Shown here piece after piece: positions 1 to 64,000 of a stretch of 64,000 nt of DNA. The notes under the pieces were generated by a model, which did no database searches, had not been told where the DNA came from, and saw only the letters and a program-made list of their open reading frames with translations. Each line of letters begins with the position of its first letter. Within the stretch, counting starts at the first letter, position 1. The position numbers and the translations under genes were made by a program. The DNA is from a virus (Duplodnaviria; Caudoviricetes), in the IMG/VR virus record IMGVR_UViG_3300033066_002255. One strand, given 5' to 3'.

Positions 1-33
1 ACTTTTTTCAGCATATATTCTCAATTTTCCCAT
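1..33 (-). CDS. 5' end of a late (probably structural) gene running off the left edge, MGKLRIYAEKS...
   Basis: ATG at 33 on the minus strand, open to position 1, with a TATTTATA motif at 47-54 (-) upstream. Confidence 0.6.
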   Translation of the reverse strand, partial: MGKLRIYAEKS

Positions 34-109
34 TACAAATTTTTATTATAAATAGGTTGTGATATTATTTTTTTGCCATAAACAAGGCTCTTTATTTTTT
101 TTGGTGCTC

Positions 110-117
110 TATTTATA
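110..117 (+). promoter_or_regulatory. Late-promoter-like TATTTAT(A/T) motif (representative of about 22 copies)
   Basis: Also at 47(-), 8088, 11082, 12854(-), 16923(-), 17023, 19107, 21347, 27756(-), 31506, 32691, 34584, 35394, 37349, 40515, 41044, 42370, 45461, 52155(-), 61754(-), 61817; each just upstream of a start on the same strand. Confidence 0.75.
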
Positions 118-134
118 TTTTAAAGATATTAATT

Positions 135-521
135 ATGGCTATAGGTATAAAATTTCCATTTCAAGAAAGTTTTGAGGGGGGTGTTTATAGATTTACAAAA
201 ACTACTCCTGAAAAAGTCAGGACTAACCTCATTGCTTTGCTTACTCTAAAAAGAAAACAAAGACCAATGAGAAATAACTTATATTCTCCTCTGTGGGATT
301 ATATTTTTGAACCATGGGATGAAATTAGTGCAGATAAACTTAAAGGTGCATTATTAGAGAAAATAGAAATGTTTATGCCAGAAATTACTGTTGAAGATAT
401 TGTTTTTAACTTTGATGAAAGCACAAGCGTTCTTACTACTAAAGTTATATACTCAATAATAGAATTAGCTGGAGCAACTGATTTTATTGAAATAGATGTT
501 CAAATTCAAAACGAAGATTAA
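135..521 (+). CDS. Baseplate wedge subunit, gp25/GpW-like
   Basis: IGIKFPF...NLIALLTLKRKQRPM...LWDYIFEP...FMPEI pattern; 128 aa; directly upstream of a gp6-like gene. Confidence 0.85.
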   Translation: MAIGIKFPFQESFEGGVYRFTKTTPEKVRTNLIALLTLKRKQRPMRNNLYSPLWDYIFEPWDEISADKLKGALLEKIEMFMPEITVEDIVFNFDESTSVLTTKVIYSIIELAGATDFIEIDVQIQNED

Positions 522-528
522 TTAGAAA

Positions 529-2388
529 ATGCCTACACAAAACATACAAGTAAACTATTTAAGCAGAGATTTCGCTTCAATTAGACAAGATTTAATCAAT
601 TATCTTAGAGCTTTTTTTCCAGAGCAATGGCAAGATTTTAACGTTGCATCGCCAGGTATGGCTCTTTTAGAGTTAAATGCCTATGTGGGAGACCTTTTGT
701 CTTTCGTTGCAGATAAAAAATTTAATGAATTATTTTTAGATGGTATTTCAGAAAGAAAATCTGCATATAGATTAGCTAAAACTTTTGGATATCAAGTGCC
801 TGGTGTAAGACCTTCTCTTACAATTGCTGATATTACAATTGAAGTACCTGTAACTGCCGATGGTCCTGATGCTTCTTATTTACCTATTTTTAGACCTGGA
901 CTTCAATTAAAAGGTGCTGGGCAAGTTTTTGAAACTACTCAAGAAATAGATTTTTCAAGAGACTTTAGTGAAGATGGTAAATCTAATAGAATTATACAGC
1001 CAATTTTAAATGGAAATCAAGACCTTATAAAATATCGTATTATTAAACGTGAAAAAATTAAGGCAGGTGCTACAAAAATTTTTAAGAGAGAAGTTACAGC
1101 CGATGAATCTGGGCCATTTTATCAATTAACATTGCCAGAAACAAATGTATTAGAAATTATGAGTATTATTATTATGCCTTCTTTAGGAATAAGTAGAACT
1201 CCTACATTTCAAGAATTTAATGATTTTAATATGAAATATTGGGAAGTAGATTTTTTACCTACTGATAAAATTTTCATGGCAGATACAACTACTCCAACAA
1301 CTGACGGATTAAGAGTAGGAGCTTATGTAGAAGTTGAAAAAAGATTTATTAAAGAATTTTTAACAGATGGCTCATGTAGAATAACATTTGGAGGAGGAAC
1401 TGGTGATTACAATGCCTACTCAGAGTTTTTTGATAATTTAACAGCAGATAAATGTCCTTCTAATTTAATTGATATATCTAAAATTTTAAACAATACTGCT
1501 TTAGGTGTAACTGTACCACCAAATTCTACTATTTTTGTAAAATACAGAATAGGCGGAGGAACATTAAGTAATGTAGGAGCAAATACGGTCCAAGAAGTAT
1601 CTAACATAGACGCTATTATAAATGGCTCAGATGCTACAATTAATCAAAGAGTTTTAGCATCTACAAGAGCTAACAATCCAGCTCCTGCAATTGGAGGTGT
1701 TGGTCTTCCATCTATAGAAGAAATAAGACATAATATAGCTGCTAATTTTGCATCTCAATTAAGATGTGTTACTTTAGAAGATTATATTTCAAGAGCATAT
1801 CAAATGCCTGGTAAATTTGGAGCTCCTTTTAAAATTCATGGAGAAGTTCAAGATAATAAAGTTAAGCTTTATATATTAACAAGAGCTGGAGACGGAACAT
1901 TAATTGCTAATTCAACAAGTGAAATAAAAAATAATTTAGCAAGTTTTTTAGTTCCATATAGAATGATTAATGATTATATTGAAATAAATGATGGTAAAGT
2001 AGTCAATCTTCAAATTGAGGCAGATTTATTTGTAAATAAAGATTATAATGTTAATGAGATAAAATCTAATGCAATAAGTGTAATTAATGATTTTTTAAGT
2101 ATAGATAGATGGGAAATGAATCAAAATATTTATGTTTCTCAAATTACAGATAAATTAAGAGATGTTCCTGGAGTAATAAATGTTGTTGAAATTAGATTTT
2201 ACAACATGGAAGCTGGAGGGTATTCTAATACTCTTATTTCTCAAGCAACTGGAGTAAGAAATATAATACCTGAAACAGGAGGTTTTAGAACTCAAATAGA
2301 TTATATAGATAATACAATTTTTGGAACTCCACTATCTATGTTTGAAGTAAAATACCCAGCTAAAGATGTGAAAATTAGAGTTGCATAA
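529..2388 (+). CDS. Baseplate wedge subunit, T4 gp6/baseplate J-like
   Basis: YLSRDFASIRQDLINY, LAKTFGY, YRIGGG...NVGAN and QLRCVTLEDY motifs. Confidence 0.9.
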   Translation: MPTQNIQVNYLSRDFASIRQDLINYLRAFFPEQWQDFNVASPGMALLELNAYVGDLLSFVADKKFNELFLDGISERKSAYRLAKTFGYQVPGVRPSLTIADITIEVPVTADGPDASYLPIFRPGLQLKGAGQVFETTQEIDFSRDFSEDGKSNRIIQPILNGNQDLIKYRIIKREKIKAGATKIFKREVTADESGPFYQLTLPETNVLEIMSIIIMPSLGISRTPTFQEFNDFNMKYWEVDFLPTDKIFMADTTTPTTDGLRVGAYVEVEKRFIKEFLTDGSCRITFGGGTGDYNAYSEFFDNLTADKCPSNLIDISKILNNTALGVTVPPNSTIFVKYRIGGGTLSNVGANTVQEVSNIDAIINGSDATINQRVLASTRANNPAPAIGGVGLPSIEEIRHNIAANFASQLRCVTLEDYISRAYQMPGKFGAPFKIHGEVQDNKVKLYILTRAGDGTLIANSTSEIKNNLASFLVPYRMINDYIEINDGKVVNLQIEADLFVNKDYNVNEIKSNAISVINDFLSIDRWEMNQNIYVSQITDKLRDVPGVINVVEIRFYNMEAGGYSNTLISQATGVRNIIPETGGFRTQIDYIDNTIFGTPLSMFEVKYPAKDVKIRVA

Positions 2389-2417
2389 AATGAAAAATTT
2401 TATTTTAAAAAATAAAA

Positions 2418-5279
2418 ATGATAAGAGAAGAAATATTATTAAAAAAATCAAGAACTGGTACAACTGCATTTTATTTTGTTCCTAATATAACATTAGAGCA
2501 AGTTCCTTTTTTGGAGGAGCCTGCTTATATAACATTTGATGTTATGAATGTTCCAAATGGATATTTTAAATATGCGAGTGGAACAACAGAACTTTGGTCT
2601 TTACAATCTTCTAATTCTTATCTTAGCAATATTATATTATCTTCAATTACAAATAATATTTTAACAGGCTTTAGTAAGACTGAAACTTTTAATAAAATTC
2701 TCTCTACAACTGAGAAACAAACTATACAATCAAGATTTAATAATAATGTAACGAGTACTATTACAGCACAAACTCAAGTTGCTGTAAATCATCCAACTTA
2801 TGTTTTTTTTAAAGAAGAAGAAGTAGATGATTTATTTGCAAACATTAAACTTACAAGAACTTTTGATACACTAAATACTCTTCAAATTTACAACAAGCCT
2901 ATAAATACTATTGCTCAACAAGAAGCAAAAACAGGTGTTTTATTTGGAAAATTACAAGCTATACAAACAATAAAAGATGAAGTCGGTAATAACATAAAAA
3001 TCCCTTTAAGAAATGTTCCTATAGGAATTTTTAATCCTACAGAAGAATTTAATGCTCCAATGTCTTTAGATGAAAACGGAGATAGATTTTTTATGAATAT
3101 AAAAGAAAATTCAGTAACAAATCAATACTTTGACAACGAAGCATATTTAGAAGATGGTAAATTTTTAAAATCTCAATCTCAATTTTTATCTTTACCAGAT
3201 AAATTTAAATATATTACAACAACAAATGAAAATGGAGAATTTGTAATATACGATGCTCCATTAGGAAGTCAAACACTTGTATTTGAAGTTGATTTATTCA
3301 AGCAGGGACTTTCAAAAGATGAAATTATTTTAAATAATTTCCCTTTTCCAACAAATGATGATTCAAACATTGGAGAGTTTCCTTGTTATGTTTACAAGCA
3401 AATACCTGTTGATGTTATTCCTGCTTGGGGAAATGGACAGAGTGGTTATACTGAAGTTAATATTAATGCAAATATTGATTTAAGGAAATGGACTACATAT
3501 ATTTTTGCGCCAGCAGCATATGCAGACGAAAAACTAGAAACCACAGTTGCAAAGAATGTTGCAAATACATTCAAAATACAAATTAGAGATATGACCAATA
3601 AAAAATTTGGCGTAAAATCTTTAGAAGTTACACAAATTCCAAATGATTTAGATAGGTCTAGTGGAGCACAGTTTTTTTGGTTTAATGAATTACTTTTACA
3701 AAGACAACAATTAGAATTTGCAAAATTTGGTTGTCATGTTTTAAAACTTCCTGCTAATTTATATGACCCAAATGGTTATAAGACAGACAGAAATGGAAGT
3801 CCAACATCAAGTAAAGGAGTTTGGTTATCTGCTTATCAATTTAGAACTTTTGTAAACATAGAAAGATGCTATAGAGATACAGGGGCTTTTTTAGATGACT
3901 CTAATAATTTCTTCAGTCATTTTGGTATTAATCATGTATCAAATGCTGGAGCATCAGATACTGCAGAACTTGTAGGCTTAGGTAGATTTCCTTATGAGAA
4001 ACCTTGGACAATAAACTATCCTGAACCTTATAAAATAACTAAAAAACCCTTACAAAAAAGGTTTGATTATGGTAATGATAGATTTTATAAAAATCCTTAT
4101 ATAGTTGAAGAGCCAGCTTATCTTGATGGAGATTTAGTAGGTAATGTAGTAGACCCAACTCCAGACGCAATAGGAAATGAGGGAGGCTTTGGAGGACAAG
4201 CTTTTGGTGGCTTCTTTCCTAATCAAATTGCATATGTTGCAACAAGAGATTATATGTATAAATATGAAAAAGGAGTTAATTATAAAGAAACATATGCAAA
4301 TGGTTATGAACCTTATTGGAGTCAAAATAATTTAGGACCATATACTTCTAAGCCAGTATTGGCAGGTTTATCTTCAGTTAACAATGGAGAAAAATACCAA
4401 AGGCTTGAATGTGGGTATGGTTATTTTATGAAATATCAAGATTGGCCAAGAGTTTTTAGAGTAGATTGGTCTGCAGATATTTATTTTTATCCAGATGCAG
4501 GAAGTGGACAGGGAGTATCTTCTCCAGGAAATTATTTTGGTAATTTTGATTCATTAAGATATTGGACACATAATACCTATAATTTAGATGACCAAAATTA
4601 TGCATTTGGTTTTAATCAATTTAAAGATAACAATACTAACAAAGGTAATATAGACATATACAGAATTGTAAATTCTGGATTAGATGGAATTAAGATACCT
4701 AAAAACTTTTTAATTCCTACTTTCATAAGAGTTAATTATGGTGGTTATGCTGATAGATTATATAGATTAGACTTATATAATAGAGGCGTAATAGATGCTA
4801 AATTAAGAAATGATTTTAATTCTGGAACAGTTGTAATGGTTACAAATCCAAGTGGAGGAACACTTTACTTTAACGTAGGACAAACTTTTACCTTGAATCC
4901 TAATGGTAGTTTTCACGTTTTAAATACAATAGGAACTGAAACAGGAACTGACCAAATTTTAGCAAGAGAAGTACAATTTACAGGAATGATTTTTCCAGGA
5001 AATGATGGTTTTAATTCTTCAACTAATAAATACGAATCAGCTGTCTATGAATTTAATGTAAATCTTGGAGGTCCTCTCTCAAGTGCTGGAGGAAATATTG
5101 ATAATGCTGGAAATTGGAATTATACTTTTTCTGTTAATGCTACAGTAGATACTCCTGAATGGTTTATAAATTCAAGTTCAGAAGGAGGAAGTAGCGGATA
5201 TGATTATCAAGGATTTAGTACATTTGGTCATTCAGATAAACCAATGTATGCTGTTTATTTCGAAGACCATGCAAGATAA
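2418..5279 (+). CDS. Large virion structural protein (tail/baseplate associated)
   Basis: 953 aa inside the baseplate operon; TTNENGEFVIYDAPLG resembles a carboxypeptidase-regulatory-like beta-sandwich. Confidence 0.6.
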   Translation: MIREEILLKKSRTGTTAFYFVPNITLEQVPFLEEPAYITFDVMNVPNGYFKYASGTTELWSLQSSNSYLSNIILSSITNNILTGFSKTETFNKILSTTEKQTIQSRFNNNVTSTITAQTQVAVNHPTYVFFKEEEVDDLFANIKLTRTFDTLNTLQIYNKPINTIAQQEAKTGVLFGKLQAIQTIKDEVGNNIKIPLRNVPIGIFNPTEEFNAPMSLDENGDRFFMNIKENSVTNQYFDNEAYLEDGKFLKSQSQFLSLPDKFKYITTTNENGEFVIYDAPLGSQTLVFEVDLFKQGLSKDEIILNNFPFPTNDDSNIGEFPCYVYKQIPVDVIPAWGNGQSGYTEVNINANIDLRKWTTYIFAPAAYADEKLETTVAKNVANTFKIQIRDMTNKKFGVKSLEVTQIPNDLDRSSGAQFFWFNELLLQRQQLEFAKFGCHVLKLPANLYDPNGYKTDRNGSPTSSKGVWLSAYQFRTFVNIERCYRDTGAFLDDSNNFFSHFGINHVSNAGASDTAELVGLGRFPYEKPWTINYPEPYKITKKPLQKRFDYGNDRFYKNPYIVEEPAYLDGDLVGNVVDPTPDAIGNEGGFGGQAFGGFFPNQIAYVATRDYMYKYEKGVNYKETYANGYEPYWSQNNLGPYTSKPVLAGLSSVNNGEKYQRLECGYGYFMKYQDWPRVFRVDWSADIYFYPDAGSGQGVSSPGNYFGNFDSLRYWTHNTYNLDDQNYAFGFNQFKDNNTNKGNIDIYRIVNSGLDGIKIPKNFLIPTFIRVNYGGYADRLYRLDLYNRGVIDAKLRNDFNSGTVVMVTNPSGGTLYFNVGQTFTLNPNGSFHVLNTIGTETGTDQILAREVQFTGMIFPGNDGFNSSTNKYESAVYEFNVNLGGPLSSAGGNIDNAGNWNYTFSVNATVDTPEWFINSSSEGGSSGYDYQGFSTFGHSDKPMYAVYFEDHAR

Positions 5280-5284
5280 AAAAT

Positions 5285-8074
5285 ATGGATATTAAAAAGA
5301 AAATATTATTAGGAGACAAAGATATTATTTCAAAAGATAATGAAGACTTATTTATTAATTTAAATTTAAGTTCCTCATTTAATGATGTTATAAATGATAA
5401 ATTTGAAAATATATTTGATGTAGATAAACAATTTAAAAAGGAAAGAAATAGTTCTAAAAATTTCAAAATTTATGGTACTATTGATTCTACTGTAACAGAT
5501 TGTGATAACTTATTATTAGAGGTTTTTTCAACATCTGGAATTGCTGGATTGACTAATTTAATAACAACTATTAGTTCTACAACTCTTGTATATGAAGAGA
5601 AAAATGTATATGGTAAAAAAAGAGGTAAATTTATTATAGACTTACAAAATTATAACAATGATTTTGTATTCATAAAAATCCCTTCTAATGATTTAAATTA
5701 TAAAGACCAGATATATACACAACAATTAATTTTCAAAGATTCAGAAGGTAATTTTGTAGAATATGGAACACAGACCATAGATATAGATAATAATGGAAAT
5801 ACAATTGAAATAAGTAATGATTTTTATTTTATGTTTAATAAACATTGGATTAAAAAATCTCTACTTATAATAGAAGAAAAACCTGCTAAGGTATTTATAA
5901 ATTCACTTGATGATTTTACAAATACAAATGAATTTAATGTTCTTGCAGATAGAGTTGGCATAGAAATATCTCTTGATAAACCAAGCCCATTTGGACTTGA
6001 AAAAGTTGACTTAACAGTTGTGACTTCAACACTAGATGGAAGTGAAATAACAATTGTAGATGCTGGCAATACAGTTTTACCCTTACCTTATACATTATCT
6101 TTTTCAATTGGAGAACAAAATAAACAATTATTCTTTTACTCTCCAACTGATAATGTACAAGAATTTATTGAGAACGTAGTTTTAGGATTAGATAATTTTA
6201 TCAATGTAAGTACAGGGTCTCCTCTGCAACACACTGTTTTTGTAGCAGATACTACTGCTAGAAATAAAGTAAAATTAAATTTTCAAGATGTTTATCAAAA
6301 TAGAAATTACTTTACTGGAAGAGTATATGAGCAAAGTTCAACTTTAAGATATTCTTTTGGTATGCCAGCAGTACTTAGAAATGGTTTATTTTTTGAAGGA
6401 ACTCCGATGGAGTTTTATCCTTCTGATAATTATGTTTTAAAAATAAAAAATGTTGGTATTAATACAATTTTACCAATTAATATAAACTTAGGAATTACCG
6501 AGGAAAAGTTATTCTTAGCTAATGATGAATTTACTTTTAATATTACACAAGAATATACAAACACTCAAAAACACTCTATAAAATTAACTTTTAAAGATTT
6601 AAATTTACCAGCGACTAATGTTGTTAATTATTATTCTTATCAAGATGGTTTTAAAATAAATGGAATTCCCTTAGTAAAATATGGCTATAATTTTCCTATA
6701 AATTATAGTTTTTTTTTAGCTTTATTAACAAAAACTAATCCTCCATCTATAGTTAGTCCAATAGATGGTTGGTCTTACGTAAATTTCGAAACTCCTTTTA
6801 CTGTCACAGCAGATGCGGCAAATTTAGCAATTACTATTACTGCTAAAAATCCAGGAACAAGATTAGATTTAAGTTCATATGGTTCAATGCCTGATTTATT
6901 TAATGTAGATAGCGTTTTATTTGATAGTATTGGCGTAAAAGCAGAAGTTGTAGATAGTTTTGTATACGGCACTCAAAAACCTCTTGAAATTGAGTTAGGT
7001 GCTAATTTCAATAATAATTTAGAAGCTAAATATCAATTTAGAATAGAAAAATTAGGTTATGATACAATGGCATTCATAAATTCGCCAATACCTGCAAGTT
7101 TAAATCCTAATCCTTATTATTTAGTTTCAGGATTAAATACAGTATTGAGAAATTGGAATGATTCTAATTCTGCAGTAACATATACTCATAATAATGTTAC
7201 AAGTAATTGGGGAACAAATGCGTCTGCTACTAATCCTAATTTTGGAAGTTATAAGACAGGAGATGTTTATATAAATGGAATGGTGTTATTATCAAACCAA
7301 TATTTATCTAATACTCTTATCTATTCAAGTAATCCACAAGGTTCTAATGCTTTAAATCAAAGTCATGCAATTAATTCATCTGGTAATTTTTCACACGATT
7401 TTTTACCAGCACCAATTATAGTTATACCAGAAACTACATTAGAGCTTTCTCCTTATGATGTAGCACAATATGGCTATCTCACTATTTTAAAGCCAAATTT
7501 TGGTACTGCATCTTCACCTCCAACTGGAGTTGGAGCAGAAAGAAGTTTTGATTTTAGAACTGGAAATACAAACTCTTATAATACATATTATACAAATGAT
7601 TATTATAATTATGGAGGATTTATGTGGCTTTCTTCTTCTTCTTTCTATTCTTTTGGAGGTACAATTTCATCTACCAATTCAATTACAGCGCCAAAAGCAC
7701 TAAAAACTCTTTTAGAAACTGGTCAATCATCTCCTTTTATTTCAGCTCAAGGATTAACTGGCGTAGGAGCTTCTCTTCCTGCTGCTTATTATAATGAATT
7801 TAGTTTATTATATTCTTCAACAGGACAAATTAATCAACAGCATGTAGAAGGAGCAAATACTTTGAGTGTTATCAGATTAGAGTCACAAACTCCAGGTATT
7901 CCTTTTGAAATTAACAATATCAAAGAAATGAAATATATATCTGGACCAAATATTGGACAAGATTATACAAAAGGTTCAATTTTTTATATAGAAGCTCGTC
8001 CAAATCAAACTGCTGGATTAACTATTAATTTAGCCAATAATAAAATGGGTGGTTTTTCAGTAACTCATCCATAA
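5285..8074 (+). CDS. Structural protein with a Calx-beta-like domain
   Basis: ISLDKPS...LPYTLSFSIGEQNKQL...DNVQEFIENVVLGL; N/S/T-rich beta-type composition. Confidence 0.6.
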   Translation: MDIKKKILLGDKDIISKDNEDLFINLNLSSSFNDVINDKFENIFDVDKQFKKERNSSKNFKIYGTIDSTVTDCDNLLLEVFSTSGIAGLTNLITTISSTTLVYEEKNVYGKKRGKFIIDLQNYNNDFVFIKIPSNDLNYKDQIYTQQLIFKDSEGNFVEYGTQTIDIDNNGNTIEISNDFYFMFNKHWIKKSLLIIEEKPAKVFINSLDDFTNTNEFNVLADRVGIEISLDKPSPFGLEKVDLTVVTSTLDGSEITIVDAGNTVLPLPYTLSFSIGEQNKQLFFYSPTDNVQEFIENVVLGLDNFINVSTGSPLQHTVFVADTTARNKVKLNFQDVYQNRNYFTGRVYEQSSTLRYSFGMPAVLRNGLFFEGTPMEFYPSDNYVLKIKNVGINTILPININLGITEEKLFLANDEFTFNITQEYTNTQKHSIKLTFKDLNLPATNVVNYYSYQDGFKINGIPLVKYGYNFPINYSFFLALLTKTNPPSIVSPIDGWSYVNFETPFTVTADAANLAITITAKNPGTRLDLSSYGSMPDLFNVDSVLFDSIGVKAEVVDSFVYGTQKPLEIELGANFNNNLEAKYQFRIEKLGYDTMAFINSPIPASLNPNPYYLVSGLNTVLRNWNDSNSAVTYTHNNVTSNWGTNASATNPNFGSYKTGDVYINGMVLLSNQYLSNTLIYSSNPQGSNALNQSHAINSSGNFSHDFLPAPIIVIPETTLELSPYDVAQYGYLTILKPNFGTASSPPTGVGAERSFDFRTGNTNSYNTYYTNDYYNYGGFMWLSSSSFYSFGGTISSTNSITAPKALKTLLETGQSSPFISAQGLTGVGASLPAAYYNEFSLLYSSTGQINQQHVEGANTLSVIRLESQTPGIPFEINNIKEMKYISGPNIGQDYTKGSIFYIEARPNQTAGLTINLANNKMGGFSVTHP

Positions 8075-8098
8075 AATTAATTATTAATATTTATTAAA

Positions 8099-8620
8099 AT
8101 GGAAGAAAATAGTAAAAATAAAATCACATTATTTGTAAAAACAGGATTTGATTCTGGTTCTACTCTTGGTTATGGATTTATTCATGAAGGTCCAATTAGA
8201 ACTTTGGAAGCTCTTCCGCAAAATGATTTTTTTATTCCTTTATTTTTAACGTCTACGAACTCTTATTATGACTATGTAAATATCACTCATGATGATACTA
8301 TATTCAAAATGGAGAGACAAGAGTTCAATCCATTTTTTATAGAATTTGGTTTCTTTGATGGAATAAAAAGAAATAAAGTAAATAATGGAGAAGACCTTAC
8401 TGCTATAATGATAAATTACATTAGATTAGTAAGGCCTGATATATCTAATTTTACAAATATAGAAGTAAAAAAATGGTTTGATGAAATTGGAAAATATGAA
8501 TTACCTTGGAACAAAGGAGAATCAAACGAAACTAATCTTGATGACCTCGATAAGATTTCTTTACTAATGCAAAATATAATATCAAAAGCAAACTTTTTAG
8601 ATATTAATATAAATAAATAA
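8099..8620 (+). CDS. Hypothetical protein in the tail module
   Basis: 173-aa ORF preceded by TATTTATT. Confidence 0.6.
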   Translation: MEENSKNKITLFVKTGFDSGSTLGYGFIHEGPIRTLEALPQNDFFIPLFLTSTNSYYDYVNITHDDTIFKMERQEFNPFFIEFGFFDGIKRNKVNNGEDLTAIMINYIRLVRPDISNFTNIEVKKWFDEIGKYELPWNKGESNETNLDDLDKISLLMQNIISKANFLDININK

Positions 8621-8621
8621 A

Positions 8622-11066
8622 ATGAATAACTTACAATTATTATTAAATAAAAGATTTACAGCAAGCACTCAAAATATTACTTCTAATTTAGAAGTAATTA
8701 ATAATTACTATGCCTATATAAATAGTAATGGAGGCGGCATAGTGAATCCTTATAATGTAAGAGGATATTTAAATGACCCAAACAATCAAACAATAACAAT
8801 AGATTTTTTTGCTTATTTAACTGGAAGTACAACTCAAGAACAAGCTTTAAATATTTTATCTTCCGATAAAAAACTTTCAGAAGTATTTAATAGTTATTAC
8901 CAAAATTTTATAGTATCTGCAAATACTATTTCAAGCACATCAATAATACAACAAAATTTAACTGGTACTAATCAAATTATATCTCATGCTTATAATCATC
9001 CATGGTTTGGATATGCAAATCAAAAACAATTAACTGGAATAACACAGGAAATATATGGTAGTATAAATCAAGATATTCAAACTCCATTTATAGAAGATTT
9101 TACTACAGAAGAAAGCTATTATGTTTCAGTTCAAATTGATAGAGGTACAAATCAAATACCAAGAAGTATAATAGAACCTTGTGATGTTTTAATTAATAGT
9201 TCAACTGCAAATTTATACCCTCAATATAGTGCAATTACAAGTCAATATTTTTCAGGTTCAACATCAGGAGATTCTAAAATAAATACACTTTTACAATGCT
9301 TTGTAGATTTAAACTTAGAAACAAATTCTGAAGCAGCTACTCCTGAACCATTGCTAATGCCTTCATTTGAATTATCTTCTTATTTTCCTTTAGAAGGGGA
9401 CACTATTCAAGTTAAGATTTCTTTAAATCAACCAAGTATTTTAGGCATAGAAGAAGTTGATATAAACTTAATTCAATTACCTGGAGGAGCTGTTTTAGGA
9501 GCCGACTTCACTTCTCCGTCTTCTTTCCCTTTAACTTTAAACTGGGCAGTTGGAGAACAAGATAAATTTATAACTTTTAATTTAAGCAATGATTATGAAG
9601 AAGAATTATTAGAGTGGTTTAGATTAGAAATTGCAAATTTAATAAATCTTGACCCTTCTAATAACTTAAGCACAACTATATACATAAGAGATAATACACG
9701 TTTAAATTATATATCACTTACAAGACCTCCGTATACTCCTGATAATTCAGGTGTTACGCATCTTACAACAGACGAAAATAATGATATTGATTTTATCGTA
9801 TCTTTAGACCATCCAGCATTTGGAGTAGAATCTGTAACATTAGAAACTGTTCCTTTCCTTAATACAATAAATGGACAAGTTGGACCTACACCTAATCCTC
9901 TTCTTCAAAGTAATTATGTCTTAACAGAAACAATTTCAGGACAGCCACCTACAATAATTAATTTACCATATACAATTAATTTTGGAGTTGGCGAAACTAG
10001 TAGAGCCTTTTTATTATTTGTAAAAGACAATTCTATTATTGAACCTGATAAAACTGCTTATTTTCAATTAAGTTCAGCAGTAAATAGCAAAATAGACCAA
10101 TCTCAAAAAATGATTGAAATAAAAGCTTTAGATGATGATGGTAAATATAAATTTGTGCATTTAAATCTTGGAACAATTTATAATGAATTTGGAAATAGTA
10201 TTACAAATACTTTAATGAGACAAATAAATCCTCAATCTTCTTTTGGAGGAGGATATCAAAATATGTATGTATCACAATATGCAAATTATTTAATTGAATA
10301 TGGTAGTACTATAAATTTTTTAGATTACAGTTCAAGTAATTCTCAACAAATAAAATTTATAACACCTCATGTAAAAGTCAGAATAACCAACAACGGTTCT
10401 TCTCAATCTCAGGTAAATTATTCATTATTAAATCCTGGAGCATCTATGACTTTTGTGATACCTTCTAATGATTATATAATAACAGCGTCTACTAATAGTA
10501 ACAGAAATAATATTACTCAATTTTTAGAAGATGCTAATTATACAATAGAAATAATTGATAGTTATACTGCTACTTTACAAAGTTTATTGGCGATACCAAA
10601 TTTTAATCCTTTTTCTTTAAGGGCCCTTGATAATACAACTCAAGAAACGACAAATACACTATTGCTTGGTAATTTTTCTTTGCCTGGTTTTTTAGTTAAT
10701 AGTAATGATACTTCAAAAGCTTATAGACTTAAAAGTCATTATAAAGATATTAATACTGGTAGATTAAATAGTACAGATATTTTTGGAGCACCTACTGTTA
10801 GTTGTCCTATAGTAGGCACTTCTTCTAACAATGTTTCCTATAGCGATTTTTATGCAAATAAATTAGAAAATATTTCAATATTTGGTATAATTTTATTAAA
10901 CTACAATCAAAATGTAACCTATAGTAATACTAATAATTTTCAATCGAAATATAATGGCTTTGAGTTTATAGATTATAGTGGTAGCACAATCAATACTTGT
11001 AACAAAACAGCTTCTATATATAATGGCTTAAATTATTACAATTTACCATTTACAGTAGAGCCTTAA
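8622..11066 (+). CDS. Structural protein with two Calx-beta-like domains
   Basis: ISLNQPS...PLTLNWAVGEQDKFITFNLSNDYEEE and VSLDHPA...PYTINFGVGETSRAF..VKDNSIIEPDKT. Confidence 0.65.
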   Translation: MNNLQLLLNKRFTASTQNITSNLEVINNYYAYINSNGGGIVNPYNVRGYLNDPNNQTITIDFFAYLTGSTTQEQALNILSSDKKLSEVFNSYYQNFIVSANTISSTSIIQQNLTGTNQIISHAYNHPWFGYANQKQLTGITQEIYGSINQDIQTPFIEDFTTEESYYVSVQIDRGTNQIPRSIIEPCDVLINSSTANLYPQYSAITSQYFSGSTSGDSKINTLLQCFVDLNLETNSEAATPEPLLMPSFELSSYFPLEGDTIQVKISLNQPSILGIEEVDINLIQLPGGAVLGADFTSPSSFPLTLNWAVGEQDKFITFNLSNDYEEELLEWFRLEIANLINLDPSNNLSTTIYIRDNTRLNYISLTRPPYTPDNSGVTHLTTDENNDIDFIVSLDHPAFGVESVTLETVPFLNTINGQVGPTPNPLLQSNYVLTETISGQPPTIINLPYTINFGVGETSRAFLLFVKDNSIIEPDKTAYFQLSSAVNSKIDQSQKMIEIKALDDDGKYKFVHLNLGTIYNEFGNSITNTLMRQINPQSSFGGGYQNMYVSQYANYLIEYGSTINFLDYSSSNSQQIKFITPHVKVRITNNGSSQSQVNYSLLNPGASMTFVIPSNDYIITASTNSNRNNITQFLEDANYTIEIIDSYTATLQSLLAIPNFNPFSLRALDNTTQETTNTLLLGNFSLPGFLVNSNDTSKAYRLKSHYKDINTGRLNSTDIFGAPTVSCPIVGTSSNNVSYSDFYANKLENISIFGIILLNYNQNVTYSNTNNFQSKYNGFEFIDYSGSTINTCNKTASIYNGLNYYNLPFTVEP

Positions 11067-11103
11067 TTTATTATTTTTAATTATTTATTTAAAAACACAA
11101 AAA

Positions 11104-11979
11104 ATGGCAGTAGGAATTTACGGAAACAAAAAACTTGCAGACATAGACTTTAATGATGTAGATATATTCTACGCATACTCTCCTAATAGAGAAAGTCTTG
11201 GAGATACTCAATTTGTTCCTCTTTTTAATTCAATCACAAACAATGAATTTAGGAAGATGCTTGGAGCAGATGGTGGATATAAATTAAGATTACCTGCTTC
11301 TACTTTTAATAAACTTGGATTTTATCTTGTTTTAATAAAACCAAAAACCTTCGAAACTACGATAGCAGATTGTTCTTATGTTGTCACAAACACAGACCAA
11401 GAGCTTCAAATATCAAAAAAAGGTATTGTAATACCAAAATTACAATTTCAAAGCACAGGTTCTCTTATAGGTTATCAAATGGAATATTTTGATGATAATG
11501 GTGTGAAAATAAAAAACTTTCATAGAATAATTACAAGTTCAGACGCTGTAAGCTTAAGTTCTAATAGCAACTCATCAAATCCTAGTGCGACATCTTATTT
11601 TCTTGATAATAATGGAACTCAATTGTTCTTAACACTTACTCCAGATGAAGTTAGTTTAATAACAAGCGAACAAAAACCAGACCTTGGAAAAGGAGGACAA
11701 AAAGTGTTAGTTTCTAATACTTTTTTTGACCCAATTATGATGGAAGTAGAAATGGTTGACCAAAACATAAAAACATTAAGTTATGGTATTTTTGGAAATG
11801 CTGTTAGAGATTTTTCAAATGGTGTTTTCTCTATTTTTGATGAGAATAATAATCTATATAAACAATACAACCTTCTTACAAGAAAATCTCAATTTAATCA
11901 AGCAAATCTTGATGTTAAAGAGGAAAGGTCAAGTATAAATCTTAATCAAAACTTCTTTAATGTATCTCAAGGACTATAA
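11104..11979 (+). CDS. Virion structural protein, function unknown
   Basis: 291-aa ORF with late motif at 11082, in the structural module. Confidence 0.6.
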   Translation: MAVGIYGNKKLADIDFNDVDIFYAYSPNRESLGDTQFVPLFNSITNNEFRKMLGADGGYKLRLPASTFNKLGFYLVLIKPKTFETTIADCSYVVTNTDQELQISKKGIVIPKLQFQSTGSLIGYQMEYFDDNGVKIKNFHRIITSSDAVSLSSNSNSSNPSATSYFLDNNGTQLFLTLTPDEVSLITSEQKPDLGKGGQKVLVSNTFFDPIMMEVEMVDQNIKTLSYGIFGNAVRDFSNGVFSIFDENNNLYKQYNLLTRKSQFNQANLDVKEERSSINLNQNFFNVSQGL

Positions 11980-12840
11980 TTAAATTATACACCAACTTGA
12001 TGAAGTTCCGCCTGTATTTTGCATTAATCTATTTAATGGTGTTCCACTAAAAAATATTCTTCCTATTACAGGAGATGGTAAAGTAGTTTGAGGATTTAAA
12101 TCTTGAAACTTGTCAATATAAGTAGTAGACATATGTGTTTTATATCCTGTTGTTGCAGTATAAGCTGACATTCCAATTACTACAGCGCCAACAGCTGCCG
12201 AAGAAGTCATTGTATTATGTCCTCCTAAAATAATTGACATATCGCCATTTGCTATATTATTATTTCCATTAATTACAGCAGAATAAATTCCAGTAGAAGT
12301 ATTTGTTTTTCCTCCTAAAACACTAGAATACTTCCCAGAAGTTTTATTGTTGCTACCCCCTAAAACTGTTGAGTAATTTGTTGTAGCAGTGTTACTAATT
12401 CCACCTCCAACAAAAGAAAAAGTTCCATATGCTAAATTATATTTGCCTCCTCCAACAATTGAATAGCTCCCATAAGATGTATTTTGATTGCCTCCAACTA
12501 TAGAAGAAAAACTGCCTTTTGATTGATTTTGAGAACCTCCCCCAACAAACGAAGCATAGTTAGAAGTGCTATTACTAAGACCTCCTACAACTAATGAATA
12601 AACTCCTCCTGCAGAATTATTTCTTCCTCCAACAAATGAAAAATTTCCACTAGCGACATTACTACTATCATTATTTACCTTAATGGAATTTGAACCAGTT
12701 GAACTTGAGAAAAGTGAACTAGGATTATAAAAAGTATTTGCTGATAATATATTAAATATAGCAGTTCCACTAAAGGCATCATTTAATGCAATTCTTCCTT
12801 GGTCAAAAGTATATGATGTTAATATTAATTCTCCGTTCAT
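11980..12840 (-). CDS. Tail fibre/adhesin-like protein with ~14-aa S-x-V-x-GG-x-x-N repeats (beta-roll, YadA-head-like)
   Basis: About 10 repeats such as FSFVGGRNN, YSLVVGGLSN, FSSIVGGNQN, YSSVLGGKTN. Confidence 0.7.
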   Translation of the reverse strand: MNGELILTSYTFDQGRIALNDAFSGTAIFNILSANTFYNPSSLFSSSTGSNSIKVNNDSSNVASGNFSFVGGRNNSAGGVYSLVVGGLSNSTSNYASFVGGGSQNQSKGSFSSIVGGNQNTSYGSYSIVGGGKYNLAYGTFSFVGGGISNTATTNYSTVLGGSNNKTSGKYSSVLGGKTNTSTGIYSAVINGNNNIANGDMSIILGGHNTMTSSAAVGAVVIGMSAYTATTGYKTHMSTTYIDKFQDLNPQTTLPSPVIGRIFFSGTPLNRLMQNTGGTSSSWCII

Positions 12841-12872
12841 GTTTTTGTTTATATATAAATATTAAGTAAAAT

Positions 12873-14507
12873 TTATACGTAATAATTTTCTCCTGCTAAT
12901 TTTGCCCAAGTATCAAAATTATTACTCCATAACAATTTAATTTTGAAATTTTGACTAGTATTTCCTGTGATACTTATTACTCTTATATCTTGTTCGTAAC
13001 CTCTATAATTTGTAGTCATAGTATACGAACCACTTGAAAGACCAGAAAAAGAATAAAATCCAGTAGTATCTGTAGTTGCCACAACAAAACTATTATTAGG
13101 ATATGTTAATTGTATTGTAGCTCCTGTCACTATACTTCCACTAACTACACCACTTAAAGTAAAAGTATCTATAGGAGACTCATAGTCTAAAGAAGGAGGT
13201 GTTTCAAAGCCAGAAATACCTGGCTCAAAAGGACTATCTGTCTCAGTTCTAACATAAACTCTAATTGGTTCAGGTTGAGTAGTAGCAGAATAATAATCAG
13301 TAAATGTTATAACATTTCTTCTAACATTAAAAATATCTACAATTTCTTTTGAATTACCTATTCTATAAATAAAAGGGCTATTAGATTTAACAGGAACTTG
13401 AAATGTGTAAATGGCTTTATCGCTTTCAAATTCTGAATTAGGAGTTTTAATTCTACTTCTTGAAATTTTTGTGTTTTTATCTGTTTTTTCAATAGGATAG
13501 TTAAAAGTAGATATTCCTGTAAATCCACTATCATTTACATTATAATTTATTTGCAACAAGAAAGTATCTGCATTGTCACCATTCGACCATCTAAATTCAG
13601 GTGTAAATGTAGTTAAAGAACCAGTCATTATTGGATATTCTAAAACTGGCTTATCTGGAACAATAAAATAACTAAAAAAATTACCAGAAACTGTTATTCC
13701 AGAAAATAAACCTTTTTCAATTGTATAAGGAATACTATTGGTAGATATTAATTGTATATTAGAATTAAAATTACTAGCTTGACTATTAACACTTGAAACA
13801 AAGTCTATAAAATTATTTTCAACATCAACATTTGTAACTATTTTAGTACTTATAAAATATTGAGCTTTATCTATAAATAATTCTGTTTTAAATCTACTTT
13901 CTTGCTTTATATATTGGTCTAAATATAAATCATATATATTTCCAGTAATAGCACTTGTACTCGCTGTAATTATCAGTAAAGGTTTATTTAAAAACCCTTG
14001 AATAGTTTCTTTATCTTTATCTGTAAGTGCCTCTCCAAAAAATTTTTCAGGTTGAATAATTGTATTATTTCCTTTTATTGTTCTGGCTCCATTTTTATAA
14101 TCTTTAGTAATATCACTTCCTCCAGGCAAAGTAGAAGTGGAAGGTCTATCGTTTTTAGAATTAAAAATTTGTTGACTACTTTCTATTTGATTATCTCCAT
14201 AAAGTTTAAAAGTTTCATAATCTATTCTATAAATTTCATGTATAAAATAAGAATCTCCTGATAAACTTTCTGTGTTTGCAGTAATAATAAAACGAATAGG
14301 AGGTCTTACAAGATTTGTAAAAATTGCATATGGGTCTTGAGAAAAATAATTTAATGTTCCACCATAAGTAGTAAACTTAGGTTTCATAATGCTAAAAAAA
14401 GGAACAGTTACAGAAGTATTATTAACAAAAATATTGTTATAGAAGACTTGAGAAACATTATTTTTTGTTCCTGAAGTTATAAATCTTCTTTCTCTATTGA
14501 TTCCCAT
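12873..14507 (-). CDS. Structural protein with C-terminal carboxypeptidase-regulatory-like (Ig-like) domain
   Basis: LSGVVSG..VTGATIQL...TTDTTGFYSFSGLSSGSYTMT..YRGY. Confidence 0.6.
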   Translation of the reverse strand: MGINRERRFITSGTKNNVSQVFYNNIFVNNTSVTVPFFSIMKPKFTTYGGTLNYFSQDPYAIFTNLVRPPIRFIITANTESLSGDSYFIHEIYRIDYETFKLYGDNQIESSQQIFNSKNDRPSTSTLPGGSDITKDYKNGARTIKGNNTIIQPEKFFGEALTDKDKETIQGFLNKPLLIITASTSAITGNIYDLYLDQYIKQESRFKTELFIDKAQYFISTKIVTNVDVENNFIDFVSSVNSQASNFNSNIQLISTNSIPYTIEKGLFSGITVSGNFFSYFIVPDKPVLEYPIMTGSLTTFTPEFRWSNGDNADTFLLQINYNVNDSGFTGISTFNYPIEKTDKNTKISRSRIKTPNSEFESDKAIYTFQVPVKSNSPFIYRIGNSKEIVDIFNVRRNVITFTDYYSATTQPEPIRVYVRTETDSPFEPGISGFETPPSLDYESPIDTFTLSGVVSGSIVTGATIQLTYPNNSFVVATTDTTGFYSFSGLSSGSYTMTTNYRGYEQDIRVISITGNTSQNFKIKLLWSNNFDTWAKLAGENYYV

Positions 14508-14521
14508 TTTTTATTTTTTTA

Positions 14522-16909
14522 TTAAGGTTGAATAATTGTAATTTGTGTAGTTGCATTTATTGTAGTACTAACTTGGAATCCATTTAAAGTAGTGTGATAA
14601 CCATTTCCAACAGTCATTGTTATACCAAAGCCTCCTAAACTAACATTGTTATTATTATTTAAAGTAGCTACAATTACGGCTGGATTAAGATTCCCAGACA
14701 TATATTCATTTGCATTTGCACTAATTACAAATGAAGAAAGTTCACTTGAATAATTAGGCAAATTAACTTTAAATTCGGAGCCATCATTAATACCTTCTTT
14801 ATATACAAATTTTTGTCTATTGAATGTTGTGTTTCTAAGAGTTCTTGCTTGCGAAGAAATAACTGTAGTAGCTGGCAATAATTGATATGCATAATCCGTA
14901 AAGCTTCTACCTATTACATCTAAAAAGCCTTGAAGTTTTAGGAAAGTCAATCTACTTGAGACAGGCTGTGTTGAATAATAATAATTTAAATATGCTTTTT
15001 TTAACTCAGGATAAGTAGAAACAGTATTTGATTTACCAACAGTTTTTCTATTTCTTGGATTAATAGAATGATTATAAACATAGTCTAACCATTGTGATAA
15101 AGTCATACCTGTTATATTTGCTGGATTAACATTATCGCAATCTATAGTATATTCTAAAGGAATTGTATTGCCACTATCAGGTATACCACAAGTTCCAGTT
15201 AATTGATAAAAACTAAAAACGTCACATTCAATAGCCGCTGCTGGATTAATAGAAATATTTAATTCTTTAGAATTAACAACATTTTGAGAACCAAATACGG
15301 TAGCATCTGCAATAACAGATTTAGTATTATCAATCGCTCTTATAGGTTGAAATTCTGGAATCCATTGGTTTATAAAATTCTGCCCATTACCTCTATCTAA
15401 ACCTCCCTCTTGAAAGGCGTAATTACTTGCTCTAAAATCAATATATCCATTTTCATTAACTTTAATTGAACTTGTTAAAGCGGAGTTTGAAGTACTTGTG
15501 CCAACTTGTGAAATTTTATAAACAAATTCATCAAACTCAATTAAACAATCTGGAGCTCCTAATAATTTAAATAAAAAAACTAAAGCATCTCTTGTACCTT
15601 TCTTTTTATATAGCCAATTAATATTAATTAAAATCCTTCTCCATATTTCCATATTAAATTGAGAGAAAGATGTACCATTTCCATCTGCATCACCTGCAAG
15701 ATATTCAAATAAATCTACTTCATTAAAAGAGTCTGATAGCTTCCAACCAAGTAATTTACTTAGTTTATTCATAAACTTTTTAGGTACACTATTTTCGCCA
15801 TTATATTCAAGACTATGAGCAAACGCAATGCCATCTATAAAATTTTTTATTTGGTCAAATTCATGTCCATAAGCCTGTACAGTTTTTCTATATACTGCTC
15901 CTTCAGAGTCCATTTCAAGAAAGTTTTCTGGAATCATAGTTTTAAGCATTATATTAGTCTTGGAGTCATCTATATCACTCGCAGCCTTTAGTAGACTTTC
16001 TTTGTAAGTATCAAAAGATGAACCATAACTATCAGGTGCAAATCCATCTATTGTTCTTGGCCAAGTAAATGTTTGTTCTGATTCTGAATCATCTGTTTCT
16101 ATATTAGGCACTATAAACTTACCTCCATATAATATATTATATTCTAATCTACTAATATTTAATTTATATTCAGCCATTCTTTCTTTTGTAGGTCTGATAT
16201 ATATTGGTAAATTAGTAGTAGAACCTGAAACATCTCCTAAAATATTATCAACAGTAAATTCTAAATAAGAATCCACTCCAGCACTAAATGAATAAGAAAT
16301 AATATTTACATTTTGTCCTGTAACACCAGATGCTGGATTGTTTACTTGAATAGAAAAACCAGTAAAATTATCTACGAGATTTAAAACTCCAGATATTGTA
16401 GAACCTGAATTAAATATGATATTTCCTTGATTAATCAGAGTAGCATATGGTATTCTAAACGTTGCAGTCTTTTGTCCTGTGATATTGTTTACTGAATCAG
16501 TATAATTGTATAAAGTATAAGCTGAATTACCTGTAACTGAAAGTATTGCATAAGGAAAATTACCTATTATATTGTTTATAGAATTTGCTACCTCTGTATA
16601 AAAAGACCCAAAATAAGAATAAGAATGAGGGTCGCTTAAAGGAGAGGTTAATTCATTATAATTAACTGAATAAGATTGAGGAGGTGTAAATTTACTACTA
16701 CCCAAACTTTCCAATGTAGAAAAAGAGTCAAAATTAAGATTTTGAGGAGTTCCAGTTAAGGAATCTGGTGTTGTATCACGGTAAATTTTAAAATCACCAA
16801 ATGTAAATATAGAATCAGAGTTTGTATTAAACAATCTCTTATCTTCCCCTGGTCTAACAAAAAGAGAGAGGGTATTTGCTGAATTTACTGAAGGTATATT
16901 ATTTGACAC
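14522..16909 (-). CDS. Baseplate wedge protein, gp7/P2 tail protein I-like (GTG start)
   Basis: VPKKFMNKLSKLLGW...EIWRRILININWLYKKKGTRDALVFLFKLLG. Confidence 0.7.
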   Translation of the reverse strand: MSNNIPSVNSANTLSLFVRPGEDKRLFNTNSDSIFTFGDFKIYRDTTPDSLTGTPQNLNFDSFSTLESLGSSKFTPPQSYSVNYNELTSPLSDPHSYSYFGSFYTEVANSINNIIGNFPYAILSVTGNSAYTLYNYTDSVNNITGQKTATFRIPYATLINQGNIIFNSGSTISGVLNLVDNFTGFSIQVNNPASGVTGQNVNIISYSFSAGVDSYLEFTVDNILGDVSGSTTNLPIYIRPTKERMAEYKLNISRLEYNILYGGKFIVPNIETDDSESEQTFTWPRTIDGFAPDSYGSSFDTYKESLLKAASDIDDSKTNIMLKTMIPENFLEMDSEGAVYRKTVQAYGHEFDQIKNFIDGIAFAHSLEYNGENSVPKKFMNKLSKLLGWKLSDSFNEVDLFEYLAGDADGNGTSFSQFNMEIWRRILININWLYKKKGTRDALVFLFKLLGAPDCLIEFDEFVYKISQVGTSTSNSALTSSIKVNENGYIDFRASNYAFQEGGLDRGNGQNFINQWIPEFQPIRAIDNTKSVIADATVFGSQNVVNSKELNISINPAAAIECDVFSFYQLTGTCGIPDSGNTIPLEYTIDCDNVNPANITGMTLSQWLDYVYNHSINPRNRKTVGKSNTVSTYPELKKAYLNYYYSTQPVSSRLTFLKLQGFLDVIGRSFTDYAYQLLPATTVISSQARTLRNTTFNRQKFVYKEGINDGSEFKVNLPNYSSELSSFVISANANEYMSGNLNPAVIVATLNNNNNVSLGGFGITMTVGNGYHTTLNGFQVSTTINATTQITIIQP

Positions 16910-17044
16910 TTTAAATATTTTTTATAAATATTATCAAAAAAGAATTCAAGTATAAACATTTTTCTATAATTTAACTTTAAAACTATTTACTATCTTGTGT
17001 TTTTTAATTAATTTTTATCTCATATTTATTAGAAAAATAAAATT

Positions 17045-19090
17045 ATGAGTTACCTACCACAGGAGCCGCAAACATTTATTAACATAAAACTTACTGACGA
17101 AGGAAGAAGATTACTGTCTTTAGGGCAATTAACTTTTTCTAAGGCTGTTTTGTCTGATAGAGAGATAAATTATGGAATAGATAGAATACACGGTTATAAT
17201 ATTTCTTGTTCAAATAGAGTCTTATCACCAAAGGATTCTCAACCTATTTTACCATCTGTAAATTTTGATGGTACGCCAGCTGAGCCTTTTCAAAGTATTG
17301 GTTCTGCAAGACAATTTGTAACAGCTTCAACTGAATCAACAGGATTCTTTACTGGCTCTTCAACTACAGGTTGGACAATAGACATAACTCAATCTCTTGG
17401 CTATTCTAAAATTTCATATTCAGCATCAACTCCAAGTGGTGGTACAACTATCAAAATGACAGGAGGAACTTATTTCCCAGCAGCAGGAGATTTAATGTTT
17501 GTATCGTGGAATCCTATTCAAAATAGTGGTTATACATATTCTACAGGTCATACAGTTCCTCAATACAATCCAACATTAGTTGCATGGTATCGTGTTATTA
17601 GTAGTGACTCAGCTACTACTTCTGTTTCATTGGATAGAAATCTTCCAAATTTTGGAGCTACAATATCTACTTCTTCACAAGCTGTAAATGCATATTTTTA
17701 CCCTTTTGATGGTATACAAAATTATTATGGGTCTGCTTCTACAGTGGAAACGAAAGTTTGGAATATGAATATAGTAAGAACCAGTTCAGTTGTGGGAACT
17801 GATAGTTCATTAAGTGGTTATACAAGTTATGGGTCTTTAGAATTTAATGGAACAAAACAATATCTTGGGTTTTCAGCAGAAACAAGAGAGTTTGGAATTA
17901 TTCATTATACAAATTTATATTCTGGAAATACTTATGCAGAACAATTAGTAGAAAGTACTGTTGTTTTAGATTTACCTTATATTATGTGGCATGGAACTGC
18001 TTCAAATGCTGGACAGGCTATGAATTGGGGCTTACAGCTTACAGATTATGCTGGGCCAACAATTTATGATGCTGCAGCTGGAACAACCTATAGACAACTT
18101 AGAGATGGAAATGCATTAACTAATAATGTTGTTGGTCGTGTTTATCATAAATTAAAAATTATTATAATTACAGATTCTGAATTATTAAATGCTTTAACGT
18201 ATAAAGCTAATAGAAATTTCACAGTTCCTCCTTTACAATTAACAAGTAGTATTTCTCCTAAATATCCACTTACAAGTTCGGATGCTACAGGTATGTTACA
18301 AACTGGTTATTCATATTTTGTAACATATATAGCCTCAAGCGACTTAGCCTATACATCTGGTCATACTTTTGGATATCCAACAATTTTAAATTGTAGTTAT
18401 ATTTCTAAAATTGATGGAGTAAATGATATTAATAATAATCCTCAATATTTACAAGCTAATTTTGCAATGAATGGATTTCCTTTCATGAGAAATAGCGTAA
18501 ATATGAGTTCTTCAACATATTCTGGTACAGGTTGGAATGCTAATAGTATTCAATTACTTGTAAATAAAGTTGATAGTACTCTTTATCCAAATATGAAAAT
18601 AGACCAACTTCCTCCAGATGGATGGAGATTGATTTCTAATTCTTCACTTGGAGGCAATGGAGTGTTTAGCGGAGGTTCTACAACAATAGACCCAGTAAAT
18701 TTATTAACAAACACATTTATTGTATCTCAAGAAGATTATAATTCAGGAACTACATTTGATTTAACAGGTAAATATTCAGCTTTTACAATTAATACAAATA
18801 TCACTTCAAATGGTTTAACATTTGGAGATGAATCTTTCTTCTTTGGAAATATAAAAGCTAATATTTTATCTACAGTATTTAAAACAGTTTTAACGGTATT
18901 GGTGCCTGATACAAAATTAAATTCTTCGCTTAATAATTCTTTTAATGGATTGTTAGATTCGAATACGTATATTACAGAGGTTGGTATTTTAGATAATAAT
19001 AATACTTTAGTAGGTGTAGGAAAGCCTACATATCCAATACCAAAAAATTCAAGTAGATACATAGCTTTTCAATTAGAAATTGATTTTTAA
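17045..19090 (+). CDS. Baseplate/tail-fibre attachment protein
   Basis: N-terminal IKLTDEGRRLL and C-terminal YITEVGILDNNNTLVGVGKPTYPIPK, typical of tail-fibre/baseplate anchoring domains. Confidence 0.65.
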   Translation: MSYLPQEPQTFINIKLTDEGRRLLSLGQLTFSKAVLSDREINYGIDRIHGYNISCSNRVLSPKDSQPILPSVNFDGTPAEPFQSIGSARQFVTASTESTGFFTGSSTTGWTIDITQSLGYSKISYSASTPSGGTTIKMTGGTYFPAAGDLMFVSWNPIQNSGYTYSTGHTVPQYNPTLVAWYRVISSDSATTSVSLDRNLPNFGATISTSSQAVNAYFYPFDGIQNYYGSASTVETKVWNMNIVRTSSVVGTDSSLSGYTSYGSLEFNGTKQYLGFSAETREFGIIHYTNLYSGNTYAEQLVESTVVLDLPYIMWHGTASNAGQAMNWGLQLTDYAGPTIYDAAAGTTYRQLRDGNALTNNVVGRVYHKLKIIIITDSELLNALTYKANRNFTVPPLQLTSSISPKYPLTSSDATGMLQTGYSYFVTYIASSDLAYTSGHTFGYPTILNCSYISKIDGVNDINNNPQYLQANFAMNGFPFMRNSVNMSSSTYSGTGWNANSIQLLVNKVDSTLYPNMKIDQLPPDGWRLISNSSLGGNGVFSGGSTTIDPVNLLTNTFIVSQEDYNSGTTFDLTGKYSAFTINTNITSNGLTFGDESFFFGNIKANILSTVFKTVLTVLVPDTKLNSSLNNSFNGLLDSNTYITEVGILDNNNTLVGVGKPTYPIPKNSSRYIAFQLEIDF

Positions 19091-19127
19091 AAAAAATAAA
19101 TTATAATATTTATAAAGAAATAAAAAA

Positions 19128-19577
19128 ATGGGTAAAATAGCATCAGCGTCAACAGTATATGCAGTAGCATATTTAACAGAAAAAGGAAGGACGTATCTTT
19201 TTAATAAAAATAATGTTCGCTTTGATAGCAACGGAAATGACTTGTTTGAAATTAAAACTTTCACACTAAGTGACCCTGATTCAAACTATCAGACATCTCA
19301 AAGATTAGAATCTGGAGATGTTCCTGATATTACAGGTAAATCAGACAATTCTCTTAAAACTACTGCAGATTATGTTCAAACATCTTTATTATACTACACA
19401 GTAGATTCTAATGCTTTAGCAAACCCTCTTTATAGTACAAGTTTAACAAACAATATAGACACTGTTAATACTGATACTAGTTTTCCAACAAATCAAGCAA
19501 GTGACGTACCTCCTACATCAGCCCCTGGTGGAACACTTGGTCCTTCTTCAGGATTATCTGCTACACCAATTGTTTAA
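19128..19577 (+). CDS. Baseplate-associated protein
   Basis: AYLTEKGRTYL...FTLSDPDSNY parallels the N-terminus of 17045..19090. Confidence 0.55.
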   Translation: MGKIASASTVYAVAYLTEKGRTYLFNKNNVRFDSNGNDLFEIKTFTLSDPDSNYQTSQRLESGDVPDITGKSDNSLKTTADYVQTSLLYYTVDSNALANPLYSTSLTNNIDTVNTDTSFPTNQASDVPPTSAPGGTLGPSSGLSATPIV

Positions 19578-19596
19578 TCATAAATAAAATAAAAAA

Positions 19597-20157
19597 ATGC
19601 CAAGCTTTTTAAATCCAAATACATCACCAGCACAAATAACTTTCAAGAGAACAGTTACGTTGTCTACTGTTGACCAAAATAACAATAATGCTGCAGTGAG
19701 TGAAAATTTTACAATATCTGGACCTGTTTCTCAAGGTGTTACTCCTATTTTAATTGCAGGAGGAACAAAGGCTGTAATTCCTTTGTCTACAACAACAGGA
19801 AATGGAGCTCCTTATCTTAAAATACATTTTCCAACTGCTTCTAATGGTAATAAATTATATATAACTTATGCTGTAGCTAATCAATATATGGCCGATGGTT
19901 ATTATGATTATAAGACAGGAGTTCCTTCAACATACATGACAGCCCTTAGAAATTGGATTAATACTAATCCATCTACTGGCAATGTTTATGGTAATTCTTT
20001 ACCAGTAATAAGAACAAGAAGTTTAAAATTTACTGCAGTAGGAAACTCTACAAACAAACCAGCAAATGCTGTTACTTTTTACGTGAAATTCCAAGGACAA
20101 TTTGGAGGAACAGTTGTATTAAATGCAGGACCAGCAACAGCAATTACTTTAGGATAA
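19597..20157 (+). CDS. Structural protein, unknown
   Basis: T/N/G-rich 186-aa ORF in the tail operon. Confidence 0.55.
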   Translation: MPSFLNPNTSPAQITFKRTVTLSTVDQNNNNAAVSENFTISGPVSQGVTPILIAGGTKAVIPLSTTTGNGAPYLKIHFPTASNGNKLYITYAVANQYMADGYYDYKTGVPSTYMTALRNWINTNPSTGNVYGNSLPVIRTRSLKFTAVGNSTNKPANAVTFYVKFQGQFGGTVVLNAGPATAITLG

Positions 20158-20180
20158 TATTTAAATAAAAAAAACAAATA

Positions 20181-21281
20181 ATGGCAAGTTCATTTTATAA
20201 ACCAGTAACAAGTACCATATCAACAAGACAAGAAAGTTCTACTTTTGAGAATGTAAATGGTAGCGGCTTGTCTTATACATTATGCGACAGAACAGTCGGA
20301 ACTGATAAGACAACTAATTATTTCATGTCTTTTAATCTTCCTATTAACTATGCGGCACTTTCAAGTGGTTCTACATTAGCTTTAGAAAATCCAGAAATTC
20401 TTCAAATCAATGTAGATAAAGTTGTTATTGTTCCTATTCCAAGAGAGAGTTATAGTGAATTAATAGATGGACGTAGTATTACATTTACTGTACCTCAAAT
20501 ATCAGGCACATCAGTTAGTGCTAAAACTATAGTTTCAAGTACTTATTCTACATTACAAAAAAAGGATAGTGATATTTTTCTTGGAAATAATATAGCATTT
20601 TTATTTTCTGATGATATTAATAAACCATATTCTGGAAAAACAAATGGAGGCTCTACATCTCACAGTGCTAATACAACTTGGAACACTACTTCCTTTACTG
20701 ATAGACCAGCAGCTGTACCATATTCTGATTTAATTGCAGGTAATGATATAAATACAGACCAAAGACCTTTCTCTTCTGTAAGTTTTGCAACTCCTGTTAG
20801 TTCGACTTATCCTACAAATACAAATCAAGGTTATAATTATGATATTCCAGTTGGATATATATCTTTAGATAAAGGATTTATGATTATTACACACCCTCAA
20901 ATTGTAAATAATATTCCTTGGAGTAAAGGTCATAACTTATTTAGTAACACTGCAAATTCAAGCTCTGCTACAACAAATATTTATTTTACTTCTACAACTA
21001 CTTCAGATTTAACATTTTTAGATTTAGCAATTAATTATAAAACTTCAGTAGTTTGTCTTGGTTTACCAGGAGAATTTTACTTTACAAATAATCCAAGTTG
21101 GGATTTAAATAAAAATGCTCAAGAATTTAATAATGGTACAAATAATTTTGATTCTGTTTGGGTAACAGAAGTAGGCCTATACAATAGAATAGGAGAAATT
21201 GTTGCTGTAGCAAAACTTAGTGAACCTGTTGAAAAAAACTTTACGAACTTACTCACATTCAATCTTGATATTGATGTTTAA
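20181..21281 (+). CDS. Baseplate/tail-associated protein
   Basis: C-terminal WVTEVGLYNRIGEIVAVAKLSEPVEK parallels the C-terminus of 17045..19090. Confidence 0.6.
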   Translation: MASSFYKPVTSTISTRQESSTFENVNGSGLSYTLCDRTVGTDKTTNYFMSFNLPINYAALSSGSTLALENPEILQINVDKVVIVPIPRESYSELIDGRSITFTVPQISGTSVSAKTIVSSTYSTLQKKDSDIFLGNNIAFLFSDDINKPYSGKTNGGSTSHSANTTWNTTSFTDRPAAVPYSDLIAGNDINTDQRPFSSVSFATPVSSTYPTNTNQGYNYDIPVGYISLDKGFMIITHPQIVNNIPWSKGHNLFSNTANSSSATTNIYFTSTTTSDLTFLDLAINYKTSVVCLGLPGEFYFTNNPSWDLNKNAQEFNNGTNNFDSVWVTEVGLYNRIGEIVAVAKLSEPVEKNFTNLLTFNLDIDV

Positions 21282-21286
21282 AAAAG

Positions 21287-21312
21287 AAAGCCTTGAATAT
21301 TCAAGGCTTTTT
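21287..21312 (+). terminator. Intrinsic terminator closing the tail operon
   Basis: AAAGCCTTGAA-TA-TTCAAGGCTTT palindrome followed by a T run. Confidence 0.85.
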
Positions 21313-21367
21313 TAGTTAGTATTTATAATACTTCTTTGAATCATTATATTTATAAAAAAATATAATT

Positions 21368-21988
21368 ATGATTTTAGGATTAGACATTTCAACATCTTGT
21401 ATTGGTTATTCATTGTTTGATGAAAATGGGAAATTAATTGAACTGAATTGTGTAAAATTCAGAGATAAATTGACTACTTTTGAAAAATTAGAAGAATTTA
21501 AAAAGGCGACTGCTTATTTAAAAAAATTTCCAATTACATTTATCGCAATAGAAGAACCATTGAAAAAATTTATGGGTAAATTTTCTTCTGCAACTACAAT
21601 AGCTTTGTTAAATTTTTTCAATGGTATGATTAGCGCTTATTTATACCTTGAATTTGGTATTGAACCGATGTATTTTAATGTGAATACAGCAAGAAAATTA
21701 GTTTTTCCAACCCCTGTAAAATCAAAAACAATAACTACAGAAAACAAAGATTTAGATTCTTCAATATCTAGCGAAGAAACTGAAGAAATTGAGGATAAGG
21801 ACGAAAAAAAGTCAATTAAACACGTTATTTGGAATAAAGTAATGCAGTTAGAGCCTCAAATAAATTGGAGATATGGTCCTAAATCAAGAAAATTATTGGA
21901 TGAAAATTTTGATATGGCTGATAGTTATGTCATTGGCTTAGCAATGCTTATTACCTTAGATAAGCAAAAAGCTTCATTTTCAATATAA
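21368..21988 (+). CDS. RuvC-like Holliday junction resolvase
   Basis: ILGLDISTSCIGY, IAIEEP and DMADSYVI acidic motifs. Confidence 0.85.
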   Translation: MILGLDISTSCIGYSLFDENGKLIELNCVKFRDKLTTFEKLEEFKKATAYLKKFPITFIAIEEPLKKFMGKFSSATTIALLNFFNGMISAYLYLEFGIEPMYFNVNTARKLVFPTPVKSKTITTENKDLDSSISSEETEEIEDKDEKKSIKHVIWNKVMQLEPQINWRYGPKSRKLLDENFDMADSYVIGLAMLITLDKQKASFSI

Positions 21989-22026
21989 ATTATTTTTTTT
22001 GATTTTTTTTACGTATATTTGCCTTT

Positions 22027-23043
22027 ATGGTAAATCATCAAGAGGATTATTTAGTTGTAAATATAGTTGAGAAATTTTTAGGTACGCCGAAAAGCGATAG
22101 AGACCCAGAAAAAAGAACTCAATGGGAATTTAATTGCCCATCTCCTACATGCAAAAAAGACCATGGTAAGTTTAATCTTGCTTATAATTCTAAAGATAAA
22201 ATTTTTAAATGTTGGAAATGTAAATATAGCGGGGTTATTTATAGACTTGTAAAAGAGTATGGCTCTAGTGATGATTTTAAAAGATTAAAATTAATTTTAC
22301 CAGAATATAAAATTAATTCCTTTAATGTTTTTAAAAAATCTGAAGTAAATTATGATTCAATTTTATGTGAAATGCCCAATGGGTTTTTGCCTTTAAATGC
22401 AAATAGACCAAGTGCATTATTTAAAAAAGCATATGATTATGCAATTAATATAAGAAAAATAAGTAAAGCTCAAATTGATAAATACAATATAGGTTATACA
22501 GAAACAGGCCCAAGAAAATTTAGGATTATATTTCCATCTTATAATTCTAACAATAGAATGAATTATTTTGAGGCTAGGTCTTATTTGGATTCTCCTAAAA
22601 TACCATACTATAAACCTGACTATCCTGATAAGCAAGATATAATATTTAATGAAAAATTTATTAATTGGGATTTACCTATCTATTTAGTAGAAGGGGTTTT
22701 TGATGCTTTAAGGATACCAAATTCAATACCTATGCTTGGTAAAACACCTTCTCCGTTACTGCTAAAAAGAATAATAGAGAATAATGCTACTGTAATAATC
22801 TGCTTAGATGTAGATGCTTTTAAAGATGGAATAGAAATTTATAAACAACTACATTCATTAGGTATTAATGTTTTTTTTATAGAATTAAAAAAAGAAAGAA
22901 ATACAAAAGATAATAAGAAAATAAAAGTAAAAGATATATCAAAAATTTTTGAAGAAGAGGGCCAAGAAGGAATAAATAAAATTTTAAAAACAGTTAGAAA
23001 GATAGATTTTGCTTTTGAAATTAATAAACTATTAAACGAATAA
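22027..23043 (+). CDS. DNA primase (Zn-binding + TOPRIM)
   Basis: CPSPTC...FKCWKC zinc site, RIIFP, LVEGVFDA, CLDVDA, KDIS. Confidence 0.88.
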   Translation: MVNHQEDYLVVNIVEKFLGTPKSDRDPEKRTQWEFNCPSPTCKKDHGKFNLAYNSKDKIFKCWKCKYSGVIYRLVKEYGSSDDFKRLKLILPEYKINSFNVFKKSEVNYDSILCEMPNGFLPLNANRPSALFKKAYDYAINIRKISKAQIDKYNIGYTETGPRKFRIIFPSYNSNNRMNYFEARSYLDSPKIPYYKPDYPDKQDIIFNEKFINWDLPIYLVEGVFDALRIPNSIPMLGKTPSPLLLKRIIENNATVIICLDVDAFKDGIEIYKQLHSLGINVFFIELKKERNTKDNKKIKVKDISKIFEEEGQEGINKILKTVRKIDFAFEINKLLNE

Positions 23044-23049
23044 TTAAAT

Positions 23050-26000
23050 ATGAAAATTGCGCATATTGCAGATATACAAATTAGATTTGGGTCAAGACAT
23101 GAAGAATATAGAGAAGTATTTAAAAGACTTATAAATGATTTAATAAAAATTAAGCCAGACAGAATTGTTGTAGCTGGAGACATTAATCATCATAAAATTA
23201 ATATTTCTCCAGGTTCTTTTGATTTATGTTCTGAACTTCTAATTGGATTAGCAAGGATTGCTCCAACTGATGTTATTCTAGGAAATCATGATATGAATTT
23301 GCAACAATTAGAGCAAGGAGACTCAATAAGTCCTATTTTTAATATATCAAAATTAATTCAAGAAGATGATAAAAAAATTGCTTATATTGTAAGTAATGAA
23401 AATAAACATGAAATAGATTTTTCTCAAAACGCAGTTTATTATTACCCAGATAGTGGGTTTTATAGATTAAATCCTAAATTAGAATATGGAGTTTTTTCTA
23501 TGAAGGATGATAAAATAATTAAACTGGAAAAAAAGGAAGCTGGCGTAAATTATGTTGCTTTATTTCATGGTCAAATCTTCGGTTCAAGAGGAGATAATGG
23601 TCATATACTTCAAGGAGATGATTTAGTTAGACTTTCAACGTTTAATAATTTTGACATTGTTATGCTAGGAGATATACATGAATACCAAACTTTCAGAGAA
23701 GATGAAAGTATGGCATACTGTGGGTCTTTAATACAACAAGATTATGGGGAATCAATTGATAAAGGTTATTTATTGTGGGATATAGAAAGTAGAAAACACA
23801 TTAGAAAATTTGTGCCAAATGATTATGGATTTGCAAAATTAACTTTAGCTAAAGGTGAGAAATTCGAAGAGCGTATAGAGCATTTAAAATTTAGCAACAA
23901 TAAAAAGAAAACCAAAATTAGCATTGTCTGGGAAGACTTGGAAGAAAATTTCTCTCAAGAAAAAGAGAATCAAATGGTAAAATTAGTTAAAGATAAATTT
24001 GGTTCTGAAATAGTAAAAGTACAATTTGAAGCTGTAGGAAAAAATGTCTATGTATCTGAAGAAGAAAAAATAGAAAAAGAGGAAACTAAAGAAAGTGAAG
24101 CTTATTTAAAAGAATTTTTAACAGAAGGTGATTTTGAATGTACTGAAGAAGAATTATTAGAATTACTTAAATTTCACAGAGAAACAAATAAAATTTTAGA
24201 AATTGATGAAAAGGAAGTTGAGCGTTCTGAATGGTATCTTAATAAAATTGAGATTAGCAATGTTTTCTCTTTCCCTATAAAACCAACTATAATAGAATTT
24301 GATGAGCTATCTGGACTTACTGGTGTATTTGGAAAAAATGGACATGGAAAATCTAATTTTTTAAAAGCTTTAGTTTGGGCTCTTTATGAAGAGATTTTAG
24401 GAGGAAGTCATCAAAAGTTCTTGGTAAATCTATACACTGATTCTAATCGTGGATATGCTAAATTATGGATTACAATTGATGGGCAAAAATATTTCATAGA
24501 AAGAACAGTTAAAACAACCATAAAAAGGGATGGTTCAACTTCTAATTCTTATTCCGTGAAATATAAAAAACTTGAATTTGAGTACGATGAAAATGGAGAT
24601 TTAGACAATGAAAAATGGAAAGATGAAGAATCTGATGAAAAGACAAGAGAAAAAGATGAAGTAAGAAAACTTATCGAAAATGCAATTGGAACATTTAATG
24701 ACTTTACAAAAACTTCTTTGCAAACGCAAGGAGGTAAAGATGATTATTTACAAATGTCTCAACAACCAAAAAATAGTTTAATTGCAAGATATCTTAATTT
24801 GGAGCCTTATACGTTAAGGTATGATTTTAGGAATGAAACATTCAAAGACATTAAAAAGAAACAAAAAGAACTTGGTGATAAAATAGCAGTTGAAGATATA
24901 ATAAGAAACTTAGAGAAAGAAAAAGATATTAAATTAAAAGACTATAACGAAACTGTAAAAGAGAAAGAAACAAATTCTTTAAACAAAGAAAAGATAGACC
25001 AAGAAATTTTAGAACTTACTAAAAGACTTGAAAAAATTGAACCAGTTGCAATAAATGATAGTACAACAGTTTTAAAATTTATTCATACTTATACCGAAGA
25101 ATCTAAAAATATTAATTCTGAAATTATAGAATTAGAAAAATGGATTTCTAAAAACTTTAAAAAAGAACTTCCTTTTGATGGTTCTATTTCTCTTGAATCT
25201 CTTGTTGATTCTTTGAAAAGCGAAGAAACAAATAAAACGAAAGAAGAAGCTGATTTAAGCACAGGAGAATTATGGTTAAAAAATAATGTAGAAAAAAATA
25301 TAATTGACACTACTGAAATAGAAAAAGATATTGATAATATAAAAGAAAGTATTGTTCATCTTGAAGCTCAGTCTAAAACTTATGCTGGAAAAAAATGTCC
25401 TACTTGTGGAACAATTCACCAAAAAGCAGACCCAATAAAAGAAGAAGAATGTTTAGATGACATTACTAGACAAAAAGAATTATTACAATACAAACAAAAT
25501 ATCATAAAAGAAAATAACGATAATAAAAATCACAATTCTAAAGTTACATTAGCTATTGGTAAAATTAATTTATTAAAACAAAGTTTAAAAAACAGAGAAG
25601 ACAAAATCATTAGCATTAAAGAAAAAATAGAGTTATTAAATAGTTCTCAAGATATAATTAAACACAATAAAGAAGTAGAAGAAAAGTCTTTATTATTAAC
25701 TCAAAAGAAAAATAAATTTAATTTAAATAATAAAGAAGTAGAAAAATTAGAAGATAATCTTAAAAAATTAGAAAGTAATGCTATTAAATTAGAAAATAAT
25801 AATTTAATAGAAATAGAGATTAAAAATAAGAGTGAAATGTCTAAAGAATATAAGATAGTTCTTTTTAATTTAGAAAAACAATGCTCTAATTTATTTGCAG
25901 ACATCAAAGTAATAGAAAGCAATATCACAGTTCAAACAAAAAAACTTATTGATATTACTGAATATGAAAAGATGTATAGAAAATATTCTATATATCTTCA

Positions 26001-26508
26001 AGCTATGCACAGAGATGGTATTCCAGCTTTAATTATAAGAAAAAAAGTGCCTCTTATTAATCACAGAATAAACACTATTTTAGAACAAGTAGTTAAATTT
26101 AAAATAAATTTAGAAGTATTGGCAAACGGAGATGTTGTAGAAACCTTTTATTATAGCGAAGATAAATCTGATATGTTACCTCTTTCATCTGCTTCTGGAG
26201 CACAAAGATTTATTTCTACTATTGCGATAAAAGATTCTTTTCATTTTATTAGCAAATTACCTAAGCCTTCTTTAAGTATAATTGATGAAGGTTTTGGTAC
26301 TCTTGATGATGACCTTACTTTTGAAATAATGAATATTCTTAATTATTTAAAAAATAAGCATAAAAATGTTATTGTAATTTCTCATAGGAATGAAATAAAA
26401 GATTTTGCTAATAACATTATTGAAGCTACAAAGGTTAAGAGTGGTATTCCTCAAGAAATATTAGATAAAAACCCTGACGCTGGAATAACGAAATTAACTA
26501 AATTATAA
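23050..26508 (+). CDS. Fused SbcD/Mre11 nuclease - SbcC/Rad50 ATPase (gp47-gp46-like)
   Basis: HIADIQ, AGDINH, GNHD, LGDIH nuclease motifs, then Walker A GKNGHGKS, coiled coil with CPTC hook, SASGAQ signature, IIDEGFGTLD, ISHR. Confidence 0.92.
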   Translation: MKIAHIADIQIRFGSRHEEYREVFKRLINDLIKIKPDRIVVAGDINHHKINISPGSFDLCSELLIGLARIAPTDVILGNHDMNLQQLEQGDSISPIFNISKLIQEDDKKIAYIVSNENKHEIDFSQNAVYYYPDSGFYRLNPKLEYGVFSMKDDKIIKLEKKEAGVNYVALFHGQIFGSRGDNGHILQGDDLVRLSTFNNFDIVMLGDIHEYQTFREDESMAYCGSLIQQDYGESIDKGYLLWDIESRKHIRKFVPNDYGFAKLTLAKGEKFEERIEHLKFSNNKKKTKISIVWEDLEENFSQEKENQMVKLVKDKFGSEIVKVQFEAVGKNVYVSEEEKIEKEETKESEAYLKEFLTEGDFECTEEELLELLKFHRETNKILEIDEKEVERSEWYLNKIEISNVFSFPIKPTIIEFDELSGLTGVFGKNGHGKSNFLKALVWALYEEILGGSHQKFLVNLYTDSNRGYAKLWITIDGQKYFIERTVKTTIKRDGSTSNSYSVKYKKLEFEYDENGDLDNEKWKDEESDEKTREKDEVRKLIENAIGTFNDFTKTSLQTQGGKDDYLQMSQQPKNSLIARYLNLEPYTLRYDFRNETFKDIKKKQKELGDKIAVEDIIRNLEKEKDIKLKDYNETVKEKETNSLNKEKIDQEILELTKRLEKIEPVAINDSTTVLKFIHTYTEESKNINSEIIELEKWISKNFKKELPFDGSISLESLVDSLKSEETNKTKEEADLSTGELWLKNNVEKNIIDTTEIEKDIDNIKESIVHLEAQSKTYAGKKCPTCGTIHQKADPIKEEECLDDITRQKELLQYKQNIIKENNDNKNHNSKVTLAIGKINLLKQSLKNREDKIISIKEKIELLNSSQDIIKHNKEVEEKSLLLTQKKNKFNLNNKEVEKLEDNLKKLESNAIKLENNNLIEIEIKNKSEMSKEYKIVLFNLEKQCSNLFADIKVIESNITVQTKKLIDITEYEKMYRKYSIYLQAMHRDGIPALIIRKKVPLINHRINTILEQVVKFKINLEVLANGDVVETFYYSEDKSDMLPLSSASGAQRFISTIAIKDSFHFISKLPKPSLSIIDEGFGTLDDDLTFEIMNILNYLKNKHKNVIVISHRNEIKDFANNIIEATKVKSGIPQEILDKNPDAGITKLTKL

Positions 26509-27053
26509 TGGCTAAGAAAAAAAATAAAGATAATCTTCCTTCTAAAGAAGACGCTTCTTCTGCAATGAATTTTATAAAAGAAAAACAAGCAGAAAACAAT
26601 TCTATTGACCCTAATGAAAAATTAAAAAAAGAATTAGAGTTAAAAGAAAAAGAACGTCAAATTGCAGAACAAAAATTACTTTTTGAAATTCAATCAAAAA
26701 TTAAAAGAAAATTAAGAGAAAACCTTAAGAAGAAAAAGCAAAAAGAAAAAAAAGAATTTATAATTAAAGAATTAGAATCAGGCAATAGAATAAGTTGGAT
26801 ATCAAAAAATAATGGACATATCTTAAAAGGATTTTTAGATAATAACGAAATTTTTGAAATCAAGAGAGGGCTAAATTTATTTAGTTTATATTTAAAAAAA
26901 GAAATTACTATTAAAGAAATAGTAATATTAGAAAATAATAAAAAATTGACCGAAAAAAAAATAGGGCCTTCTTATTTGGCTTGTTCTACTAATTTAAGCA
27001 AATTAAAAATAAAATCAGAAAAGCTTATTCAGCTTATCAATCTTACTTTGTAA
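26508..27053 (+). CDS. Hypothetical Lys-rich protein
   Basis: 181-aa ORF coupled to the previous stop codon. Confidence 0.65.
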   Translation: MAKKKNKDNLPSKEDASSAMNFIKEKQAENNSIDPNEKLKKELELKEKERQIAEQKLLFEIQSKIKRKLRENLKKKKQKEKKEFIIKELESGNRISWISKNNGHILKGFLDNNEIFEIKRGLNLFSLYLKKEITIKEIVILENNKKLTEKKIGPSYLACSTNLSKLKIKSEKLIQLINLTL

Positions 27054-27749
27054 CTTTTTAGTATCATCAGCTATCTTCTTTTGCTTTGCATCATTTTGTT
27101 TAACATTTGGCTTAGCTACTACTGGCTCTGTCTTTTTAATAAAAGGTTGTGGCTTATTTACATTTGGAGTCTCAATAGGCTCTTTTTCATTTGCAGGTTT
27201 ACCATTTTTAATAGCACCAAGCTTATCTTGTACTTTTTTTGCAGTTTCTGGGCTAAAGGAAATTAAAACATTAGTCATTGCCGAATCATTAGGGTTATAG
27301 CCAGGAAGATTTATTTCAGAGAACATTCTTCCTGTAAAAAACATTGACTTTATATTATTTGCTTTAAATAATCTCCATTCATTAAATGCTTGAGCACTTC
27401 CTTTTCTTTTACCTTTCTCGTTAGTTGTCTCTATAGCTTTTTTTTCTGATTGTCCCTCTACATGTATACCTCTTATTAATAATTGGCCATTTTTTCCATA
27501 ACCCATAGCTACGGGTTGTACAATTCTAGTTTTCCAAATTGGCATTTTATATTTATCATTATTACTTTGGAAAATAAAACCCACTTCAAACCCACCTTCA
27601 ATAGCTTGTTTCATGATATTCATATCAAATTTTACTCTTTTAGAGCTATTTGCATATAAATCTTCTGCCTCAGCTAAAATCTCTACTTCTTTAATAAAGA
27701 TACCAGCTAATTCTTGTAATCTATTTTTATATGACTCTGATAACAACAT
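27015..27749 (-). CDS. WYL-like domain protein with N-terminal leader MLLSESYKNRLQELAGI
   Basis: Start moved to ATG 27749 just after a TATTTATT motif; TRIVQPVAMG...LLIRG...WRLFKANNI...PGYNPND. Confidence 0.65.
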   Translation of the reverse strand: MLLSESYKNRLQELAGIFIKEVEILAEAEDLYANSSKRVKFDMNIMKQAIEGGFEVGFIFQSNNDKYKMPIWKTRIVQPVAMGYGKNGQLLIRGIHVEGQSEKKAIETTNEKGKRKGSAQAFNEWRLFKANNIKSMFFTGRMFSEINLPGYNPNDSAMTNVLISFSPETAKKVQDKLGAIKNGKPANEKEPIETPNVNKPQPFIKKTEPVVAKPNVKQNDAKQKKIADDTKKLQSKIDKLNKLF

Positions 27750-27804
27750 TCCTTTAATAAATATTTTGTAAAAAGAATAAAAATTAGTATTTTTACCATA
27801 CTTT

Positions 27805-28725
27805 ATGGAAATACAAAAAAATAAAACAGAAGAATACGAAGCACTAAAGGCTGAAAATGTAAATAAAATACACATTAGCTTTAGTGAGTTTTCTCTTTTT
27901 AATCAATGTGGTCATAGACATTTGTTAGAAAAACACTTAGCTATTATACAGCAACCTCCGTCTATACACTTATATTTTGGAAATGCAATGCATGCCTCTA
28001 TAGAAAATGCGCTAAAAACAGCTCTAAATGTAGAGCAAACTGTCACTTTCTTTAGGACTACTTTTTCTAAAGATATGATGGATAATATGAAAGATACGAA
28101 TGATTTTAAAAATGATTTTGATAATTTTTTAAATCAAGGAGAAAATATTTTAAGAATATTGGATTTTAATAAAATATTTGAAGATTATGAAGTAGTATCA
28201 ATTGAAGAGGCTTTGTATGAAAATTTACATGAAAACTTTTATTTTAAAGGGTTTATTGATTTAGTTATAAAAAATAAAAAAACTGGTAAATATAAAATTA
28301 TAGACTGGAAAACTTCTGGAGTTCTTTGGGATTTACCTAAAAAAATGAAAGATAAAATATTCTTAGGTCAAATGAGATTTTACAAGTTTTTTTGGGCAAG
28401 AAAAAATCAAATTCCATTAGAGAATATTGATTGTGGTTATATTGTCCTTAATAGATTAAAAGTTAAAACAAATCCAAAATCTACTCCAGGAGAAATTCAA
28501 ATGGTCGATGTTAATTCTACAGAAGTAGAAATAAAAACTTCATTAGAAAGTTTAGCAAATACGATTAAAATGATACACATTGATAAAAAGTTTCCAAAAA
28601 TAAAACATATATCTGGTGTAGGAGGTTGTATTTTTTGTCCCCTAAAAGGCGGTAAGCATCCTCTGTGCAACGATAGTGAGGTACAATATAAAACCATAAT
28701 AAAAGAGCATAAAGCTTTAAAGTAA
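27805..28725 (+). CDS. PD-(D/E)xK nuclease, Cas4/AddB-like
   Basis: ISFSEF...C, FKGFIDLV, IIDWKT, QMRFY and C-terminal CIFC..C (possible 4Fe-4S). Confidence 0.85.
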   Translation: MEIQKNKTEEYEALKAENVNKIHISFSEFSLFNQCGHRHLLEKHLAIIQQPPSIHLYFGNAMHASIENALKTALNVEQTVTFFRTTFSKDMMDNMKDTNDFKNDFDNFLNQGENILRILDFNKIFEDYEVVSIEEALYENLHENFYFKGFIDLVIKNKKTGKYKIIDWKTSGVLWDLPKKMKDKIFLGQMRFYKFFWARKNQIPLENIDCGYIVLNRLKVKTNPKSTPGEIQMVDVNSTEVEIKTSLESLANTIKMIHIDKKFPKIKHISGVGGCIFCPLKGGKHPLCNDSEVQYKTIIKEHKALK

Positions 28726-28749
28726 ACCAAGGTAATTCTTGGTTTTTTT
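28724..28749 (+). terminator. Intrinsic terminator
   Basis: AAACCAAG-GTAATT-CTTGGTTT followed by T run. Confidence 0.7.
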
Positions 28750-28783
28750 GTTTATAATACTTATATTTTATAAAATTGAATAT

Positions 28784-29179
28784 ATGGCATATTATAGCAA
28801 AGAAGAGATAACAGGATTTATAAATTCATCTTGTGAAAAAATAACAAAAGAAAGACATACGCCTTTAACAGACCCTCAAGAGGCAATGAAGAATCTTACT
28901 GACGAACAAGATATTGTTGGTTTTTTTTGGCTTGAAGTAAAGTCAAATGGAGGTACAGGAATTGGTATTGATATGGAAGGAAAGGTTTTTGTTAGACTTA
29001 ACTCAGAAATATATACTGATGATAGATTTGCACTTGATTCATATCATGCTGCAAAAGAAGGGTGTTCTGTAACAGATATCATAAAAAGAAGAAGCGAAGA
29101 ACAAAAAAATGCATCTGCTGAATTGGGAGGTGATGTTTTAGAAAAATTAAAACAAGCTTTTATAACTAAAAAAGATTAA
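28784..29179 (+). CDS. Hypothetical protein
   Basis: Start moved to ATG 28784 downstream of a TTG-N20-TATATTTT promoter. Confidence 0.7.
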   Translation: MAYYSKEEITGFINSSCEKITKERHTPLTDPQEAMKNLTDEQDIVGFFWLEVKSNGGTGIGIDMEGKVFVRLNSEIYTDDRFALDSYHAAKEGCSVTDIIKRRSEEQKNASAELGGDVLEKLKQAFITKKD

Positions 29180-29180
29180 T

Positions 29181-29540
29181 ATGACACTACAAGAGCTAGA
29201 AGAACTTAAAGAGTGCAATGAGCTTGACATGTTATATAAAATAGAAGATAAAGTTAATAGCATAAAAGGCCTAACAGAAAGAGTTTTAAAAGGAGTAAAA
29301 TCTAACGGTGTAGAAGTCAGAAAGACTCTTCAAGATATTCGCTTATTATCAGAAATAATGAGAGATGAAATTCAAAATAGAAGATTTAAGAATAAAGACA
29401 AAGAAGATACTAAACTTTATCAAGAAATTGATAAAGAGAAAAAAAGATTAATAAAAGAAGAAGAAAGACTAAAAAAGTTAGAAGAGAAGAGAGAGTATTT
29501 AAGAATTCAGAAGTTAGAAGAGCAAAATAAAATACAATAA
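29181..29540 (+). CDS. Hypothetical protein, weakly Hc1 (histone H1-like) family
   Basis: KGVKSNGVEVRKTLQDIR...RDEIQ resembles the Hc1 core GNKAAGxRARK.Q....R.E.Q. Confidence 0.45.
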   Translation: MTLQELEELKECNELDMLYKIEDKVNSIKGLTERVLKGVKSNGVEVRKTLQDIRLLSEIMRDEIQNRRFKNKDKEDTKLYQEIDKEKKRLIKEEERLKKLEEKREYLRIQKLEEQNKIQ

Positions 29541-31480
29541 TGGCTAAAAGAGTAAAAAAAGAAATATCTCCTAAAAAAGAAGTTTTAGTTAATATCAAAA
29601 AACTTAAAACTAACTACGAATTGAGATATGACTATTGTAAGGTTTTGACAGAATATATAAAAACTCTTCCCAAAGAACATAGAGGAGTAAGGGTTGATAA
29701 CGTCATTACTATAGATGGCAAAGAGAAAGAAGAATGGGTAAGACTCGTTAGAGAAGTTGCTATGGGCCAAATAATCTCTTTCATGCTTGATAATAATATA
29801 CAATTTTATTTTGATAATGTTTCTGAAGAAGATATTGCAAAATTAAGACTTGAATATTTAGATAGACAAAAAAGACTTGCGCAATTATTAAAATTAAAAG
29901 CAGAACAATTAGTTGTTTCAGATGAGCCTTTAGTTTTTATGAAAAAGCAACCTTATCACTATCAAAAACAAGCAGTTCAATTTTTTGAAATATCAAACGG
30001 TAAGGCAATTCTTGGAGACCAACCTGGTGTAGGTAAAACTTGTTCTGCATTTACATATGCCGCAAAACATAAATTAAAAACTTTAGTTGTTTGTCCATCT
30101 TCTCTTAAAATAAGTTGGAGAAATGAAATTTTAGATTTTACTAATGAAAAAGCTTTTATCTTTAAATTTAAACCAAAGAAAAAAAGTAAATTAATTGCAC
30201 ATAAAAAGAATGATTCTTTATTTCATATTGTAAATTATGAATCATTAGAAACATATATAAAACTCGAATATAAACATGTTTGTAAAGGACAAAAACTTAT
30301 ACCAGGAAAAGGTATGCAAACTTGTAATACCGAGATAATTGACCTTGTAAAAAAGCATAAAGAATGTCCTATTTGTAAAAATCAAAACTCTTTTAAGTCA
30401 AGAAAAATAGGACACAAAGTATTTACAGATGACTATGATGAATACATAAATCCTGAAGACTATGACCTTATAATTATTGATGAGTTTCATAGAATAAAAG
30501 AAAAAAAAACAGGTTGGACTCAAATTATCATTGAAGCATTTAGAGATGTTATACCAAGAAAATTATTATTATCTGGGACTGCGATAAAAAGTAGACCTTC
30601 TGAACTTTTTATCGGATTAAATTTTTTAGAACCTCAAATTTGGAATAATCAACATGAATTTGGAGTAAGATACTGTGCTGGATTTGAAGATACTTTTGGA
30701 TGGAAATATGATGGAGCATCTAACTTAGAAGAATTGTACGAAAGAATGTCTCCAGTTTTTTTAAGACGTTTAAAAAAAGATGTCTTAAAAGATTTACCTC
30801 CTAAAACTTATACTCATATTCCTGTTGAGTTGACTAATGAAGAATATAAACAATATAATTCAATCCTTGATGAGTGTGTTAAAATTGTTGATGGGAAAGA
30901 AGTTAAGGAAAGTTATTTAGTAATCATAAATAAACTTAAATTATTTTTAGCAAAATGCAGATTAAAAAGAGTGACAGAATTTATTCAAGAAGTTGTTGAT
31001 TCTGGAGAAAAAGTTGTAATCATGTCAGACTCTCAGGAAATAGCAGAAGAAATTAATAAAATCTTTGAAGGGGTTTGTGTTTTACATACTGGCGCCATGA
31101 GTGATGAAGATAAGCAAGAGTCTGTAGATAGATTTCAGAAAGATAAAAAGATAAAAGTATTTTCTGGGATGATTATAGCTTCTGGTGTAGGTATTACACT
31201 TACTGCAGCGAGCAAATTAATTTTCATGGGTTTTGCGTGGACACCTTCCGATATGGAACAAGCTGAAGATAGAATTCATAGAGCATCAACAACTCATGAT
31301 AATATTCAAATAATTACGCCTTACTGTATAGATACTATTGAAGAAGATATTTTAGAATTATTAGATGAAAAATCTAAAATTGTTGGAAAAGTTTTAGATA
31401 ATGTTCCAACAAAAAAAGAAGTTAAAAAGGCTGATGAAAATATCATGAAGAGTTTATTTGGTAGAATACAGCTTAAATAA
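29540..31480 (+). CDS. SNF2-family (SMARCAL1/HARP-like) helicase with a Cys-rich insert
   Basis: PYHYQ, GDQPGVGKT, VVCPSS, IIDEFH, LSGT, LRRLKKDV, GVGITLT, QAEDRIHR. Confidence 0.92.
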   Translation: MAKRVKKEISPKKEVLVNIKKLKTNYELRYDYCKVLTEYIKTLPKEHRGVRVDNVITIDGKEKEEWVRLVREVAMGQIISFMLDNNIQFYFDNVSEEDIAKLRLEYLDRQKRLAQLLKLKAEQLVVSDEPLVFMKKQPYHYQKQAVQFFEISNGKAILGDQPGVGKTCSAFTYAAKHKLKTLVVCPSSLKISWRNEILDFTNEKAFIFKFKPKKKSKLIAHKKNDSLFHIVNYESLETYIKLEYKHVCKGQKLIPGKGMQTCNTEIIDLVKKHKECPICKNQNSFKSRKIGHKVFTDDYDEYINPEDYDLIIIDEFHRIKEKKTGWTQIIIEAFRDVIPRKLLLSGTAIKSRPSELFIGLNFLEPQIWNNQHEFGVRYCAGFEDTFGWKYDGASNLEELYERMSPVFLRRLKKDVLKDLPPKTYTHIPVELTNEEYKQYNSILDECVKIVDGKEVKESYLVIINKLKLFLAKCRLKRVTEFIQEVVDSGEKVVIMSDSQEIAEEINKIFEGVCVLHTGAMSDEDKQESVDRFQKDKKIKVFSGMIIASGVGITLTAASKLIFMGFAWTPSDMEQAEDRIHRASTTHDNIQIITPYCIDTIEEDILELLDEKSKIVGKVLDNVPTKKEVKKADENIMKSLFGRIQLK

Positions 31481-31530
31481 GTTATTAAATTTCATTTTTT
31501 GCATCTATTTATTAGAAAATAATCCCTAAG

Positions 31531-32196
31531 ATGAAAATTACAGAACAAGAACTACAAAGCCTTATAAAGGAAGAAGCAATGCGTTTGAAAATGAGAATGA
31601 TGCTTGAATCTGAGAAAAAAAGTATTCTAAAAAAACTACAAGAAATAGAAGAATGTGATATGATGGAATCTGAAGAAACTGGAAGTATTGCATCTGCAGA
31701 AATAAATCCAGAGACTATACAAAAAGTAGAAAGAAGAACAGAAGCTATAATGTCTCATTTAAATCCAGAATTAGCTAATAAAGCACTAGAAGAACTTCAA
31801 AACGCTGGATTATTAGGTGCATCTGAAGAAGAAATTAAAAATAAAATTGCAGAAATGCTTCCTATGAATGAATCTCTTATAAGTGAAGAATTTAATAAAT
31901 CGAAGCTTTATAATTGGTTAATAGGCGCAGGATTAGGTGCAACAGTAGCTGGACTTGTTTCTACAGTAATAGGTTCATTAAGCACTGCTGAACTCTCTAA
32001 TTTAGCAGATTTTACTGGAGCAACAGTAACTCCATCTGCAACAGTTATAGCTGGATTAGTAACTTCAGCAATTGGTGCTATTTCAATGGGAGCTGGTAAA
32101 TATGGCAAAGAAAATATAGATAATACTCAAAATCAAATGGACCCTGATACAGCTGCTAAAATAATAGCTGCAAGAAAATTGAGAGGTTTAAAATAA
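31531..32196 (+). CDS. Late protein with leader and two hydrophobic helices (putative head-packaged/ejected protein)
   Basis: MKITEQELQSLIKEE leader; LIGAGLGATVAGLVSTVIG and VIAGLVTSAIGAISMG segments; TATTTATT at 31506. Confidence 0.6.
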   Translation: MKITEQELQSLIKEEAMRLKMRMMLESEKKSILKKLQEIEECDMMESEETGSIASAEINPETIQKVERRTEAIMSHLNPELANKALEELQNAGLLGASEEEIKNKIAEMLPMNESLISEEFNKSKLYNWLIGAGLGATVAGLVSTVIGSLSTAELSNLADFTGATVTPSATVIAGLVTSAIGAISMGAGKYGKENIDNTQNQMDPDTAAKIIAARKLRGLK

Positions 32197-32210
32197 AAAA
32201 TAAATTTACA

Positions 32211-32244
32211 AAAAAGGCCAGAATGTTTATTTCTGGCCTTTTTT
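32211..32244. terminator. Bidirectional intrinsic terminator between convergent genes
   Basis: AAAAAGGCCAGAA-loop-TTCTGGCCTTTTT. Confidence 0.85.
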
Positions 32245-32605
32245 ATTTATTAAATTTTTCAGTTTTATATTGTTTTAATAAATAAACTATTTCTAAACTT
32301 TCATCTCGAATATTTTTCATATTCTTAAATTGAGGAATTTGTTTTATAACCAAATGATAAAAGGCAAAATAAGCTATTGAAAAACATAAACCCCAAGTTA
32401 GAGTTTCTTGTGTTGGTCCATATTTATAAAGCCTATAAAAGAAATTTATCATAAAAAATGGAAAAATAAAAAAGAAAATGGTACTTTCTTTATATAAAAA
32501 GGAAATAACTTTATGGTATTTAATCCAAAAATCAATCTTTGAAATATCTTTATCTTTAAAAAGGATATTGATTTCTTTTTTTATAGTTTCTGAATTACTA
32601 TTCAT
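32243..32605 (-). CDS. Small membrane protein with two predicted TM segments
   Basis: IFFFIFPFFMINFFY and WGLCFSIAYFAFYHLVI; preceded by a TGAAAC-N18-TATAAT promoter. Confidence 0.65.
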   Translation of the reverse strand: MNSNSETIKKEINILFKDKDISKIDFWIKYHKVISFLYKESTIFFFIFPFFMINFFYRLYKYGPTQETLTWGLCFSIAYFAFYHLVIKQIPQFKNMKNIRDESLEIVYLLKQYKTEKFNK

Positions 32606-32631
32606 AAATATACTTATTTAAGTTTTATATT

Positions 32632-32661
32632 ATTATACGTTTATAAAGCAAAAAAGTTTCA
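32632..32661 (-). promoter_or_regulatory. Promoter class TGAAACTTTTTT-N-ACGTATAAT
   Basis: Same motif and 18-nt spacing as the copy upstream of infC. Confidence 0.65.
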
Positions 32662-32709
32662 TTGTAATAAATATTTTACCTTTTCCAGGATATTTATGAA
32701 TAAAAAGTT

Positions 32710-33603
32710 ATGGTTAAATTAGGAGATAAGGGAGCAGAAGTAACAGAAGTACAAAAACTTCTTTCTATGCTTGGTTATGATTTAGTTATTGATGGCAGTT
32801 TTGGAGATAGAACAGAAAGGTCATTAAGAGCATTTCAGAAAAAAATGGGGCTTACTGTAGATGGAGTAGCTGGACCTAAAACAGTAGAAACTCTAAAAGC
32901 TTCTCAAAAAAGAACTGCAAAAGAAGAAAAAAGCGACCTTATTCCAAAAGATTATGGTACTTTAGATATTGACAAATCTTGTTTGTTAGATTCAAGTCAA
33001 TACTTAAGACAAACAACAAAAAAAGATAAATTATTTATTCATTTTACTGCTGGTGGTCCAAGTGCTATAAATGTAATTAAATATTGGGATTCAGATGAGG
33101 TGAAAGTATCAACAGCTTTTGTAATTGATGGTTCTAGTGGCAAAATTTTTGAATGTTTCGACCCTGATTTTTGGAGTTTCCACCTAGGAATCAAAGGAAC
33201 AAATGGAGCACTTGATAAATTTTCTATTGGAATAGAAATTTGTGCATGGGGTCCAGTAACAAAAAAAGATGATAAATATTATAGTTATACAGATAAAGAA
33301 TTACCAGCTAATGAAATTTACGAATTAGATAAACCCTTTAGAGGTTATAAATATTTTCATAAAGTTTCTGATGAACAATTTAAAAGTTTAGAATTACTTG
33401 TAGATTGGCTTATCACAAAATATAACATTCCTATTCAAAAAAGTTTTGATGAGACTTGGTTTGATTTTCAACAAAGTGTTATAGATAATAAGACTCCTGG
33501 AGTTTGGACTCATACTACAGTTAGAAAAGATAAGAGTGATATGTATCCAGATAAAAGATTAATTGATATGCTTAATAGACTTGGTAAAAAACATAATTCT
33601 TAA
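32710..33603 (+). CDS. Endolysin: peptidoglycan-binding domain + N-acetylmuramoyl-L-alanine amidase (Amidase_2-like)
   Basis: GDKGAEVTEVQKLL..DGSFG..T..FQ..GLTVDGVAGPKT; IHFTAG, SIGIEIC, WTHTTVRKDKSD. Confidence 0.9.
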   Translation: MVKLGDKGAEVTEVQKLLSMLGYDLVIDGSFGDRTERSLRAFQKKMGLTVDGVAGPKTVETLKASQKRTAKEEKSDLIPKDYGTLDIDKSCLLDSSQYLRQTTKKDKLFIHFTAGGPSAINVIKYWDSDEVKVSTAFVIDGSSGKIFECFDPDFWSFHLGIKGTNGALDKFSIGIEICAWGPVTKKDDKYYSYTDKELPANEIYELDKPFRGYKYFHKVSDEQFKSLELLVDWLITKYNIPIQKSFDETWFDFQQSVIDNKTPGVWTHTTVRKDKSDMYPDKRLIDMLNRLGKKHNS

Positions 33604-33604
33604 T

Positions 33605-33823
33605 ATGACTACTAAAAACTGGTCTGAGACTGAATTAAAAAATATGATTAAAGACATAGTTAAGCAAGAGCTTAAAGATGTAAAATCTGATATTGATAAA
33701 ATTAAAAAAAGTCATAAAGAATTAACTGATGAAGAAAAAGTAAAAGACATTGTTAGAGCAACTCTTGTCAATATGTATAAATACTTATGGCAAAAATCAG
33801 GAAATTATATAAAACAAATTTAA
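33605..33823 (+). CDS. Small hypothetical protein with leader-like helix
   Basis: ATG 33605; SETELKNMIKDIVKQEL. Confidence 0.65.
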   Translation: MTTKNWSETELKNMIKDIVKQELKDVKSDIDKIKKSHKELTDEEKVKDIVRATLVNMYKYLWQKSGNYIKQI

Positions 33824-33824
33824 A

Positions 33825-34556
33825 ATGAATAGAGAAAAGTTACAACAAATAATAAAAACTTCTGTGCAAGAAGTTGCACATGAATATCTTAAAGAGCTTA
33901 ATAGAATGAAGCAAATAAAAGATACTGATAATTTTCTTAATTCTTCAAGTATTAGTGAAGATGATTTTGATACTGTCTTTTTTCATGGAGGTCATAAACC
34001 TAAAACTGATGAGAAAAAATTAAAATCTCCAGTTACAATCAATGAAAATACAAACAATAACTTGAAAATTACAACAAGTGAAATCAAGGAATTTGAAAAT
34101 AGTTTTAAGGATATTTTAGACAAAACTCCTGGAGCTTCTATTGTATTTGATAAACAGAAAAATGGATTTTCTATTATAGCAACTAAAAGAACTGACGGTG
34201 TAGAAGCTAAGGCTTCTGGAATTTTAAATTTAGGAGATAAAGGTAAAATAATTTGGTCCTATTCTATCTTAAATGGTTTTAATGTTAATGCTCAAAATTT
34301 AAAATTGAGTGATAGTAATAAATTTATGTTTGAAGCTTTAACAAATCACTATAATGATTGGCAAAAAAATTGGAGAGATAAGCTAAATTTACCAAGTGCG
34401 CCTTCTTCTGAGGAAAATACAATAGCACCAGGAACAGATATGGGACAAGCAGATATGCCTTCAGCTCAAAATGCCTTAGGCCTTGGAGCTCAAAGTGCTC
34501 CAAGTGGAGGTGTAGCAGCACCAGAAGGTGGCGCTTCAGCAAATCCTGGAATTTAA
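33825..34556 (+). CDS. Hypothetical protein with leader-like N-terminus
   Basis: MNREKLQQIIKTSVQE; low-complexity P/A/G C-terminus. Confidence 0.7.
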   Translation: MNREKLQQIIKTSVQEVAHEYLKELNRMKQIKDTDNFLNSSSISEDDFDTVFFHGGHKPKTDEKKLKSPVTINENTNNNLKITTSEIKEFENSFKDILDKTPGASIVFDKQKNGFSIIATKRTDGVEAKASGILNLGDKGKIIWSYSILNGFNVNAQNLKLSDSNKFMFEALTNHYNDWQKNWRDKLNLPSAPSSEENTIAPGTDMGQADMPSAQNALGLGAQSAPSGGVAAPEGGASANPGI

Positions 34557-34594
34557 TATTTACTTTTTTTTTATCATATCTTATATTTATTATT

Positions 34595-34885
34595 ATGCCT
34601 ACAATTCAGCAAATAATAAACAACCAAGAAACTTATAAGGATAAAATTTTTATTTTTCTTAAAGAAGAGGTAAAGCAAGTCAAGGGAGAACTAAAAAACA
34701 TTAATTCTTCTGATGAATTTATCATGAAAGAAAGAGAAAAACTTTTAAAGAAATTTAAAAGAACAAGTACCATAGAATCTATTAAAAAGTATTTTTTTCT
34801 TAGTAAGAAAAGAGATGATACTTATTATGTTTGGTGGGATGATTTAATTCAAGAAGTAATTATTAAAAGATATGACAAAAAATAG
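34595..34885 (+). CDS. Hypothetical protein
   Basis: 96-aa ORF with upstream promoter motif. Confidence 0.6.
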   Translation: MPTIQQIINNQETYKDKIFIFLKEEVKQVKGELKNINSSDEFIMKEREKLLKKFKRTSTIESIKKYFFLSKKRDDTYYVWWDDLIQEVIIKRYDKK

Positions 34886-35393
34886 AAAAAACACATTACC
34901 AATTTTAATTGACATTAAATTCAATGGTTCAATGAATCAATTTGAAGAAGTTTATGGAGAGCATGTTAAACATGCAGAAATAGAGCAAGAAAGCTACATT
35001 GACCTTAAGGGTATGATATTTGAAAAAATAAATCCCAATATTAAAATTAGAAAATTTAATAGAGAGAAACACACTTTAACTTTAAAGGCAGATATGCTTG
35101 AAAAAGAGTATCAATTTTTACAAGATATATTAGCTGGAAAAGTTATTGATGAAGTTAAAACTAACGACAAAAAAAAGAATCCAGAAGGTGTACAATATAT
35201 AGAAAAATTTAATTTTTTACATGATTTTATTATCTCTAAAGTTAAAATAATGACTGAAGAAGATTTATTAAAAATAAGAAAAGGTACAGTTTCTGAAGAA
35301 GATAATTCCTATGAAGATGATGAGAAAATAACAGAAGTTTCGTTGGATGAAGCAGAAGATGTAGAAGATTTTAGAGAAGAAGAATTTGAATAA
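34872..35393 (+). CDS. Hypothetical protein, acidic C-terminus
   Basis: 173-aa ORF. Confidence 0.65.
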   Translation: MTKNRKNTLPILIDIKFNGSMNQFEEVYGEHVKHAEIEQESYIDLKGMIFEKINPNIKIRKFNREKHTLTLKADMLEKEYQFLQDILAGKVIDEVKTNDKKKNPEGVQYIEKFNFLHDFIISKVKIMTEEDLLKIRKGTVSEEDNSYEDDEKITEVSLDEAEDVEDFREEEFE

Positions 35394-35414
35394 TATTTAT
35401 AGAAAAAAGTTAAT

Positions 35415-36242
35415 ATGGAAAATAATGCACAAAATGAGCTTCAAAGAAGAAGACAAGAAATGTTTAGAAACATGGGAGTTGCAAATGCTGGTAAAATATT
35501 AAATGAATCTGCAGTTGCTGGAGGTGGAGCAAATTCAGATATGGCAGCTAAAATAGCAGCAATTAAGAGCGGAGCGGCAAGAGGAGCTGTCACAAATGCA
35601 ATAAGCGCTATAGAAGGAGGTAATAAGCAACAATTTAAAGCTATACCAGATTCAAGTAGAAATAAATTTGCAAAAGAACAAGTTAATCCTGAATATAGCC
35701 AAAAAGTAGAATCTTTTGACTTACCATCTGGAAGAAGTTCAGAATTAGCAGCTATAGAGTCAATGTTTGGAAGTGATGGTCCTTCAAGAGGCGCAAATAG
35801 ACAAAATTCTGGCTATGAGCAATTTGCTCAAAATCCTTTGAATACAGAATTAAATATTGATGATATAGTAATGCCTACATTTAATCCTCATGCTGCTTTA
35901 CAGCAAAAGGCAATGAAGCAACAAAATAAAAATAATGCTCAAAGTCCTTATTTAAAATTTGCCAGCGATAATCCAATTCAACAAGAACAATTTGAAGATT
36001 TCATTCCTCAGCAACAGCAACAACAACAAGGCATAAACTTGAATTTCAATAATCTTCAAATGATGATGGAAACAATTGCTAAAGGTATAGCTGAAAAAAC
36101 AATTAAAAATGTTTTAAATGAATATACTGAACAACAAAAAGGTAGAATTTATATTGAAAAATTTGATAAAGAAAGAAATATTATAAAAACCTCTGATGGC
36201 AAATACTATAGAGTAACTCAAGTAGAACCAAAAAAGAAATAA
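35415..36242 (+). CDS. Hypothetical Q/N-rich late protein
   Basis: 275 aa, polyQ tract, TATTTATA at 35394. Confidence 0.7.
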   Translation: MENNAQNELQRRRQEMFRNMGVANAGKILNESAVAGGGANSDMAAKIAAIKSGAARGAVTNAISAIEGGNKQQFKAIPDSSRNKFAKEQVNPEYSQKVESFDLPSGRSSELAAIESMFGSDGPSRGANRQNSGYEQFAQNPLNTELNIDDIVMPTFNPHAALQQKAMKQQNKNNAQSPYLKFASDNPIQQEQFEDFIPQQQQQQQGINLNFNNLQMMMETIAKGIAEKTIKNVLNEYTEQQKGRIYIEKFDKERNIIKTSDGKYYRVTQVEPKKK

Positions 36243-36743
36243 TTATAAATCATCTCCAAAATCAAAAGATTCTGTAAAAATAATCTTTAATTTAGCAGAT
36301 TGTAACAAGGTGCCAGCTTTTAGTTTTTCCAGATAATCCTTTGGAGAACCTGAAAGCTTTCTTGTTTTATCTTCTTGTATACTTTTAACAACTTGATTAA
36401 TTCTACAAGCTTCTATAAGAGACTTTTGACTATATGTTGAATTTACTAATTCAACCCAACCCTTTTCTATTGCAATATCAATATGCTGAGTGACATGGCA
36501 AGCCTTACATAAAATTGTACACTTTGAGTTTTCATTGTTTTCTTCATCAACTTCAATTACATGCATTGATAAGACCGACAAAATTTTACTATCATCCAGC
36601 GGTCTATATCCACATCCCATACAAACAGATTTACACTCTTTAAATGTTTTATTTCTTAGCTCTAAGTATTTTGCATCACCAATTGATTTCTTAAATTCAT
36701 TATCTGATGGTGAAATTCTTAGTTTTAAATCAAATTCTTCCAT
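36243..36743 (-). CDS. HNH-fold zinc-binding protein
   Basis: CMGCG...LSMHVIE...ILCKACHVTQH. Confidence 0.7.
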   Translation of the reverse strand: MEEFDLKLRISPSDNEFKKSIGDAKYLELRNKTFKECKSVCMGCGYRPLDDSKILSVLSMHVIEVDEENNENSKCTILCKACHVTQHIDIAIEKGWVELVNSTYSQKSLIEACRINQVVKSIQEDKTRKLSGSPKDYLEKLKAGTLLQSAKLKIIFTESFDFGDDL

Positions 36744-37261
36744 TACTTACTTGTTGGCTTTGGCTTAATAATAAATTGCATTTTTTTACCCTCCATTTTA
36801 GGCAATCCTTCTGGAGTTCCGTATTCACTAAGTAAATCAGCAAATTTAAGCATGGTAATTTGGCCTTGCTCTTTAAAAACGATAGTTCTACCCTTAAACA
36901 GAAGCGTCACTTTAACTTTATCTCCATTTTCAAGAAATTCTTTACTTTTTCTTGCTTTGGTTTCCATATCATGGTCTCCAATATTAGGACTTAAGGACAT
37001 TTCTTTTGTTTGGCTTGTCTTTTGGTTTTTCTTGTTATCTTTCTCTTTTTTCTTTATTTCATAAAGAAATTTAGAATACTCCATAATTTTACAAACTACT
37101 GGAGTAGATTTATTCGAAATTTCGATTAAGTCTGCATTTAATTCTTTGGCTATAATTAAAGCTGACGCAATAGGATAAACTCCATCTGTATATCCTTCGG
37201 GTAGCGATACTAAACGAACTTCTTTCGCTTGTATTTTTTGGTTAATTTTGTGATTTTCCAA
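36743..37261 (-). CDS. infC: Translation initiation factor IF-3
   Basis: INQKIQAKEVRLV, PVVCKIMEYSKFLYE, KEMSLSPNIGDHD, FLENGDKVKVTLLFKGR, PKMEGK. Confidence 0.96.
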   Translation of the reverse strand: MENHKINQKIQAKEVRLVSLPEGYTDGVYPIASALIIAKELNADLIEISNKSTPVVCKIMEYSKFLYEIKKKEKDNKKNQKTSQTKEMSLSPNIGDHDMETKARKSKEFLENGDKVKVTLLFKGRTIVFKEQGQITMLKFADLLSEYGTPEGLPKMEGKKMQFIIKPKPTSK

Positions 37262-37288
37262 TGGTTATAAGTTATTTTATTGTATTTA

Positions 37289-37318
37289 ATTATACGTAAA
37301 TATAAGAAAAAAGTTTCA
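37289..37318 (-). promoter_or_regulatory. Promoter class TGAAACTTTTTT-N-ACGTATAAT for infC
   Basis: Second copy of the 32632-32661 motif with identical spacing. Confidence 0.65.
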
Positions 37319-37374
37319 ATAATTTTCAAAATTCGATTTTTTTTCAAGTATTTATAATAAAAACTATAACAATC

Positions 37375-38061
37375 ATGGAAAATAACTCAAGCAAAAAGAT
37401 AACAAAAAAAGAGCTTCAAAGCTATATTATCTCTGAGGCAATGAAAATGTTAAATGCTGGCGACGCTATGGAAGTAGAAATGAACACAATGGATAAAGAA
37501 GTTGGTTCAGATGGTAATCCAGGTACAGCTTTAGTTAAAACTAAAGAAAAAGGTGGTTTCGAAAAGAAAAACGATGCTCCTGATGCAGCAAAAAATATTG
37601 AAACTACAGAAGAAACTACTGAGGTAGAAATGAACCAAAATGATAATGAGGGTGGTTCTGATGAAAAAATTGCAGCTGCAGTTAAAGTTGATGCGACTAG
37701 TTCTACAAAAAAAGGAGATTCAATTGAAGGTATGCACAATGCTAAATTTGATAGCAAAGATAAAAATCCTTCTACAGATTCTTCAAAACCTTTTGAGGAT
37801 AAAAAAGAAAAAGTAGAAATGAACTCAATGGATGAAGATAGCGAAGGTGGAGCAAAAACTTTTGTTACAGCTGGTTCTGAAATGTCAAAAGGAGCTTCTA
37901 CTGGACAAGCAAAAGCAAATTATTCAGAAACTGCTAAAAACGAAAAAGAAACTGCTGAAACTATTGCAAAAGCAATTCAATTACCAGAAAGATTTGAAAA
38001 TAAAACAGCAATGTTAAAATTCATAAAAGAAGAAGCAGAAAAAATTGCTAAACTTATATAA
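37375..38061 (+). CDS. Charged low-complexity late protein (internal head/scaffold-like)
   Basis: KITKKELQSYIISEA leader, repeated EVEMN motif, C-terminal FIKEEAEKI; TATTTATA at 37349. Confidence 0.6.
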   Translation: MENNSSKKITKKELQSYIISEAMKMLNAGDAMEVEMNTMDKEVGSDGNPGTALVKTKEKGGFEKKNDAPDAAKNIETTEETTEVEMNQNDNEGGSDEKIAAAVKVDATSSTKKGDSIEGMHNAKFDSKDKNPSTDSSKPFEDKKEKVEMNSMDEDSEGGAKTFVTAGSEMSKGASTGQAKANYSETAKNEKETAETIAKAIQLPERFENKTAMLKFIKEEAEKIAKLI

Positions 38062-38081
38062 AAAGTAAAAAAAATAATTTT

Positions 38082-38114
38082 AAAAAACCAAGAGCAATAC
38101 ACTCTTGGTTTTTT
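38082..38114 (+). terminator. Intrinsic terminator
   Basis: AAAAAACCAAGAG-loop-CTCTTGGTTTTTT. Confidence 0.8.
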
Positions 38115-38148
38115 GTTTTATTATACCTATATTTTAAAAAAAATAATT

Positions 38149-40149
38149 ATGATTTTAAATTTTGAAAAATATGCTAAATCTTTTTTGTTTGTTAATCATG
38201 ACACACCAGAAGGAGATGTTTACTACTGCGATTGCGGAGAGGTTATTACAAAAGAAAGTAATAGAAAAGAACTTCAAGAAGAATATGAAAAAGTAAATAA
38301 AGATGTAATTGTATTAGCTAACGATGAAGAAGAAGTAGCTCAAGAATTTAGAGATTTATATAAAAACGCAAAACTTGGAATAGAAGAAGAAGTTTGCTGT
38401 CCTAATTGTGGCAGAAATTTTTTAAGTTCTACAAGTATAGAACAATTAATTACAAATAATTATAATTTCATATCTGGCTATTCTTTTGAGGAAAATTCAA
38501 GTGATGTTATATTATTTTACTCAGTTATAAAGTCTGATTTATCTTCAACTGAAAAAGTTAATTTTATTGAATCTGTGAAATATATTAGATTCTCAAAAGA
38601 AGATAAAAAATTATATTACAAGAGTTTAAATGAACAAGAAAAAGAATTTGACCTAGATGAAGTATCAAATATTTGTGATGAATTTTTTGTATTTGATACT
38701 GTGAAGGTTGTTAATATCATTGATATGCATCTTTTTATTGGAAGATTAGCTAATTTTATAATTGATGCTAAAAATATAGATATTATCAATGAATTATTGG
38801 AAAATCTTAGAGGTAATGTATCAAATGCAGGACTAGATATTATAAAGAAAATCACAATAATTTTTCTAGGTATTATTAAATACTCTAATTTATCTACTAT
38901 CGCAATGACAAAAGGACCAGTTTTTTTATATGACCTTATGACAGAGTGTAGTGTGCCAAAGCCTTCAGTTTTAATAGAAAATAATGTTACTTCTCCAATT
39001 AAAATATTTAATTTTCTGATTCAAAATTATATTAAAAAATTAAATGTTGAAGTAAATGCAGATAATAAAGAAGTTCATGAATTTAAATTTAAATCAGCCA
39101 AAAGAATTGAATATGATTCTTCTGGAGAAAATGTAGTCGTGAAAGACCTTGACGGAATTGAGGAAAAGGCTATTGTAATTGCTACAAACATTGATTACAA
39201 TTCAAAAAAAGTAAAAAAAGATAAAGGACAATATCAAGTAGAAGAAGCAATAGAAGACGGGTCAGTTTCTAAGTTTATTTTTAATAAAATAAACAAATTT
39301 AGCGAATATAAAAAAATTATAAAATTCTTTAAACATGTTGACAAGCAAGAATTAATATTGCTTTTACAAAAATATGAAATAGGATTTCTCGTAGAAGTAA
39401 TTGATTTAATTTACTTTAGAAACAAAGTTTCTTTTAAAGAATTAGAAAGAATTTTAGATATAATTTTTGACTATACTTCAATAGAATCTAAAAAACACTG
39501 CAAAGTAATGGATGGTATTCTTAGAATGGATTATAGCAGAGTTAAAAGCTTTAGCTTTATTAATTATGATGATTCATTAATGATGATGGAAGTTTTAAAG
39601 TTTGACCCAAGAATTGATTTTAATAAAATAAGAACTTATAAAGAATTAAATGCGTATCATGATAATTTAATTAAATTCTTCTCTGTTTTAAAAGAAGAGG
39701 AAAAGAATGGCTCAATTATGGAATTTGTTTCTAAATTTAAATCTCTTGAAAGTAGAGAAGATTATGATGGACCTCTTGAAATTAGATTATTATCAACTCC
39801 TGGTATGATTATTAAAGAAGGTGTAGAAATGAAACACAGTGCTTCTGCTTATGCTAAAAATGTAGCACAAGGGTTTTATTTGATGGGGCAAGTCTTTGAC
39901 AAAGACCCTAATAGAACAAATTCAGAGCCTCCAAGATACACAATAGGTTTTCATTATGACAAGTTAGCTGGCTTAGAATTTGAGCAAGTGAAAGGATTCG
40001 CAAATGAGCTTGGAGAAGGTATTCCTAAAAAAACAGATAGGTTTAAAAAACTAATGATGGAATGGTTAACAGTAAAAGATATTTCCTTTAGACCTATAAA
40101 TGATTTAAAATTAAATTGGGAAAGCAGTAATATAGATGAAAAGCTATAA
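38149..40149 (+). CDS. PcfJ-like domain protein with N-terminal Cys motifs
   Basis: Start moved to ATG 38149; C-terminal IKEGVEMKHSASAY...RYTIGF...EQVKGFAN; CDCG and CPNCG. Confidence 0.65.
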   Translation: MILNFEKYAKSFLFVNHDTPEGDVYYCDCGEVITKESNRKELQEEYEKVNKDVIVLANDEEEVAQEFRDLYKNAKLGIEEEVCCPNCGRNFLSSTSIEQLITNNYNFISGYSFEENSSDVILFYSVIKSDLSSTEKVNFIESVKYIRFSKEDKKLYYKSLNEQEKEFDLDEVSNICDEFFVFDTVKVVNIIDMHLFIGRLANFIIDAKNIDIINELLENLRGNVSNAGLDIIKKITIIFLGIIKYSNLSTIAMTKGPVFLYDLMTECSVPKPSVLIENNVTSPIKIFNFLIQNYIKKLNVEVNADNKEVHEFKFKSAKRIEYDSSGENVVVKDLDGIEEKAIVIATNIDYNSKKVKKDKGQYQVEEAIEDGSVSKFIFNKINKFSEYKKIIKFFKHVDKQELILLLQKYEIGFLVEVIDLIYFRNKVSFKELERILDIIFDYTSIESKKHCKVMDGILRMDYSRVKSFSFINYDDSLMMMEVLKFDPRIDFNKIRTYKELNAYHDNLIKFFSVLKEEEKNGSIMEFVSKFKSLESREDYDGPLEIRLLSTPGMIIKEGVEMKHSASAYAKNVAQGFYLMGQVFDKDPNRTNSEPPRYTIGFHYDKLAGLEFEQVKGFANELGEGIPKKTDRFKKLMMEWLTVKDISFRPINDLKLNWESSNIDEKL

Positions 40150-40498
40150 AGATATCTTTATATATAACAATGAAGATGAGTTAATTTCTTATGTTGAATT
40201 AGACAATAATGAAATTGCTCATCAATATTTACTTAAAAATAGGGAGTTAACAAAATGCAACATCTTTCTAAATAACAAAAAGAAAGAAATAAATAAAGTT
40301 AAAATACTTTTTAACGAAGACTGTTCTTTAAGGCATTTTATTTTAGACGGAGAAGCAATCTGCAGAGTTGTTAGAAAAAATTCTCATTCTATATCTCCTC
40401 CAAATGAAGAAGCAAGAATAACATTAAAAGATAATAAAAAAATAGATTTTTTTTCTATCAAAAAAAACCTTATAGAAGATTGGCTTAAATTACTGTAA
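40136..40498 (+). CDS. Hypothetical protein
   Basis: 120-aa ORF overlapping the upstream stop. Confidence 0.6.
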   Translation: MKSYKDIFIYNNEDELISYVELDNNEIAHQYLLKNRELTKCNIFLNNKKKEINKVKILFNEDCSLRHFILDGEAICRVVRKNSHSISPPNEEARITLKDNKKIDFFSIKKNLIEDWLKLL

Positions 40499-40533
40499 AC
40501 ATTATTTTTCAGGATATTTATAAGAAAATATTA

Positions 40534-41007
40534 ATGAAATTTAAGGATTTATATTTAAGCATTTTAAGTGAAAATGAGAATTTTTTCTACGTAGATACAG
40601 ATTGCATATCTGATATCTTGGATGTAACTATTAAAAAATCAGAAGACTATGTAAAAATTGATTTCGCTACCAACTATGGTAAAAAAGGTCAATTAGTAGT
40701 AAAATATTCAAAATTTTTAAATTGGTATCTTAATCATATCAATGAATTTCCTGATGTTTTTAAATCCTTTACAAAAGAATATATTGCAAAATCTAAACAG
40801 ACTCCTGAGCTAGAAGAAGAGCCTGTTACAGAAATTGTTGATGAAGAAGGGAATTTAATTTCAAATGATGACAAGCCAAACAATTCAACAAATACAATGG
40901 TTGGCTCTAAAAATACTTGGGATTTAGAAAAAGTTTATAAATCAACTATACCAAAAAGTATTAGGTTCTACAGTGGGGACCTCGGCATCGGCATAATAAC
41001 CTGGTGA
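40534..41007 (+). CDS. Late hypothetical protein; target gene of cassette 1 (recoded 3' end)
   Basis: MKFKDLYLSILSE leader; last 14 codons strongly GC3-rich; ends in TGA. Confidence 0.75.
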   Translation: MKFKDLYLSILSENENFFYVDTDCISDILDVTIKKSEDYVKIDFATNYGKKGQLVVKYSKFLNWYLNHINEFPDVFKSFTKEYIAKSKQTPELEEEPVTEIVDEEGNLISNDDKPNNSTNTMVGSKNTWDLEKVYKSTIPKSIRFYSGDLGIGIITW

Positions 41008-41069
41008 TTGGAGTTATTATTTGGTAAATTCATTTTTATTTACTATTTATTATAAAATAGTTTTTAAAC

Positions 41070-42368
41070 ATGAGCTACAAAAGAAAAATAATTGGTACAT
41101 CCTTAGAAGAAATAAGGTTTTTTTATTTCATTAGACAAATATTTCCAGAAGCACAAAATAGATTTGTTTTTATTTATGATAAAAATAAAAGTTTTGAATT
41201 AGATATTTTTATACCACACCTAAATCTTGCAATTGAATATGATGGTGTGTATTTTCATTCTTCAAAATCAATGATAAAAAAAGATTTAAAGAAGAATGGT
41301 ATATGCAAAAAAAATGGTATAACACTAATCAGAATAAGAGAAAAGGGGTTAAGTAAAATATTTTTTCATGATATAGAATATAACTATCAATTAAAAAATA
41401 GTCACAAGGAATCTTTTAAAGGGCTTTTATGCTTTATAAAAAGTGAGTTTAATCTAAATCAATTTGAACTTAAATCAATAACAGAATTTGACTATGATAA
41501 ATTTGAAATAAGTCCTGAAGTATTGACACTTTTTAGGGAAATAGAATTTAGTAAATCACTAAAGGCTATTAATCCAAAACTATCAGAAGAATGGAATGTT
41601 GATAAAAATAATGGATTACTTCCTGATAATGTTAGCGCAAACACCGAACTTCTTGTGTGGTGGAAATGTAAAACTTGCAAAAATGAATGGCAAGCTACAG
41701 TTCATGAGAGAAACAGGGGATGGTATAATTGCATAAAATGCAGGTCTCTTGGTATTAAAAACCCAGAATTATCCAAAGAATGGCATCCAAAAAAAAATGC
41801 AGACTTAACCCCGTTTGATATTACATATGCTTCAAATAAGAAATATTGGTGGATTTGTGAAAATGGACATGAATATTTAACTTCTGTTCATACTAAAAAT
41901 AAAGGTGCTGGATGCCCATATTGTTCAGGGCATAAATTATACGAAAACAATTCTCTCGCTAAAATCAACCCAAAACTTTCAAATGAATGGCATCCAATAT
42001 TAAATGGTAATAAAACACCAGAAAATGTATTTTCAAGCTCAAGAACAGAAAAAGCTTGGTGGCAATGTTCAAATATTAAAGAGCATGCTTGGGAAGCTAA
42101 AATACATTCCAGGCACCAATTAGGCCATGGTTGTCCGTATTGTGATGGTAAAAAAGTATCAAAAGAAAATTCGTTGGCTCAAAATAGGCCAGAATTAGCA
42201 AAACAATGGCATCCAGCAAAAAACAATGAATTAACGCCTGAAAATGTAACAATTTCTTCTGGCAAAAGAGTTTGGTGGCAATGTAATTGTTGCAACCATG
42301 AGTGGCAAGCTAATATAAATAACAGAGTAAGGACTTCAGGGAAGTGTCCAAATTGTAGAAAAAAATAA
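41070..42368 (+). CDS. Putative homing endonuclease: Vsr/DUF559-like PD-(D/E)xK domain + four treble-clef zinc-ribbon (DUF4379-like) repeats
   Basis: ELDIFIPHLNLAIEYDGVYFH...LIRIRE; repeats P.L..EWH..KN..LTP..V...S....WW.C...HEW...CPYC. Confidence 0.8.
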   Translation: MSYKRKIIGTSLEEIRFFYFIRQIFPEAQNRFVFIYDKNKSFELDIFIPHLNLAIEYDGVYFHSSKSMIKKDLKKNGICKKNGITLIRIREKGLSKIFFHDIEYNYQLKNSHKESFKGLLCFIKSEFNLNQFELKSITEFDYDKFEISPEVLTLFREIEFSKSLKAINPKLSEEWNVDKNNGLLPDNVSANTELLVWWKCKTCKNEWQATVHERNRGWYNCIKCRSLGIKNPELSKEWHPKKNADLTPFDITYASNKKYWWICENGHEYLTSVHTKNKGAGCPYCSGHKLYENNSLAKINPKLSNEWHPILNGNKTPENVFSSSRTEKAWWQCSNIKEHAWEAKIHSRHQLGHGCPYCDGKKVSKENSLAQNRPELAKQWHPAKNNELTPENVTISSGKRVWWQCNCCNHEWQANINNRVRTSGKCPNCRKK

Positions 42369-42380
42369 CTATTTATTTAT

Positions 42381-42947
42381 ATGATATTAAGTGAATCATA
42401 TAAAAAGAGACTGCAAGAGCTTTCAGGTATTCAAGATGATACATATTCTTCATACAAAGGACTTGAGCCATATCAAAAAAGAAAAGAAGATTTCATAAAT
42501 TCAATAAAAAGCTTTTCAGATATTAATGATGATAAAATAAAAGAATTTATTTCTTACTTTGGGTATGAAGGATTTAATAGCGAAGAAGAAGCATATATCG
42601 ACTTGAAAGAAAAAATATCTTTTTACAAGGAAATGCCTAATCCAGTTATATTATATCGTGCAATTGGTGTAAAAAACAAAAAGATGATAAAAAATGACGA
42701 CTTAGGAGAGCATTATACACCTTATAAATGGAATATTGATACTGATATGTTAATGTCAATTGGATATGAAAATTGGGATGAAAATACGAAGCCTTATATA
42801 ATGGAGGTTTCAGTGCCGCATTCTGAAATAGATATTATTCAAACTATTATTCAAAATTTATCATTTCCAAATGAACACGAAATAAATTTAAAAAACAGCG
42901 GAAAAGGTGCTAAGTTTATAAAAGCATATAAATTAAAAGGATTTTAA
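42381..42947 (+). CDS. ADP-ribosyltransferase-like protein (R-S-E type) with leader MILSESYKKRLQELSGI
   Basis: ILYRAI...LGEHYT...YIMEVSVP...NEHEINL (R / aromatic-T / E-x-E layout). Confidence 0.5.
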   Translation: MILSESYKKRLQELSGIQDDTYSSYKGLEPYQKRKEDFINSIKSFSDINDDKIKEFISYFGYEGFNSEEEAYIDLKEKISFYKEMPNPVILYRAIGVKNKKMIKNDDLGEHYTPYKWNIDTDMLMSIGYENWDENTKPYIMEVSVPHSEIDIIQTIIQNLSFPNEHEINLKNSGKGAKFIKAYKLKGF

Positions 42948-42962
42948 ATAATAACATGGTAA
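42948..42962 (+). pseudogene. Displaced original 3' end (IITW*) of gene 40534..41007
   Basis: ATA ATA ACA TGG TAA versus ATA ATA ACC TGG TGA at 40993-41007. Confidence 0.7.
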
Positions 42963-42965
42963 AAT

Positions 42966-43427
42966 ATGAAAACAGAAAAAGATAGAATGAAAGAATTGGT
43001 TAAAATGTTCTCAAAAAAAGATGAAATATTTGCTGAGAAATCTACAAAAGATACAACCAATGAAAATCTAAAAAAAGAATATAATAGATTGCAGAATCTT
43101 GCTTCTGGTAAGGCAAATTCTACATTTAAGGAAAATTACATGAATACTGCTGATTTTGGTACTGGTGGAAATAAAGGTAAAACTGTTTCTTCTATAGCAG
43201 ATGAAATGTATAGCAATCCATCTTTATCATATCAACCTATTAGACAGCCTTTACAACCAGACGAGGGATTTGAATTAGCTATCAAAAGAGCTTTAAAATC
43301 AGGCGCTCCAGTTGATAATATGGGATTTTATGATGAAGTAAATTGGCATTTAATGAGTCTTGGTTTTCCAGCTAAAAATTCAATTGATATAAAATCAGCT
43401 ATTTTAAAACAGTTTGATAAAGACTAA
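42966..43427 (+). CDS. Hypothetical protein with leader-like helices
   Basis: EKDRMKELV and EYNRLQNLASG. Confidence 0.7.
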   Translation: MKTEKDRMKELVKMFSKKDEIFAEKSTKDTTNENLKKEYNRLQNLASGKANSTFKENYMNTADFGTGGNKGKTVSSIADEMYSNPSLSYQPIRQPLQPDEGFELAIKRALKSGAPVDNMGFYDEVNWHLMSLGFPAKNSIDIKSAILKQFDKD

Positions 43428-43951
43428 TGGAAAAAAAATTTTTGCAAGAAGTAGTTATAAAAAAACTAAATGATTTAGTTTTAGAAGTTGGTGAATTTAA
43501 TTATAATAAAAATTTCACTCCAACTGATATTGTAGCTAACAAAGCCAAACAAGCTCTATCTTCTATTGCTGGAGGGGATTCAATTGAGAAAAATACAGAA
43601 ACTGGTTCTGGTAAAGAAAAAGCAGTTGAACTTTCTCAAAAAAAGTCTCAAAATGTAGAACAAATGAAAAAAATGAAAACTTTTTTTAGTAATCACTCTG
43701 CAGATATAATAAAAATTAAACAACAGGGAGGCCCTAAGACTGAAGAAGAAAAAGGTATATATCAATCTTGGAATTTACACGGAGGAGAAGAAGGTAAAAA
43801 ATGGGTTAATGATGAATTAAAAAAATTTCATGATGAAAACCTAAGAACAAAGAAAAATCTTAGAACTGCAGGTGGAGCAGGAACAAACAAAGGTATGGGT
43901 ATATTCGATACATCTATTATGGATACCACAAAACAAAGAATTCACAGATAA
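43427..43951 (+). CDS. Conserved-looking phage hypothetical protein
   Basis: PTDIVANKAKQAL...KKMKTFFSNH...SWNLHGGEEGKKWV. Confidence 0.65.
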   Translation: MEKKFLQEVVIKKLNDLVLEVGEFNYNKNFTPTDIVANKAKQALSSIAGGDSIEKNTETGSGKEKAVELSQKKSQNVEQMKKMKTFFSNHSADIIKIKQQGGPKTEEEKGIYQSWNLHGGEEGKKWVNDELKKFHDENLRTKKNLRTAGGAGTNKGMGIFDTSIMDTTKQRIHR

Positions 43952-44002
43952 AATTTGGTTTTATTTATCTTAATTGTTATATTTTAAAAAAATAATATAA
44001 CA

Positions 44003-44596
44003 ATGAGTACAAAATTCGCAGCATCTGCATTTGCAGAATTAGAAAAATTAGAAACACCAAATTTAGATAGCCTTGAAAAAGGTTGGGAATACTTTGACGC
44101 CGATGATGAATTGGAAGAGTTTACTACTTATTTAGCTAAACACACAGGTCATCATGATGATTTAGAACCTAAAAGAATCAAGTATTTTTATACAACAAAA
44201 ATACAAAAAGATGGAGGTAGATTCGTAATTGGCTCTTTAGCAGCAAGACCAGCAGTAGAAAGAATGTTGAATGATAAGTATGATTATATGCTTTTCATTT
44301 ATTATCCTGTTTGGAAAAATTTAGACGCTAAAAATAAAGCAATTCAACTTGATAAACTTTTATGCGGTGTTGATATTCAACCAGGAAAAGATATGGCTGA
44401 AATTATTGCTAAAAAGAAGCCTACAGATTCAAGAGAATACTTAAATAACATGGCTCATTTTGGAAGTGAAGACGTTATTAAAAGCTCTGAAATTGTATCT
44501 ATGGGAGTAGAACAAATACTTAAGGATATTGCCGATAAGAAGAAGCAAGAAAAAGAGCAAAGAAAACAAAATAGTAAAAAGAATTCAGATGAATAA
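44003..44596 (+). CDS. Phage metallopeptidase-like fold, HExxH absent
   Basis: RIKYFY...YDYMLFIYYPVWKNL...QLDKLLCG where L.DHELxH is expected. Confidence 0.45.
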   Translation: MSTKFAASAFAELEKLETPNLDSLEKGWEYFDADDELEEFTTYLAKHTGHHDDLEPKRIKYFYTTKIQKDGGRFVIGSLAARPAVERMLNDKYDYMLFIYYPVWKNLDAKNKAIQLDKLLCGVDIQPGKDMAEIIAKKKPTDSREYLNNMAHFGSEDVIKSSEIVSMGVEQILKDIADKKKQEKEQRKQNSKKNSDE

Positions 44597-44888
44597 TTTT
44601 TCAAAAGAAGTTTTAAGAATAACAATAGATAAACTTAAAAATAAAGTAGAAAGTATTATGCTTAAAATTAGCATTTTACTTGATGATGAGAAAAATGTTG
44701 GTGCAGTCGATATATTAGAATCATACCTATTTGATTTAGATAAAAATAATGGAGCTTTAATTCAAGCTAAAAATTTACTATCACAATTAGAAGATGCTGA
44801 AGATATTGAGGGGCAACTTAAAAAAAAAGTAGAAATGCTTAAATCTTTATCGAGAACAAAAGATAATGATATAAAATTTACCGAATAA
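44589..44888 (+). CDS. Hypothetical protein
   Basis: ATG 44589 overlapping the upstream stop. Confidence 0.6.
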   Translation: MNNFSKEVLRITIDKLKNKVESIMLKISILLDDEKNVGAVDILESYLFDLDKNNGALIQAKNLLSQLEDAEDIEGQLKKKVEMLKSLSRTKDNDIKFTE

Positions 44889-45118
44889 TGATAATATTAC
44901 TTAAAATAATTTTGGGGCTTTTATCTGTTGCTAATATTTTAATCTTCAGATTTATTTATAAAGATTTTTATAAAATTAAAAAATCTGAAGGATATGATAG
45001 TTTATCTATTTGGGAAAAATTTAGATTTAGTTCTATTTTCTTTTTTATATTAACATCATCATTAAGCCTTCTTGTATTTTTAATTTATTTTATAGTTGTA
45101 CCTATTCAAATAATATAA
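44888..45118 (+). CDS. Small two-TM membrane protein
   Basis: Two hydrophobic runs; TAATG coupling at both ends. Confidence 0.65.
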   Translation: MIILLKIILGLLSVANILIFRFIYKDFYKIKKSEGYDSLSIWEKFRFSSIFFFILTSSLSLLVFLIYFIVVPIQII

Positions 45119-45414
45119 TGAAGAAATTTTGGAAATACTCAAAAATAAGATTCTATATTTTAAATACTATATGGAATTATAAATTTTGGCTTTTTTCTAA
45201 GAAAGTCTATAGAACGGTTACACATAATGTACCTGATATAGAAAATATACAGATGGATTATACACAAATTATGAAACCAACGATTAAAACAATAACTAGC
45301 AAAAGATTTTCTGGTTATTTTTATGAAGGTCAAATATATCATGATAATCCTGGAATACAAGGAATTGATTCGGAAACTTGGTTAGAATGGAGAAGAAAAA
45401 AACTTATTGATTAA
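45118..45414 (+). CDS. Hypothetical protein
   Basis: 98-aa ORF, coupled start. Confidence 0.6.
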   Translation: MKKFWKYSKIRFYILNTIWNYKFWLFSKKVYRTVTHNVPDIENIQMDYTQIMKPTIKTITSKRFSGYFYEGQIYHDNPGIQGIDSETWLEWRRKKLID

Positions 45415-45438
45415 AAAGCGGCATTAGCCGCTTTTTTT
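45413..45438 (+). terminator. Intrinsic terminator
   Basis: AAAAAGCGGC-ATTA-GCCGCTTTTTT. Confidence 0.85.
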
Positions 45439-45483
45439 GCTTAAATAGGTTTTTTCTGAATATTTATTAGAAAAACCTTAACT

Positions 45484-47139
45484 ATGTCCAAACAAGAAGA
45501 AATATACCCTGAAGGTTTTCCAAGACAAATGGAAAGCTTTAGTGAAGAGCAAGAGTTCAAACAGTCTACTTTGGAGATTATAAAAAATACTGCATTAGAG
45601 ACAACCGAAAAAGCGTTTGAGGAGCTTGGATATAACAAACAAGATAGTAGAGCTGGAGAGTATGGTAATGGAGAATCATATGGTGCAGGAACATCTCTTG
45701 ACCATTTTAATGTAAGAATTACATCTAATCCAAGTACAAATACTTACTTTGAAAAAATAATTTATTTTGGTGGTAAAAAAGCTATTAGCGAAGTAACCAT
45801 TGGATGGGATGCTAAAAACAAAACTATTCAAATGGCTTATAAAACTACAGAGTTTAGTGCTTTTAGAGGCTATGGTTCTGATGTAGGCCCTATGTTAATA
45901 AACAAGAGAATAAATTTTGTTATAAAAGATAAAAATAAGTTTAAAGAAAATTTAACTAAGCTTTTTAAGAATTACGCTGAAAAAGAAATTGGTTATATAA
46001 CAAGTACTAAAATTGGTATTGAAGATAAAACAGAAAAAAGTATAAACTCAATGGTAGAAACAAATATGAAAAAATTCACTTTAAAAGACCTTATGACTTC
46101 ATCAGGAGATGAATTATCAAACACTCTTGAAAATTATGTCAATGAAAACAAAGAAGGCAAAGAAAATAAGGCAAAAACTAATAACCCTGAGGTTATTGCT
46201 GCAAATTCTCCTGGTAAACTCTTATTTGATGACATTGAAGATATAAAAGATGATACAATTAAGACTGCTGCTAAAAATAAATTAAAAAAGTTTGGAGTAA
46301 TTGCATTAAATGAATTAAAACCATCTGAGAAAAAGACATTCTTTGAAGAACTTGAAAAAGAATTACAAATTGATGAAATTACTGCTTCAGGAGGAAATGC
46401 TGCTGGAGGAGCTTTTTTAACTCCTATGGCATTTAAACCAGGAGGAGATTTAAATTTAGGTCAAAGAAAATTAGAAGATACTAATTATGCCAAAGGAAAA
46501 AAAGAAAGACCATCAGTTAAAAAATCCATGGAAGAAGGAGATAGTTTCTGGAGAACTGTAGAGTTAAATCCAGGCTCTGGTTATGTCCCTAAAGGTATGG
46601 AAAAAAATTATGTTTCTGGAGAACATAATAAAAAAATAAATGAAAGCATAGAAAAGGTTAATGATAAGCTTAATAAACCAGAGCTTATAAAAGAATCATT
46701 ATTAAAAAGAAAATTCATTACAATGAACGAAAACGAAGAAAAAGGTGTAAATAAAAGATATATTGTTACTGAGCAAAGGAGTGAAGATGAACAAAATGAA
46801 AGATGGAAAAAATTAGCTATGTTCGAAACTTATACTACAATAAAAGACGCTGAAAATTTACACGAATGTGGATGCGAAGATATTGATAATTCTCATGAAG
46901 TTACAATGAATCAAGGAGAAGCTGAAAATGAAAAAGAATTTTTACAAAGAAATTCTGATGCAGAAGTTGGAGGAGAAGTTGACGGAAGAGTTGTTTTAAT
47001 GGTTCCTAAACCAAATTCTCTTTCTAATGCAATGTTTAAAGTTTTTGAAGATGACTATTTAAATGAAAATAAAACTTATATTTTAGATTTAAACTCTGGT
47101 AACTTAGTGTTAAATCCAAACTTTAAAGTAAAAAAATAA
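45484..47139 (+). CDS. Late charged protein (possible head/core protein)
   Basis: 551 aa, TATTTATT at 45461, many [ILM]xE sites (IDE, INE, IKE, LHE). Confidence 0.6.
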   Translation: MSKQEEIYPEGFPRQMESFSEEQEFKQSTLEIIKNTALETTEKAFEELGYNKQDSRAGEYGNGESYGAGTSLDHFNVRITSNPSTNTYFEKIIYFGGKKAISEVTIGWDAKNKTIQMAYKTTEFSAFRGYGSDVGPMLINKRINFVIKDKNKFKENLTKLFKNYAEKEIGYITSTKIGIEDKTEKSINSMVETNMKKFTLKDLMTSSGDELSNTLENYVNENKEGKENKAKTNNPEVIAANSPGKLLFDDIEDIKDDTIKTAAKNKLKKFGVIALNELKPSEKKTFFEELEKELQIDEITASGGNAAGGAFLTPMAFKPGGDLNLGQRKLEDTNYAKGKKERPSVKKSMEEGDSFWRTVELNPGSGYVPKGMEKNYVSGEHNKKINESIEKVNDKLNKPELIKESLLKRKFITMNENEEKGVNKRYIVTEQRSEDEQNERWKKLAMFETYTTIKDAENLHECGCEDIDNSHEVTMNQGEAENEKEFLQRNSDAEVGGEVDGRVVLMVPKPNSLSNAMFKVFEDDYLNENKTYILDLNSGNLVLNPNFKVKK

Positions 47140-47158
47140 CATAATATTAATTTATGAG

Positions 47159-47187
47159 AAAATCCACCCCAAAAAGGTGGATTTTTT
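47159..47187 (+). terminator. Intrinsic terminator
   Basis: AAAATCCACC-loop-GGTGGATTTT. Confidence 0.75.
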
Positions 47188-47237
47188 ATTTTATTATATG
47201 TATAAAAATACCTATATTTCTTTTTTAATCAATCAAT

Positions 47238-47813
47238 ATGTCCAATAAAACTTCAATCGAAAATATATCTAACATCATATTGGAACTTTTTGTTGTTCAA
47301 GAGGGTAAAGATATACGTTTAAAACTTAATCCAGGAGATAAAAGCTGGTGCGATTCTGAGAATCATACTAAATCAATGATTTTATATGAAAGAAAGAATT
47401 TAATTAAATTATCAAATACATTTGAAGAGAGTGCAATTATTATTGATATTATTATAAAACCTCAAGTTCAAGTTAAAAATATTGATTTAGAATTTAAAGT
47501 TTTACCAACAGGAGATTCTTCAGATTTTCAAAAAATAGAAGAATCTAATACTGTGAATGAACCTATTGAAGATAATCAAAATGAAATAATAACAACATTA
47601 GATGTTGATGATTCCGAAAAAGATGAAATAGATTCTGAAGATAAAAAAATAGAAAAAAAATACAAAGGCAAAAAAAGAGGTCGCAAGAAAAAAAGAGGAC
47701 CTAAACCAGGAGCTAAGAAAAAAAAGGCAAAGCAATTATCTACAATACAAGAACCTCATCAAGACTTAAATTCTAATACTACAATAATCAGAACTGGATT
47801 TACAGCAAATTAA
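47238..47813 (+). CDS. Hypothetical protein with basic AT-hook-like patch
   Basis: KKRGRKKKRGPKPGAKKKK. Confidence 0.6.
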   Translation: MSNKTSIENISNIILELFVVQEGKDIRLKLNPGDKSWCDSENHTKSMILYERKNLIKLSNTFEESAIIIDIIIKPQVQVKNIDLEFKVLPTGDSSDFQKIEESNTVNEPIEDNQNEIITTLDVDDSEKDEIDSEDKKIEKKYKGKKRGRKKKRGPKPGAKKKKAKQLSTIQEPHQDLNSNTTIIRTGFTAN

Positions 47814-47818
47814 TTATA

Positions 47819-48082
47819 ATGATTGTTAGAGAATTTAAAATAAATAAAATTAGCTTCAGAAAAAGAAAATTAACATTATTACAACATAAACTTAGAGTTG
47901 TAATGAAATGTTATACTATACATAATTTTTTAATAAATGATGAAAACAACTCCTTTAGTTTTCAAAAAACTTTTAAAAAAAGCGGAATACAAATAATTGA
48001 CTCTACTATAAATACTGGTAAGTTTAATGTAATAGATTTAGATGAATCAAATGAAATAATACTTCAAATAAATGTTGACTAA
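47819..48082 (+). CDS. Hypothetical protein
   Basis: 87-aa ORF in operon. Confidence 0.55.
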   Translation: MIVREFKINKISFRKRKLTLLQHKLRVVMKCYTIHNFLINDENNSFSFQKTFKKSGIQIIDSTINTGKFNVIDLDESNEIILQINVD

Positions 48083-48821
48083 GAGAGAAGAATATATAAA
48101 GAGTTTTTTCTTTAATGAAAAAAGTAATATTATTTCTGAAATAGAGGCTGAAAATATAGCTTTAAAAATTTCTAAAATTGGAGAAAACATTGGATTTATT
48201 GGAACAAATATAAGTTCCAACAAAGAAAAGGTCGAAAAACGCAAACATAAATATGATGTTTGGATTGCAAAAGAAACTAAGAAAGATATGTCAATACTTG
48301 AAAAAGATATTGATATAAGACTGATAATAGATTGGGCAATAAATACTAAAGCAAATCTTTTTGAATATAGTTTTTATGAAGCTATGCTAGAACAAGAAAA
48401 ATGGCATTTACAAATAATGATGTCTCATAATATAGAAAAAATAAATATACCTTCTATAGATGAAAAAAGAATTGTTTTTAGATTTAGCGATAAAAATCAT
48501 TTTTTATATTTACTCAATGAATCAGATTTAAATTACGAAGGCAATTGTATGGGCCATTGTGTATCTGGAACTAATTATAAATCAAGAGTAAAAAATAATT
48601 TATCTCTAATTTTATCTTTAAGAGATAAAAAAAACGAACCTCATTTAACTCTTGAAATAGATGTTAAAAATGCTTTTCTAATACAACAACAAGGTAAGGG
48701 AAATGCTCAAATAAAAGATAAATATTTACTACTCATGAAAGAGTTTATATTATTTGCAAGCAACTATAAACTTATTGAAAATCGTGAGACATTAAAGTTT
48801 TTAAATTTACATTTAATTTAA
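48072..48821 (+). CDS. PcfJ-like domain protein
   Basis: LNYEGNCMGHCV..Y...ILSLRDKKNEPHLTLEI...QQQGKGN. Confidence 0.75.
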   Translation: MLTKREEYIKSFFFNEKSNIISEIEAENIALKISKIGENIGFIGTNISSNKEKVEKRKHKYDVWIAKETKKDMSILEKDIDIRLIIDWAINTKANLFEYSFYEAMLEQEKWHLQIMMSHNIEKINIPSIDEKRIVFRFSDKNHFLYLLNESDLNYEGNCMGHCVSGTNYKSRVKNNLSLILSLRDKKNEPHLTLEIDVKNAFLIQQQGKGNAQIKDKYLLLMKEFILFASNYKLIENRETLKFLNLHLI

Positions 48822-49777
48822 TTAATTCTAATATACTTAGAAAGTAAATTTTGTAATGAACCGTCAACAGTATATTCTTGCAATTGTTTAGATTCAGGAA
48901 TTGGTAACATTTGATTTTGAGGTGTGTGTATATGAGTCAATAAAACTTTAATTATTAAATCTAAAAGCTTTACTAATTCATCCCCAAAAACTGCAGGATG
49001 TAATGTCCCAGCAAATTCACCAAATGATTTTAAATCTTCATTCTTTTCAAATGAAGCTAAATCACTATTTCTAAATTTTCCTATGGGAGAAAAAATATTA
49101 ATATTAGTTGATTGAAAATTAGCTTGAGAATAAGCTTTTAAAGGCCCTGTTTTATTATTATCAATTTGTTTAAGCTGTAAATAAGAAGGAGTTTCTGTAT
49201 TTATATCAAATGTACTTAGTTTAAATTTACCAGCCACCAAATAAGCCTCTCTTTGTCTTAGCATTAAATCCGCATCTCCTCTACCTTGAATTGCTACATC
49301 TGCTTGTTCTGGAAATGCGGTTACAACTTTTGGTTTATTTTGAGTTGTTTCATTAACATTAAAAACTGTATAGTCAAATATTTTTATAGCATCTTTATAC
49401 TCTTGGAATTTAAGTTTAAATTTAGAGTTTATGATTGGTCCAATCCAATATCTTGGAGCTGAATTATCTGAAGGATTTTCAAGAAATACAAACACCATTT
49501 CATTTACTAATGGCCTTACGTGAAAATGTTCAGGAAGCATAGGAGTACAAAATGGTAATTGTTCATCTGGCACATCTCTATCTCTTCCTCCTTTTATATT
49601 TCCATTCTCGTCAAGATTGATTATTCTAGCTACAATTCTATTTTGGTCTAAGGGGTCATTAATATTTATAACAATGGCAGGATAAATATTACGAGCAGCT
49701 TGATTCCCTTGAGAATAATTATTCCCCTGACCATTTGCATTTAATAAACTTTGCGTTAAATCATTCAAGCCTGCCAT
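48818..49777 (-). CDS. Baseplate hub/spike, gp5/VgrG-like OB-fold N-terminus
   Basis: AIVININDPLDQNRIVARI...P..NEMVFVF...YWIGP; C-terminal HIHTP. Confidence 0.75.
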   Translation of the reverse strand: MAGLNDLTQSLLNANGQGNNYSQGNQAARNIYPAIVININDPLDQNRIVARIINLDENGNIKGGRDRDVPDEQLPFCTPMLPEHFHVRPLVNEMVFVFLENPSDNSAPRYWIGPIINSKFKLKFQEYKDAIKIFDYTVFNVNETTQNKPKVVTAFPEQADVAIQGRGDADLMLRQREAYLVAGKFKLSTFDINTETPSYLQLKQIDNNKTGPLKAYSQANFQSTNINIFSPIGKFRNSDLASFEKNEDLKSFGEFAGTLHPAVFGDELVKLLDLIIKVLLTHIHTPQNQMLPIPESKQLQEYTVDGSLQNLLSKYIRIN

Positions 49778-49778
49778 T

Positions 49779-50003
49779 TTATTTATTTTTTATTTTTTCT
49801 AATATCTCTGCATGTTCTTGTTCTATTGCATGCAATTCTTTCATTATTTCATTTATAGTAGCCATTCCTGATATATGTTTATCAGAAACTTTATCCTCTT
49901 TATCAAGACCTTCTAAGATTGTAAAAATAACATCTTTTTTTTCTTGATGAGAGTTTGCTAAATCACTTGCTTCTTTTAAAAGCTCTTGCTTATTTTTACT
50001 CAT
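49779..50003 (-). CDS. Hypothetical protein
   Basis: 74-aa ORF in the minus-strand operon. Confidence 0.6.
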   Translation of the reverse strand: MSKNKQELLKEASDLANSHQEKKDVIFTILEGLDKEDKVSDKHISGMATINEIMKELHAIEQEHAEILEKIKNK

Positions 50004-50004
50004 A

Positions 50005-50421
50005 TTATCTTGCTACTCCTATACCTGTATGTGTGGCAACTGTAGCTCCAACACTTACAACTGGACCTCCTGAGTTACCTCCTGAAGTAGATACTGTGGC
50101 TCCAGCATCTGTAACAACATCTACTCTCATATCCGTTTGTATTGCTTCTACTATTTCTTCACACATTATTTTAATTAAATTTTCCATTACATTCGTTGCG
50201 CCTCCCACTAAAGGGCCTGTTGGTATTCCTGCTTCAGGAAATCTTGAAATTATTGAAGAGGATAAAATTTCAGCACTTAATCCTGGTCTTGCTTTAGCCA
50301 ATAAAATCTGTTTAATAGATAGTTTAGGTAATTGAACCCTATCTTCATTTAATAAGAAAAGTAAGAAATTAGCAATTTCTTCTGATATGTTTAAATTTTC
50401 ATCTATACTAACTGCTGCCAT
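50005..50421 (-). CDS. Small structural protein near the hub (possible spike-associated)
   Basis: G/V/T-rich beta C-terminus; operon with gp5-like gene. Confidence 0.55.
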   Translation of the reverse strand: MAAVSIDENLNISEEIANFLLFLLNEDRVQLPKLSIKQILLAKARPGLSAEILSSSIISRFPEAGIPTGPLVGGATNVMENLIKIMCEEIVEAIQTDMRVDVVTDAGATVSTSGGNSGGPVVSVGATVATHTGIGVAR

Positions 50422-50430
50422 AATTTTATT

Positions 50431-51741
50431 TTAAGATATTGAACCTATTACACTATTTAAAGTAGATAGTGCCGCTTGGTATTTTTGTACTTTATCAGCA
50501 GTATCTACAACTTTTTGGAATACTTGGTACTTTAATTTTATTTTTTCAAGTTTTCTCTTTTGTTTTTCAAGGGCTGTTCTTGCAAAATAATTTGCTACAA
50601 GCTGCTTGAATTTTTTAATAACAAATAATAAAAGTAATTTTAAAAGGTCTTTTAATAATGCGTTAAATAAACTCTTAGCAAATTCTTTTTTTGAATTACT
50701 TTCTGGGTCATTTGCAATAGAGCAATTATCAAATACAAATGTTCCTTGAGAAATGTTAGGCGAACCATTAGAAGATAAATCAGCATTTATTGCAGCAAAA
50801 AGATTTGGCAAATAAGGCTGAACTAATATGGAAATATAACTTAAAAGTTTTTCTATTAAAATCTGAAAAAACTTTTTACCCCCTTTATTTGCATTAGCCT
50901 CATTATTTATTCTTTGTACTTGATTTTGTACATATTGTACAGAAAAAGCCAAGGACTGAGCTGGAGTTGGTGGAACTGAACCTGCTTGAGAAAATTGTCC
51001 TCCTCCATTAAAAATAATACCTGGGTCTTCTGGTAATTTTATTTTAACTGTTTGACAAGATATTTCATAAATAACTTCTCCCTTTTCTAACTGTTCTCTT
51101 AATTTTGTTCTATTATATTCAATATCTTGATTTCTAACGATTGGGTCATTAGATAAAGAAAATGTTCCTTCTCCACATACGGCATTACCTATTAACTCAT
51201 CTGCATCAGTATTAGAAAGAGGAGTACTCATGCTTGCTTGTAATGCTTGATTTTTACCAAATATCATTAGCATTAATTTTTTAGATAAGTCTTGTTTTAC
51301 AGCTTGCAAAAAAGTATACGGTTCCCAACCCATTAATTCATAATACTTTGGTATTAATCCACGCAAATAAGATTTATTGGAATTTTTATATGCTTTTTTT
51401 TGTTCTTTAGTAGCAGTTGGATTATTAATATAAGGCCCATGTAGTTGTATGCCTTGTTCTCCAATTGAGTCTCCTATAGCATCTATAACTTTATCTTCAA
51501 GAAATGTACCAGCCTCATCAAATATTTTACTTAAAAAAGCATTAAAGATAACCTCTGGATTTAAACCCATTGTTTCTAATAATTTTAATAAATAATCATA
51601 GGTTGATATTTGATTTTCCTTTGGTATATTCCTCTTTTTAATGCTTGGTAACGCCAATAGGCTTTTCATTGAACCGATTTTTGCGGTCAACTCTCCCTGG
51701 GCATCAGTAAGCGGAGCATTAATAGGTAAATCAATAGCCAT
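50431..51741 (-). CDS. Hypothetical helical protein, probably virion-associated
   Basis: 436 aa in the late operon starting at TATTTATA 52155-52162. Confidence 0.65.
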   Translation of the reverse strand: MAIDLPINAPLTDAQGELTAKIGSMKSLLALPSIKKRNIPKENQISTYDYLLKLLETMGLNPEVIFNAFLSKIFDEAGTFLEDKVIDAIGDSIGEQGIQLHGPYINNPTATKEQKKAYKNSNKSYLRGLIPKYYELMGWEPYTFLQAVKQDLSKKLMLMIFGKNQALQASMSTPLSNTDADELIGNAVCGEGTFSLSNDPIVRNQDIEYNRTKLREQLEKGEVIYEISCQTVKIKLPEDPGIIFNGGGQFSQAGSVPPTPAQSLAFSVQYVQNQVQRINNEANANKGGKKFFQILIEKLLSYISILVQPYLPNLFAAINADLSSNGSPNISQGTFVFDNCSIANDPESNSKKEFAKSLFNALLKDLLKLLLLFVIKKFKQLVANYFARTALEKQKRKLEKIKLKYQVFQKVVDTADKVQKYQAALSTLNSVIGSIS

Positions 51742-51743
51742 AA

Positions 51744-52142
51744 TTAATTATCTGTACTTTCTTCTTCTTCGCTAGTTATATCATTATCATCAGATATATC
51801 TGCACTTCCTTCTTCTTCGCTTTGCTTTATAAGGTCAATTATAGCTCTCATTTGAGCATCCGATTGTCCCATTGAAGCTGGATTCGAATTATCGTTATCT
51901 TTAAAGATAATGCTTTTAATTTCCTTTGCTAAATTAGAAAGGTCATTAGTATTATCAGAAGCAAGTCTTAGAAAGGCAACAGCATTTTTACCTAATAACA
52001 TAAAATGGTCATTAGTTTGCATAGATTCATCTGCCTTTCTATATCTATCTAAAGCTAAATCTCTTTCTTCTTCTTTGTTTTTAAGAATTCTATTTAGAAG
52101 CATTATATAACTTGCTTCGTCAATTTTTATTTCTTTACTCAT
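51744..52142 (-). CDS. Hypothetical protein
   Basis: 132 aa, late motif upstream. Confidence 0.65.
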   Translation of the reverse strand: MSKEIKIDEASYIMLLNRILKNKEEERDLALDRYRKADESMQTNDHFMLLGKNAVAFLRLASDNTNDLSNLAKEIKSIIFKDNDNSNPASMGQSDAQMRAIIDLIKQSEEEGSADISDDNDITSEEEESTDN

Positions 52143-52178
52143 ATTTTATTTTATTATAAATATATTATCAAAAAAAAA

Positions 52179-52487
52179 CTAAGAAAGAAAAAATTCCTCC
52201 TTAGTTCTATTATAAATTTCAAGAATTTTTTCTTTTAATTCTGGATTATCGAATTCTTTAGGTTTTAAATGATTTTCAAGATTAGTTATTTTATCTATAA
52301 GTTCATAAACAAGATTCCTAAAATCGTTTTCAAAAGAAAAACTAAAATTAAATTCAAAATCTAATATTTGCAAAAAATGCTTACGAAATATTAAATAGTT
52401 TTTTTCATTTATTTCGCCAGAGTTATCTTCAAACCATTCTTCTAAAATCAATAAAAAAACTTCTCTTTTAGCATTATTCGTCATCAT
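52179..52487 (-). CDS. Hypothetical protein
   Basis: 102 aa, overlaps the sigma gene stop. Confidence 0.6.
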   Translation of the reverse strand: MMTNNAKREVFLLILEEWFEDNSGEINEKNYLIFRKHFLQILDFEFNFSFSFENDFRNLVYELIDKITNLENHLKPKEFDNPELKEKILEIYNRTKEEFFLS

Positions 52488-53562
52488 CTCTTTTAATAAA
52501 ATCTTGTTTTAATAAACGATAGAAAGCTCTAAATCTACTTAAAGAATAAGTAATATCTTTAGTTTGTAAACCAGTACTTTCTTTAATCAAATGATAAACA
52601 TGATTTTTATTATATGCACCTAAAATTTCATGATTTTTAAAGATTTGAATTATTGCATCGCCAACCTTCATGTCATTTTCAGAAAGATGGCCTTTGTCTA
52701 ATTCGCACTCTATAGAATCTATAACGTGACTAAAAAGTGTATAAGATGTGTCTAAATCTGACTTATCATGTAATTCAAATTTTTCTACACTATCTGCCTC
52801 CTCACGATGGTCATCATAATCTAAATTAGTTTGAATAAACTTATCTAATTCTTTTTTTTCACCTTGCAAATAATGTTTGGCAACTGTTCCAAAGTAAGAA
52901 AACGATTTTGTATTCTTACCTGGGTTAAAATTAGCAAACTTACCATAGACAAAAGAAAGACAGTCATTATGAAGTGTTTTGATATCTACACCTGGCCTAA
53001 ATAATTTAAAATTGAAAATGATATTTTCAATCAGTTTATTTAACGGTTTTTGAATTCTATCTCTAAAAATTTTATCCTTATATAGAATATATTTCAAGTT
53101 AGATGTTTCATCAGATTTTTCTTTAAAATACTGAACTTTTGACTCATCTACTGGTTTTTTCTTTTTCCAGCAACTTTCTACATATTTTACAAGTTGAACA
53201 TTGTAATAATTAAAATCATTTTCTAAAAATTCTATAACTGCCATTTCTGTGTCTTCAGTCCAATATGTCTTTCTTTTCTTTTCTAATTCTAAGATATCTA
53301 TATCGGCTTTCACTGTAGGTGCTTCTTCTGGAGATGTAACAATTATGTCTTTTTCTATTAAATTTTCTTGGTTTTCAATTATTATAATATTTTCTTCTAT
53401 TTTCGGGGTAACTTTTTTAGAAGTTACTTTTTCGACTATTTTTTTTGTAGTTGTTTTTTTTGCAGCCGTTTTTTTAACAACTGCTTTTTTAACTACTTTA
53501 CTTTTTTTTGCTGTTGTATTATTTGCCTTTTTTTTATTATTTTTTTTAATAAGACGGCTCAT
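52474..53562 (-). CDS. Phage sigma factor (gp55-like, sigma70 region 2) with Lys-rich N-terminal extension
   Basis: YWTEDTEMAV...KLIENIIFNF...DCLSFVYGKFANFNPGKNTKSFSYFGTVAKHYL; ATG at 53562. Confidence 0.75.
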   Translation of the reverse strand: MSRLIKKNNKKKANNTTAKKSKVVKKAVVKKTAAKKTTTKKIVEKVTSKKVTPKIEENIIIIENQENLIEKDIIVTSPEEAPTVKADIDILELEKKRKTYWTEDTEMAVIEFLENDFNYYNVQLVKYVESCWKKKKPVDESKVQYFKEKSDETSNLKYILYKDKIFRDRIQKPLNKLIENIIFNFKLFRPGVDIKTLHNDCLSFVYGKFANFNPGKNTKSFSYFGTVAKHYLQGEKKELDKFIQTNLDYDDHREEADSVEKFELHDKSDLDTSYTLFSHVIDSIECELDKGHLSENDMKVGDAIIQIFKNHEILGAYNKNHVYHLIKESTGLQTKDITYSLSRFRAFYRLLKQDFIKRDDDE

Positions 53563-54505
53563 AAATCTTTTTTCTATCTTCTTCAAAGAAGTATTCTTTT
53601 TTAGCTAATTCAAACCAATATCTACCTTCTTCTGGCGTAATACCACCTTTTTCTAATGGATAAGTTGTAATATCCTGAGGCAGCTTACACGTAGAATCAT
53701 TGAAAGTGTTTTTTCTCACTATTTTTAATTCATATCCTATTCTTGGAATAGTCATTATTTTTAAGTCATTATAAACCATTCTTAAAAAGAATTCATAATA
53801 GTGAGTAAGTTTCATACTTTCTTTCATTGGCTTAAAAGTTCCTGAAATAGAGTTATCCGCTTCATCTTTTTCTGCTTCAGAATATTCTTTTATAGCAGAA
53901 ATTTTATATAAGGCACCTAATGGATTAACGCAATTATAACGCATTAACATATTAACGTCTATTTTTCCTGCTTCTTCGGCCATTCCTTCTGCCCAAGATG
54001 CTTCGTTTAATAAACCAGAGAAAGAACCGTTAATAGAATTTCTCATCATAGGTAAGAATACTCCTATTTCAGGATTTTCAGATGCGTATGTTTCAACTGT
54101 ATTAAACCATTTTAAAGAATAGCTATCATCTGGTTCTATTACTGAAATAAAATCATATCCTGATTCATCAGCAATATTAAATGTTTTATTGAAAATTTGT
54201 GCAAAACTTAAAGGAGTTTCACAAATTACATGAGAACAATTAACAGATTTTGTAGCTTTCACTATTTCTTCTTTAATTTCTCCATTTTCTTCTCTCTTAG
54301 AAATAGAATAATATGGAGCTAAAGTAATTTCCTTTATTCTTTCAATATTCTCAGAGCTTAAACCATGAGTATAAATTAAAAGGTCTACTGGCTTACTTTG
54401 TTCTGCAAGAGTATAAATACATTCTGCCAAATTTCTTTCTAATGGCATTTCATATAAGTACATTGCTACTAAGCAATTACTTTGTTTTGATTCCTTCAAG
54501 TTCAT
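53546..54505 (-). CDS. Glycosyltransferase, GT-A/GT2-like
   Basis: LAECIYTLAEQ, FISVIEPDD, YEFFLRM...TIPRIGY. Confidence 0.65.
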   Translation of the reverse strand: MNLKESKQSNCLVAMYLYEMPLERNLAECIYTLAEQSKPVDLLIYTHGLSSENIERIKEITLAPYYSISKREENGEIKEEIVKATKSVNCSHVICETPLSFAQIFNKTFNIADESGYDFISVIEPDDSYSLKWFNTVETYASENPEIGVFLPMMRNSINGSFSGLLNEASWAEGMAEEAGKIDVNMLMRYNCVNPLGALYKISAIKEYSEAEKDEADNSISGTFKPMKESMKLTHYYEFFLRMVYNDLKIMTIPRIGYELKIVRKNTFNDSTCKLPQDITTYPLEKGGITPEEGRYWFELAKKEYFFEEDRKKIYEPSY

Positions 54506-55700
54506 TGATTCTTTCGTTTTTGTATTGATTAATAATATTTACAATTCCAGCTATTTCTAACTCTTCAGTATAAGGCTCAAGAGTTTTTTCATAAGATTCT
54601 TGAATTTCTGGTAAATCCATTTCTCCTGCTAACCACTTATCAATAGCTACTCCTAATAATTCTGCAGTAGTAAAGATATCTCCATTAGCTGTCCAGAAAC
54701 CATTATTTTCATTTATATATTCTTTACCTCCAAATGGAGCCCATCCAACAACATGCGTCCCAGAAGCCATAGCTTCTAATGGTAAAGTACCAAAGCCAGC
54801 AATATCATCTGTATATAATAAAAAAGCACAAGAAGCAAGTCTTTCTGCGAATTGTTCTCTATCCATTCCTTGTAACTCTACAAATCTAACCCATTTTAAA
54901 TGAGGATAGAAAGCATAAAAATTCTTGATAATACTGTGAGTTTTCATTTTATTTTCTTGACCTCTACTACCAGTAAATGCAACCATAGGAAATTTTTCAG
55001 ATAATTTAGATGGTACTTTAAATAACTTTCTATTGATACCTTGTTTAAAGTTTTTAATATTTAATCCTGGCATTGTTGAATTAATATATTCAGTAATAGC
55101 ATCAGATACACTAATTACATCTTGAATACCGAAATGTTGCCATTTTTGACCAGGCTGCATTGCTAATAAAACATAAAACCAACTTTGAGCAAGAACAATT
55201 CTTTTACAAGAAACTTGCATAGTTTTTTGCATTACATTTGGATATCCTTCTGGAATAATTAAAAAGTCTTCAGGACTAACATTTAAATTAGAACATTTAA
55301 AAGGAATATATTCTCCTTTTTCATTTTTGTCTTCACTAAAGTAAATATCTTTATCACCTAATGGAATAAACTCAATACCAGTTAAGTCAAAATCAACCCA
55401 AGATGGATTAAATTTATCATAAACATCTATTTGAGTTTTTGCTTTCATAGAAGCCTCATAAGAAGCTCTTTGATTAATCATAGCTGGTTCATAAACAATT
55501 TTAATATTATGACCTGCGTCTTTTAAGGTTTTTGCTGATTTTAGTAAAACCCCTACTCCTCCACTTGGAGTATTCATGTGTGGACAATAAAAAATAATGC
55601 TAAATTGATTATCTCTTATTTTGTTAATAGTTAAATCAATGAATTCATTATGACTTAACTTTTTTTCTTCTACAACTGGTGTTGCTGCTTCGTTTTCCAT
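54477..55700 (-). CDS. Glycosyltransferase, GT-B/GT4-like
   Basis: PSGGVGV, IIPEG, AGFGTLPLEAMASGTHVVG. Confidence 0.8.
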   Translation of the reverse strand: MENEAATPVVEEKKLSHNEFIDLTINKIRDNQFSIIFYCPHMNTPSGGVGVLLKSAKTLKDAGHNIKIVYEPAMINQRASYEASMKAKTQIDVYDKFNPSWVDFDLTGIEFIPLGDKDIYFSEDKNEKGEYIPFKCSNLNVSPEDFLIIPEGYPNVMQKTMQVSCKRIVLAQSWFYVLLAMQPGQKWQHFGIQDVISVSDAITEYINSTMPGLNIKNFKQGINRKLFKVPSKLSEKFPMVAFTGSRGQENKMKTHSIIKNFYAFYPHLKWVRFVELQGMDREQFAERLASCAFLLYTDDIAGFGTLPLEAMASGTHVVGWAPFGGKEYINENNGFWTANGDIFTTAELLGVAIDKWLAGEMDLPEIQESYEKTLEPYTEELEIAGIVNIINQYKNERINELEGIKTK

Positions 55701-55785
55701 ATATTTATTTCAATTATTAATGGTTAATTATTTTAAATATAGAAACGTAAAATAATAAAGTAAATAGTTTTTTAAAAAAATAAAA

Positions 55786-55812
55786 AAAAGCCATCAAAAA
55801 TTTGATGGCTTT
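55786..55812 (-). terminator. Intrinsic terminator
   Basis: AAAGCCATCAAA-AA-TTTGATGGCTTT with an A run on the left (T run on minus strand). Confidence 0.8.
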
Positions 55813-55832
55813 AGAAAAAATAATATTATTTT

Positions 55833-56993
55833 TTAAACAATTCCACTTGAATCATTACTGTTTTGAGATTTATTATTTAAGTTTGACAAAGCATCTTTAG
55901 CCTTTTGTATATCTGCATCTGATACTGTACCGCTTAAATCAAGAGATAATGCATCTTCTCCTATGTTGTTACCACTTACTACTTCAGATAAGTAACTATC
56001 ATTTGTAAATACTCCAGCACTTCTATACATTGCTCTTTTTCCAAGAGAAGAACTTAAGGAATTAAAAGCAAGAGTAGAGCCAACACCTGAAGAAACATAA
56101 TTAGAAGTATTTTGATAAGCAATACCTAAATTACTTGCTGTCATAACAGCATTTTGATTTGCTCCTATATATGTAAATGTCCACATTTTAGTAGCTTCAA
56201 GACTTTCAATTAAATCTTTAATTGAAGATGCGTTATATTCTTTTGAAGCGTTTTCAAAACCATCTGTTAATATAACTACATATACATCTGCTTCTCCAGA
56301 ATCTATTTTAGAAGAAATTCTATTTTTTAAATTCTTAACACTTATTCCAATTGCATCATGTAAAGCTGTAGTTGCATCAGGTCTATAATCTTCTTCAGTA
56401 AGCTTTCTTAATTTATCTGAAGATACATTTTCAAATAAAGGTGTAATCTCATCATCAAATTTAATTATGCTTACAAAATATTTTTGGTCAGGATATTTTT
56501 CACTAAGATTTTTTATTGTTTGAATTTGTTCATTCAAACCTCCAAGTGTTTCTTTTTTTGCCCCTTCCATAGAACCACTTTCATCTACAATTAAAAGATA
56601 GTGAGTTTCTTTAGGTGTAACAGTTGTTGTAGTAGTCGTTGTAACAGTTGTTGTTGTAACAACTTTCTTCACTCTATTTAAAACTTTTCTAGCAGCTTTT
56701 TTACCTTTTTTAGGAGCTGCAGTTTTCTTAGGAGTTACTTTCTTTTTAGGAGCTGCTTTCTTTTTAGGAGCAGCAGTCTTTTTAGGAGCTACTTTCTTTT
56801 TAGAAGCTGCAGTTTTCTTAGGAGCTACCTTCTTTTTAGGGGCTGCTTTCTTTTTAGGAGCAGCAGTCTTTTTAGGAGCTACTTTCTTTTTAGAAGCTGC
56901 AGTTTTCTTAGGAGCTACCTTCTTTTTAGGGGCTGCTTTCTTTTTTGGAGCAGCAGTCTTTTTAGGAGACTTTTGTTTTGTTTTTGCTTTCAT
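55833..56993 (-). CDS. Histone H1-like (KKAAP repeats) - Thr linker - von Willebrand factor A fusion
   Basis: About 15 KK(K)xAP hexamers, poly-Thr tract, LIVDESGSM MIDAS, TALHDAI, VILTDGFEN, YIGAN. Confidence 0.85.
   Translation of the reverse strand: MKAKTKQKSPKKTAAPKKKAAPKKKVAPKKTAASKKKVAPKKTAAPKKKAAPKKKVAPKKTAASKKKVAPKKTAAPKKKAAPKKKVTPKKTAAPKKGKKAARKVLNRVKKVVTTTTVTTTTTTTVTPKETHYLLIVDESGSMEGAKKETLGGLNEQIQTIKNLSEKYPDQKYFVSIIKFDDEITPLFENVSSDKLRKLTEEDYRPDATTALHDAIGISVKNLKNRISSKIDSGEADVYVVILTDGFENASKEYNASSIKDLIESLEATKMWTFTYIGANQNAVMTASNLGIAYQNTSNYVSSGVGSTLAFNSLSSSLGKRAMYRSAGVFTNDSYLSEVVSGNNIGEDALSLDLSGTVSDADIQKAKDALSNLNNKSQNSNDSSGIV
56761..56940. repeat. Perfect 2 x 90-bp tandem repeat within an 18-bp-unit array
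   Basis: 56761-56850 is identical to 56851-56940; partial copies on both sides. Confidence 0.9.
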
Positions 56994-57073
56994 GTGTTTG
57001 CTTTTTTTTAATTATTTTTTTAATTTCTTTAGCTGTCGCTACTTTTCCTTTTTTCATATTATTATTTTTTATT

Positions 57074-57823
57074 TTATTCTACTGTATTAAATATTTTTTT
57101 AAAAAAATCTTCATTGTAAACTTCTTTTATGCTTTGAAAAGAATAATCTGCTGCATCCCATTGATTAAAAGAATGATTAATTTTAATACTCACTTTATCT
57201 GCTGGTTTTGTTTGAAATGTTGTTGGCATAATGTCAATTACAGCATCGCAATGATTCCACTTTTCAGAGTCGGAATTTAAATGTTTAATATTTTTTATTC
57301 TACAATTAGTAGAACCTAAAAATGCATATGTTGCTGTAATAGCTTTGCTTTTAAGAGTAGTAAATAATACTACATCAAATAAACCTTTTGAAAGGCCTAA
57401 AAATTGTATTTTATTAACTGTTTCCATTGCGCCAGGATATTCAGGAGCCATTCCAAAAATTTGATAAGGATAAGTTTCATAAAGAAAATCTTCTAAATTT
57501 TGTTTTGGAGACATTTCAATAGGTGTATAATCAACTCCTTCTTCAATATCTAACTTAGACATTTTAATCGTTTTTGAATCGAACTTATAATGATTCAATA
57601 AATCAAAAGAATCTACTGGAAGAGTTATAAGCTCTCTTTCTTTATCTTTAATTCTTTGTTCTATAGCTTTTTCTTCTTCCTCGCTATAAGCCTTATATGC
57701 CATATTCTCTTCATCCATAGCTACAATGCTTGGATTGTGAATATACATTTTTCTATACTGTTTGTCAAATTGACTATGGAAATCTCTGATTATTCCATCT
57801 ATATTTATTCCTAATGTTTTCAT
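57074..57823 (-). CDS. HAD-superfamily 5'(3')-nucleotidase-like protein, degenerate motif I
   Basis: ATG 57823; LGINIDGIIRDF (N replaces first D), YPGAME, CDAVID. Confidence 0.6.
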   Translation of the reverse strand: MKTLGINIDGIIRDFHSQFDKQYRKMYIHNPSIVAMDEENMAYKAYSEEEEKAIEQRIKDKERELITLPVDSFDLLNHYKFDSKTIKMSKLDIEEGVDYTPIEMSPKQNLEDFLYETYPYQIFGMAPEYPGAMETVNKIQFLGLSKGLFDVVLFTTLKSKAITATYAFLGSTNCRIKNIKHLNSDSEKWNHCDAVIDIMPTTFQTKPADKVSIKINHSFNQWDAADYSFQSIKEVYNEDFFKKIFNTVE

Positions 57824-57839
57824 GCTAAAATATAATAAA

Positions 57840-57892
57840 TAAAAAAGACTAAACAAAATTTTTATAGTTTAAATTTTGTTTAGTCTTTTTTA
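57840..57892. terminator. Long inverted repeat / terminator
   Basis: AAAAAAGACTAAACAAAATTT...AAATTTTGTTTAGTCTTTTTT. Confidence 0.8.
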
Positions 57893-57911
57893 TTTGACTT
57901 ATTATATCTTG

Positions 57912-59489
57912 CTATTTTAAAGTGGTATATTCTAAACCATCTTTTGTATGAAAGAAAACAATATGCTGCAACTTACCAAGTCTATTAATAATTCCATGAC
58001 TATTAACCCAGGCGCTTGCTCCTACATTATAACCAACACGAAGATATGTTGAAGTACCTACGCTTGCAGCTCCAGCTATTCTACCTATAGTATGAGAATG
58101 TCCTGTCAAACTTTTGCTTGATAATCTACTATATTGAGATATACTACCTCTACTACCAGAAGCTCCAATGTGACCATGAACACTCATAAGCCAACCTTTG
58201 ACTTTTACGCTATCATTATGGCCAAGACACTTAAATTTAGGATATTTTTGATTAATTATATATGGAACTACTCCGTTATCTGCTAATCCCTTAAGTCTTG
58301 CCATAGAATATTCCATATATGGAATAGCATTTTTTAAAGTAGTCATTTTTCTCCAATCAGTAGTTTCAAGAAACTTATCAATATGTTCATCATGATTACT
58401 TTTTACAATATAAACATTGTATTTTTCAAAAGGTTTTAGCCATTCAATCATTTCTTTTACTTCTTTAGCTAAATCATTAGCTCCAGTCATTTCTAATTTG
58501 TGCAATAAAAATGGGTCTTTTAGGTTATGATGACTAACACTTTGAGAATCCATAATATCATGTAGAAATACTTTTTTAGGCTTTAATCTTTTAAAAAGAT
58601 TATTTAAAGTAACATCTGTAACTCTTGGGTCACAATGTCTAACATGAATATCTCCAAGAGCAATAGCTTCTACTTCAGTTTCTTTTGAAGTTTTTTCTCC
58701 ATCTACAAAAGTTTCTAAATCAATAAATTCTCCTTTTGAATTTGCTTGAACTTGTCTGAAAAAGAAAGTTTCTTTGTCCTTAATTTCAACAACTGCAAAT
58801 CCAAGAGAATGATGAAATTCACCCTTCTTTCCTTGTTTACTATCTGTATAATTTTGTAAAGTACAAGCTCCAGTAGTAAACATAATTTTATGTCTCTCTC
58901 CTTCTAAAACAGGCAACGTTTTTAATTCAATACGAGGATGTCCAACAACACAAGAGTGGTCTCCTGTCATACCTTCTAATCCTTGGAGTGGTTGAGAACT
59001 TGTAGGTTGTATTTTAATATCTGATAATACAGAAACTGCATTATTAAAATTATTTCTATTTAATGTTAAATAAGGTAAAATAGCTTCATCCCACCAATCA
59101 TCATTTTCTTGTTTATCAGTCCAAACGCTTGTTGGATTTTTAAAGCGATATGGAATTACTAAAATTTCAGCATCATATTTTTTTGCAAGAGTTTCCATAC
59201 CTTTTACAAAATTTTTGTGAATGCTTGTTGCATTTTGTGCCGCCGTAATAAAGAAAATCTTTTTATCTTTATCGTGACTTTTATTTTTGGCAACTTTTAG
59301 GATTTCTGGTTCTACAGCACCTTTTTCTGCAAATCCTAATTTGTTAGAACACCATATCCTAACAGTCCTTTCGGATTTGCCAAAAAAATCCATTAAAATT
59401 TTCATTCTTTCATCCCAAGCAAGTGTTTTATCAGTATAAACACCTTTGGCATATTTGATTTGGTCTTCTGTTAAATCTTTAAAATTCAT
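57912..59489 (-). CDS. Calcineurin-like metallophosphoesterase with N-terminal HTH-like region
   Basis: LGDIH, LHDIMD, SNHD, HGH, TGHSH. Confidence 0.8.
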   Translation of the reverse strand: MNFKDLTEDQIKYAKGVYTDKTLAWDERMKILMDFFGKSERTVRIWCSNKLGFAEKGAVEPEILKVAKNKSHDKDKKIFFITAAQNATSIHKNFVKGMETLAKKYDAEILVIPYRFKNPTSVWTDKQENDDWWDEAILPYLTLNRNNFNNAVSVLSDIKIQPTSSQPLQGLEGMTGDHSCVVGHPRIELKTLPVLEGERHKIMFTTGACTLQNYTDSKQGKKGEFHHSLGFAVVEIKDKETFFFRQVQANSKGEFIDLETFVDGEKTSKETEVEAIALGDIHVRHCDPRVTDVTLNNLFKRLKPKKVFLHDIMDSQSVSHHNLKDPFLLHKLEMTGANDLAKEVKEMIEWLKPFEKYNVYIVKSNHDEHIDKFLETTDWRKMTTLKNAIPYMEYSMARLKGLADNGVVPYIINQKYPKFKCLGHNDSVKVKGWLMSVHGHIGASGSRGSISQYSRLSSKSLTGHSHTIGRIAGAASVGTSTYLRVGYNVGASAWVNSHGIINRLGKLQHIVFFHTKDGLEYTTLK

Positions 59490-59512
59490 AATAAAATGCT
59501 ATTCTTTTTTTG

Positions 59513-59543
59513 CAAATATAATACAAAAAAATAAAATAACAAA
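59513..59543 (-). promoter_or_regulatory. Bacteroidota-type sigma70 promoter TTTG-N19-TATATTTG
   Basis: Exact -33/-7 consensus upstream of 59489. Confidence 0.75.
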
Positions 59544-59567
59544 TTTTATGCGGGATTATTTTTTGAT

Positions 59568-60746
59568 TTACTCAGTTACAACTTTAATTATACAGTCACA
59601 CATCCTATTAATTTCTTCTTCTGTTAACTTAGGATGATTAGGTATATACATACCGCACTTATCGACTTTATTTACATTTTGTAATTCATTTCTACCGTAT
59701 TTTTTTATGTAAAAAGGCTGTGTACCCATAGAGCCACAAATAAGAGGTCTACATTCTACATTATTTTCGATTAAAGCTTTTGCAATTGCATTTTTTTCTT
59801 CTTCAGAGCTTGCAATTATTGGTATACAAAAACTTGCAGTAAAACTTCCTTCAACTTCTTGAGGAAACCATGTATATGGAGATAATTTTTCCTTAAAAAT
59901 TTGAAAGTTTTTATTTCTTTGAGCAATCATTTCATCAACCTTTTTTAGTTGTTCAATACCAATAACTGCTTGTAAATCTGTAGCTCTAACATTAAAGCCA
60001 GGAACATAAAAAGTATATAATGCAGAAAAATCATCTATTCCCCATTGCTCTCTTAATTCTTTTTGTCTTTCAGTATCAAGGTCTCTGTCCCAACCATGAC
60101 TTCTTAATTGCTTAAGCATATCATACACAGCTTTATCATTTGTACATATCATACCACCTTCAATGGTACTCATAGTATGTCCAAAATATGTAGAAAAAGA
60201 AGACATAAGTCCAAAATTTCCAAGTTTTATATCATTATATTTTGTACCTTGAGATTCGCAATTATCTTCTAATAATATTACACCATATTTTTTACAAAGC
60301 TCAACAATCTCATTCATTTTAGGAGAAAGTCCTAAAACTGAAACAAGAATCATTGCAGATGGCTTGTAGTTTTCAAAAATAATTTTAAGATGTTCTATGT
60401 CTACAGCTAAATTAGTAGGGTCTATATCTACAAGTATAGGGTCAAAACCTAATTGCATAACTGGAGCTAAATCTGTTGCCCAGCCAAGAGATGGTACTAC
60501 AATTCTTTTATTTCTAAGTTTATACATTTCAATTAATGCTGCAAGCATTAATAAATTTGCAGATGAACCAGAATTAACAAATACAGAATATTTACAACCA
60601 ATCCATTTAGACCACATTTCTTCAAATTCACGAACTTTATTTCCCTGAGTTAATCTTGGATATGTCTTTAACCATTCAATCAAATTGTCTATGTCGTCTT
60701 TGTCAATTGTATCTTTAACTAAAGTAATCTTTTCTGGATTTGTCAT
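59568..60746 (-). CDS. colD: DegT/DnrJ family PLP enzyme, ColD-like GDP-4-keto-6-deoxymannose 3-dehydratase
   Basis: VNSGSSANLL, EDNCES, STYFGHTMSTIEGG (His at the PLP-Lys position), RSHGWDRDL, PGFNVR. Confidence 0.75.
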   Translation of the reverse strand: MTNPEKITLVKDTIDKDDIDNLIEWLKTYPRLTQGNKVREFEEMWSKWIGCKYSVFVNSGSSANLLMLAALIEMYKLRNKRIVVPSLGWATDLAPVMQLGFDPILVDIDPTNLAVDIEHLKIIFENYKPSAMILVSVLGLSPKMNEIVELCKKYGVILLEDNCESQGTKYNDIKLGNFGLMSSFSTYFGHTMSTIEGGMICTNDKAVYDMLKQLRSHGWDRDLDTERQKELREQWGIDDFSALYTFYVPGFNVRATDLQAVIGIEQLKKVDEMIAQRNKNFQIFKEKLSPYTWFPQEVEGSFTASFCIPIIASSEEEKNAIAKALIENNVECRPLICGSMGTQPFYIKKYGRNELQNVNKVDKCGMYIPNHPKLTEEEINRMCDCIIKVVTE

Positions 60747-61741
60747 AAATCATTTATTTTTTTATTTATATTATTTTTTTCTATAAATTCGTTATAAGCC
60801 TTTGCGGCTTCTAATTCAGAATTATATGAACCAATATAATTATGTTTTCCATTAAAATAAACAGAAGATTCCCATTTTTGAGGCTTTTTTTTAAAGCTTA
60901 CTCCAAAATATTTAGAAGTTCTTTTTTTGTTAATATCTATTTTTTCCCAATTTGGGATTATGTTTAATTGAGCACTATTACCATATAATTCTAAAGCCTT
61001 TTTGTTATACGCTATCGCAGCATGAATTTCTTCTTTAAAGTGTCCTATGATAATAGATTTTCTATTAAATCTTACTGTTGCTCTCCAGAGTTTATCTTTA
61101 TTATCAATATAACTAACTCCAATATATTTTGAGCTTGTGTTTGAATTTTTAAAACCTAAAAGAGTTTTGGAAATTTTATTTTTTGTATCTTCTGAAGGCG
61201 GTAATCGTCTACTTTGAGATTCGCTCATTTTTATTTTAGATTCTGTAGAATGAGAACGACCTAAATTAGCTTTAGAAATTTTTTGACTTGTTTGCTTTTT
61301 AATGTCTTCTGGAATATTTTTATATGATATTCTTCTATTTTCTTTTTCTTGTTCAGATACTTTTCGTCCTAAGCATTTTCCCTTATTTGAATTGCCTATT
61401 TTATTTTTAGTTTCTTGAGACAATATCCTACCAGAAACGCCCTCTCCTCCATCTGTTGAATTAACTAAAATTCCCATGTTTTTATCTGCTCTACCAAAAA
61501 GTTTAATATAGAATTTTTCAGAAAAGTTACATAACTCTTCATTTTTACAAATCTTAATTAATTTAATTTCTGGGATTAAACTTTGTTTTTTAAGAGAATT
61601 AAGCCAATTGGTTTTATGAGTTTTTGTTTTATCTTTGAGATGACCATTAAACAAACGTCTATTTAAATTTTTAGTTGTTTTACCTACATATCTAACCTCA
61701 TTTGTTCTTGGGTCTATTAAAAAATATATTTTATATTCCAT
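60743..61741 (-). CDS. GIY-YIG homing endonuclease with NUMOD3-like repeats and two AP2 domains
   Basis: ATG 61741; KIYFL..YVGKT..RR..H..E..N; SQETKNKI/STESKIKMS; SKYIGVS...EIHAAIAYN and SKYFGVS...ELEAAKAYN. Confidence 0.88.
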   Translation of the reverse strand: MEYKIYFLIDPRTNEVRYVGKTTKNLNRRLFNGHLKDKTKTHKTNWLNSLKKQSLIPEIKLIKICKNEELCNFSEKFYIKLFGRADKNMGILVNSTDGGEGVSGRILSQETKNKIGNSNKGKCLGRKVSEQEKENRRISYKNIPEDIKKQTSQKISKANLGRSHSTESKIKMSESQSRRLPPSEDTKNKISKTLLGFKNSNTSSKYIGVSYIDNKDKLWRATVRFNRKSIIIGHFKEEIHAAIAYNKKALELYGNSAQLNIIPNWEKIDINKKRTSKYFGVSFKKKPQKWESSVYFNGKHNYIGSYNSELEAAKAYNEFIEKNNINKKINDL

Positions 61742-61827
61742 GTTGCATTTTATTATAAATAGAATAAAAATTCCCAAACTGACAAAAGGCTTAAAATTTA
61801 AAACATTTTTTTGAAATATTTATTTAA

Positions 61828-62286
61828 ATGAATATAAGGAAAATTATTAGAGAAGTTTTGACTAATCATATAAAGAATTTAAATAAACCATATATAGTTA
61901 ATATTAATGGTGAAATGTTTTATCACCAAACCAATTGTAATAATATAAAATCCATAAAAGATAATGGCTTTAAAAGTGATTTACATAATGGTCAAGCAAG
62001 ATTTACTCATGGAGTATATTTTTTAAATCATCCAGAAGGAAGATATGGAGATTGTACGTTACAAGCTAATATTTATGGAAATTTTTTAGATTTCAGAGAT
62101 GAAAATGATATTTTGGGAGATAAATGGATTAATTTTAGAGACTCTTATGAATGGGATAATTATATAGATTTAACAATTAAAATGAGACAAGACAATAAAG
62201 ATATAGATGGTCTTATTTTTGATAATCTATTAGTTGTTTGGTATCCAGAAAAATGTATTAAAAATATTTCTGAATATAATTTGTAA
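61828..62286 (+). CDS. ADP-ribosyltransferase-fold protein (H-Y type) with leader MNIRKIIREVL
   Basis: FYHQT...SIKDNGF...GVYFL...YG...DGLIF..LVVWYP. Confidence 0.55.
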   Translation: MNIRKIIREVLTNHIKNLNKPYIVNINGEMFYHQTNCNNIKSIKDNGFKSDLHNGQARFTHGVYFLNHPEGRYGDCTLQANIYGNFLDFRDENDILGDKWINFRDSYEWDNYIDLTIKMRQDNKDIDGLIFDNLLVVWYPEKCIKNISEYNL

Positions 62287-62294
62287 ACATAAAA

Positions 62295-62393
62295 TTAAAA
62301 CAAGTTGTTCTCAATTAAATTGTCAATATCATCTTTATCAATGGTATCCTTAACTAAAGGAATTCTTTCAAGGTTTTCATTATTTTCTGACAT
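62295..62393 (-). pseudogene. Stub of the original colD 5' end (MSENNENLERIPLVKDTIDKDDIDNLIENNLF*)
   Basis: 16 residues identical to ColD residues 9-24; lies in operon position right after the fcl-like gene. Confidence 0.9.
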
Positions 62394-62440
62394 AATATAT
62401 TTTTTTAAAAAATAAGAATGAAAACCAATAAAGTAAATAA

Positions 62441-63358
62441 TTAAATAGAATTATTATCTAGCAAATATTGATAAGTAGTCTTTATTCCTTGTTCTAATTC
62501 TATAGATTTAAAATCAGGAATAACCCTTTTTAATGTTTCGATTGAAACATCTTTTCTATATTGGCCATCTGGATAGCTATCATCAAATTGTATAGTTAAT
62601 TTTTCAGCATCACAAGCTCTTAAAGCAATTTCAGCCATTTGTTTGATACTAAGATTTTCTTCTGTAGCAACATTCATATTATCAGTTATATCATTCTCCA
62701 AGCAATGATATATAACCTTAGCCAAATCATCTGAATGCATAAACTGCCTTAAAGGATTGCCTGTTCCAAATAATACAATTTTATCATCACCATTCTTTTT
62801 TGCAATATGAATTTTTTTAATTAAAGCTGCAATAAAATGACTATTATCTCCATATTTATCATGTTCACCATAAAGGTTGCATGGTATTAAATATTGATAA
62901 TTGGTGCCATATTGTTTGTTATAAGCATCTATTTGAACTGCTTGAGTTCTTTTTGCATAACCATAAGAAAAATTTGTAGGAGTTGGTGGTCCCTTATGTA
63001 AATCAGTCTCAACCATAGGATATGAATCTACTACATCAGGATATATACAAGTACTTAATATACCAATTAATCTTTCTACTCCATGTCTATAAGCGGAATC
63101 AACAACCAAAGTATTCATCAAAACATTGTCAGTAAAATATTCTGCAGGCTTATTGATATTATCTATAATGCCACCAACTTTTGCAGCGAGATGAATTACA
63201 GCTTCTGGTTTATAAAATTCAAACATAGCTTCTATATTTTCTGCAACAGTTAAATTAAATTCATTAGATGATAAAAACACAGCGGTGGGCATAAGTTTTT
63301 GTAATGATTTGCCAACCATGCCTGAGCCTCCTGTAACTACAATTCTTTTATATTTCAT
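62441..63358 (-). CDS. fcl: GDP-L-fucose synthase / ColC-like reductase
   Basis: ATG 63358; VTGGSGMVG, HLAAKVGGI, STCIYP, YGYAKR, PCNLYG, GTGNPLRQF. Confidence 0.9.
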   Translation of the reverse strand: MKYKRIVVTGGSGMVGKSLQKLMPTAVFLSSNEFNLTVAENIEAMFEFYKPEAVIHLAAKVGGIIDNINKPAEYFTDNVLMNTLVVDSAYRHGVERLIGILSTCIYPDVVDSYPMVETDLHKGPPTPTNFSYGYAKRTQAVQIDAYNKQYGTNYQYLIPCNLYGEHDKYGDNSHFIAALIKKIHIAKKNGDDKIVLFGTGNPLRQFMHSDDLAKVIYHCLENDITDNMNVATEENLSIKQMAEIALRACDAEKLTIQFDDSYPDGQYRKDVSIETLKRVIPDFKSIELEQGIKTTYQYLLDNNSI

Positions 63359-63360
63359 AA

Positions 63361-64000
63361 TTAAATTTTTATCCAACCTTCACAATAAAGGTCATTTGTA
63401 TTATGATTTTCATATGCTGGACCAAACCATTTTGACGGAGCGATAACTTTTTTTTCTGGATTTGCATTTAACCATGCAGCCCACCAACTAAATGTAGAAT
63501 TACAAATAATATTATCATTACAATGACTCATAATATATAAATCTTCATAATCTTTATTCCCCTCTATAAATACAAACTTCTCTGGTAAATCTGGGAAATT
63601 TGCTTTACACCATGCGATATCATCTGAGAATATTAAGAATACAGTATCTTTGGGCATTTGTTTAATAGCCTTCATATAATAATTCATATTTTGCGTTGGA
63701 TGATGGTCTGGTGAATTTAAATAATCACCTCTTCTAACATGAATAGAACAAGTGTGTTTTGTTTCTAATATATTTTTTATTTCTTCTTTTATGTCAACAT
63801 CGTAAGATGTAAATAAATTTCTTATTTCATCTTCATATTCTTTAAAGTATTTTTCAGTTTGAAAATAGCCATAAAGTAATATGTTTTTATCTGGGGAGTC
63901 TTTTAATTCATTATAATGAAATCCACTTTCATTTATCTGTATTCTTCCGTTTCCTTGTGGTGTGTGATACAAATCAATATTTTTGAATATGTTATCATTA
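63361..64000 (-). CDS. GT11 alpha-1,2-fucosyl/colitosyltransferase (5' part outside window)
   Basis: GYFQTEKYF, SIHVRRGDY, FSDDIAWCK, NSTFSWWAAWL. Confidence 0.9.
   Translation of the reverse strand, partial: NDNIFKNIDLYHTPQGNGRIQINESGFHYNELKDSPDKNILLYGYFQTEKYFKEYEDEIRNLFTSYDVDIKEEIKNILETKHTCSIHVRRGDYLNSPDHHPTQNMNYYMKAIKQMPKDTVFLIFSDDIAWCKANFPDLPEKFVFIEGNKDYEDLYIMSHCNDNIICNSTFSWWAAWLNANPEKKVIAPSKWFGPAYENHNTNDLYCEGWIKI

Follow-up and report, generated by a model that had tools for sequence, protein, structure and literature searches.

In a 64,000-nt stretch of DNA from a large AT-rich phage (the window), two separate loci each contain a homing-type endonuclease gene, a small gene with features of ADP-ribosyltransferases (ARTs), and an altered end of a neighbouring gene. 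Do they represent a new kind of mobile system, as the first-pass annotation proposed, or are they instances of a process already described? We found that both loci fit known nuclease-driven gene conversion that takes an adjacent effector gene along, and not a mobile system of a new type. The best reading is intronless homing from diverged donors, in which the ART genes, each with its own promoter motif and leader, hitchhiked. We assign a probability of roughly 0.6 to this reading, that is, to both loci being free-standing homing endonuclease genes that moved by intronless homing with the ART genes inside the converted tract.

Cassette 1 at a fixed site

The features of locus 1 are as follows.

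40534..41007, plus strand: cassette 1 target gene, 157 aa, without functional annotation (homologues in relatives L011, L020 and L076)
40963..41007, plus strand: working 3' end of this gene, GC3-rich, 14 codons and TGA (codon count)
41007..41027, plus strand: proximal remnant of the old 3' end, AT-rich and in a different frame, IGVIIW* (direct sequence reading)
41070..42368, plus strand: homing endonuclease 1, Vsr/DUF559-like PD-(D/E)xK with four DUF4379 zinc fingers (profile matches)
42370..42377, plus strand: TATTTATT motif, separated by 3 nt from the start codon of the 188-aa gene (motif scan)
42381..42947, plus strand: 188-aa leader-bearing protein, residues 85-188 with a predicted R-S-E type ART fold (model and alignment)
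42948..42962, plus strand: distal 'IITW*' copy, weak candidate for a stranded old end (13-nt repeat of 40993-41005)
42966..43427, plus strand: conserved gene, directly 3' of the 157-aa homologue in empty alleles (L020, L076)

Nuclease 1 contains four DUF4379 zinc fingers (E 5.8e-68) and a PD-(D/E)xK-like N-terminal domain whose best scores, 22.2 bits to DUF2726 and 20.7 bits to MTES_1575, lie below the Pfam cut-offs. It matches phrog_3339, labelled 'homing endonuclease', at 3.7e-15 and I-Bth0305I weakly (E 0.65), and the sequence TATTTAT occurs 26 nt upstream of its start. Domain matches at 41070-42368 and, for the second locus, at 60743-61741 agree with the earlier claim of two homing-type endonucleases from different families.

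Nuclease 1 occupies a fixed site, being present in the window and in L010, L011 and L028 and absent from L020 and L076. In both empty alleles, the 157-aa homologue is followed directly by the homologue of the 42966 gene, which is the arrangement that had been predicted for an allele lacking the cassette. In the filled alleles, nuclease 1 and the 188-aa gene are found together at the same site in the window, L011 and L028; the L010 contig begins inside the nuclease and continues with the nuclease 3' end, the 188-aa gene and the 42966 homologue. Across two diverged lineages, neither gene was seen without the other at this locus. The expected linkage therefore holds at locus 1, where the two genes come and go as a block.

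This block is also better conserved than its surroundings. Between the window and L011, protein identity is 40-48% for the flanking genes, 64.5% for nuclease 1 and 79.5% for the 188-aa protein, while L076 is closer to the window in the flanks (48-65%) and yet empty. The high identity of the 188-aa protein is weak evidence of recent transfer, because its family is highly conserved everywhere; for example, a homologue in an unrelated IS1595 context is still about 79% identical.

The 157-aa target gene gave no match in Pfam and PHROG searches. Its working end has G or C at the third position in 11 of 14 codons, where GC3 elsewhere in the gene is 0.18, and that count was reached by 1 of the 19,123 14-codon stretches in the window (40963-41007). 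The same gene end has nine GC-ending codons of 14 in L011, which uses codons different from those of the window, and three to four of 14 in the empty alleles. L011 also has a longer remnant, LGVRVIIW*, where the window has the AT-rich remnant of the old end. Both the GC3-rich end and the remnant belong to the cassette-bearing alleles and are absent from the empty ones.

Thus, the duplication claimed for this gene stands in part: a GC3-rich working end and an AT-rich old copy are present, but the old copy directly follows the working end instead of lying across the cassette. The distal 'IITW*' copy, which might have filled that role, is one of many similar short repeats common in this DNA; it resembles the end of the L076 empty allele and is absent from L010 and L011. 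The position of the old remnant at 41007-41027, upstream of nuclease 1 and between it and the working end, counts against the homing reading, since it is not the order predicted by a simple one-step insertion.

The unusual gene end bears on the most serious competing explanation, in which nuclease, ART effector and recoded gene end are dedicated, co-evolved cassettes and the recoding was selected for immunity to self-cleavage. A GC3-rich end that is unique in the window, and that is GC-rich with other codons in L011, favours this explanation, as does the ART-fold neighbour found beside both nucleases of the window. Evidence from locus 2 and from the wider distribution of the ART genes points the other way, and we consider it unlikely overall.

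The stub between fcl and colD

The features of locus 2 are as follows.

59568..60746, minus strand: colD-like DegT/DnrJ/EryC1 aminotransferase, the target gene (Pfam, E 1.9e-68)
60675..60722, minus strand: start of colD, with the 16 duplicated codons in their working copy (comparison with the stub)
60743..61741, minus strand: homing endonuclease 2, with GIY-YIG, NUMOD3 and two AP2 domains (Pfam matches)
61797..62427, no strand assigned: 631-bp segment comprising the stub and the 152-aa gene (blastn block boundaries against L072 and L075)
61817..61824, plus strand: TATTTATT motif, separated by 3 nt from the start codon of the 152-aa gene (motif scan)
61828..62286, plus strand: 152-aa leader-bearing protein, predicted H-Y-D ART fold (model, Foldseek and profile)
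62295..62393, minus strand: stub, with the opening 28 codons of an older colD-like gene and their native upstream region, followed by four foreign codons and a stop (sequence comparison)
62441..63376, minus strand: fcl-like NAD-dependent epimerase/reductase (Pfam Epimerase, E 1.1e-47)

Nuclease 2 has a GIY-YIG domain (PF01541, 28.7 bits, cut-off 22.6) and DNA-binding modules that each score above their cut-offs (NUMOD3, 27.0 bits; AP2, 38.6 bits). Its ORF spans 60743-61777, but translation probably begins at position 61741, at the ATG used in relatives, and its stop overlaps the start of colD.

The duplicated terminus is clearest here. A 32-codon stub of an aminotransferase start directly follows fcl, and the stub and its upstream region align with the region around the L001 colD start. 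The stub and the working colD start share 16 codons with eight differences, all eight of them silent, an outcome that random draws of eight changes gave less than once in 200,000 (chance below 5e-6). Because the two copies differ by silent changes only, both were functional genes until recently; judging from this comparison, the stub must be recent. It encloses nuclease 2 and the 152-aa gene and adjoins fcl as colD would in the putative empty allele, although an intact fcl-colD allele, which had been expected, was not found among the relatives. The first-pass annotation took the silent differences for recoding of the working copy. Any two relatives, however, show 4-10 silent differences across the same 16 codons, so that what was read as recoding is ordinary divergence between relatives, which counts against selection for self-cleavage immunity.

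The relatives also separate the nuclease from its neighbour. In L066, L071 and L072-L075 nuclease 2 immediately precedes colD; it is absent from L001-L004, and in L066 and L072-L075 it occurs without the 152-aa gene or any other ART gene. In L066, a stub of its own, 35 codons long, lies in the interval from fcl to the nuclease, and the extra gene is an unrelated ORF of 97 aa that gave no match in a Pfam search. The proposed pairing is therefore upheld by the block at locus 1 and contradicted at locus 2, and these alleles argue against dedicated cassettes. On the other side, the same position in L071, upstream of and divergent from nuclease 2, is taken by another ART-like gene, whose leader is of the same type.

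How many events produced locus 2 can be read in two ways. The 631-bp segment is absent from relatives with the order fcl-nuclease-colD (L072, L075), and nucleotide identity among relatives is 76-79% for nuclease 2 and colD against 75% for fcl. Because nuclease 2 and colD are conserved no better than fcl, two separate recent insertions, of the nuclease and later of the 152-aa gene, are possible. A single recent event is simpler, because the stub is still intact and is located outside both genes.

The same data bear on a second alternative, to which we give somewhat less credence: that ART-like genes and nucleases insert independently into permissive gaps and never moved together. The gap upstream of nuclease 2 is indeed variable, and the window, L071, L072 and L075 share its right-hand boundary, some 55 nt upstream of the nuclease start; ART homologues are found as single genes at many unrelated loci. 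Against such coincidence stand the intact stub outside both genes of locus 2 and the joint presence or absence of the two genes in both lineages at locus 1.

Two predicted ART folds and their leaders

Both partner genes had been described as ART-like, and structure prediction supports this for each. The model of the 152-aa protein (pLDDT 86.7) is clearly predicted to have an ART fold: all of its top Foldseek matches in the PDB were ARTs, and a VIA comparison aligned it with the catalytic domain of diphtheria toxin at Z 9.4 and rmsd 3.4 over 120-126 residues and with PARP1 at Z 7.8. The family profile matched PARP13 (E 1.4e-4) with the H and Y motifs aligned, and all 14 sequences compared have H33, Y64 and D127, the last being the candidate catalytic acid. 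The protein did not reach the cut-off of a curated Pfam ART family (Tox-ART-HYD1, 15.6 bits, cut-off 25; PARP, 13.7 bits, cut-off 26.7).

For the 188-aa protein (pLDDT 91.4), support for an R-S-E type ART fold is moderate. Residues 85-188 of the model matched TreX, TreTu, PltA, LT and cholera A1 at Z 5-6.4, below 8. ARTs made up most of the top 50 in an exhaustive search, and Foldseek E values were 0.2 or worse. R93, E165 and E167 (ExE) are invariant in 72 sequences, with the equivalent of S-T-S indistinct. Neither the 188-aa nor the 152-aa family has a Pfam model of its own.

Outside the window, both families occur mostly without nucleases. Homologues of the 152-aa protein sit elsewhere with no nuclease beside them, and for the 188-aa family a mobility gene was among the four nearest ORFs at 2 of 26 other loci. 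ART-like genes thus generally occur independently of nucleases, the outcome that the first-pass annotation had named as refuting its proposal; a dedicated or obligate pairing is not supported, and the idea of co-evolved cassettes loses ground. One observation in its favour is a 2,123-bp IS1595 element in L014 and L015, which contains 45-bp terminal inverted repeats, a DDE_Tnp_IS1595 transposase and a 188-aa homologue; its copies are 100% identical in two different contexts, and it is absent from the window. As an IS1595-family element with a passenger gene, it moves by transposition, whereas the window cassettes would move by homing.

The association with ART genes has been seen with three kinds of mobility gene (Vsr-like nuclease, GIY-YIG nuclease and IS1595 transposase). 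Some ART-fold enzymes modify DNA, and the weaker fold matches include DarT and pierisin; nevertheless, a functional partnership, in which the ART-like protein aids the spread of the nuclease by modifying competitor DNA or repair proteins, or protects the carrier genome, is very improbable, as most members of the ART families have no mobility gene nearby and their leaders and very large multi-domain fusions point instead to delivered effectors.

The genes have expression and leader signals of their own. The TATTTATT motif is found five times at a distance of 3 nt from a downstream ATG, against 0.42 expected, and four of the five are at ORF starts, including those of both partner genes, as first reported. 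The leader is modular: the one on the window's 188-aa protein is also found on homologues in the 152-aa family, and unrelated families exchange leaders with L/I-x-E motifs. T4 Alt, itself an ART, and the T4 internal proteins are small head-packaged effectors with a short N-terminal leader containing an L/I-x-E motif and late-type promoters. The ART-like proteins of the window have a comparable leader, L/I-x-E motif and late-promoter-like motif without sequence relation to these proteins. By this analogy the leader may direct them into the capsid; no prohead protease was recognised within the window.

Probable homing with accessory cargo

Under the preferred reading, intronless homing with hitchhiking ART genes, the nuclease would cleave the adjacent gene of a nuclease-free genome, and the break would be repaired from the nuclease-bearing genome, with all DNA between two homology regions copied. 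The ART genes would be carried along because they lie inside the converted tract. The duplicated gene ends would be repair scars from a diverged donor with usable homology on one side only, where the recipient's old end was left as a stub and the donor's end became the working one. The ART-fold genes would be independent accessory genes, each with a late-promoter-like motif and an exchangeable leader. Cut positions at both loci are putative, and the changed gene ends may resist cutting. The ART-like proteins may be enzymatically active and are probably NAD-using effectors.

Each part of this design has been published, so the novelty first claimed for it does not hold. Intronless homing co-converts flanking DNA (PMC2988022), homing endonuclease genes move cargo genes (PMC10448857), and terminal duplications are known from mitochondria (PMC6279837). 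As with the free-standing Seg and Mob endonucleases of T4 (PMC2988022), the nuclease gene lies between conserved genes and varies in presence among relatives, late-promoter-like motifs lie upstream, flanks are co-converted, and the carrier allele is polymorphic relative to the target. Unlike that system, our loci have visible duplicated ends, in the form of a 28-codon stub at locus 2 and a tandem remnant at locus 1. They also contain, within the tract, an ART-like gene with a promoter motif of its own and, in nuclease 1, a previously uncharacterised architecture of a Vsr-like domain with four DUF4379 fingers. In HEG-islands (Barth, Dunham and Seed 2023, PMC10448857), exchanged segments are likewise delimited by nuclease genes, and the genes beside them are treated as cargo conserved better than the rest of the genome. 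Those islands have at least two bracketing nucleases and essential cargo, whereas here there is one nuclease per locus and one small accessory effector-like gene. In atp6 and cob of Endoconidiophora resinifera mitochondria (PMC6279837), the host gene also works and a duplicated end piece lies beyond the endonuclease ORFs. Those cases are mitochondrial, with C-terminal pieces, degenerate LAGLIDADG ORFs and no cargo gene described, in contrast to one N-terminal and one C-terminal duplication in a phage, with an extra gene enclosed.

A more speculative extension, which we regard as doubtful taken as a whole, is that small, leader-tagged ART-fold effectors may be preferred cargo of selfish mobility genes in large phages and that duplicating and replacing a gene end may be an adaptive, intron-less way of inserting inside coding sequence. 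If this were true, a copy that had diverged or been GC-recoded would prevent self-cleavage as well as deletion through recombination between repeats, and the cassettes would pass anti-host or anti-defence enzymes between co-infecting phages.

Setting and features of the two loci

All comparisons reported here were made against metagenomic contigs (designated by L numbers), because a DNA search of the deposited-phage collection returned no close relative of the window. With a G+C content of about 25-31%, the window is AT-rich phage DNA that forms part of a contig of about 159 kb; completeness is put at only 52% for a related viral contig of 153 kb, so the source may well be a jumbo phage. It encodes the translation initiation factor IF-3 (36743-37261, minus strand; N and C domains at E 6.6e-22 and 1.7e-28), as do the related phage contigs L078 and L079. 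The genes on which the analysis centers are as follows.

41070-42368: nuclease 1, with four DUF4379 treble-clef zinc fingers (E 5.8e-68)
42381-42947, plus strand: 188-aa partner protein, with a predicted ADP-ribosyltransferase (ART) fold at residues 85-188
60743-61777, minus strand: ORF of nuclease 2, with GIY-YIG, NUMOD3 and AP2 domains, each above the Pfam cut-off
61828-62286, plus strand: 152-aa partner protein, with a predicted H-Y-D ART fold
Locus 2, order on the minus strand: fcl, a 47-nt gap, a 32-codon ORF (62393-62295), the oppositely oriented 152-aa gene, nuclease 2, colD

The N-terminal domain of nuclease 1 resembles Vsr/DUF559-type PD-(D/E)xK nucleases, with Pfam matches below the cut-off, and the protein matches the 'homing endonuclease' family phrog_3339 at 3.7e-15. 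Homologues of nuclease 2 begin at an ATG equivalent to position 61741. Pfam and PHROG scans of 28 further ORFs in the window found neither a third endonuclease nor a prohead protease.

Probable gene movement and target scars

The first-pass annotation saw two cassettes, each pairing a nuclease with an ART-like gene and each accompanied by a duplicated end of the neighboring target gene whose working copy had been recoded, and proposed that the recoding gives self-immunity. What it observed is largely real, while its interpretation is supported in part.

At locus 1, the idea that nuclease and ART-like gene travel as one unit agrees with a comparison of empty and filled alleles. In the empty alleles L020 and L076, the homologue of the conserved gene at 42966-43427 starts within 15-18 nt of the homologue of the 157-aa target gene (40534-41007). 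The window and L011/L028 carry nuclease 1 and the 188-aa gene at this site, and L010, whose contig begins within the nuclease gene, likewise shows both. Protein identity between the window and L011 is 40-48% for the flanks, 64.5% for nuclease 1 and 79.5% for the 188-aa protein; against L010, the corresponding values are 59-72% for the flanks, 81% for the nuclease end and 94% for the 188-aa protein. The flanks of L076 (48-65%) are closer to the window than those of L011, and yet L076 is empty. Because the cassette is better conserved than its flanks and the allele with the closer flanks lacks it, the alignments fit joint horizontal transfer of the two cassette genes to one and the same position.

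The working 3' end of the target gene (40963-41007) is unusual in its codon usage: 11 of its 14 codons end in G or C, a number that no other 14-codon stretch reaches in the window's 66 ORFs. In L011 the working end has nine such codons out of 14, and they are different codons; the empty alleles have 3-4. RNA structure was rejected as the cause of the GC-rich end (z-scores: window -0.71, L011 -0.45). An AT-rich remnant of the former end, read in a different frame, immediately follows the stop codon (IGVIIW* in the window, LGVRVIIW* in L011), so the old copy is in tandem with the working end, not stranded across the cassette as had been proposed. A distal IITW* copy is weak evidence for a stranded old end: it resembles the end of the L076 allele, but is indistinguishable from chance, as the 2.7 kb in which it lies contains many repeats 12-16 nt long with 88-100% identity. 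Retention of a GC-recoded end in two diverged lineages would fit selection, either against cleavage or against recombination between the repeats.

At locus 2, the claim of a duplicated gene end holds. The 32-codon ORF contains 28 codons of a colD start together with its native upstream region, and this region can be aligned with the one where colD starts in L001. The working colD and nuclease 2 overlap at the start of the former and the stop codon of the latter. Sixteen codons of this stub encode the same peptide as the working colD, with eight nucleotide differences, all of them silent, an outcome seen in none of 200,000 random sets of eight substitutions. This pattern indicates that stub and working start diverged as functional genes in different genomes, and that the stub died recently. 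Among relatives, any pair shows silent differences at 4-10 of the same 16 codons. As silent change of this amount is ordinary, the 'recoding' at locus 2 is best understood as donor-recipient divergence.

The pairing of nuclease and ART gene is not a dedicated one here. Homologues of nuclease 2 (52-82% identical) lie directly 5' of colD in L071, L072-L074, L075 and L066. In L072 and L075 the order is fcl, nuclease, colD, without stub or ART gene; both lack a 631-bp segment (62427-61797) of the window that comprises the stub and the 152-aa gene, with its right-hand boundary 55 nt before the start of nuclease 2. Homologues of the 152-aa protein in turn occur without a nuclease at other loci (L007, L009, L077, L078-L080). 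Since each occurs without the other in relatives, the pairing of nuclease 2 with the 152-aa gene is not obligate. Between fcl and the nuclease, L066 carries a 35-codon colD stub of its own, and an unrelated 97-aa ORF lies between nuclease and colD. In L071, a different 188-aa gene with a leader of the same type occupies the divergent position that the 152-aa gene has in the window; by language-model features alone, the nearest protein clusters to its product are ART-PolyVal (score 0.95), and its match to the 152-aa family profile is at motif level only (E 0.0073, probability 5%).

The simplest history of locus 2 is a single event. A genome in which colD directly followed fcl would have been cut in the 5' region of colD, and repaired from a donor that had the ART gene, nuclease and colD behind another upstream gene. 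With homology on the colD side only, such one-sided repair would introduce both genes at once, with the stub left behind. A possible alternative is that two insertions occurred separately and recently. A search of viral contigs with back-translated patterns of the duplicated peptide and the stub's own start gave no match, and an intact empty fcl-colD allele was not found. JGI sample 3300020577 contains both L005, which is this phage's cassette-2 region with an identical 152-aa protein, and L002, a relative with a 483-aa gene between fcl and colD; both types of locus 2 thus co-occur in one sample.

Further endonuclease-like genes lie just 3' of colD in relatives (L001:7906-8742, L066:6823-7638, and L075:6077-6910 with LAGLIDADG_2 and NUMOD3 domains), which makes the glycan operon a homing-endonuclease-rich region. 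In the window, the operon is flanked by genes for a T5 A1-like 'DNA transfer protein' (57912-59489, minus strand; phrog_1745, 1.5e-140), a VWA-domain protein (55833-56993, minus strand) and a PcfJ-like protein (48072-48821, plus strand). L019 encodes a 581-aa C-5 DNA methylase-like protein (820-2565); its gene encloses, in a different frame, an ORF (1079-1750) of GIY-YIG appearance that may be a nuclease or intron insertion.

Two families with predicted ART folds and their leaders

The 152-aa family has 14 homologues by word-indexed search and 29 representative clusters by exhaustive profile search; in some clusters the domain is embedded in proteins of 2,900-4,000 aa (P0176, P0177, P0183, P0185). 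H33, Y64 and D127 are invariant. Foldseek matched the AlphaFold model (pLDDT 86.7) solely to PARPs, diphtheria-toxin relatives, exotoxin A and Tpt1. Structural alignment (VIA) gave Z 9.4 and rmsd 3.4 over 120-126 residues for the diphtheria toxin catalytic domain, Z of about 8 for NatT and MbcT, and Z 7.8 for PARP1. The family profile matches the PARP13 domain at E 1.4e-4, with the H and Y motifs aligned. On the strength of the invariant residues, the fold matches and the PARP13 match, we treat the predicted structure as an H-Y-D ART fold outside every curated family. In L009 (6001-7424 and downstream), a homologue adjoins a gene for a Macro domain, an ADP-ribose binding or hydrolase fold, and with Acb1-like and Tad3-like genes nearby the region looks like an anti-defence neighborhood.

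The 188-aa family has more than 100 homologues; R93, E165 and E167 are invariant in 72 sequences. Its profile has no sequence match to an ART in PDB, and in the ESM Atlas it meets only unnamed viral clusters. The model (pLDDT 91.4) has poor Foldseek E-values, 0.2 or worse. Even so, for residues 85-188 a re-alignment and an exhaustive search independent of Foldseek both ranked R-S-E ARTs top at Z 5-6.4, among them TreX, TreTu, PltA, heat-labile and cholera toxin A1, pertussis S1, Scabin and ParT. The ART fold predicted for this protein thus has moderate support. L049 (2981-4555) encodes a 524-aa protein with a 188-type domain fused behind an ART-PolyVal domain; both ART-like domain types thus also exist as modules in larger proteins.

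L014:4905-7027 and L015:4014-6136 share, in unrelated surroundings, a 2,123-bp segment with 100% identity. This segment is an IS1595-family element with 45-bp terminal inverted repeats, an IS1595 transposase and a 188-aa homologue as passenger. Among the four ORFs closest to the family member at each of 26 other non-redundant loci, the only mobility genes were a single IS1595 transposase and a single Vsr-like protein. Because mobility genes are this scarce among its neighbors, the family is mostly free-standing, yet it has been captured by such genes more than once. A 564-aa Vsr-like protein in L023, two genes from a 188-aa homologue, was set aside as a counterpart of locus 1: it has no synteny with the window, and only the nuclease core matches.

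The partner genes also share features at their starts. The window has five occurrences of the motif TATTTATT that end 3 nt 5' of an ATG, where 0.42 would be expected; four are at ORF starts, including those of both partner genes. The sequence (A)TATTTAT lies 19-26 nt 5' of about 20 ORF starts in the window, with both nuclease genes, at 20-26 nt, among them, for example:

11980, 17045, 19128, 35415, 40534, 45484 and 51744: starts preceded by (A)TATTTAT

In four genes (8099, 34595, 42381 and 61828), TATTTAT is merely 11 nt from the ATG, a spacing that would give very short or leaderless transcripts. The N-terminal leaders of the proteins are modular. The 'LSESYKKR.QEL.G' leader of the window's 188-aa protein also starts three homologues of the 152-aa family, and an 'IRK.IREVL' type leader starts the 152-aa protein, the unrelated ART-like protein of L071 and the L011 homologue of the 43427 gene. 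Each leader has an L/I-x-E motif. The internal proteins and Alt of phage T4 have prohead-protease sites of the L/I-x-E kind, which the motif in these leaders resembles, and leader-bearing proteins may be packaged into the virion.

Relation to known systems and meaning

Intronless homing with co-conversion is the matching published mechanism (PMC2988022). HEG-islands are a published case of cargo moved by phage homing endonuclease genes (PMC10448857), which also influence anti-defence loci in other ways (PMC13096335), and duplicated gene ends adjoin endonuclease ORFs in fungal mitochondria (PMC6279837). New here are the pairing with two uncharacterised ART-fold families that have exchangeable leaders, the ART 'slot' 5' of nuclease 2, and the GC3-recoded end at locus 1.

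At the level of sequence, these loci probably record how a homing endonuclease carried an accessory effector-like gene into a new genome, and the scar can still be read. They define two uncharacterised protein families, both with predicted ART folds and with N-terminal leaders that can be exchanged; an insertion sequence also carries one of the two families. At locus 1, the GC3-rich replacement end is a candidate for a natural case of a target site recoded for self-immunity, and the two nuclease/target pairs are directly testable in vitro. Together, the findings support the view that selfish nucleases influence the set of counter-host genes shared among phages.

Follow-up and report, generated by a model that had tools for sequence, protein, structure and literature searches.

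Mobile endonuclease open reading frames (mORFs) of fungal mitochondria enter the 3' end of a conserved gene and supply it with an in-frame substitute C-terminus, leaving a stranded native C-terminus that resembles a close relative more than the substitute does (PMC3630166). Such gene hybrids involve atp6, atp9, cox2 and nad3 in Glomus sp. (PMC3630166), and a further atp6 hybrid in Allomyces macrogynus is mentioned there with reference to Paquin et al. 1994. In T-even phages, the free-standing endonucleases SegF, SegG, SegE and MobE spread by intronless homing, according to the sections of the reports drawn on here (PMC2988022, PMC2790892). A third relevant system is I-Bth0305I, the prototype EDxHD homing endonuclease (PMC3239194; PDB 3r3p), whose cleavage is barely affected by single substitutions but is affected by three consecutive ones (PMC3239194).

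In the window analysed here, the whole 64,000-nucleotide stretch of the Caudoviricetes record, a conserved phage gene probably bears a free-standing homing endonuclease cassette at its 3' end. This gene (X; 40534..41007, plus strand, as for all features given below; 157 aa) has no assigned function and is conserved across a large family of AT-rich, uncultured phages. The mORF hybrids are the closest precedent: the substitute C-terminus is in frame with X and adjoins the endonuclease ORF, and the native end is displaced past the insert and is nearest to insert-free relatives, with only 15 nt of it surviving. The two differ in host (organelle in the fungal case, phage here) and in nuclease family (LAGLIDADG or GIY-YIG in the fungal case, Vsr/EDxHD with DUF4379 here). 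The phage substitute is also only 14 codons long with a composition opposite to that of the rest of the cassette, every cassette has an extra remnant between the substitute tail and the endonuclease, and a cargo gene is present. The likeness to the T-even systems, as far as the same sections of those reports describe them, lies in a free-standing nuclease gene between conserved genes, patchy among relatives, with a cut (predicted in the present case) that falls outside the insertion point, in the neighbouring gene, and with co-conversion of the flanks. In T4, as those sections have it, markers of the cut allele are excluded or replaced by co-conversion (PMC2988022, PMC2790892), whereas the present element includes a duplicated, synonymously respelled gene end and stranded remnants.

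The 3' end of X reads AGG TTC TAC AGT GGG GAC CTC GGC ATC GGC ATA ATA ACC TGG TGA. These 14 codons and stop (40963..41007) form the substitute tail, at the left end of the mobile tract. The initial annotation had described them as rich in G or C at the third codon position (GC3) and closed by a rare stop, and this observation was confirmed as real and far beyond chance. GC3 is 11/14 in the tail and 0.144 across the window (58 ORFs, 19,770 codons; binomial P 1.3e-7), and TGA ends only two of the 58 ORFs. In a scan of all 14-codon stretches of the window the tail gave the highest value, and every stretch with GC3 of at least 9 fell inside it. The endonuclease and the cargo gene of the same cassette each have a GC3 of 0.197, compared with 0.79 in the tail. 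The C-terminus of X, RFYSGDLGIGIITW, is the best-conserved part of the protein in the homologue alignment; none of the 98 homologues has a Pfam or PHROG assignment, and a protein atlas returned only unnamed clusters for X, with scores of at most 0.81. Codons that this phage seldom uses occur in the tail (CTC, 1% of Leu; ACC, 4% of Thr; ATC, 5% of Ile), as would be expected if G/C-rich codons were native to X and served translation, for example by slow C-terminal decoding, independently of the insert. This explanation is barely credible given that endonuclease-free homologues encode the same peptide with AT-rich codons and TAA, and that the tail is exactly where sister pairs of phages differ.

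About 60 related phage loci, found by an alignment-based scan of viral contigs, formed the comparison set. A single-protein scan of viral contigs recovered no relatives, BLASTN of positions 38500-46000 gave no match among 50,697 deposited phage genomes, and the respelled motif had no exact match in viral contigs; the one contig obtained from a scan of genome contigs was small and probably mis-binned, and its site was empty and its tail AT-rich. In the empty arrangement X typically ends in an AT-rich tail and TAA, and its stop lies 4-30 nt before the next gene in most of about 50 loci. The occupied loci, a patchy subset of phages, have the endonuclease placed right after the position of the natural X stop codon, and every one of them has a substitute X tail, a final Trp without an immediate TAA and a remnant of the natural tail behind the new end. 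The substitute replaces the last 12-14 codons of X, keeping the protein and changing the DNA through G/C third bases and TGA for TAA.

The substitute tails were enriched in G/C third bases in most, not all, occupied loci (3-10 of 13 codons). Median GC3 was 8/13 in ten distinct occupied tails and 4/13 in 35 unoccupied tails (Mann-Whitney p 9e-5, a value that ignores shared ancestry), with the greatest contrast in the last six codons (0.60 compared with 0.19), and TAA directly followed the final Trp in 0 of the 10 occupied and 33 of the 35 unoccupied tails. The G/C-rich codons are therefore not a general property of endonuclease-free homologues, in agreement with the initial annotation, which had tied them to the cassette. 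The two groups of tails were not distinguishable by their distance from the endonuclease-free consensus (p 0.099), because distant lineages also vary in amino acids. Exceptions occur on both sides: one occupied locus (L058) has near-natural spelling (GC3 3/13) and a frameshifted endonuclease, another (L001) has a tail that is only half respelled, and three endonuclease-free loci (L009, L032 and L048) have a GC3 of 6-8/13.

The cassette tract appears to have moved independently of its surroundings. Two sister pairs differ in the presence of the endonuclease at high X DNA identity (occupied L003 and empty L021, 93.6%; L010 with and L011 without, 92.6%), and the window forms a third such pair with L002; L062/L064 was dropped from this role at only 69% identity. 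When the window is compared with L003, the X body matches at about 67% and the downstream genes at about 73%, against about 85% for the endonuclease and 90-95% across the tail, remnant and leader; identity rises from about position 40938. The departure of L003 from its empty sister falls exactly at codon Y146. The flanking genes are thus less alike between phages than are the substitute tail, remnant and endonuclease.

These comparisons also bear on whether the tail simply came along by passive co-conversion from a GC-richer donor phage, under no selection for immunity and not yet drifted to the local composition. The run TAC AGT GGG GAC CTY GG is common to the window, L001 and L003, so the tail was inherited with the cassette; AGT GGG GAC CTT is also present in endonuclease-free L037, and GC-richer relatives exist (L047, 38% GC with a body GC3 of 0.5; L015, 53% GC). 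This origin is nevertheless unlikely. The endonuclease and cargo, carried in the same cassette, have host-like GC3, the diverged cassettes of L010, L062, L056 and L060 have other spellings that are also G/C-enriched, the enrichment is maximal in the six codons that match the remnant, and the natural ending is absent from all ten occupied tails.

Two stranded ends of the gene lie behind the substitute tail. The first (remnant 1, 41007..41027) reads ATT GGA GTT ATT ATT TGG TAA in a frame other than that of X and matches positions 22-42 of the consensus natural tail, including TAA. The second (remnant 2, 42948..42962), behind the cargo gene, reads ATA ATA ACA TGG TAA and is followed by the natural 3-nt spacer and the ATG of the next gene (42966..43427; 153 aa), which in endonuclease-free phages is conserved as the neighbour to the right of X. 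These short matches exceed chance expectation: a 15-mer search allowing at most two mismatches on both strands of the window found only the sites at 40993 and 42948, and the probability of any such match in dinucleotide-shuffled sequence of 2 kb was 0.006. The peptide [IV][IV][TSVI]W-stop occurs three times in the six frames of the window, exactly at the three ends noted initially.

The initial annotation took the distal copy as the displaced original end of X, and the related loci bear this out. The closest endonuclease-free relative (L002; X 83% and next gene 84% identical to the window) has an X end of ...ATA ACA TGG TAA, a 3-nt spacer and the same next-gene start, and positions 42951-43000 of the window are collinear with this empty site; remnant 2 is therefore the phage's own displaced end. 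Its 15 nt are also identical to the tail end of the empty locus L020. The reading of remnant 1 as a further copy of an old gene end also held, while its interpretation as the scar of an earlier invasion at this site did not: it is a natural-tail remnant borne by the cassette. The same 17-20 nt precede the endonuclease in L003 and L062, in which the X bodies are only 43-65% identical, and variants are present in all other occupied loci. In seven remnant-bearing loci the remnant starts at positions 20-23 of the 42 in the natural tail.

As the 15-nt direct repeat (13/15 identical) bounds 41008-42947, the insert could also be a transposon carrying endonuclease and cargo, with the repeat as its target-site duplication. 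Such an origin is highly improbable and was rejected: transposase and terminal inverted repeats were looked for and neither was found, the left copy sits in a 45-nt respelled tract common to other cassettes, and the right-hand copy is missing in every other occupied locus, including those in which a cargo gene lacks a following counterpart of remnant 2 (L061, whose cargo is 94% identical, L062 and L052). The description of this site as a repeatedly invaded hotspot was upheld, with the junction between X and the next gene holding, in different phages, several diverged endonuclease lineages, the cargo gene by itself, a small unrelated ORF, an endonuclease with a frameshift or the scar of a loss.

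All cassettes conserve the right half of remnant 1 together with the next 40 nt. This suggests that remnant 1 may now serve in the promoter region of the endonuclease, whose leader (41028..41069) is conserved across cassettes and contains the promoter-like motif CTATTTAT at 41043-41050. A second CTATTTAT motif (42369..42380) immediately follows the endonuclease stop, 12 nt upstream of the cargo start, and the motif occurs 12-27 nt upstream of four plus-strand gene starts. The same conservation, together with the missing X stop in five occupied loci, where X is extended by 9-14 residues, would fit a tail and remnant that act as a functional nucleic-acid element, for instance a hairpin or terminator in the RNA, a site of frameshifting or read-through that yields alternative C-termini, or the boundary of an intron or intein. 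A role of this kind is very unlikely. RNA structure in the tail was rejected on folding z-scores of -0.74, +0.79 and +0.66 for three cassettes, and introns and other RNA families on an Rfam search of 40400-43100 in which none reached E 0.1 and no match fell below E 0.4. The remnant frame relative to X is +1 or +2 depending on the locus, so a common programmed frameshift was rejected, and X ends in a stop and the endonuclease is a separate ORF with its own leader and ATG, which argues against intron or intein embedding.

The endonuclease gene of the homing cassette (41070..42368; 432 aa) encodes an N-terminal Vsr/EDxHD-like nuclease domain (about aa 1-130) followed by four C-terminal DUF4379 treble-clef zinc fingers. 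The protein matched Pfam PF14311 in 4 stretches (5.8e-68) and the PHROG family phrog_3339 'homing endonuclease' (3.7e-15). In its structural model (pLDDT 85.5) the nuclease domain best matched the catalytic domain of I-Bth0305I (Z 10.3, rmsd 2.9 over 96 residues), and it also matched Vsr (Z 9.1). Residues D45, E56, D58, H63 and D72 are invariant between the endonuclease and seven homologues, conserving the Vsr-type catalytic Asp/His/Asp. Sequence alignment to the I-Bth0305I type was weak (E 0.65), and the Vsr/EDxHD assignment is carried by the fold match of the model. A group I intron encodes I-Bth0305I, whose nuclease is C-terminal, behind an N-terminal DNA-binding region, whereas the window enzyme is free-standing, with an N-terminal nuclease and then four DUF4379 zinc fingers, and is therefore a relative by catalytic domain and not a member by architecture.

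Under the proposed mechanism, the endonuclease would cut the AT-rich natural X tail of phages without the cassette, probably around codons 152-154, where both remnants start. Through repair from a co-infecting carrier, the cut genome would then acquire the substitute tail together with the endonuclease and cargo, and the respelled tail would preserve the function of X and protect the carrier from cutting. In this phage the right-hand join would have formed just behind the cargo stop, onto the broken end of the recipient tail, which would explain why the final 15 nt of the original gene survive at 42948-42962. Both key steps, cutting of the AT-rich natural tail by the 41070 protein and immunity of the carrier to its own enzyme through respelling, are inferred from sequence patterns. 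Dense respelling would be sensible against an EDxHD enzyme, because I-Bth0305I tolerates single substitutions and not three consecutive ones.

It is proposed tentatively, as a reading with somewhat less than even chances, that the G/C respelling is an evolved immunity shaped by what the endonuclease of the cassette tolerates. An enzyme that must accept natural A/T wobble would leave only G/C spellings, and TGA, TAG or read-through in place of TAA, as escapes; the remnant starts would mark a cut near codons 152-154, and the cassette would be a natural home-and-rescue counterpart spreading in uncultured AT-rich phages and ferrying an ADP-ribosyltransferase-like gene. Home-and-rescue and cleave-and-rescue drives are engineered with Cas9 in diploid animals (PMC7968924, PMC6442612), and the likeness is purely an analogy at the level of design, in which a nuclease against a conserved gene is coupled to a recoded copy of the targeted part that escapes cutting and keeps the gene working. 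If respelling protects, the locus would be a natural case of the 'recoded rescue' principle of synthetic gene drives, and would explain how elements can sit harmlessly on a gene's most conserved codons.

The predicted target, the AT-rich last seven codons with TAA, and the predicted immunity, the respelled copy, concern an uncharacterised architecture of Vsr/EDxHD nuclease and DUF4379 finger array. A single site in wild phages appears to display all life stages of a homing endonuclease: susceptible empty alleles, occupied alleles, an allele with a frameshifted endonuclease, the scar of a loss and empty alleles that may be resistant. In annotation and phylogeny, gene ends that adjoin nuclease genes should be treated with caution, as they may be foreign.

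The cargo gene (42381..42947; 188 aa) accompanies the endonuclease in some occupied loci only. It showed no detectable similarity to the partner gene of the second endonuclease cassette of the window (E 0.52), and neither the cargo itself nor any of its 100 homologues had a Pfam match. In its structural model (pLDDT 89.2), residues 86-188 have a weak ADP-ribosyltransferase-like fold; nearly all of the top 50 structural matches were ADP-ribosyltransferases, although these matches are weak (Z at most 5.7, Foldseek E at least 0.18). When the homologue alignment was compared with the R / S-T-S / E-x-E type catalytic set of ADP-ribosyltransferases, the invariant residues were R93, H111 and E165-x-E167, with T113 near-invariant (at least 90%).

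Gene X (40534..41007) encodes 157 residues, matches no family in Pfam or PHROG, and has 98 homologues of 150-174 residues, across which its C-terminus RFYSGDLGIGIITW is the best-conserved part. The initial annotation had described three versions of this C-terminus, one closing X, one directly behind it (remnant 1, 41007-41027) and one behind a cargo gene (remnant 2, 42948-42962), and all three were found in place when the window was re-read. The 3' end of X is, as also claimed, rich in G or C at the third codon position (GC3) and closed by a rare TGA: 11 of the last 14 sense codons end in G or C (binomial P 1.3e-7), in a window with 28.1% G+C and a GC3 of 0.144 (58 ORFs, 19,770 codons), and TGA closes 2 of the 58 ORFs. 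This is the top value of all 14-codon stretches in the window, and every stretch with at least nine G/C third bases lies inside the X tail, which uses codons scarce in this phage, including CTC (1% of leucine codons), ACC (4% of threonine codons), ATC (5% of isoleucine codons), and AGG and GGG (6% each). With up to two mismatches, the 15-mer at 40993 has a second match only at 42948 when both strands of the window are searched, and comparison with shuffled sequence makes chance an improbable source of this repeat (P 0.006). The pattern [IV][IV][TSVI]W-stop occurs three times in the six frames of the window, exactly at the three tail sites.

The endonuclease gene behind remnant 1 (41070..42368) encodes four DUF4379 treble-clef zinc fingers (5.8e-68) and an N-terminal domain matching the 'homing endonuclease' family phrog_3339 (3.7e-15). 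A model of residues 1-170 (pLDDT 85.5) aligned best with the catalytic domain of I-Bth0305I (3r3p; Z 10.3, rmsd 2.9, 96/97 residues) and also matched Vsr (1cw0; Z 9.1). Seven homologues all retain D45, E56, D58, H63 and D72, residues that coincide with the EDxHD/Vsr catalytic positions in a weak sequence alignment. The cargo gene (42381..42947; 188 residues, 100 homologues) has no family assignment in Pfam; its model (pLDDT 89.2) has structural matches to residues 86-188 that are nearly all ADP-ribosyltransferases, at weak scores (Z at most 5.7, Foldseek E at least 0.18), and R93, H111 and E165-x-E167 are invariant, with T113 conserved in at least 90% of homologues. By predicted fold, the cargo is a candidate ADP-ribosyltransferase-like protein. 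Both genes are among the four plus-strand genes of the window whose starts are preceded, at a distance of 12-27 nt, by CTATTTAT (109, 31505, 41043 and 42369), a motif whose count is not above expectation (4 versus 5.8).

Among 64 related phage loci, many of them on short contigs, the conserved gene order is an upstream gene, X, a next gene of 153 residues and a gene of 174 residues, and the X stop lies 4-30 nt from the next-gene ATG in most loci. The distribution of the endonuclease at the X/next-gene junction is patchy: it occupies this site in the window, L001, L003-6, L010, L047, L056/57, L058/59, L060 and L062/63, and also, from gene calls alone, in the P0033 contigs, and it is followed by the cargo in the window, L061 and L062/63. 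Identity in X DNA is 93.6% between occupied L003 and empty L021 and 92.6% between occupied L010 and empty L011, and the nearest full-length relative of the window, L002, is empty. DNA identity between the window and L003 is about 67% in the X body, 90-95% across tail, remnant and leader (40938-41057), about 85% in the endonuclease and about 73% in the two downstream genes, and the point where L003 departs from L021, its empty sister, is precisely codon Y146. Tail, remnant and endonuclease are therefore one unit, younger than its surroundings.

The unusual spelling goes mostly with the occupied state. Native codon bias of X is contradicted by the empty relatives, the cassette-free homologues that the initial annotation had proposed for comparison: occupied tails have a median of 8/13 G/C third bases (range 3-10, n=10 after removal of duplicates) and unoccupied tails 4/13 (n=35; Mann-Whitney p 9e-5, a statistic that takes no account of the shared ancestry of the loci). 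Tail GC3 is 0.53 versus 0.23 without tryptophan, and 0.60 versus 0.19 over the last six codons. The final tryptophan is followed by TAA in 33 of 35 unoccupied tails and in 0 of 10 occupied ones, which instead have TGA (4), TAG (1) or read on (5). Five occupied alleles with no stop behind the new tail (P0023, P0027, P0033, P0046 and L047) carry an extension of 9-14 residues, and X of P0033 ends in ...IGVIIW, the translation of remnant 1. Between the window and L020, whose tail is natural, 16 of 45 tail bases differ, counted by eye; the differences include a switch of serine codon family, and none changes an amino acid. Exceptions are L058/59, with near-natural spelling (3/13) and an endonuclease frameshifted near residue 245, and L001, respelled in the left half of the tail only.

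In the window, GC3 is 0.79 in the tail, 0.18 in the X body and 0.197 in each of the endonuclease and cargo; the odd composition is therefore confined to the tail rather than cassette-wide, which argues against a plain foreign origin. Passive carry-over of a foreign tail is a possible origin of the sequence, but does not account for the survival of this spelling next to an AT-adapted endonuclease. RNA structure in the tail is not supported by folding (z of -0.74, +0.79 and +0.66 in three cassettes), nor is an intron or other RNA family (none found with Rfam across 40400-43100), a programmed frameshift, as the remnant frame varies among loci, or a transposon. The GC-rich relative L015 (locus 53% G+C, X body GC3 0.71) reverses the window contrast, with 0/6 G/C third bases in the last six codons before tryptophan, then TAA (L015:4390-4440), which suggests that the natural tail end is either conserved as DNA or newly imported.

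The reading of the distal copy as the displaced original end of X is borne out. Remnant 2 is identical to the natural tail end of L020 and, with its 3-nt spacer, aligns collinearly with the empty L002 junction. No such copy stands behind the cargo in L061 (94% identical in the cargo), L062 or L052, where divergence begins straight behind the cargo stop. The displaced end is therefore native to this lineage, and the join on the right falls immediately after the cargo. Remnant 1, taken in the initial annotation for the record of an earlier invasion or recoding, is indeed a tail relic, but by sequence comparison it is part of the cassette, as it recurs in front of the endonuclease in L003 and L062, where X body identity to the window is 65% and 43%, respectively. 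All other occupied loci have their own remnant version, ending in TGG and a stop and followed by a conserved leader with CTATTTAT. In local alignments to the 42-position consensus natural tail, remnants span positions 22-42 in the window, L003, L010, L060 and L033, 20-42 in L027 and 23-42 in L052, with longer decayed stretches in L057, L059 and L063. The endonuclease was therefore first placed directly behind a natural stop codon, and a full new tail was set later ahead of the last seven codons. In remnant 1 the right half is well preserved and may by now have a role in the endonuclease promoter region.

The starts of the two remnants, at tail coordinates 22 and 28, fall within six bases and point to a break near codons 152-154. 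The endonuclease would cleave the natural AT-rich X tail, repair off a carrier genome would copy the unit, and the substitute tail would leave X intact and uncuttable. Cleavage by I-Bth0305I is barely affected by single substitutions but is affected by three consecutive ones (PMC3239194), and such tolerance in a related enzyme would explain why dense respelling is needed for escape. A cut carrier, repaired off a divergent tail and then closed by end joining, could have produced the new tail ahead of remnant 1, as could tandem duplication with later divergence.

Most loci are empty, AT-rich sites, while other junctions comprise a decaying endonuclease (L058), a loss scar (L033) and an empty, partly respelled site (L009). 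L033 lacks the endonuclease but keeps a G/C-rich X tail, with part of a remnant and the post-endonuclease motif in a 65-nt spacer. L009 shares GGG ATT GGG AT with occupied L010 and may be a resistant allele. In L052 (1560-1700), a cargo homologue (61% identical) follows X with no endonuclease between, and the X tail is respelled (9/14 G/C third bases, ending ...GSVVWE); a GC-rich 14-mer is common to this tail and that of the window. In L042 (618-899), L043, L049 (4450-4719) and L027 (4500-4739) the same junction has a small, unrelated ORF of some 80 residues, starting MFGREFENIE or MIDFENIE, preceded in L027 by a respelled tail (...SVMWE) and a natural-tail remnant, again with no endonuclease between. 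Two occupied lineages have an 86-residue module (MEDLKQRYNYEIKRY...) fused in frame to the next-gene N-terminus (L003:7857-8114 and L056:5931-6200); L012 and L025 instead have an insertion of about 120 residues within the next gene.

The cassette has the same design as the endonuclease-mORF gene hybrids of fungal mitochondria (PMC3630166) and its proposed behaviour is that of intronless homing in T-even phages (PMC2988022). Its catalytic domain belongs to the EDxHD type, but its architecture differs in being a free-standing gene with an N-terminal nuclease and a DUF4379 array, and the titles and abstracts of the seven papers with DUF4379 in the searched library describe no such enzyme. The locus contributes a tail with a composition opposite to the remainder of its own cassette, a remnant travelling with the element, a third tail copy from the recipient, and coverage of all stages at the population level.

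A second free-standing endonuclease in the window (60743-62286, minus strand; GIY-YIG, NUMOD3 and AP2, 344 residues) lies within a sugar-modification cluster (DegT aminotransferase, NAD-dependent epimerase) and adjoins a 152-residue gene without family, which has no detectable similarity to the cargo (E 0.52). PcfJ-like domain proteins lie on either side of the X module (38113-40149, 2.6e-05; 48072-48821, 4.3e-09). An IF3 homologue (IF3_N and IF3_C) is found a few kb upstream of X in L003 (648-1214), L056 (180-692) and L058 (170-673), and a TnpB-like gene (OrfB_IS605, Cas12f1-like_TNB; 374 residues, minus strand) just upstream of X in L003 (4778-5902) and L004-L006, an insertion restricted to this lineage.

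Follow-up and report, generated by a model that had tools for sequence, protein, structure and literature searches.

We found that the colD gene of this phage has two beginnings. The working gene starts with a foreign head that is linked to a homing endonuclease gene, and the native head survives as a short stub behind fcl. We consider it likely that the homing endonuclease co-converted the foreign colD head and that one-sided repair stranded the native start as the stub. The original prediction held that a cassette had replaced the start of colD with a synonymously recoded copy. The foreign, endonuclease-linked head and the native stub stand; the recoding does not, and ORF152, the gene between stub and endonuclease, is no fixed part of the unit. 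Table 1 lists the features of the locus. The window, meaning the whole 64,000-nt stretch that was analyzed, contains no tRNA genes.

Table 1. Features of the colD locus in the window.
Feature	Position	Strand	Basis or remark
fcl-like NAD-dependent epimerase/reductase	62441..63358	-	Pfam Epimerase, E 1e-47; last glycan-operon gene before colD
Native fcl-colD spacer (old colD upstream region), intact	62394..62440	-	Nearly the same in cassette-free L016
Stub, native colD codons 1-28 (MSENNENLERIPLVKDTIDKDDIDNLIE)	62310..62393	-	27/28 residues match the P0001 and P0140 starts
Left junction, 23 nt unrelated to colD	62287..62309	-	Between the stub and the end of ORF152
ORF152, predicted ADP-ribosyltransferase-fold protein gene	61828..62286	+	Structure matches, conserved residues
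Divergent control region of ORF152 and endonuclease	61742..61827	.	Block invariant in six endonuclease-carrying lineages
Free-standing homing endonuclease, 332 aa	60743..61741	-	Pfam GIY-YIG, NUMOD3, AP2
ATGA overlap of endonuclease stop and colD start	60743..60746	-	Bases common to both codons
Imported colD codons 1-24 (MTNPEK...LIE), replacing the stub	60675..60746	-	Codon comparison with L017, L033 and the stub
Working colD/E1-like sugar 3-dehydratase gene, DegT family, 392 aa	59568..60746	-	Pfam DegT_DnrJ_EryC1, E 2e-68

Native and imported heads of colD

The stub lies in a 32-codon ORF on the minus strand (62295-62393). Stub codons 13-28 (62357-62310) and colD codons 9-24 (60722-60675), both on the minus strand, encode the same peptide, LVKDTIDKDDIDNLIE. 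Recomputation reproduced the predicted identity of 40 out of 48 nt over these 16 codons, and all eight differences are silent third-position changes (AAG/AAA, ACC/ACA, GAT/GAC three times, ATT/ATA, TTA/TTG and GAG/GAA). The likeness begins four codons before the tract (GAA A-- ATT -CT), and the duplication spans about 60 nt (62369-62310 versus 60734-60675). A blastn search within the window and a simulation agreed with this comparison. The duplicated head was recovered with 83% identity over 59 nt (E 7.6e-13), and the next best match had an E value of 0.19. Silent changes make up 17% of the possible single-base changes in the tract, and the chance that eight of eight are silent is about 8e-7 (0 of 300,000 simulations). 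After codon 28 the stub ORF continues into four codons unrelated to colD (NNLF-stop). Homology of the stub to both L016 and the working copy stops after the GAG at 62310, in line with the proposed insertion near codon 28 of the old gene.

Comparison with relatives identified the stub as the old start of colD in its proper place, as the original prediction had it. In cassette-free L016, the trx-to-fcl operon is the same, the 48-nt spacer has the same sequence and an uninterrupted colD starts MSENKENLERIPLVKD (also given as MSENK). The stub is colinear with L016 8001-8083 and differs from it at 8 of 72 nt in aligned codons; it differs far more from endonuclease-carrying alleles. Relatives L005 and L034 likewise have a single colD directly after fcl with the same spacer, and L020 retains the spacer to within about 3 nt of the old ATG. 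At the DNA level even the closest cassette-free relative reaches only about 80% identity, so none of the alleles compared is a true empty site for the window lineage. No high-identity empty site was found in the Logan contigs, which were short and of low depth. One of them possibly joins 60590 to 62325, with a 24-nt side that is too weak to call an empty-site allele.

The stub and cassette structure is real and not an assembly artifact, since two further assemblies from other samples, L026 (JGI) and L027 (Logan), carry the same arrangement at 99.9-100% identity. Sequencing runs from riverine, freshwater, wastewater and activated-sludge metagenomes contained the stretch. A DNA search of GenBank phages with 59500-63400 gave no match, and a protein search of the same phages returned only relatives below 40% identity. 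IMG/VR held four distant colD loci, whose divergence is too great for assigning the two heads, and exact-pattern scans of IMG/VR for the fcl-colD spacer and the endonuclease upstream block gave 0 matches.

The working head tracks the endonuclease. The endonuclease gene lies before colD in seven lineages (the window, L017, L019, L020, L021, L022 and L024) and is absent at colD in L016, L034, L005, L001-L004 and L007. In the six other carriers the linked colD starts MTNPEK or MINQEK, and each conserves the ATGA overlap predicted between endonuclease stop and colD start, which is present in the window at 60746-60743. Among the alleles checked, all eight with the short start had the endonuclease or a remnant of it, compared with none of the seven with the long start, in agreement with the claim that the working start was imported with the endonuclease. 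Comparing colD 5' ends, as the original prediction had suggested, we found MTNPE without the endonuclease in L033 and L008. These two contigs retain about 90 nt of the endonuclease 3' end before the MTNPE start and are thus relics, not naive genomes. The prediction therefore survives the refuting condition set for it, cassette-free relatives with the MTNPEK start. The left junctions vary among lineages. That of the window falls at old codon 28, that of L020 at about position -3 relative to the old ATG, and those of L008 and L033 directly at the fcl stop.

The colD gene itself is a mosaic. Residues 1-50 are 100% identical to P0006, P0007, P0009 and P0010, and the remainder is closest to P0001. 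Informative residues are of the donor type at 9 of 9 positions up to residue 39 and of the P0001 type at 10 of 10 positions over residues 69-104. At the DNA level, 0 of 24 nt differ from L017 in codons 1-8, and codons 25-40 differ at 0 of 48 nt from L033 and 1 of 48 from L017; the gene body is about 18-20% different. The imported tract probably ends somewhere from codon 39 to codon 69 (about 60630-60540). Its right end is uncertain because the QGNKVRE block (codons 25-40) also occurs, with 3 of 48 nt different, in L034, which does not have this endonuclease; a firm placement of the crossover between codons 39 and 69 was weakened by the same finding. From codon 6 on, L008 and L033 differ, despite 98% identity of the DNA upstream. 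The region has therefore been reshuffled by later recombination, and not all switches need be homing events.

Phylogeny and diversity profiles agree with repeated acquisition. In a tree of the colD body (residues 70-392), the window is sister to cassette-free P0001 (91% identity, support 87/87), P0008 groups with P0020 (100/99) and P0017 with P0023 (99/90). This tree requires at least four gains of the endonuclease-type short start, and at least four changes even when only strongly supported branches are counted. For the element itself, several gains and at least one loss are shown. Among the seven endonuclease-carrying alleles, pairwise diversity stands at 0.01-0.06 over the final 130 nt of the endonuclease gene, reaches 0.085 in codons 1-8 of colD and climbs to 0.2-0.3 by codons 25-44. 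This minimum at the endonuclease 3' end, rising into colD, is a co-conversion gradient.

The hybrid colD, a foreign head joined to a native body, is an intact 392-aa DegT-family ORF. Its translation shows the motif G-H-T-M-S-T-I-E-G-G. The ColD/E1-type hallmark is a DegT fold with His replacing the PLP-binding Lys, and the His of this motif is a candidate for that residue. JGI names relatives CDP-6-deoxy-D-xylo-4-hexulose-3-dehydrase. For annotation, the 32-codon ORF is best labeled a gene remnant, and colD an intact though chimeric gene. The fcl ORF is open from TTG 63376; relatives use an ATG that gives 305 aa, and 305-aa orthologues are called in L016, L020 and L026. The glycan operon of relatives also holds a second GIY-YIG gene and a LAGLIDADG gene.

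The endonuclease, its control region and ORF152

We corrected the start of the endonuclease from TTG 61777 to ATG 61741 (MEYKIYFL, 332 aa), the start used in all orthologues. The protein begins with a GIY-YIG domain, continues with NUMOD3 linker motifs and carries AP2 DNA-binding repeats in its C-terminal third. When Pfam gathering cut-offs were applied, all three scored above them (PF01541 GIY-YIG 28.7 bits against 22.6, NUMOD3 27 against 20.4 and AP2 38.6 against 33.3). The protein also matches PHROG homing/HNH endonuclease families, and two AP2-like repeats match WRI1 (PDB 7wq5). Orthologues are 75-92% identical, with dN/dS ratios of 0.09-0.22; at the sequence level the gene is under purifying selection. 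KIY 4-6, YVG 18-20, R28/R29, E75 and N94 are invariant in six orthologues, and we take the conserved GIY-YIG residues to be equivalent to the catalytic residues of I-TevI.

We infer that the putative endonuclease cuts colD alleles that do not have the endonuclease gene. Two or three haplotype switches fall at the codon 24/25 boundary, and our best guess for the predicted cut site is this boundary (about 60675). The original prediction had placed the nuclease site within the shared 48-bp tract. Under the one-sided-repair model the break would instead lie, tentatively, at or 3' of the end of the stub rather than inside the tract.

The endonuclease and ORF152 diverge from a short control region. 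It contains a conserved minus-strand block, CCTTTTGTCAGTTTGGGAA (61789-61771) and CTATTTATA (61762-61754), and on the plus strand TATTTAT lies just before the ORF152 ATG. TATTTAT is found within 45 nt upstream of 20 of the 61 ORFs of at least 100 aa, compared with about 2.5% expected. The TATTTATA element and the ATGA overlap are kept in all endonuclease-carrying lineages, and transcription of colD together with the endonuclease from the conserved TATTTATA element (61762-61754) is plausible. A promoter and terminator consensus scan of 60500-62600 was uninformative overall: sigma-70-like sites were fewer than in shuffled sequences, and the one terminator-like site, a weak one, lay within the endonuclease gene.

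ORF152 matched nothing in Pfam or PHROG, and its AlphaFold2 model has a pLDDT of 90. Its best structural matches are all ADP-ribosyltransferase (ART) domains, namely the diphtheria toxin catalytic domain, PARP1 and MbcT (Z 7.6-9.6 over 117-127 residues); Foldseek gave nothing at E ≤0.001, with a best E of 4e-3. H33 and Y64 are invariant among homologues and would fit the first two positions of the ART triad, H-Y-(E/D/Q), whose third residue was not located. The predicted ART assignment rests on these second-look Z-scores and the conserved residues. ORF152 also has a possible capsid-targeting leader.

The idea that ORF152 is a conserved part of the mobile unit was not borne out. Homology among endonuclease-carrying lineages ends 50-115 nt upstream of the endonuclease ATG, and the neighbors beyond differ by lineage: a lipoprotein-like ORF in L020, a YopX gene in L022, a DnaB fragment in L021 and a 75-aa ORF in the relics. 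In the corresponding place L024 carries a gene that is distantly ORF152-like, hence ART-like (E 6e-5). Homologues of ORF152 in related phages are single opposite-strand genes at unrelated loci, and the 23 nt of the left junction do not match the flanks of these homologues. We did not find a donor with ORF152 beside the endonuclease and no stub, so ORF152 may have arrived separately. In each lineage a different opposite-strand gene abuts the conserved control region. On that basis, we tentatively suggest, as a possibility we rate as unlikely, that the left flank of the endonuclease unit is a gene-capture and promoter-trap site with a conserved divergent control region of about 110 nt. If so, repeated one-sided repair would couple the endonuclease to an ever-changing set of accessory or host-takeover genes and ferry them between phages.

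Origin of the arrangement

We propose the following series of events. A free-standing GIY-YIG/NUMOD3/AP2 endonuclease gene resides just upstream of colD in a group of AT-rich freshwater phages and would spread by cleaving colD alleles that do not carry it. Repair would copy into the cut genome both the endonuclease gene and the first codons of the neighboring donor colD. The recipient would be the window phage or the donor of its left arm. On the right side of the break, homology would have guided repair inside colD. On the left side no matching donor sequence would have been available, and the end would have been joined illegitimately, leaving the native 28-codon start and its upstream spacer as a dead stub. 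One-sided repair of the kind described for T4 td intron homing would leave homology on one side only and microhomology at the other junction (here 62309/62310). About 1.6 kb, comprising ORF152, the control region, the endonuclease and the foreign colD head, now separates the stub from the native body. The two heads would differ only at silent sites, since both had evolved as working genes in different phages beforehand. The stub could now serve as left-hand homology, with which the cassette could move by two-sided homing into fcl-colD genomes such as L016. The identities of the two heads are shown by the comparisons above, and the one-sided repair route is what we infer from the arrangement of the locus.

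Three other histories could produce two heads. A tandem duplication of the colD 5' end within the genome, followed by divergence in place, would account for direct repeats about 1.6 kb apart. We find it hardly credible, because a truncated copy is not under protein selection and yet all eight differences are silent (P about 8e-7), and because the working head matches endonuclease-linked heads elsewhere (identical in protein, nearly so in DNA) while the stub matches cassette-free heads. That a second colD paralogue was deleted and left the stub behind is very improbable. Nothing beyond the existence of two heads speaks for it. Against it, a single colD directly follows fcl across the same spacer in each of L016, L005 and L034, and the colD body of the window falls in the same 90% cluster as alleles with stub-type heads. 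The third history involves two events, in which homing or recombination brought the endonuclease and the head, and insertion of ORF152, later or independently, as a mobile moron with a TATTTAT element of its own made the duplication and the stub. The scattered opposite-strand homologues of ORF152 fit this history, as do the end of homology 50-115 nt upstream of the endonuclease and the different neighbor in each lineage. Weak homology with L017, L021 and L022 nevertheless spans the ORF152 promoter and first codons (to about 61837-61857); together with the ORF152-like gene of L024 in the same place, it indicates that an ORF152-type gene was probably already linked to the endonuclease. Insertion of a moron alone would also leave the foreign origin of the duplicated head unexplained. 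We regard the two-event history as improbable and retain co-conversion with one-sided repair.

A separate question is what the silent differences mean. They could represent adaptive recoding of the nuclease recognition site for immunity, maintained by an arms race. Within the tract the window differs at 9 of 48 nt from both L017 (flanks 0/24 and 1/48) and L033 (flanks 2/24 and 0/48). Between L020 and L021 a count by eye gives 12 differences over the 51 nt of codons 6-22, against an endonuclease dS of 0.08, and four of the five Asp codons in the tract are GAC, compared with 18% GAC genome-wide. Over the seven endonuclease-carrying alleles, however, diversity does not peak in the tract but climbs steadily through it with distance from the endonuclease; codons 9-24 look like a hypervariable island in three pairs, and the pooled profile does not show one. 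No nucleotide in the tract separates the classes. GAC and GAT vary with and without the endonuclease, and GAC as a mark of endonuclease-linked alleles was rejected, as it is also common in L001 and L004, which do not carry the gene. Immunity recoding is therefore doubtful to us, and describing the start as synonymously recoded was an overstatement. The silent differences appear to be ordinary standing allelic divergence, not endonuclease-specific recoding.

Comparison with known homing systems

For a single homing endonuclease, the locus offers an unusually full natural series that includes naive alleles, seven invaded lineages and two decayed relics, with a displaced native head that marks one junction and co-conversion tracts of varied length. 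It makes testable, for a GIY-YIG-AP2 enzyme, where the cut falls (predicted at colD codon 24/25 or immediately beyond), how far co-conversion extends and how the cycle of invasion and decay runs. The series also points to selfish nucleases reshuffling a phage glycan operon that is thought to modify the virion.

The locus is a case of a known kind of mobile element and not a new type of system. As in T4-type intronless homing by Seg and Mob enzymes, an intergenic endonuclease gene is present or absent at one fixed locus, flanking markers are co-inherited by co-conversion, and the enzyme is modular, with a GIY-YIG nuclease and a separate DNA-binding region. One-sided events with illegitimate repair have been documented for T4 (PMC2988022). 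Here, AP2 repeats would do the binding, a sugar-dehydratase gene within a virion-glycan operon would be the target, and the evidence comes from population genomics instead of crosses. Classical Seg and Mob loci have no displaced gene head, whereas a 28-codon head is retained in the window.

The closest parallels to the displaced head are the mORF gene hybrids of fungal mitochondria, found in atp6 of Allomyces macrogynus and in atp6, atp9, cox2 and nad3 of Glomus (PMC3630166). There too, an endonuclease ORF carries a foreign end of its target gene that takes over, the native end stays adjacent as an unexpressed or dead duplicate, and divergence is greater in the foreign end than in the native end (PMC3630166). 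The colD locus is a mirror image of these hybrids, because a 5' head was swapped and not a C-terminus. It also differs in that the endonuclease is a separate cistron joined through the ATGA overlap, not an in-frame fusion, and in that it occurs in a bacteriophage and not a mitochondrial genome. HEG islands are phage exchange regions bounded by endonuclease genes, in which AP2 serves as a DNA-binding module (PMC10448857). The colD locus resembles them in that nuclease genes mark recombination boundaries between otherwise diverged phages. HEG islands involve HNH-AP2 and T5orf172 proteins and regions of more than 10 kb, whereas the colD locus involves a GIY-YIG-AP2 protein and a tract of tens to about 200 nt.

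The duplicated colD start

The window carries the start of colD twice, once in the working gene and once in a short ORF (the stub) that follows fcl, with an endonuclease gene between the two. An upstream TTG was rejected as the endonuclease start, since every orthologue begins at the equivalent of the ATG at 61741. The DegT-family protein contains G-H-T-M-S-T-I-E-G-G when read in translation, the His form that would be expected of ColD/E1-type 3-dehydratases.

Features of the colD region, listed from the GT11 gene to colD
Feature	Coordinates	Strand	Remarks
GT11 glycosyltransferase gene		-	before fcl
fcl-like epimerase/reductase gene	62441-63358	-	
Spacer, fcl to stub			47 nt
Stub	62295-62393	-	32 codons
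ORF152	61828-62286	+	152 codons
Gap between ORF152 and endonuclease gene			86 nt
Endonuclease gene	60743-61741	-	332 codons; GIY-YIG, NUMOD3 and AP2 domains, each over Pfam cut-offs
colD (DegT family)	59568-60746	-	392 codons; ATG overlaps endonuclease stop as ATGA

The same 16 residues are encoded by colD codons 9-24 and stub codons 13-28. Our recount agreed with the original prediction that these tracts match at 40 of 48 nt and that all 8 differences are silent third-position changes. Because only 17% of the possible single-base changes in the tract are silent, the chance of eight in eight is ~8e-7 (0 of 300,000 simulations). Similarity starts 4 codons ahead of the tract, and ~60 nt are duplicated. 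The colD head is the stub's sole significant internal match in the window (E 7.6e-13; next best E 0.19). Two further assemblies from different samples contain the whole arrangement at 99.9-100% identity, which rules out an assembly artefact as its origin.

We compared the window's ColD with 120 close homologues. The best overall match (91%) was P0001, whose start, MSENKENLERIPLVKD..., is one change from the stub sequence; P0140, another member of its cluster, starts MSENNENFER. The P0001 contig, L016, has the same operon as the window (thioredoxin, glycosyltransferases, methyltransferase, GT11 and fcl), and there fcl is followed by a 48-nt spacer nearly identical to the window's and then by an uninterrupted colD, with the endonuclease absent between them. 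colD also comes immediately after fcl in contigs L005, L007 and L034. L016 aligns to the window in two pieces, one covering fcl, the spacer and the stub as far as 62311 and the other covering colD from 60734 onward, which overlap by 59 nt of L016. These comparisons bear out the proposal that the stub occupies colD's old place, and they indicate that it is the native start of the gene.

Origin of the working start

Endonuclease orthologues (75-92% identical) adjoin colD in six other lineages (contigs L017/L018, L019, L020, L021, L022/L023 and L024/L025) with an identical TTATGA junction. colD has a short start, MTNPEK or MINQEK, in all six. Among the alleles checked, the endonuclease or a remnant accompanies 8 of 8 short starts and 0 of 7 long starts. 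Residues 1-50 of the window's ColD are identical to those of P0006, P0007, P0009 and P0010, which are 74-90% identical further on, and the rest of the protein is closest to P0001. At sites that differ between P0001 and P0007, the window has the P0007 type at 9 of 9 up to residue 39 and the P0001 type at 10 of 10 over residues 69-104. A maximum-likelihood tree built on residues 70-392 pairs endonuclease-linked with cassette-free proteins: the window with P0001 (support 87/87), and P0008 with P0020 (100/99) and P0017 with P0023 (99/90). On this tree the endonuclease-type start requires 6 changes; counting only strongly supported branches leaves at least 4. These patterns indicate that the window's ColD is a mosaic and that its working start arrived with the endonuclease. 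Codons 1-24 are the only part certainly replaced. Where the imported tract ends on the right is less certain than the residue pattern implies, because L034, which lacks this endonuclease, shares the block formed by codons 25-40 with 3/48 nt different.

The original prediction also held that the insertion had replaced the colD start with a synonymously recoded copy, and the recoding was not upheld. The stub and the working copy differ silently at 8 of 16 codons, the same level as over the full gene in comparisons of these lineages (0.38-0.45). Both GAC and GAT occur at the tract's Asp codons whether or not an allele carries the endonuclease, and no single position in the tract distinguishes the two classes. 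It is improbable that the silent differences reflect an arms race: the tract is more diverged than its flanks in some allele pairs, but the pooled diversity profile has no peak there. Over seven endonuclease-carrying alleles, pairwise nucleotide diversity is 0.01-0.06 over the final 130 nt of the endonuclease gene, 0.085 in colD codons 1-8, 0.14-0.20 in codons 9-24 and 0.2-0.3 in codons 25-44. This gradient is the pattern expected if the nuclease gene carries variable flank lengths into new genomes. Purifying selection acts on the endonuclease (dN/dS 0.09-0.22 at dS 0.08-1.4), and its GIY-YIG motifs are invariant among orthologues.

Contigs L008 and L033 contain decayed endonuclease copies and are not naive genomes. 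Their gene order is fcl, an opposite-strand 75-codon ORF, ~90 nt matching the endonuclease 3' end with an internal deletion, and colD with an MTNPE start. Cassette-free relatives with the MTNPEK start and GAC codons had been named as evidence against the original prediction; these two MTNPE-start contigs retain the remnant and so do not count against it. Endonuclease loss occurs as well as gain. Upstream of the colD head the two are 98% identical, yet they differ from codon 6 on (KITLVKD...QGNKVRE in L033, RIPLVKD...KGPKTIE in L008), and thus the head still recombines after invasion.

Junctions and the gene beside the endonuclease

Homology among endonuclease units stops 50-115 nt upstream of the endonuclease ATG, just past a conserved block of CCTTTTGTCAGTTTGGGAA then CTATTTATA. 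The upstream neighbor is ORF152 in the window, a distant ORF152-like gene in L024, a small ORF plus a lipoprotein-like ORF in L020, YopX in L022, a DnaB C-terminal fragment in L021 and the 75-codon ORF in the relics L008/L033. ORFs directly abutting the unit are all on the opposite strand; the small ORF of L020, farther out, is on the operon strand. In the window the left junction falls after old colD codon 28, in line with the predicted insertion point; it lies ~3 nt before the old ATG in L020, with the native spacer kept, and right at the fcl stop in the relics. The variable junctions and varied neighbors fit a one-sided repair, in which the colD side of the break would be repaired by homology and the other side joined illegitimately, as known from T4 intron homing (review PMC2988022). 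The break would then lie at or 3' of the stub end. The window and L021 differ at 5/72 nt through codon 24 and then at 21/48; L020 and L033 show 1 difference through codon 24 and diverge from codon 30. Because these two independent haplotype switches and the stub end coincide, the codon 24/25 boundary (~60675) is our best guess, from three events, for a cleavage or recombination hot spot.

The L021 fragment (2-256, minus strand) matches DnaB_C at profile positions 146-219 of 255 (E 3.5e-36). It lies on the strand opposite to the endonuclease and starts abruptly, ~150 nt from the start of that gene, and the contig ends there; the fragment represents either captured filler DNA or one half of a split helicase gene. 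In L022 (500-1000), a non-coding stretch of ~560 nt separates YopX from the endonuclease unit. Its GC is much above that of its surroundings and it has hairpin-forming parts; it could be a structured RNA or a remnant of another element.

ORF152 had no family match in Pfam or PHROG. Its predicted fold is confident (pLDDT 90), every top structural match is an ADP-ribosyltransferase domain (Z up to 9.6), and His33 and Tyr64 are invariant. Its homologues are single opposite-strand genes at other loci in related phages, so ORF152 is no fixed cargo of this endonuclease. Weak homology of the window to other endonuclease units extends into the ORF152 promoter and first codons, and this, with the relative in the same position in L024, suggests that an ORF152-type gene already lay beside the endonuclease in the donor. 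We favor a single event over two separate ones, though not strongly. The homologues P0122-P0124 start M-x-LSESYK-x-R-x-QEL-x-G, an unrelated 188-aa ORF (42381-42947) in another cassette, Cassette 1, has nearly the same leader (MILSESYKKRLQELSGI), and ORF152 itself starts MNIRKIIRE. A common N-terminal leader that ends in (I/L)-x-E resembles the capsid-targeting sequences of injected T4 internal proteins such as Alt. ORF152 could be an ADP-ribosyltransferase that is packaged and injected.

Expression, other nucleases and known systems

All endonuclease lineages share an unchanged CTATTTATA element upstream of the gene (61762-61754 in the window), TATTTAT occurs <=45 nt upstream of 20 of the window's 61 long ORFs (~2.5% expected), and the ATGA overlap, described in the original prediction, is universal among endonuclease lineages. 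These signals make it plausible that colD is co-transcribed and translationally coupled with the endonuclease. Many start codons in the window have TATTTAT 5-15 nt ahead of them, with no evident Shine-Dalgarno-like sequence. Together with previously reported TTTG-N20-TATATTTG promoters, a window GC of 28% and freshwater or wastewater sources, this pattern suggests a Bacteroidota (Flavobacteria-like) host.

Read from the window alone, Cassette 1 (40534-42962) has a mirror-image footprint, at a 3' end. In gene 40534-41007 a GC3-rich run precedes the ending ...ATA ATA ACC TGG TGA. This ending is repeated immediately downstream (ATT GGA GTT ATT ATT TGG TAA), and a third copy (ATA ATA ACA TGG TAA, 42948-42962) follows a 432-aa nuclease (41070-42368; four DUF4379 treble-clef zinc fingers) and the 188-aa ORF. 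Other selfish nucleases occupy the relatives' glycan operon (L034 3295-4038 and 7012-8622, also L035 and L036; L017 2616-3446; L020 9581-10414). They include a 247-aa GIY-YIG/NUMOD1 gene overlapping the fcl start and a LAGLIDADG/NUMOD3 gene flanked by colD and the gene for GDP-mannose dehydratase. In L034 the dehydratase gene encodes just 208 aa and could be truncated or split. Just downstream of the window's glycan and DNA-transfer genes, 55833-56993 (minus strand) encodes a 386-aa protein with a long N-terminal KKxAAPKK-type repeat array and a poly-Thr/Val stretch; by eye, its C-terminal region resembles a vWA domain.

Nuclease genes at exchange boundaries, and nucleases with AP2 as their DNA-binding module, have been described (PMC10448857). 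Free-standing phage homing endonucleases share the mechanism proposed here, with co-conversion of flanking markers (PMC2988022). In the mORF "gene hybrids" of fungal mitochondria, an endonuclease likewise brings a foreign gene end and leaves the native end as a duplicate; the C-terminus is replaced there, whereas the gene start is replaced in the window, as a mirror image (PMC3630166). The colD locus is a well-documented case of an already known kind of element.
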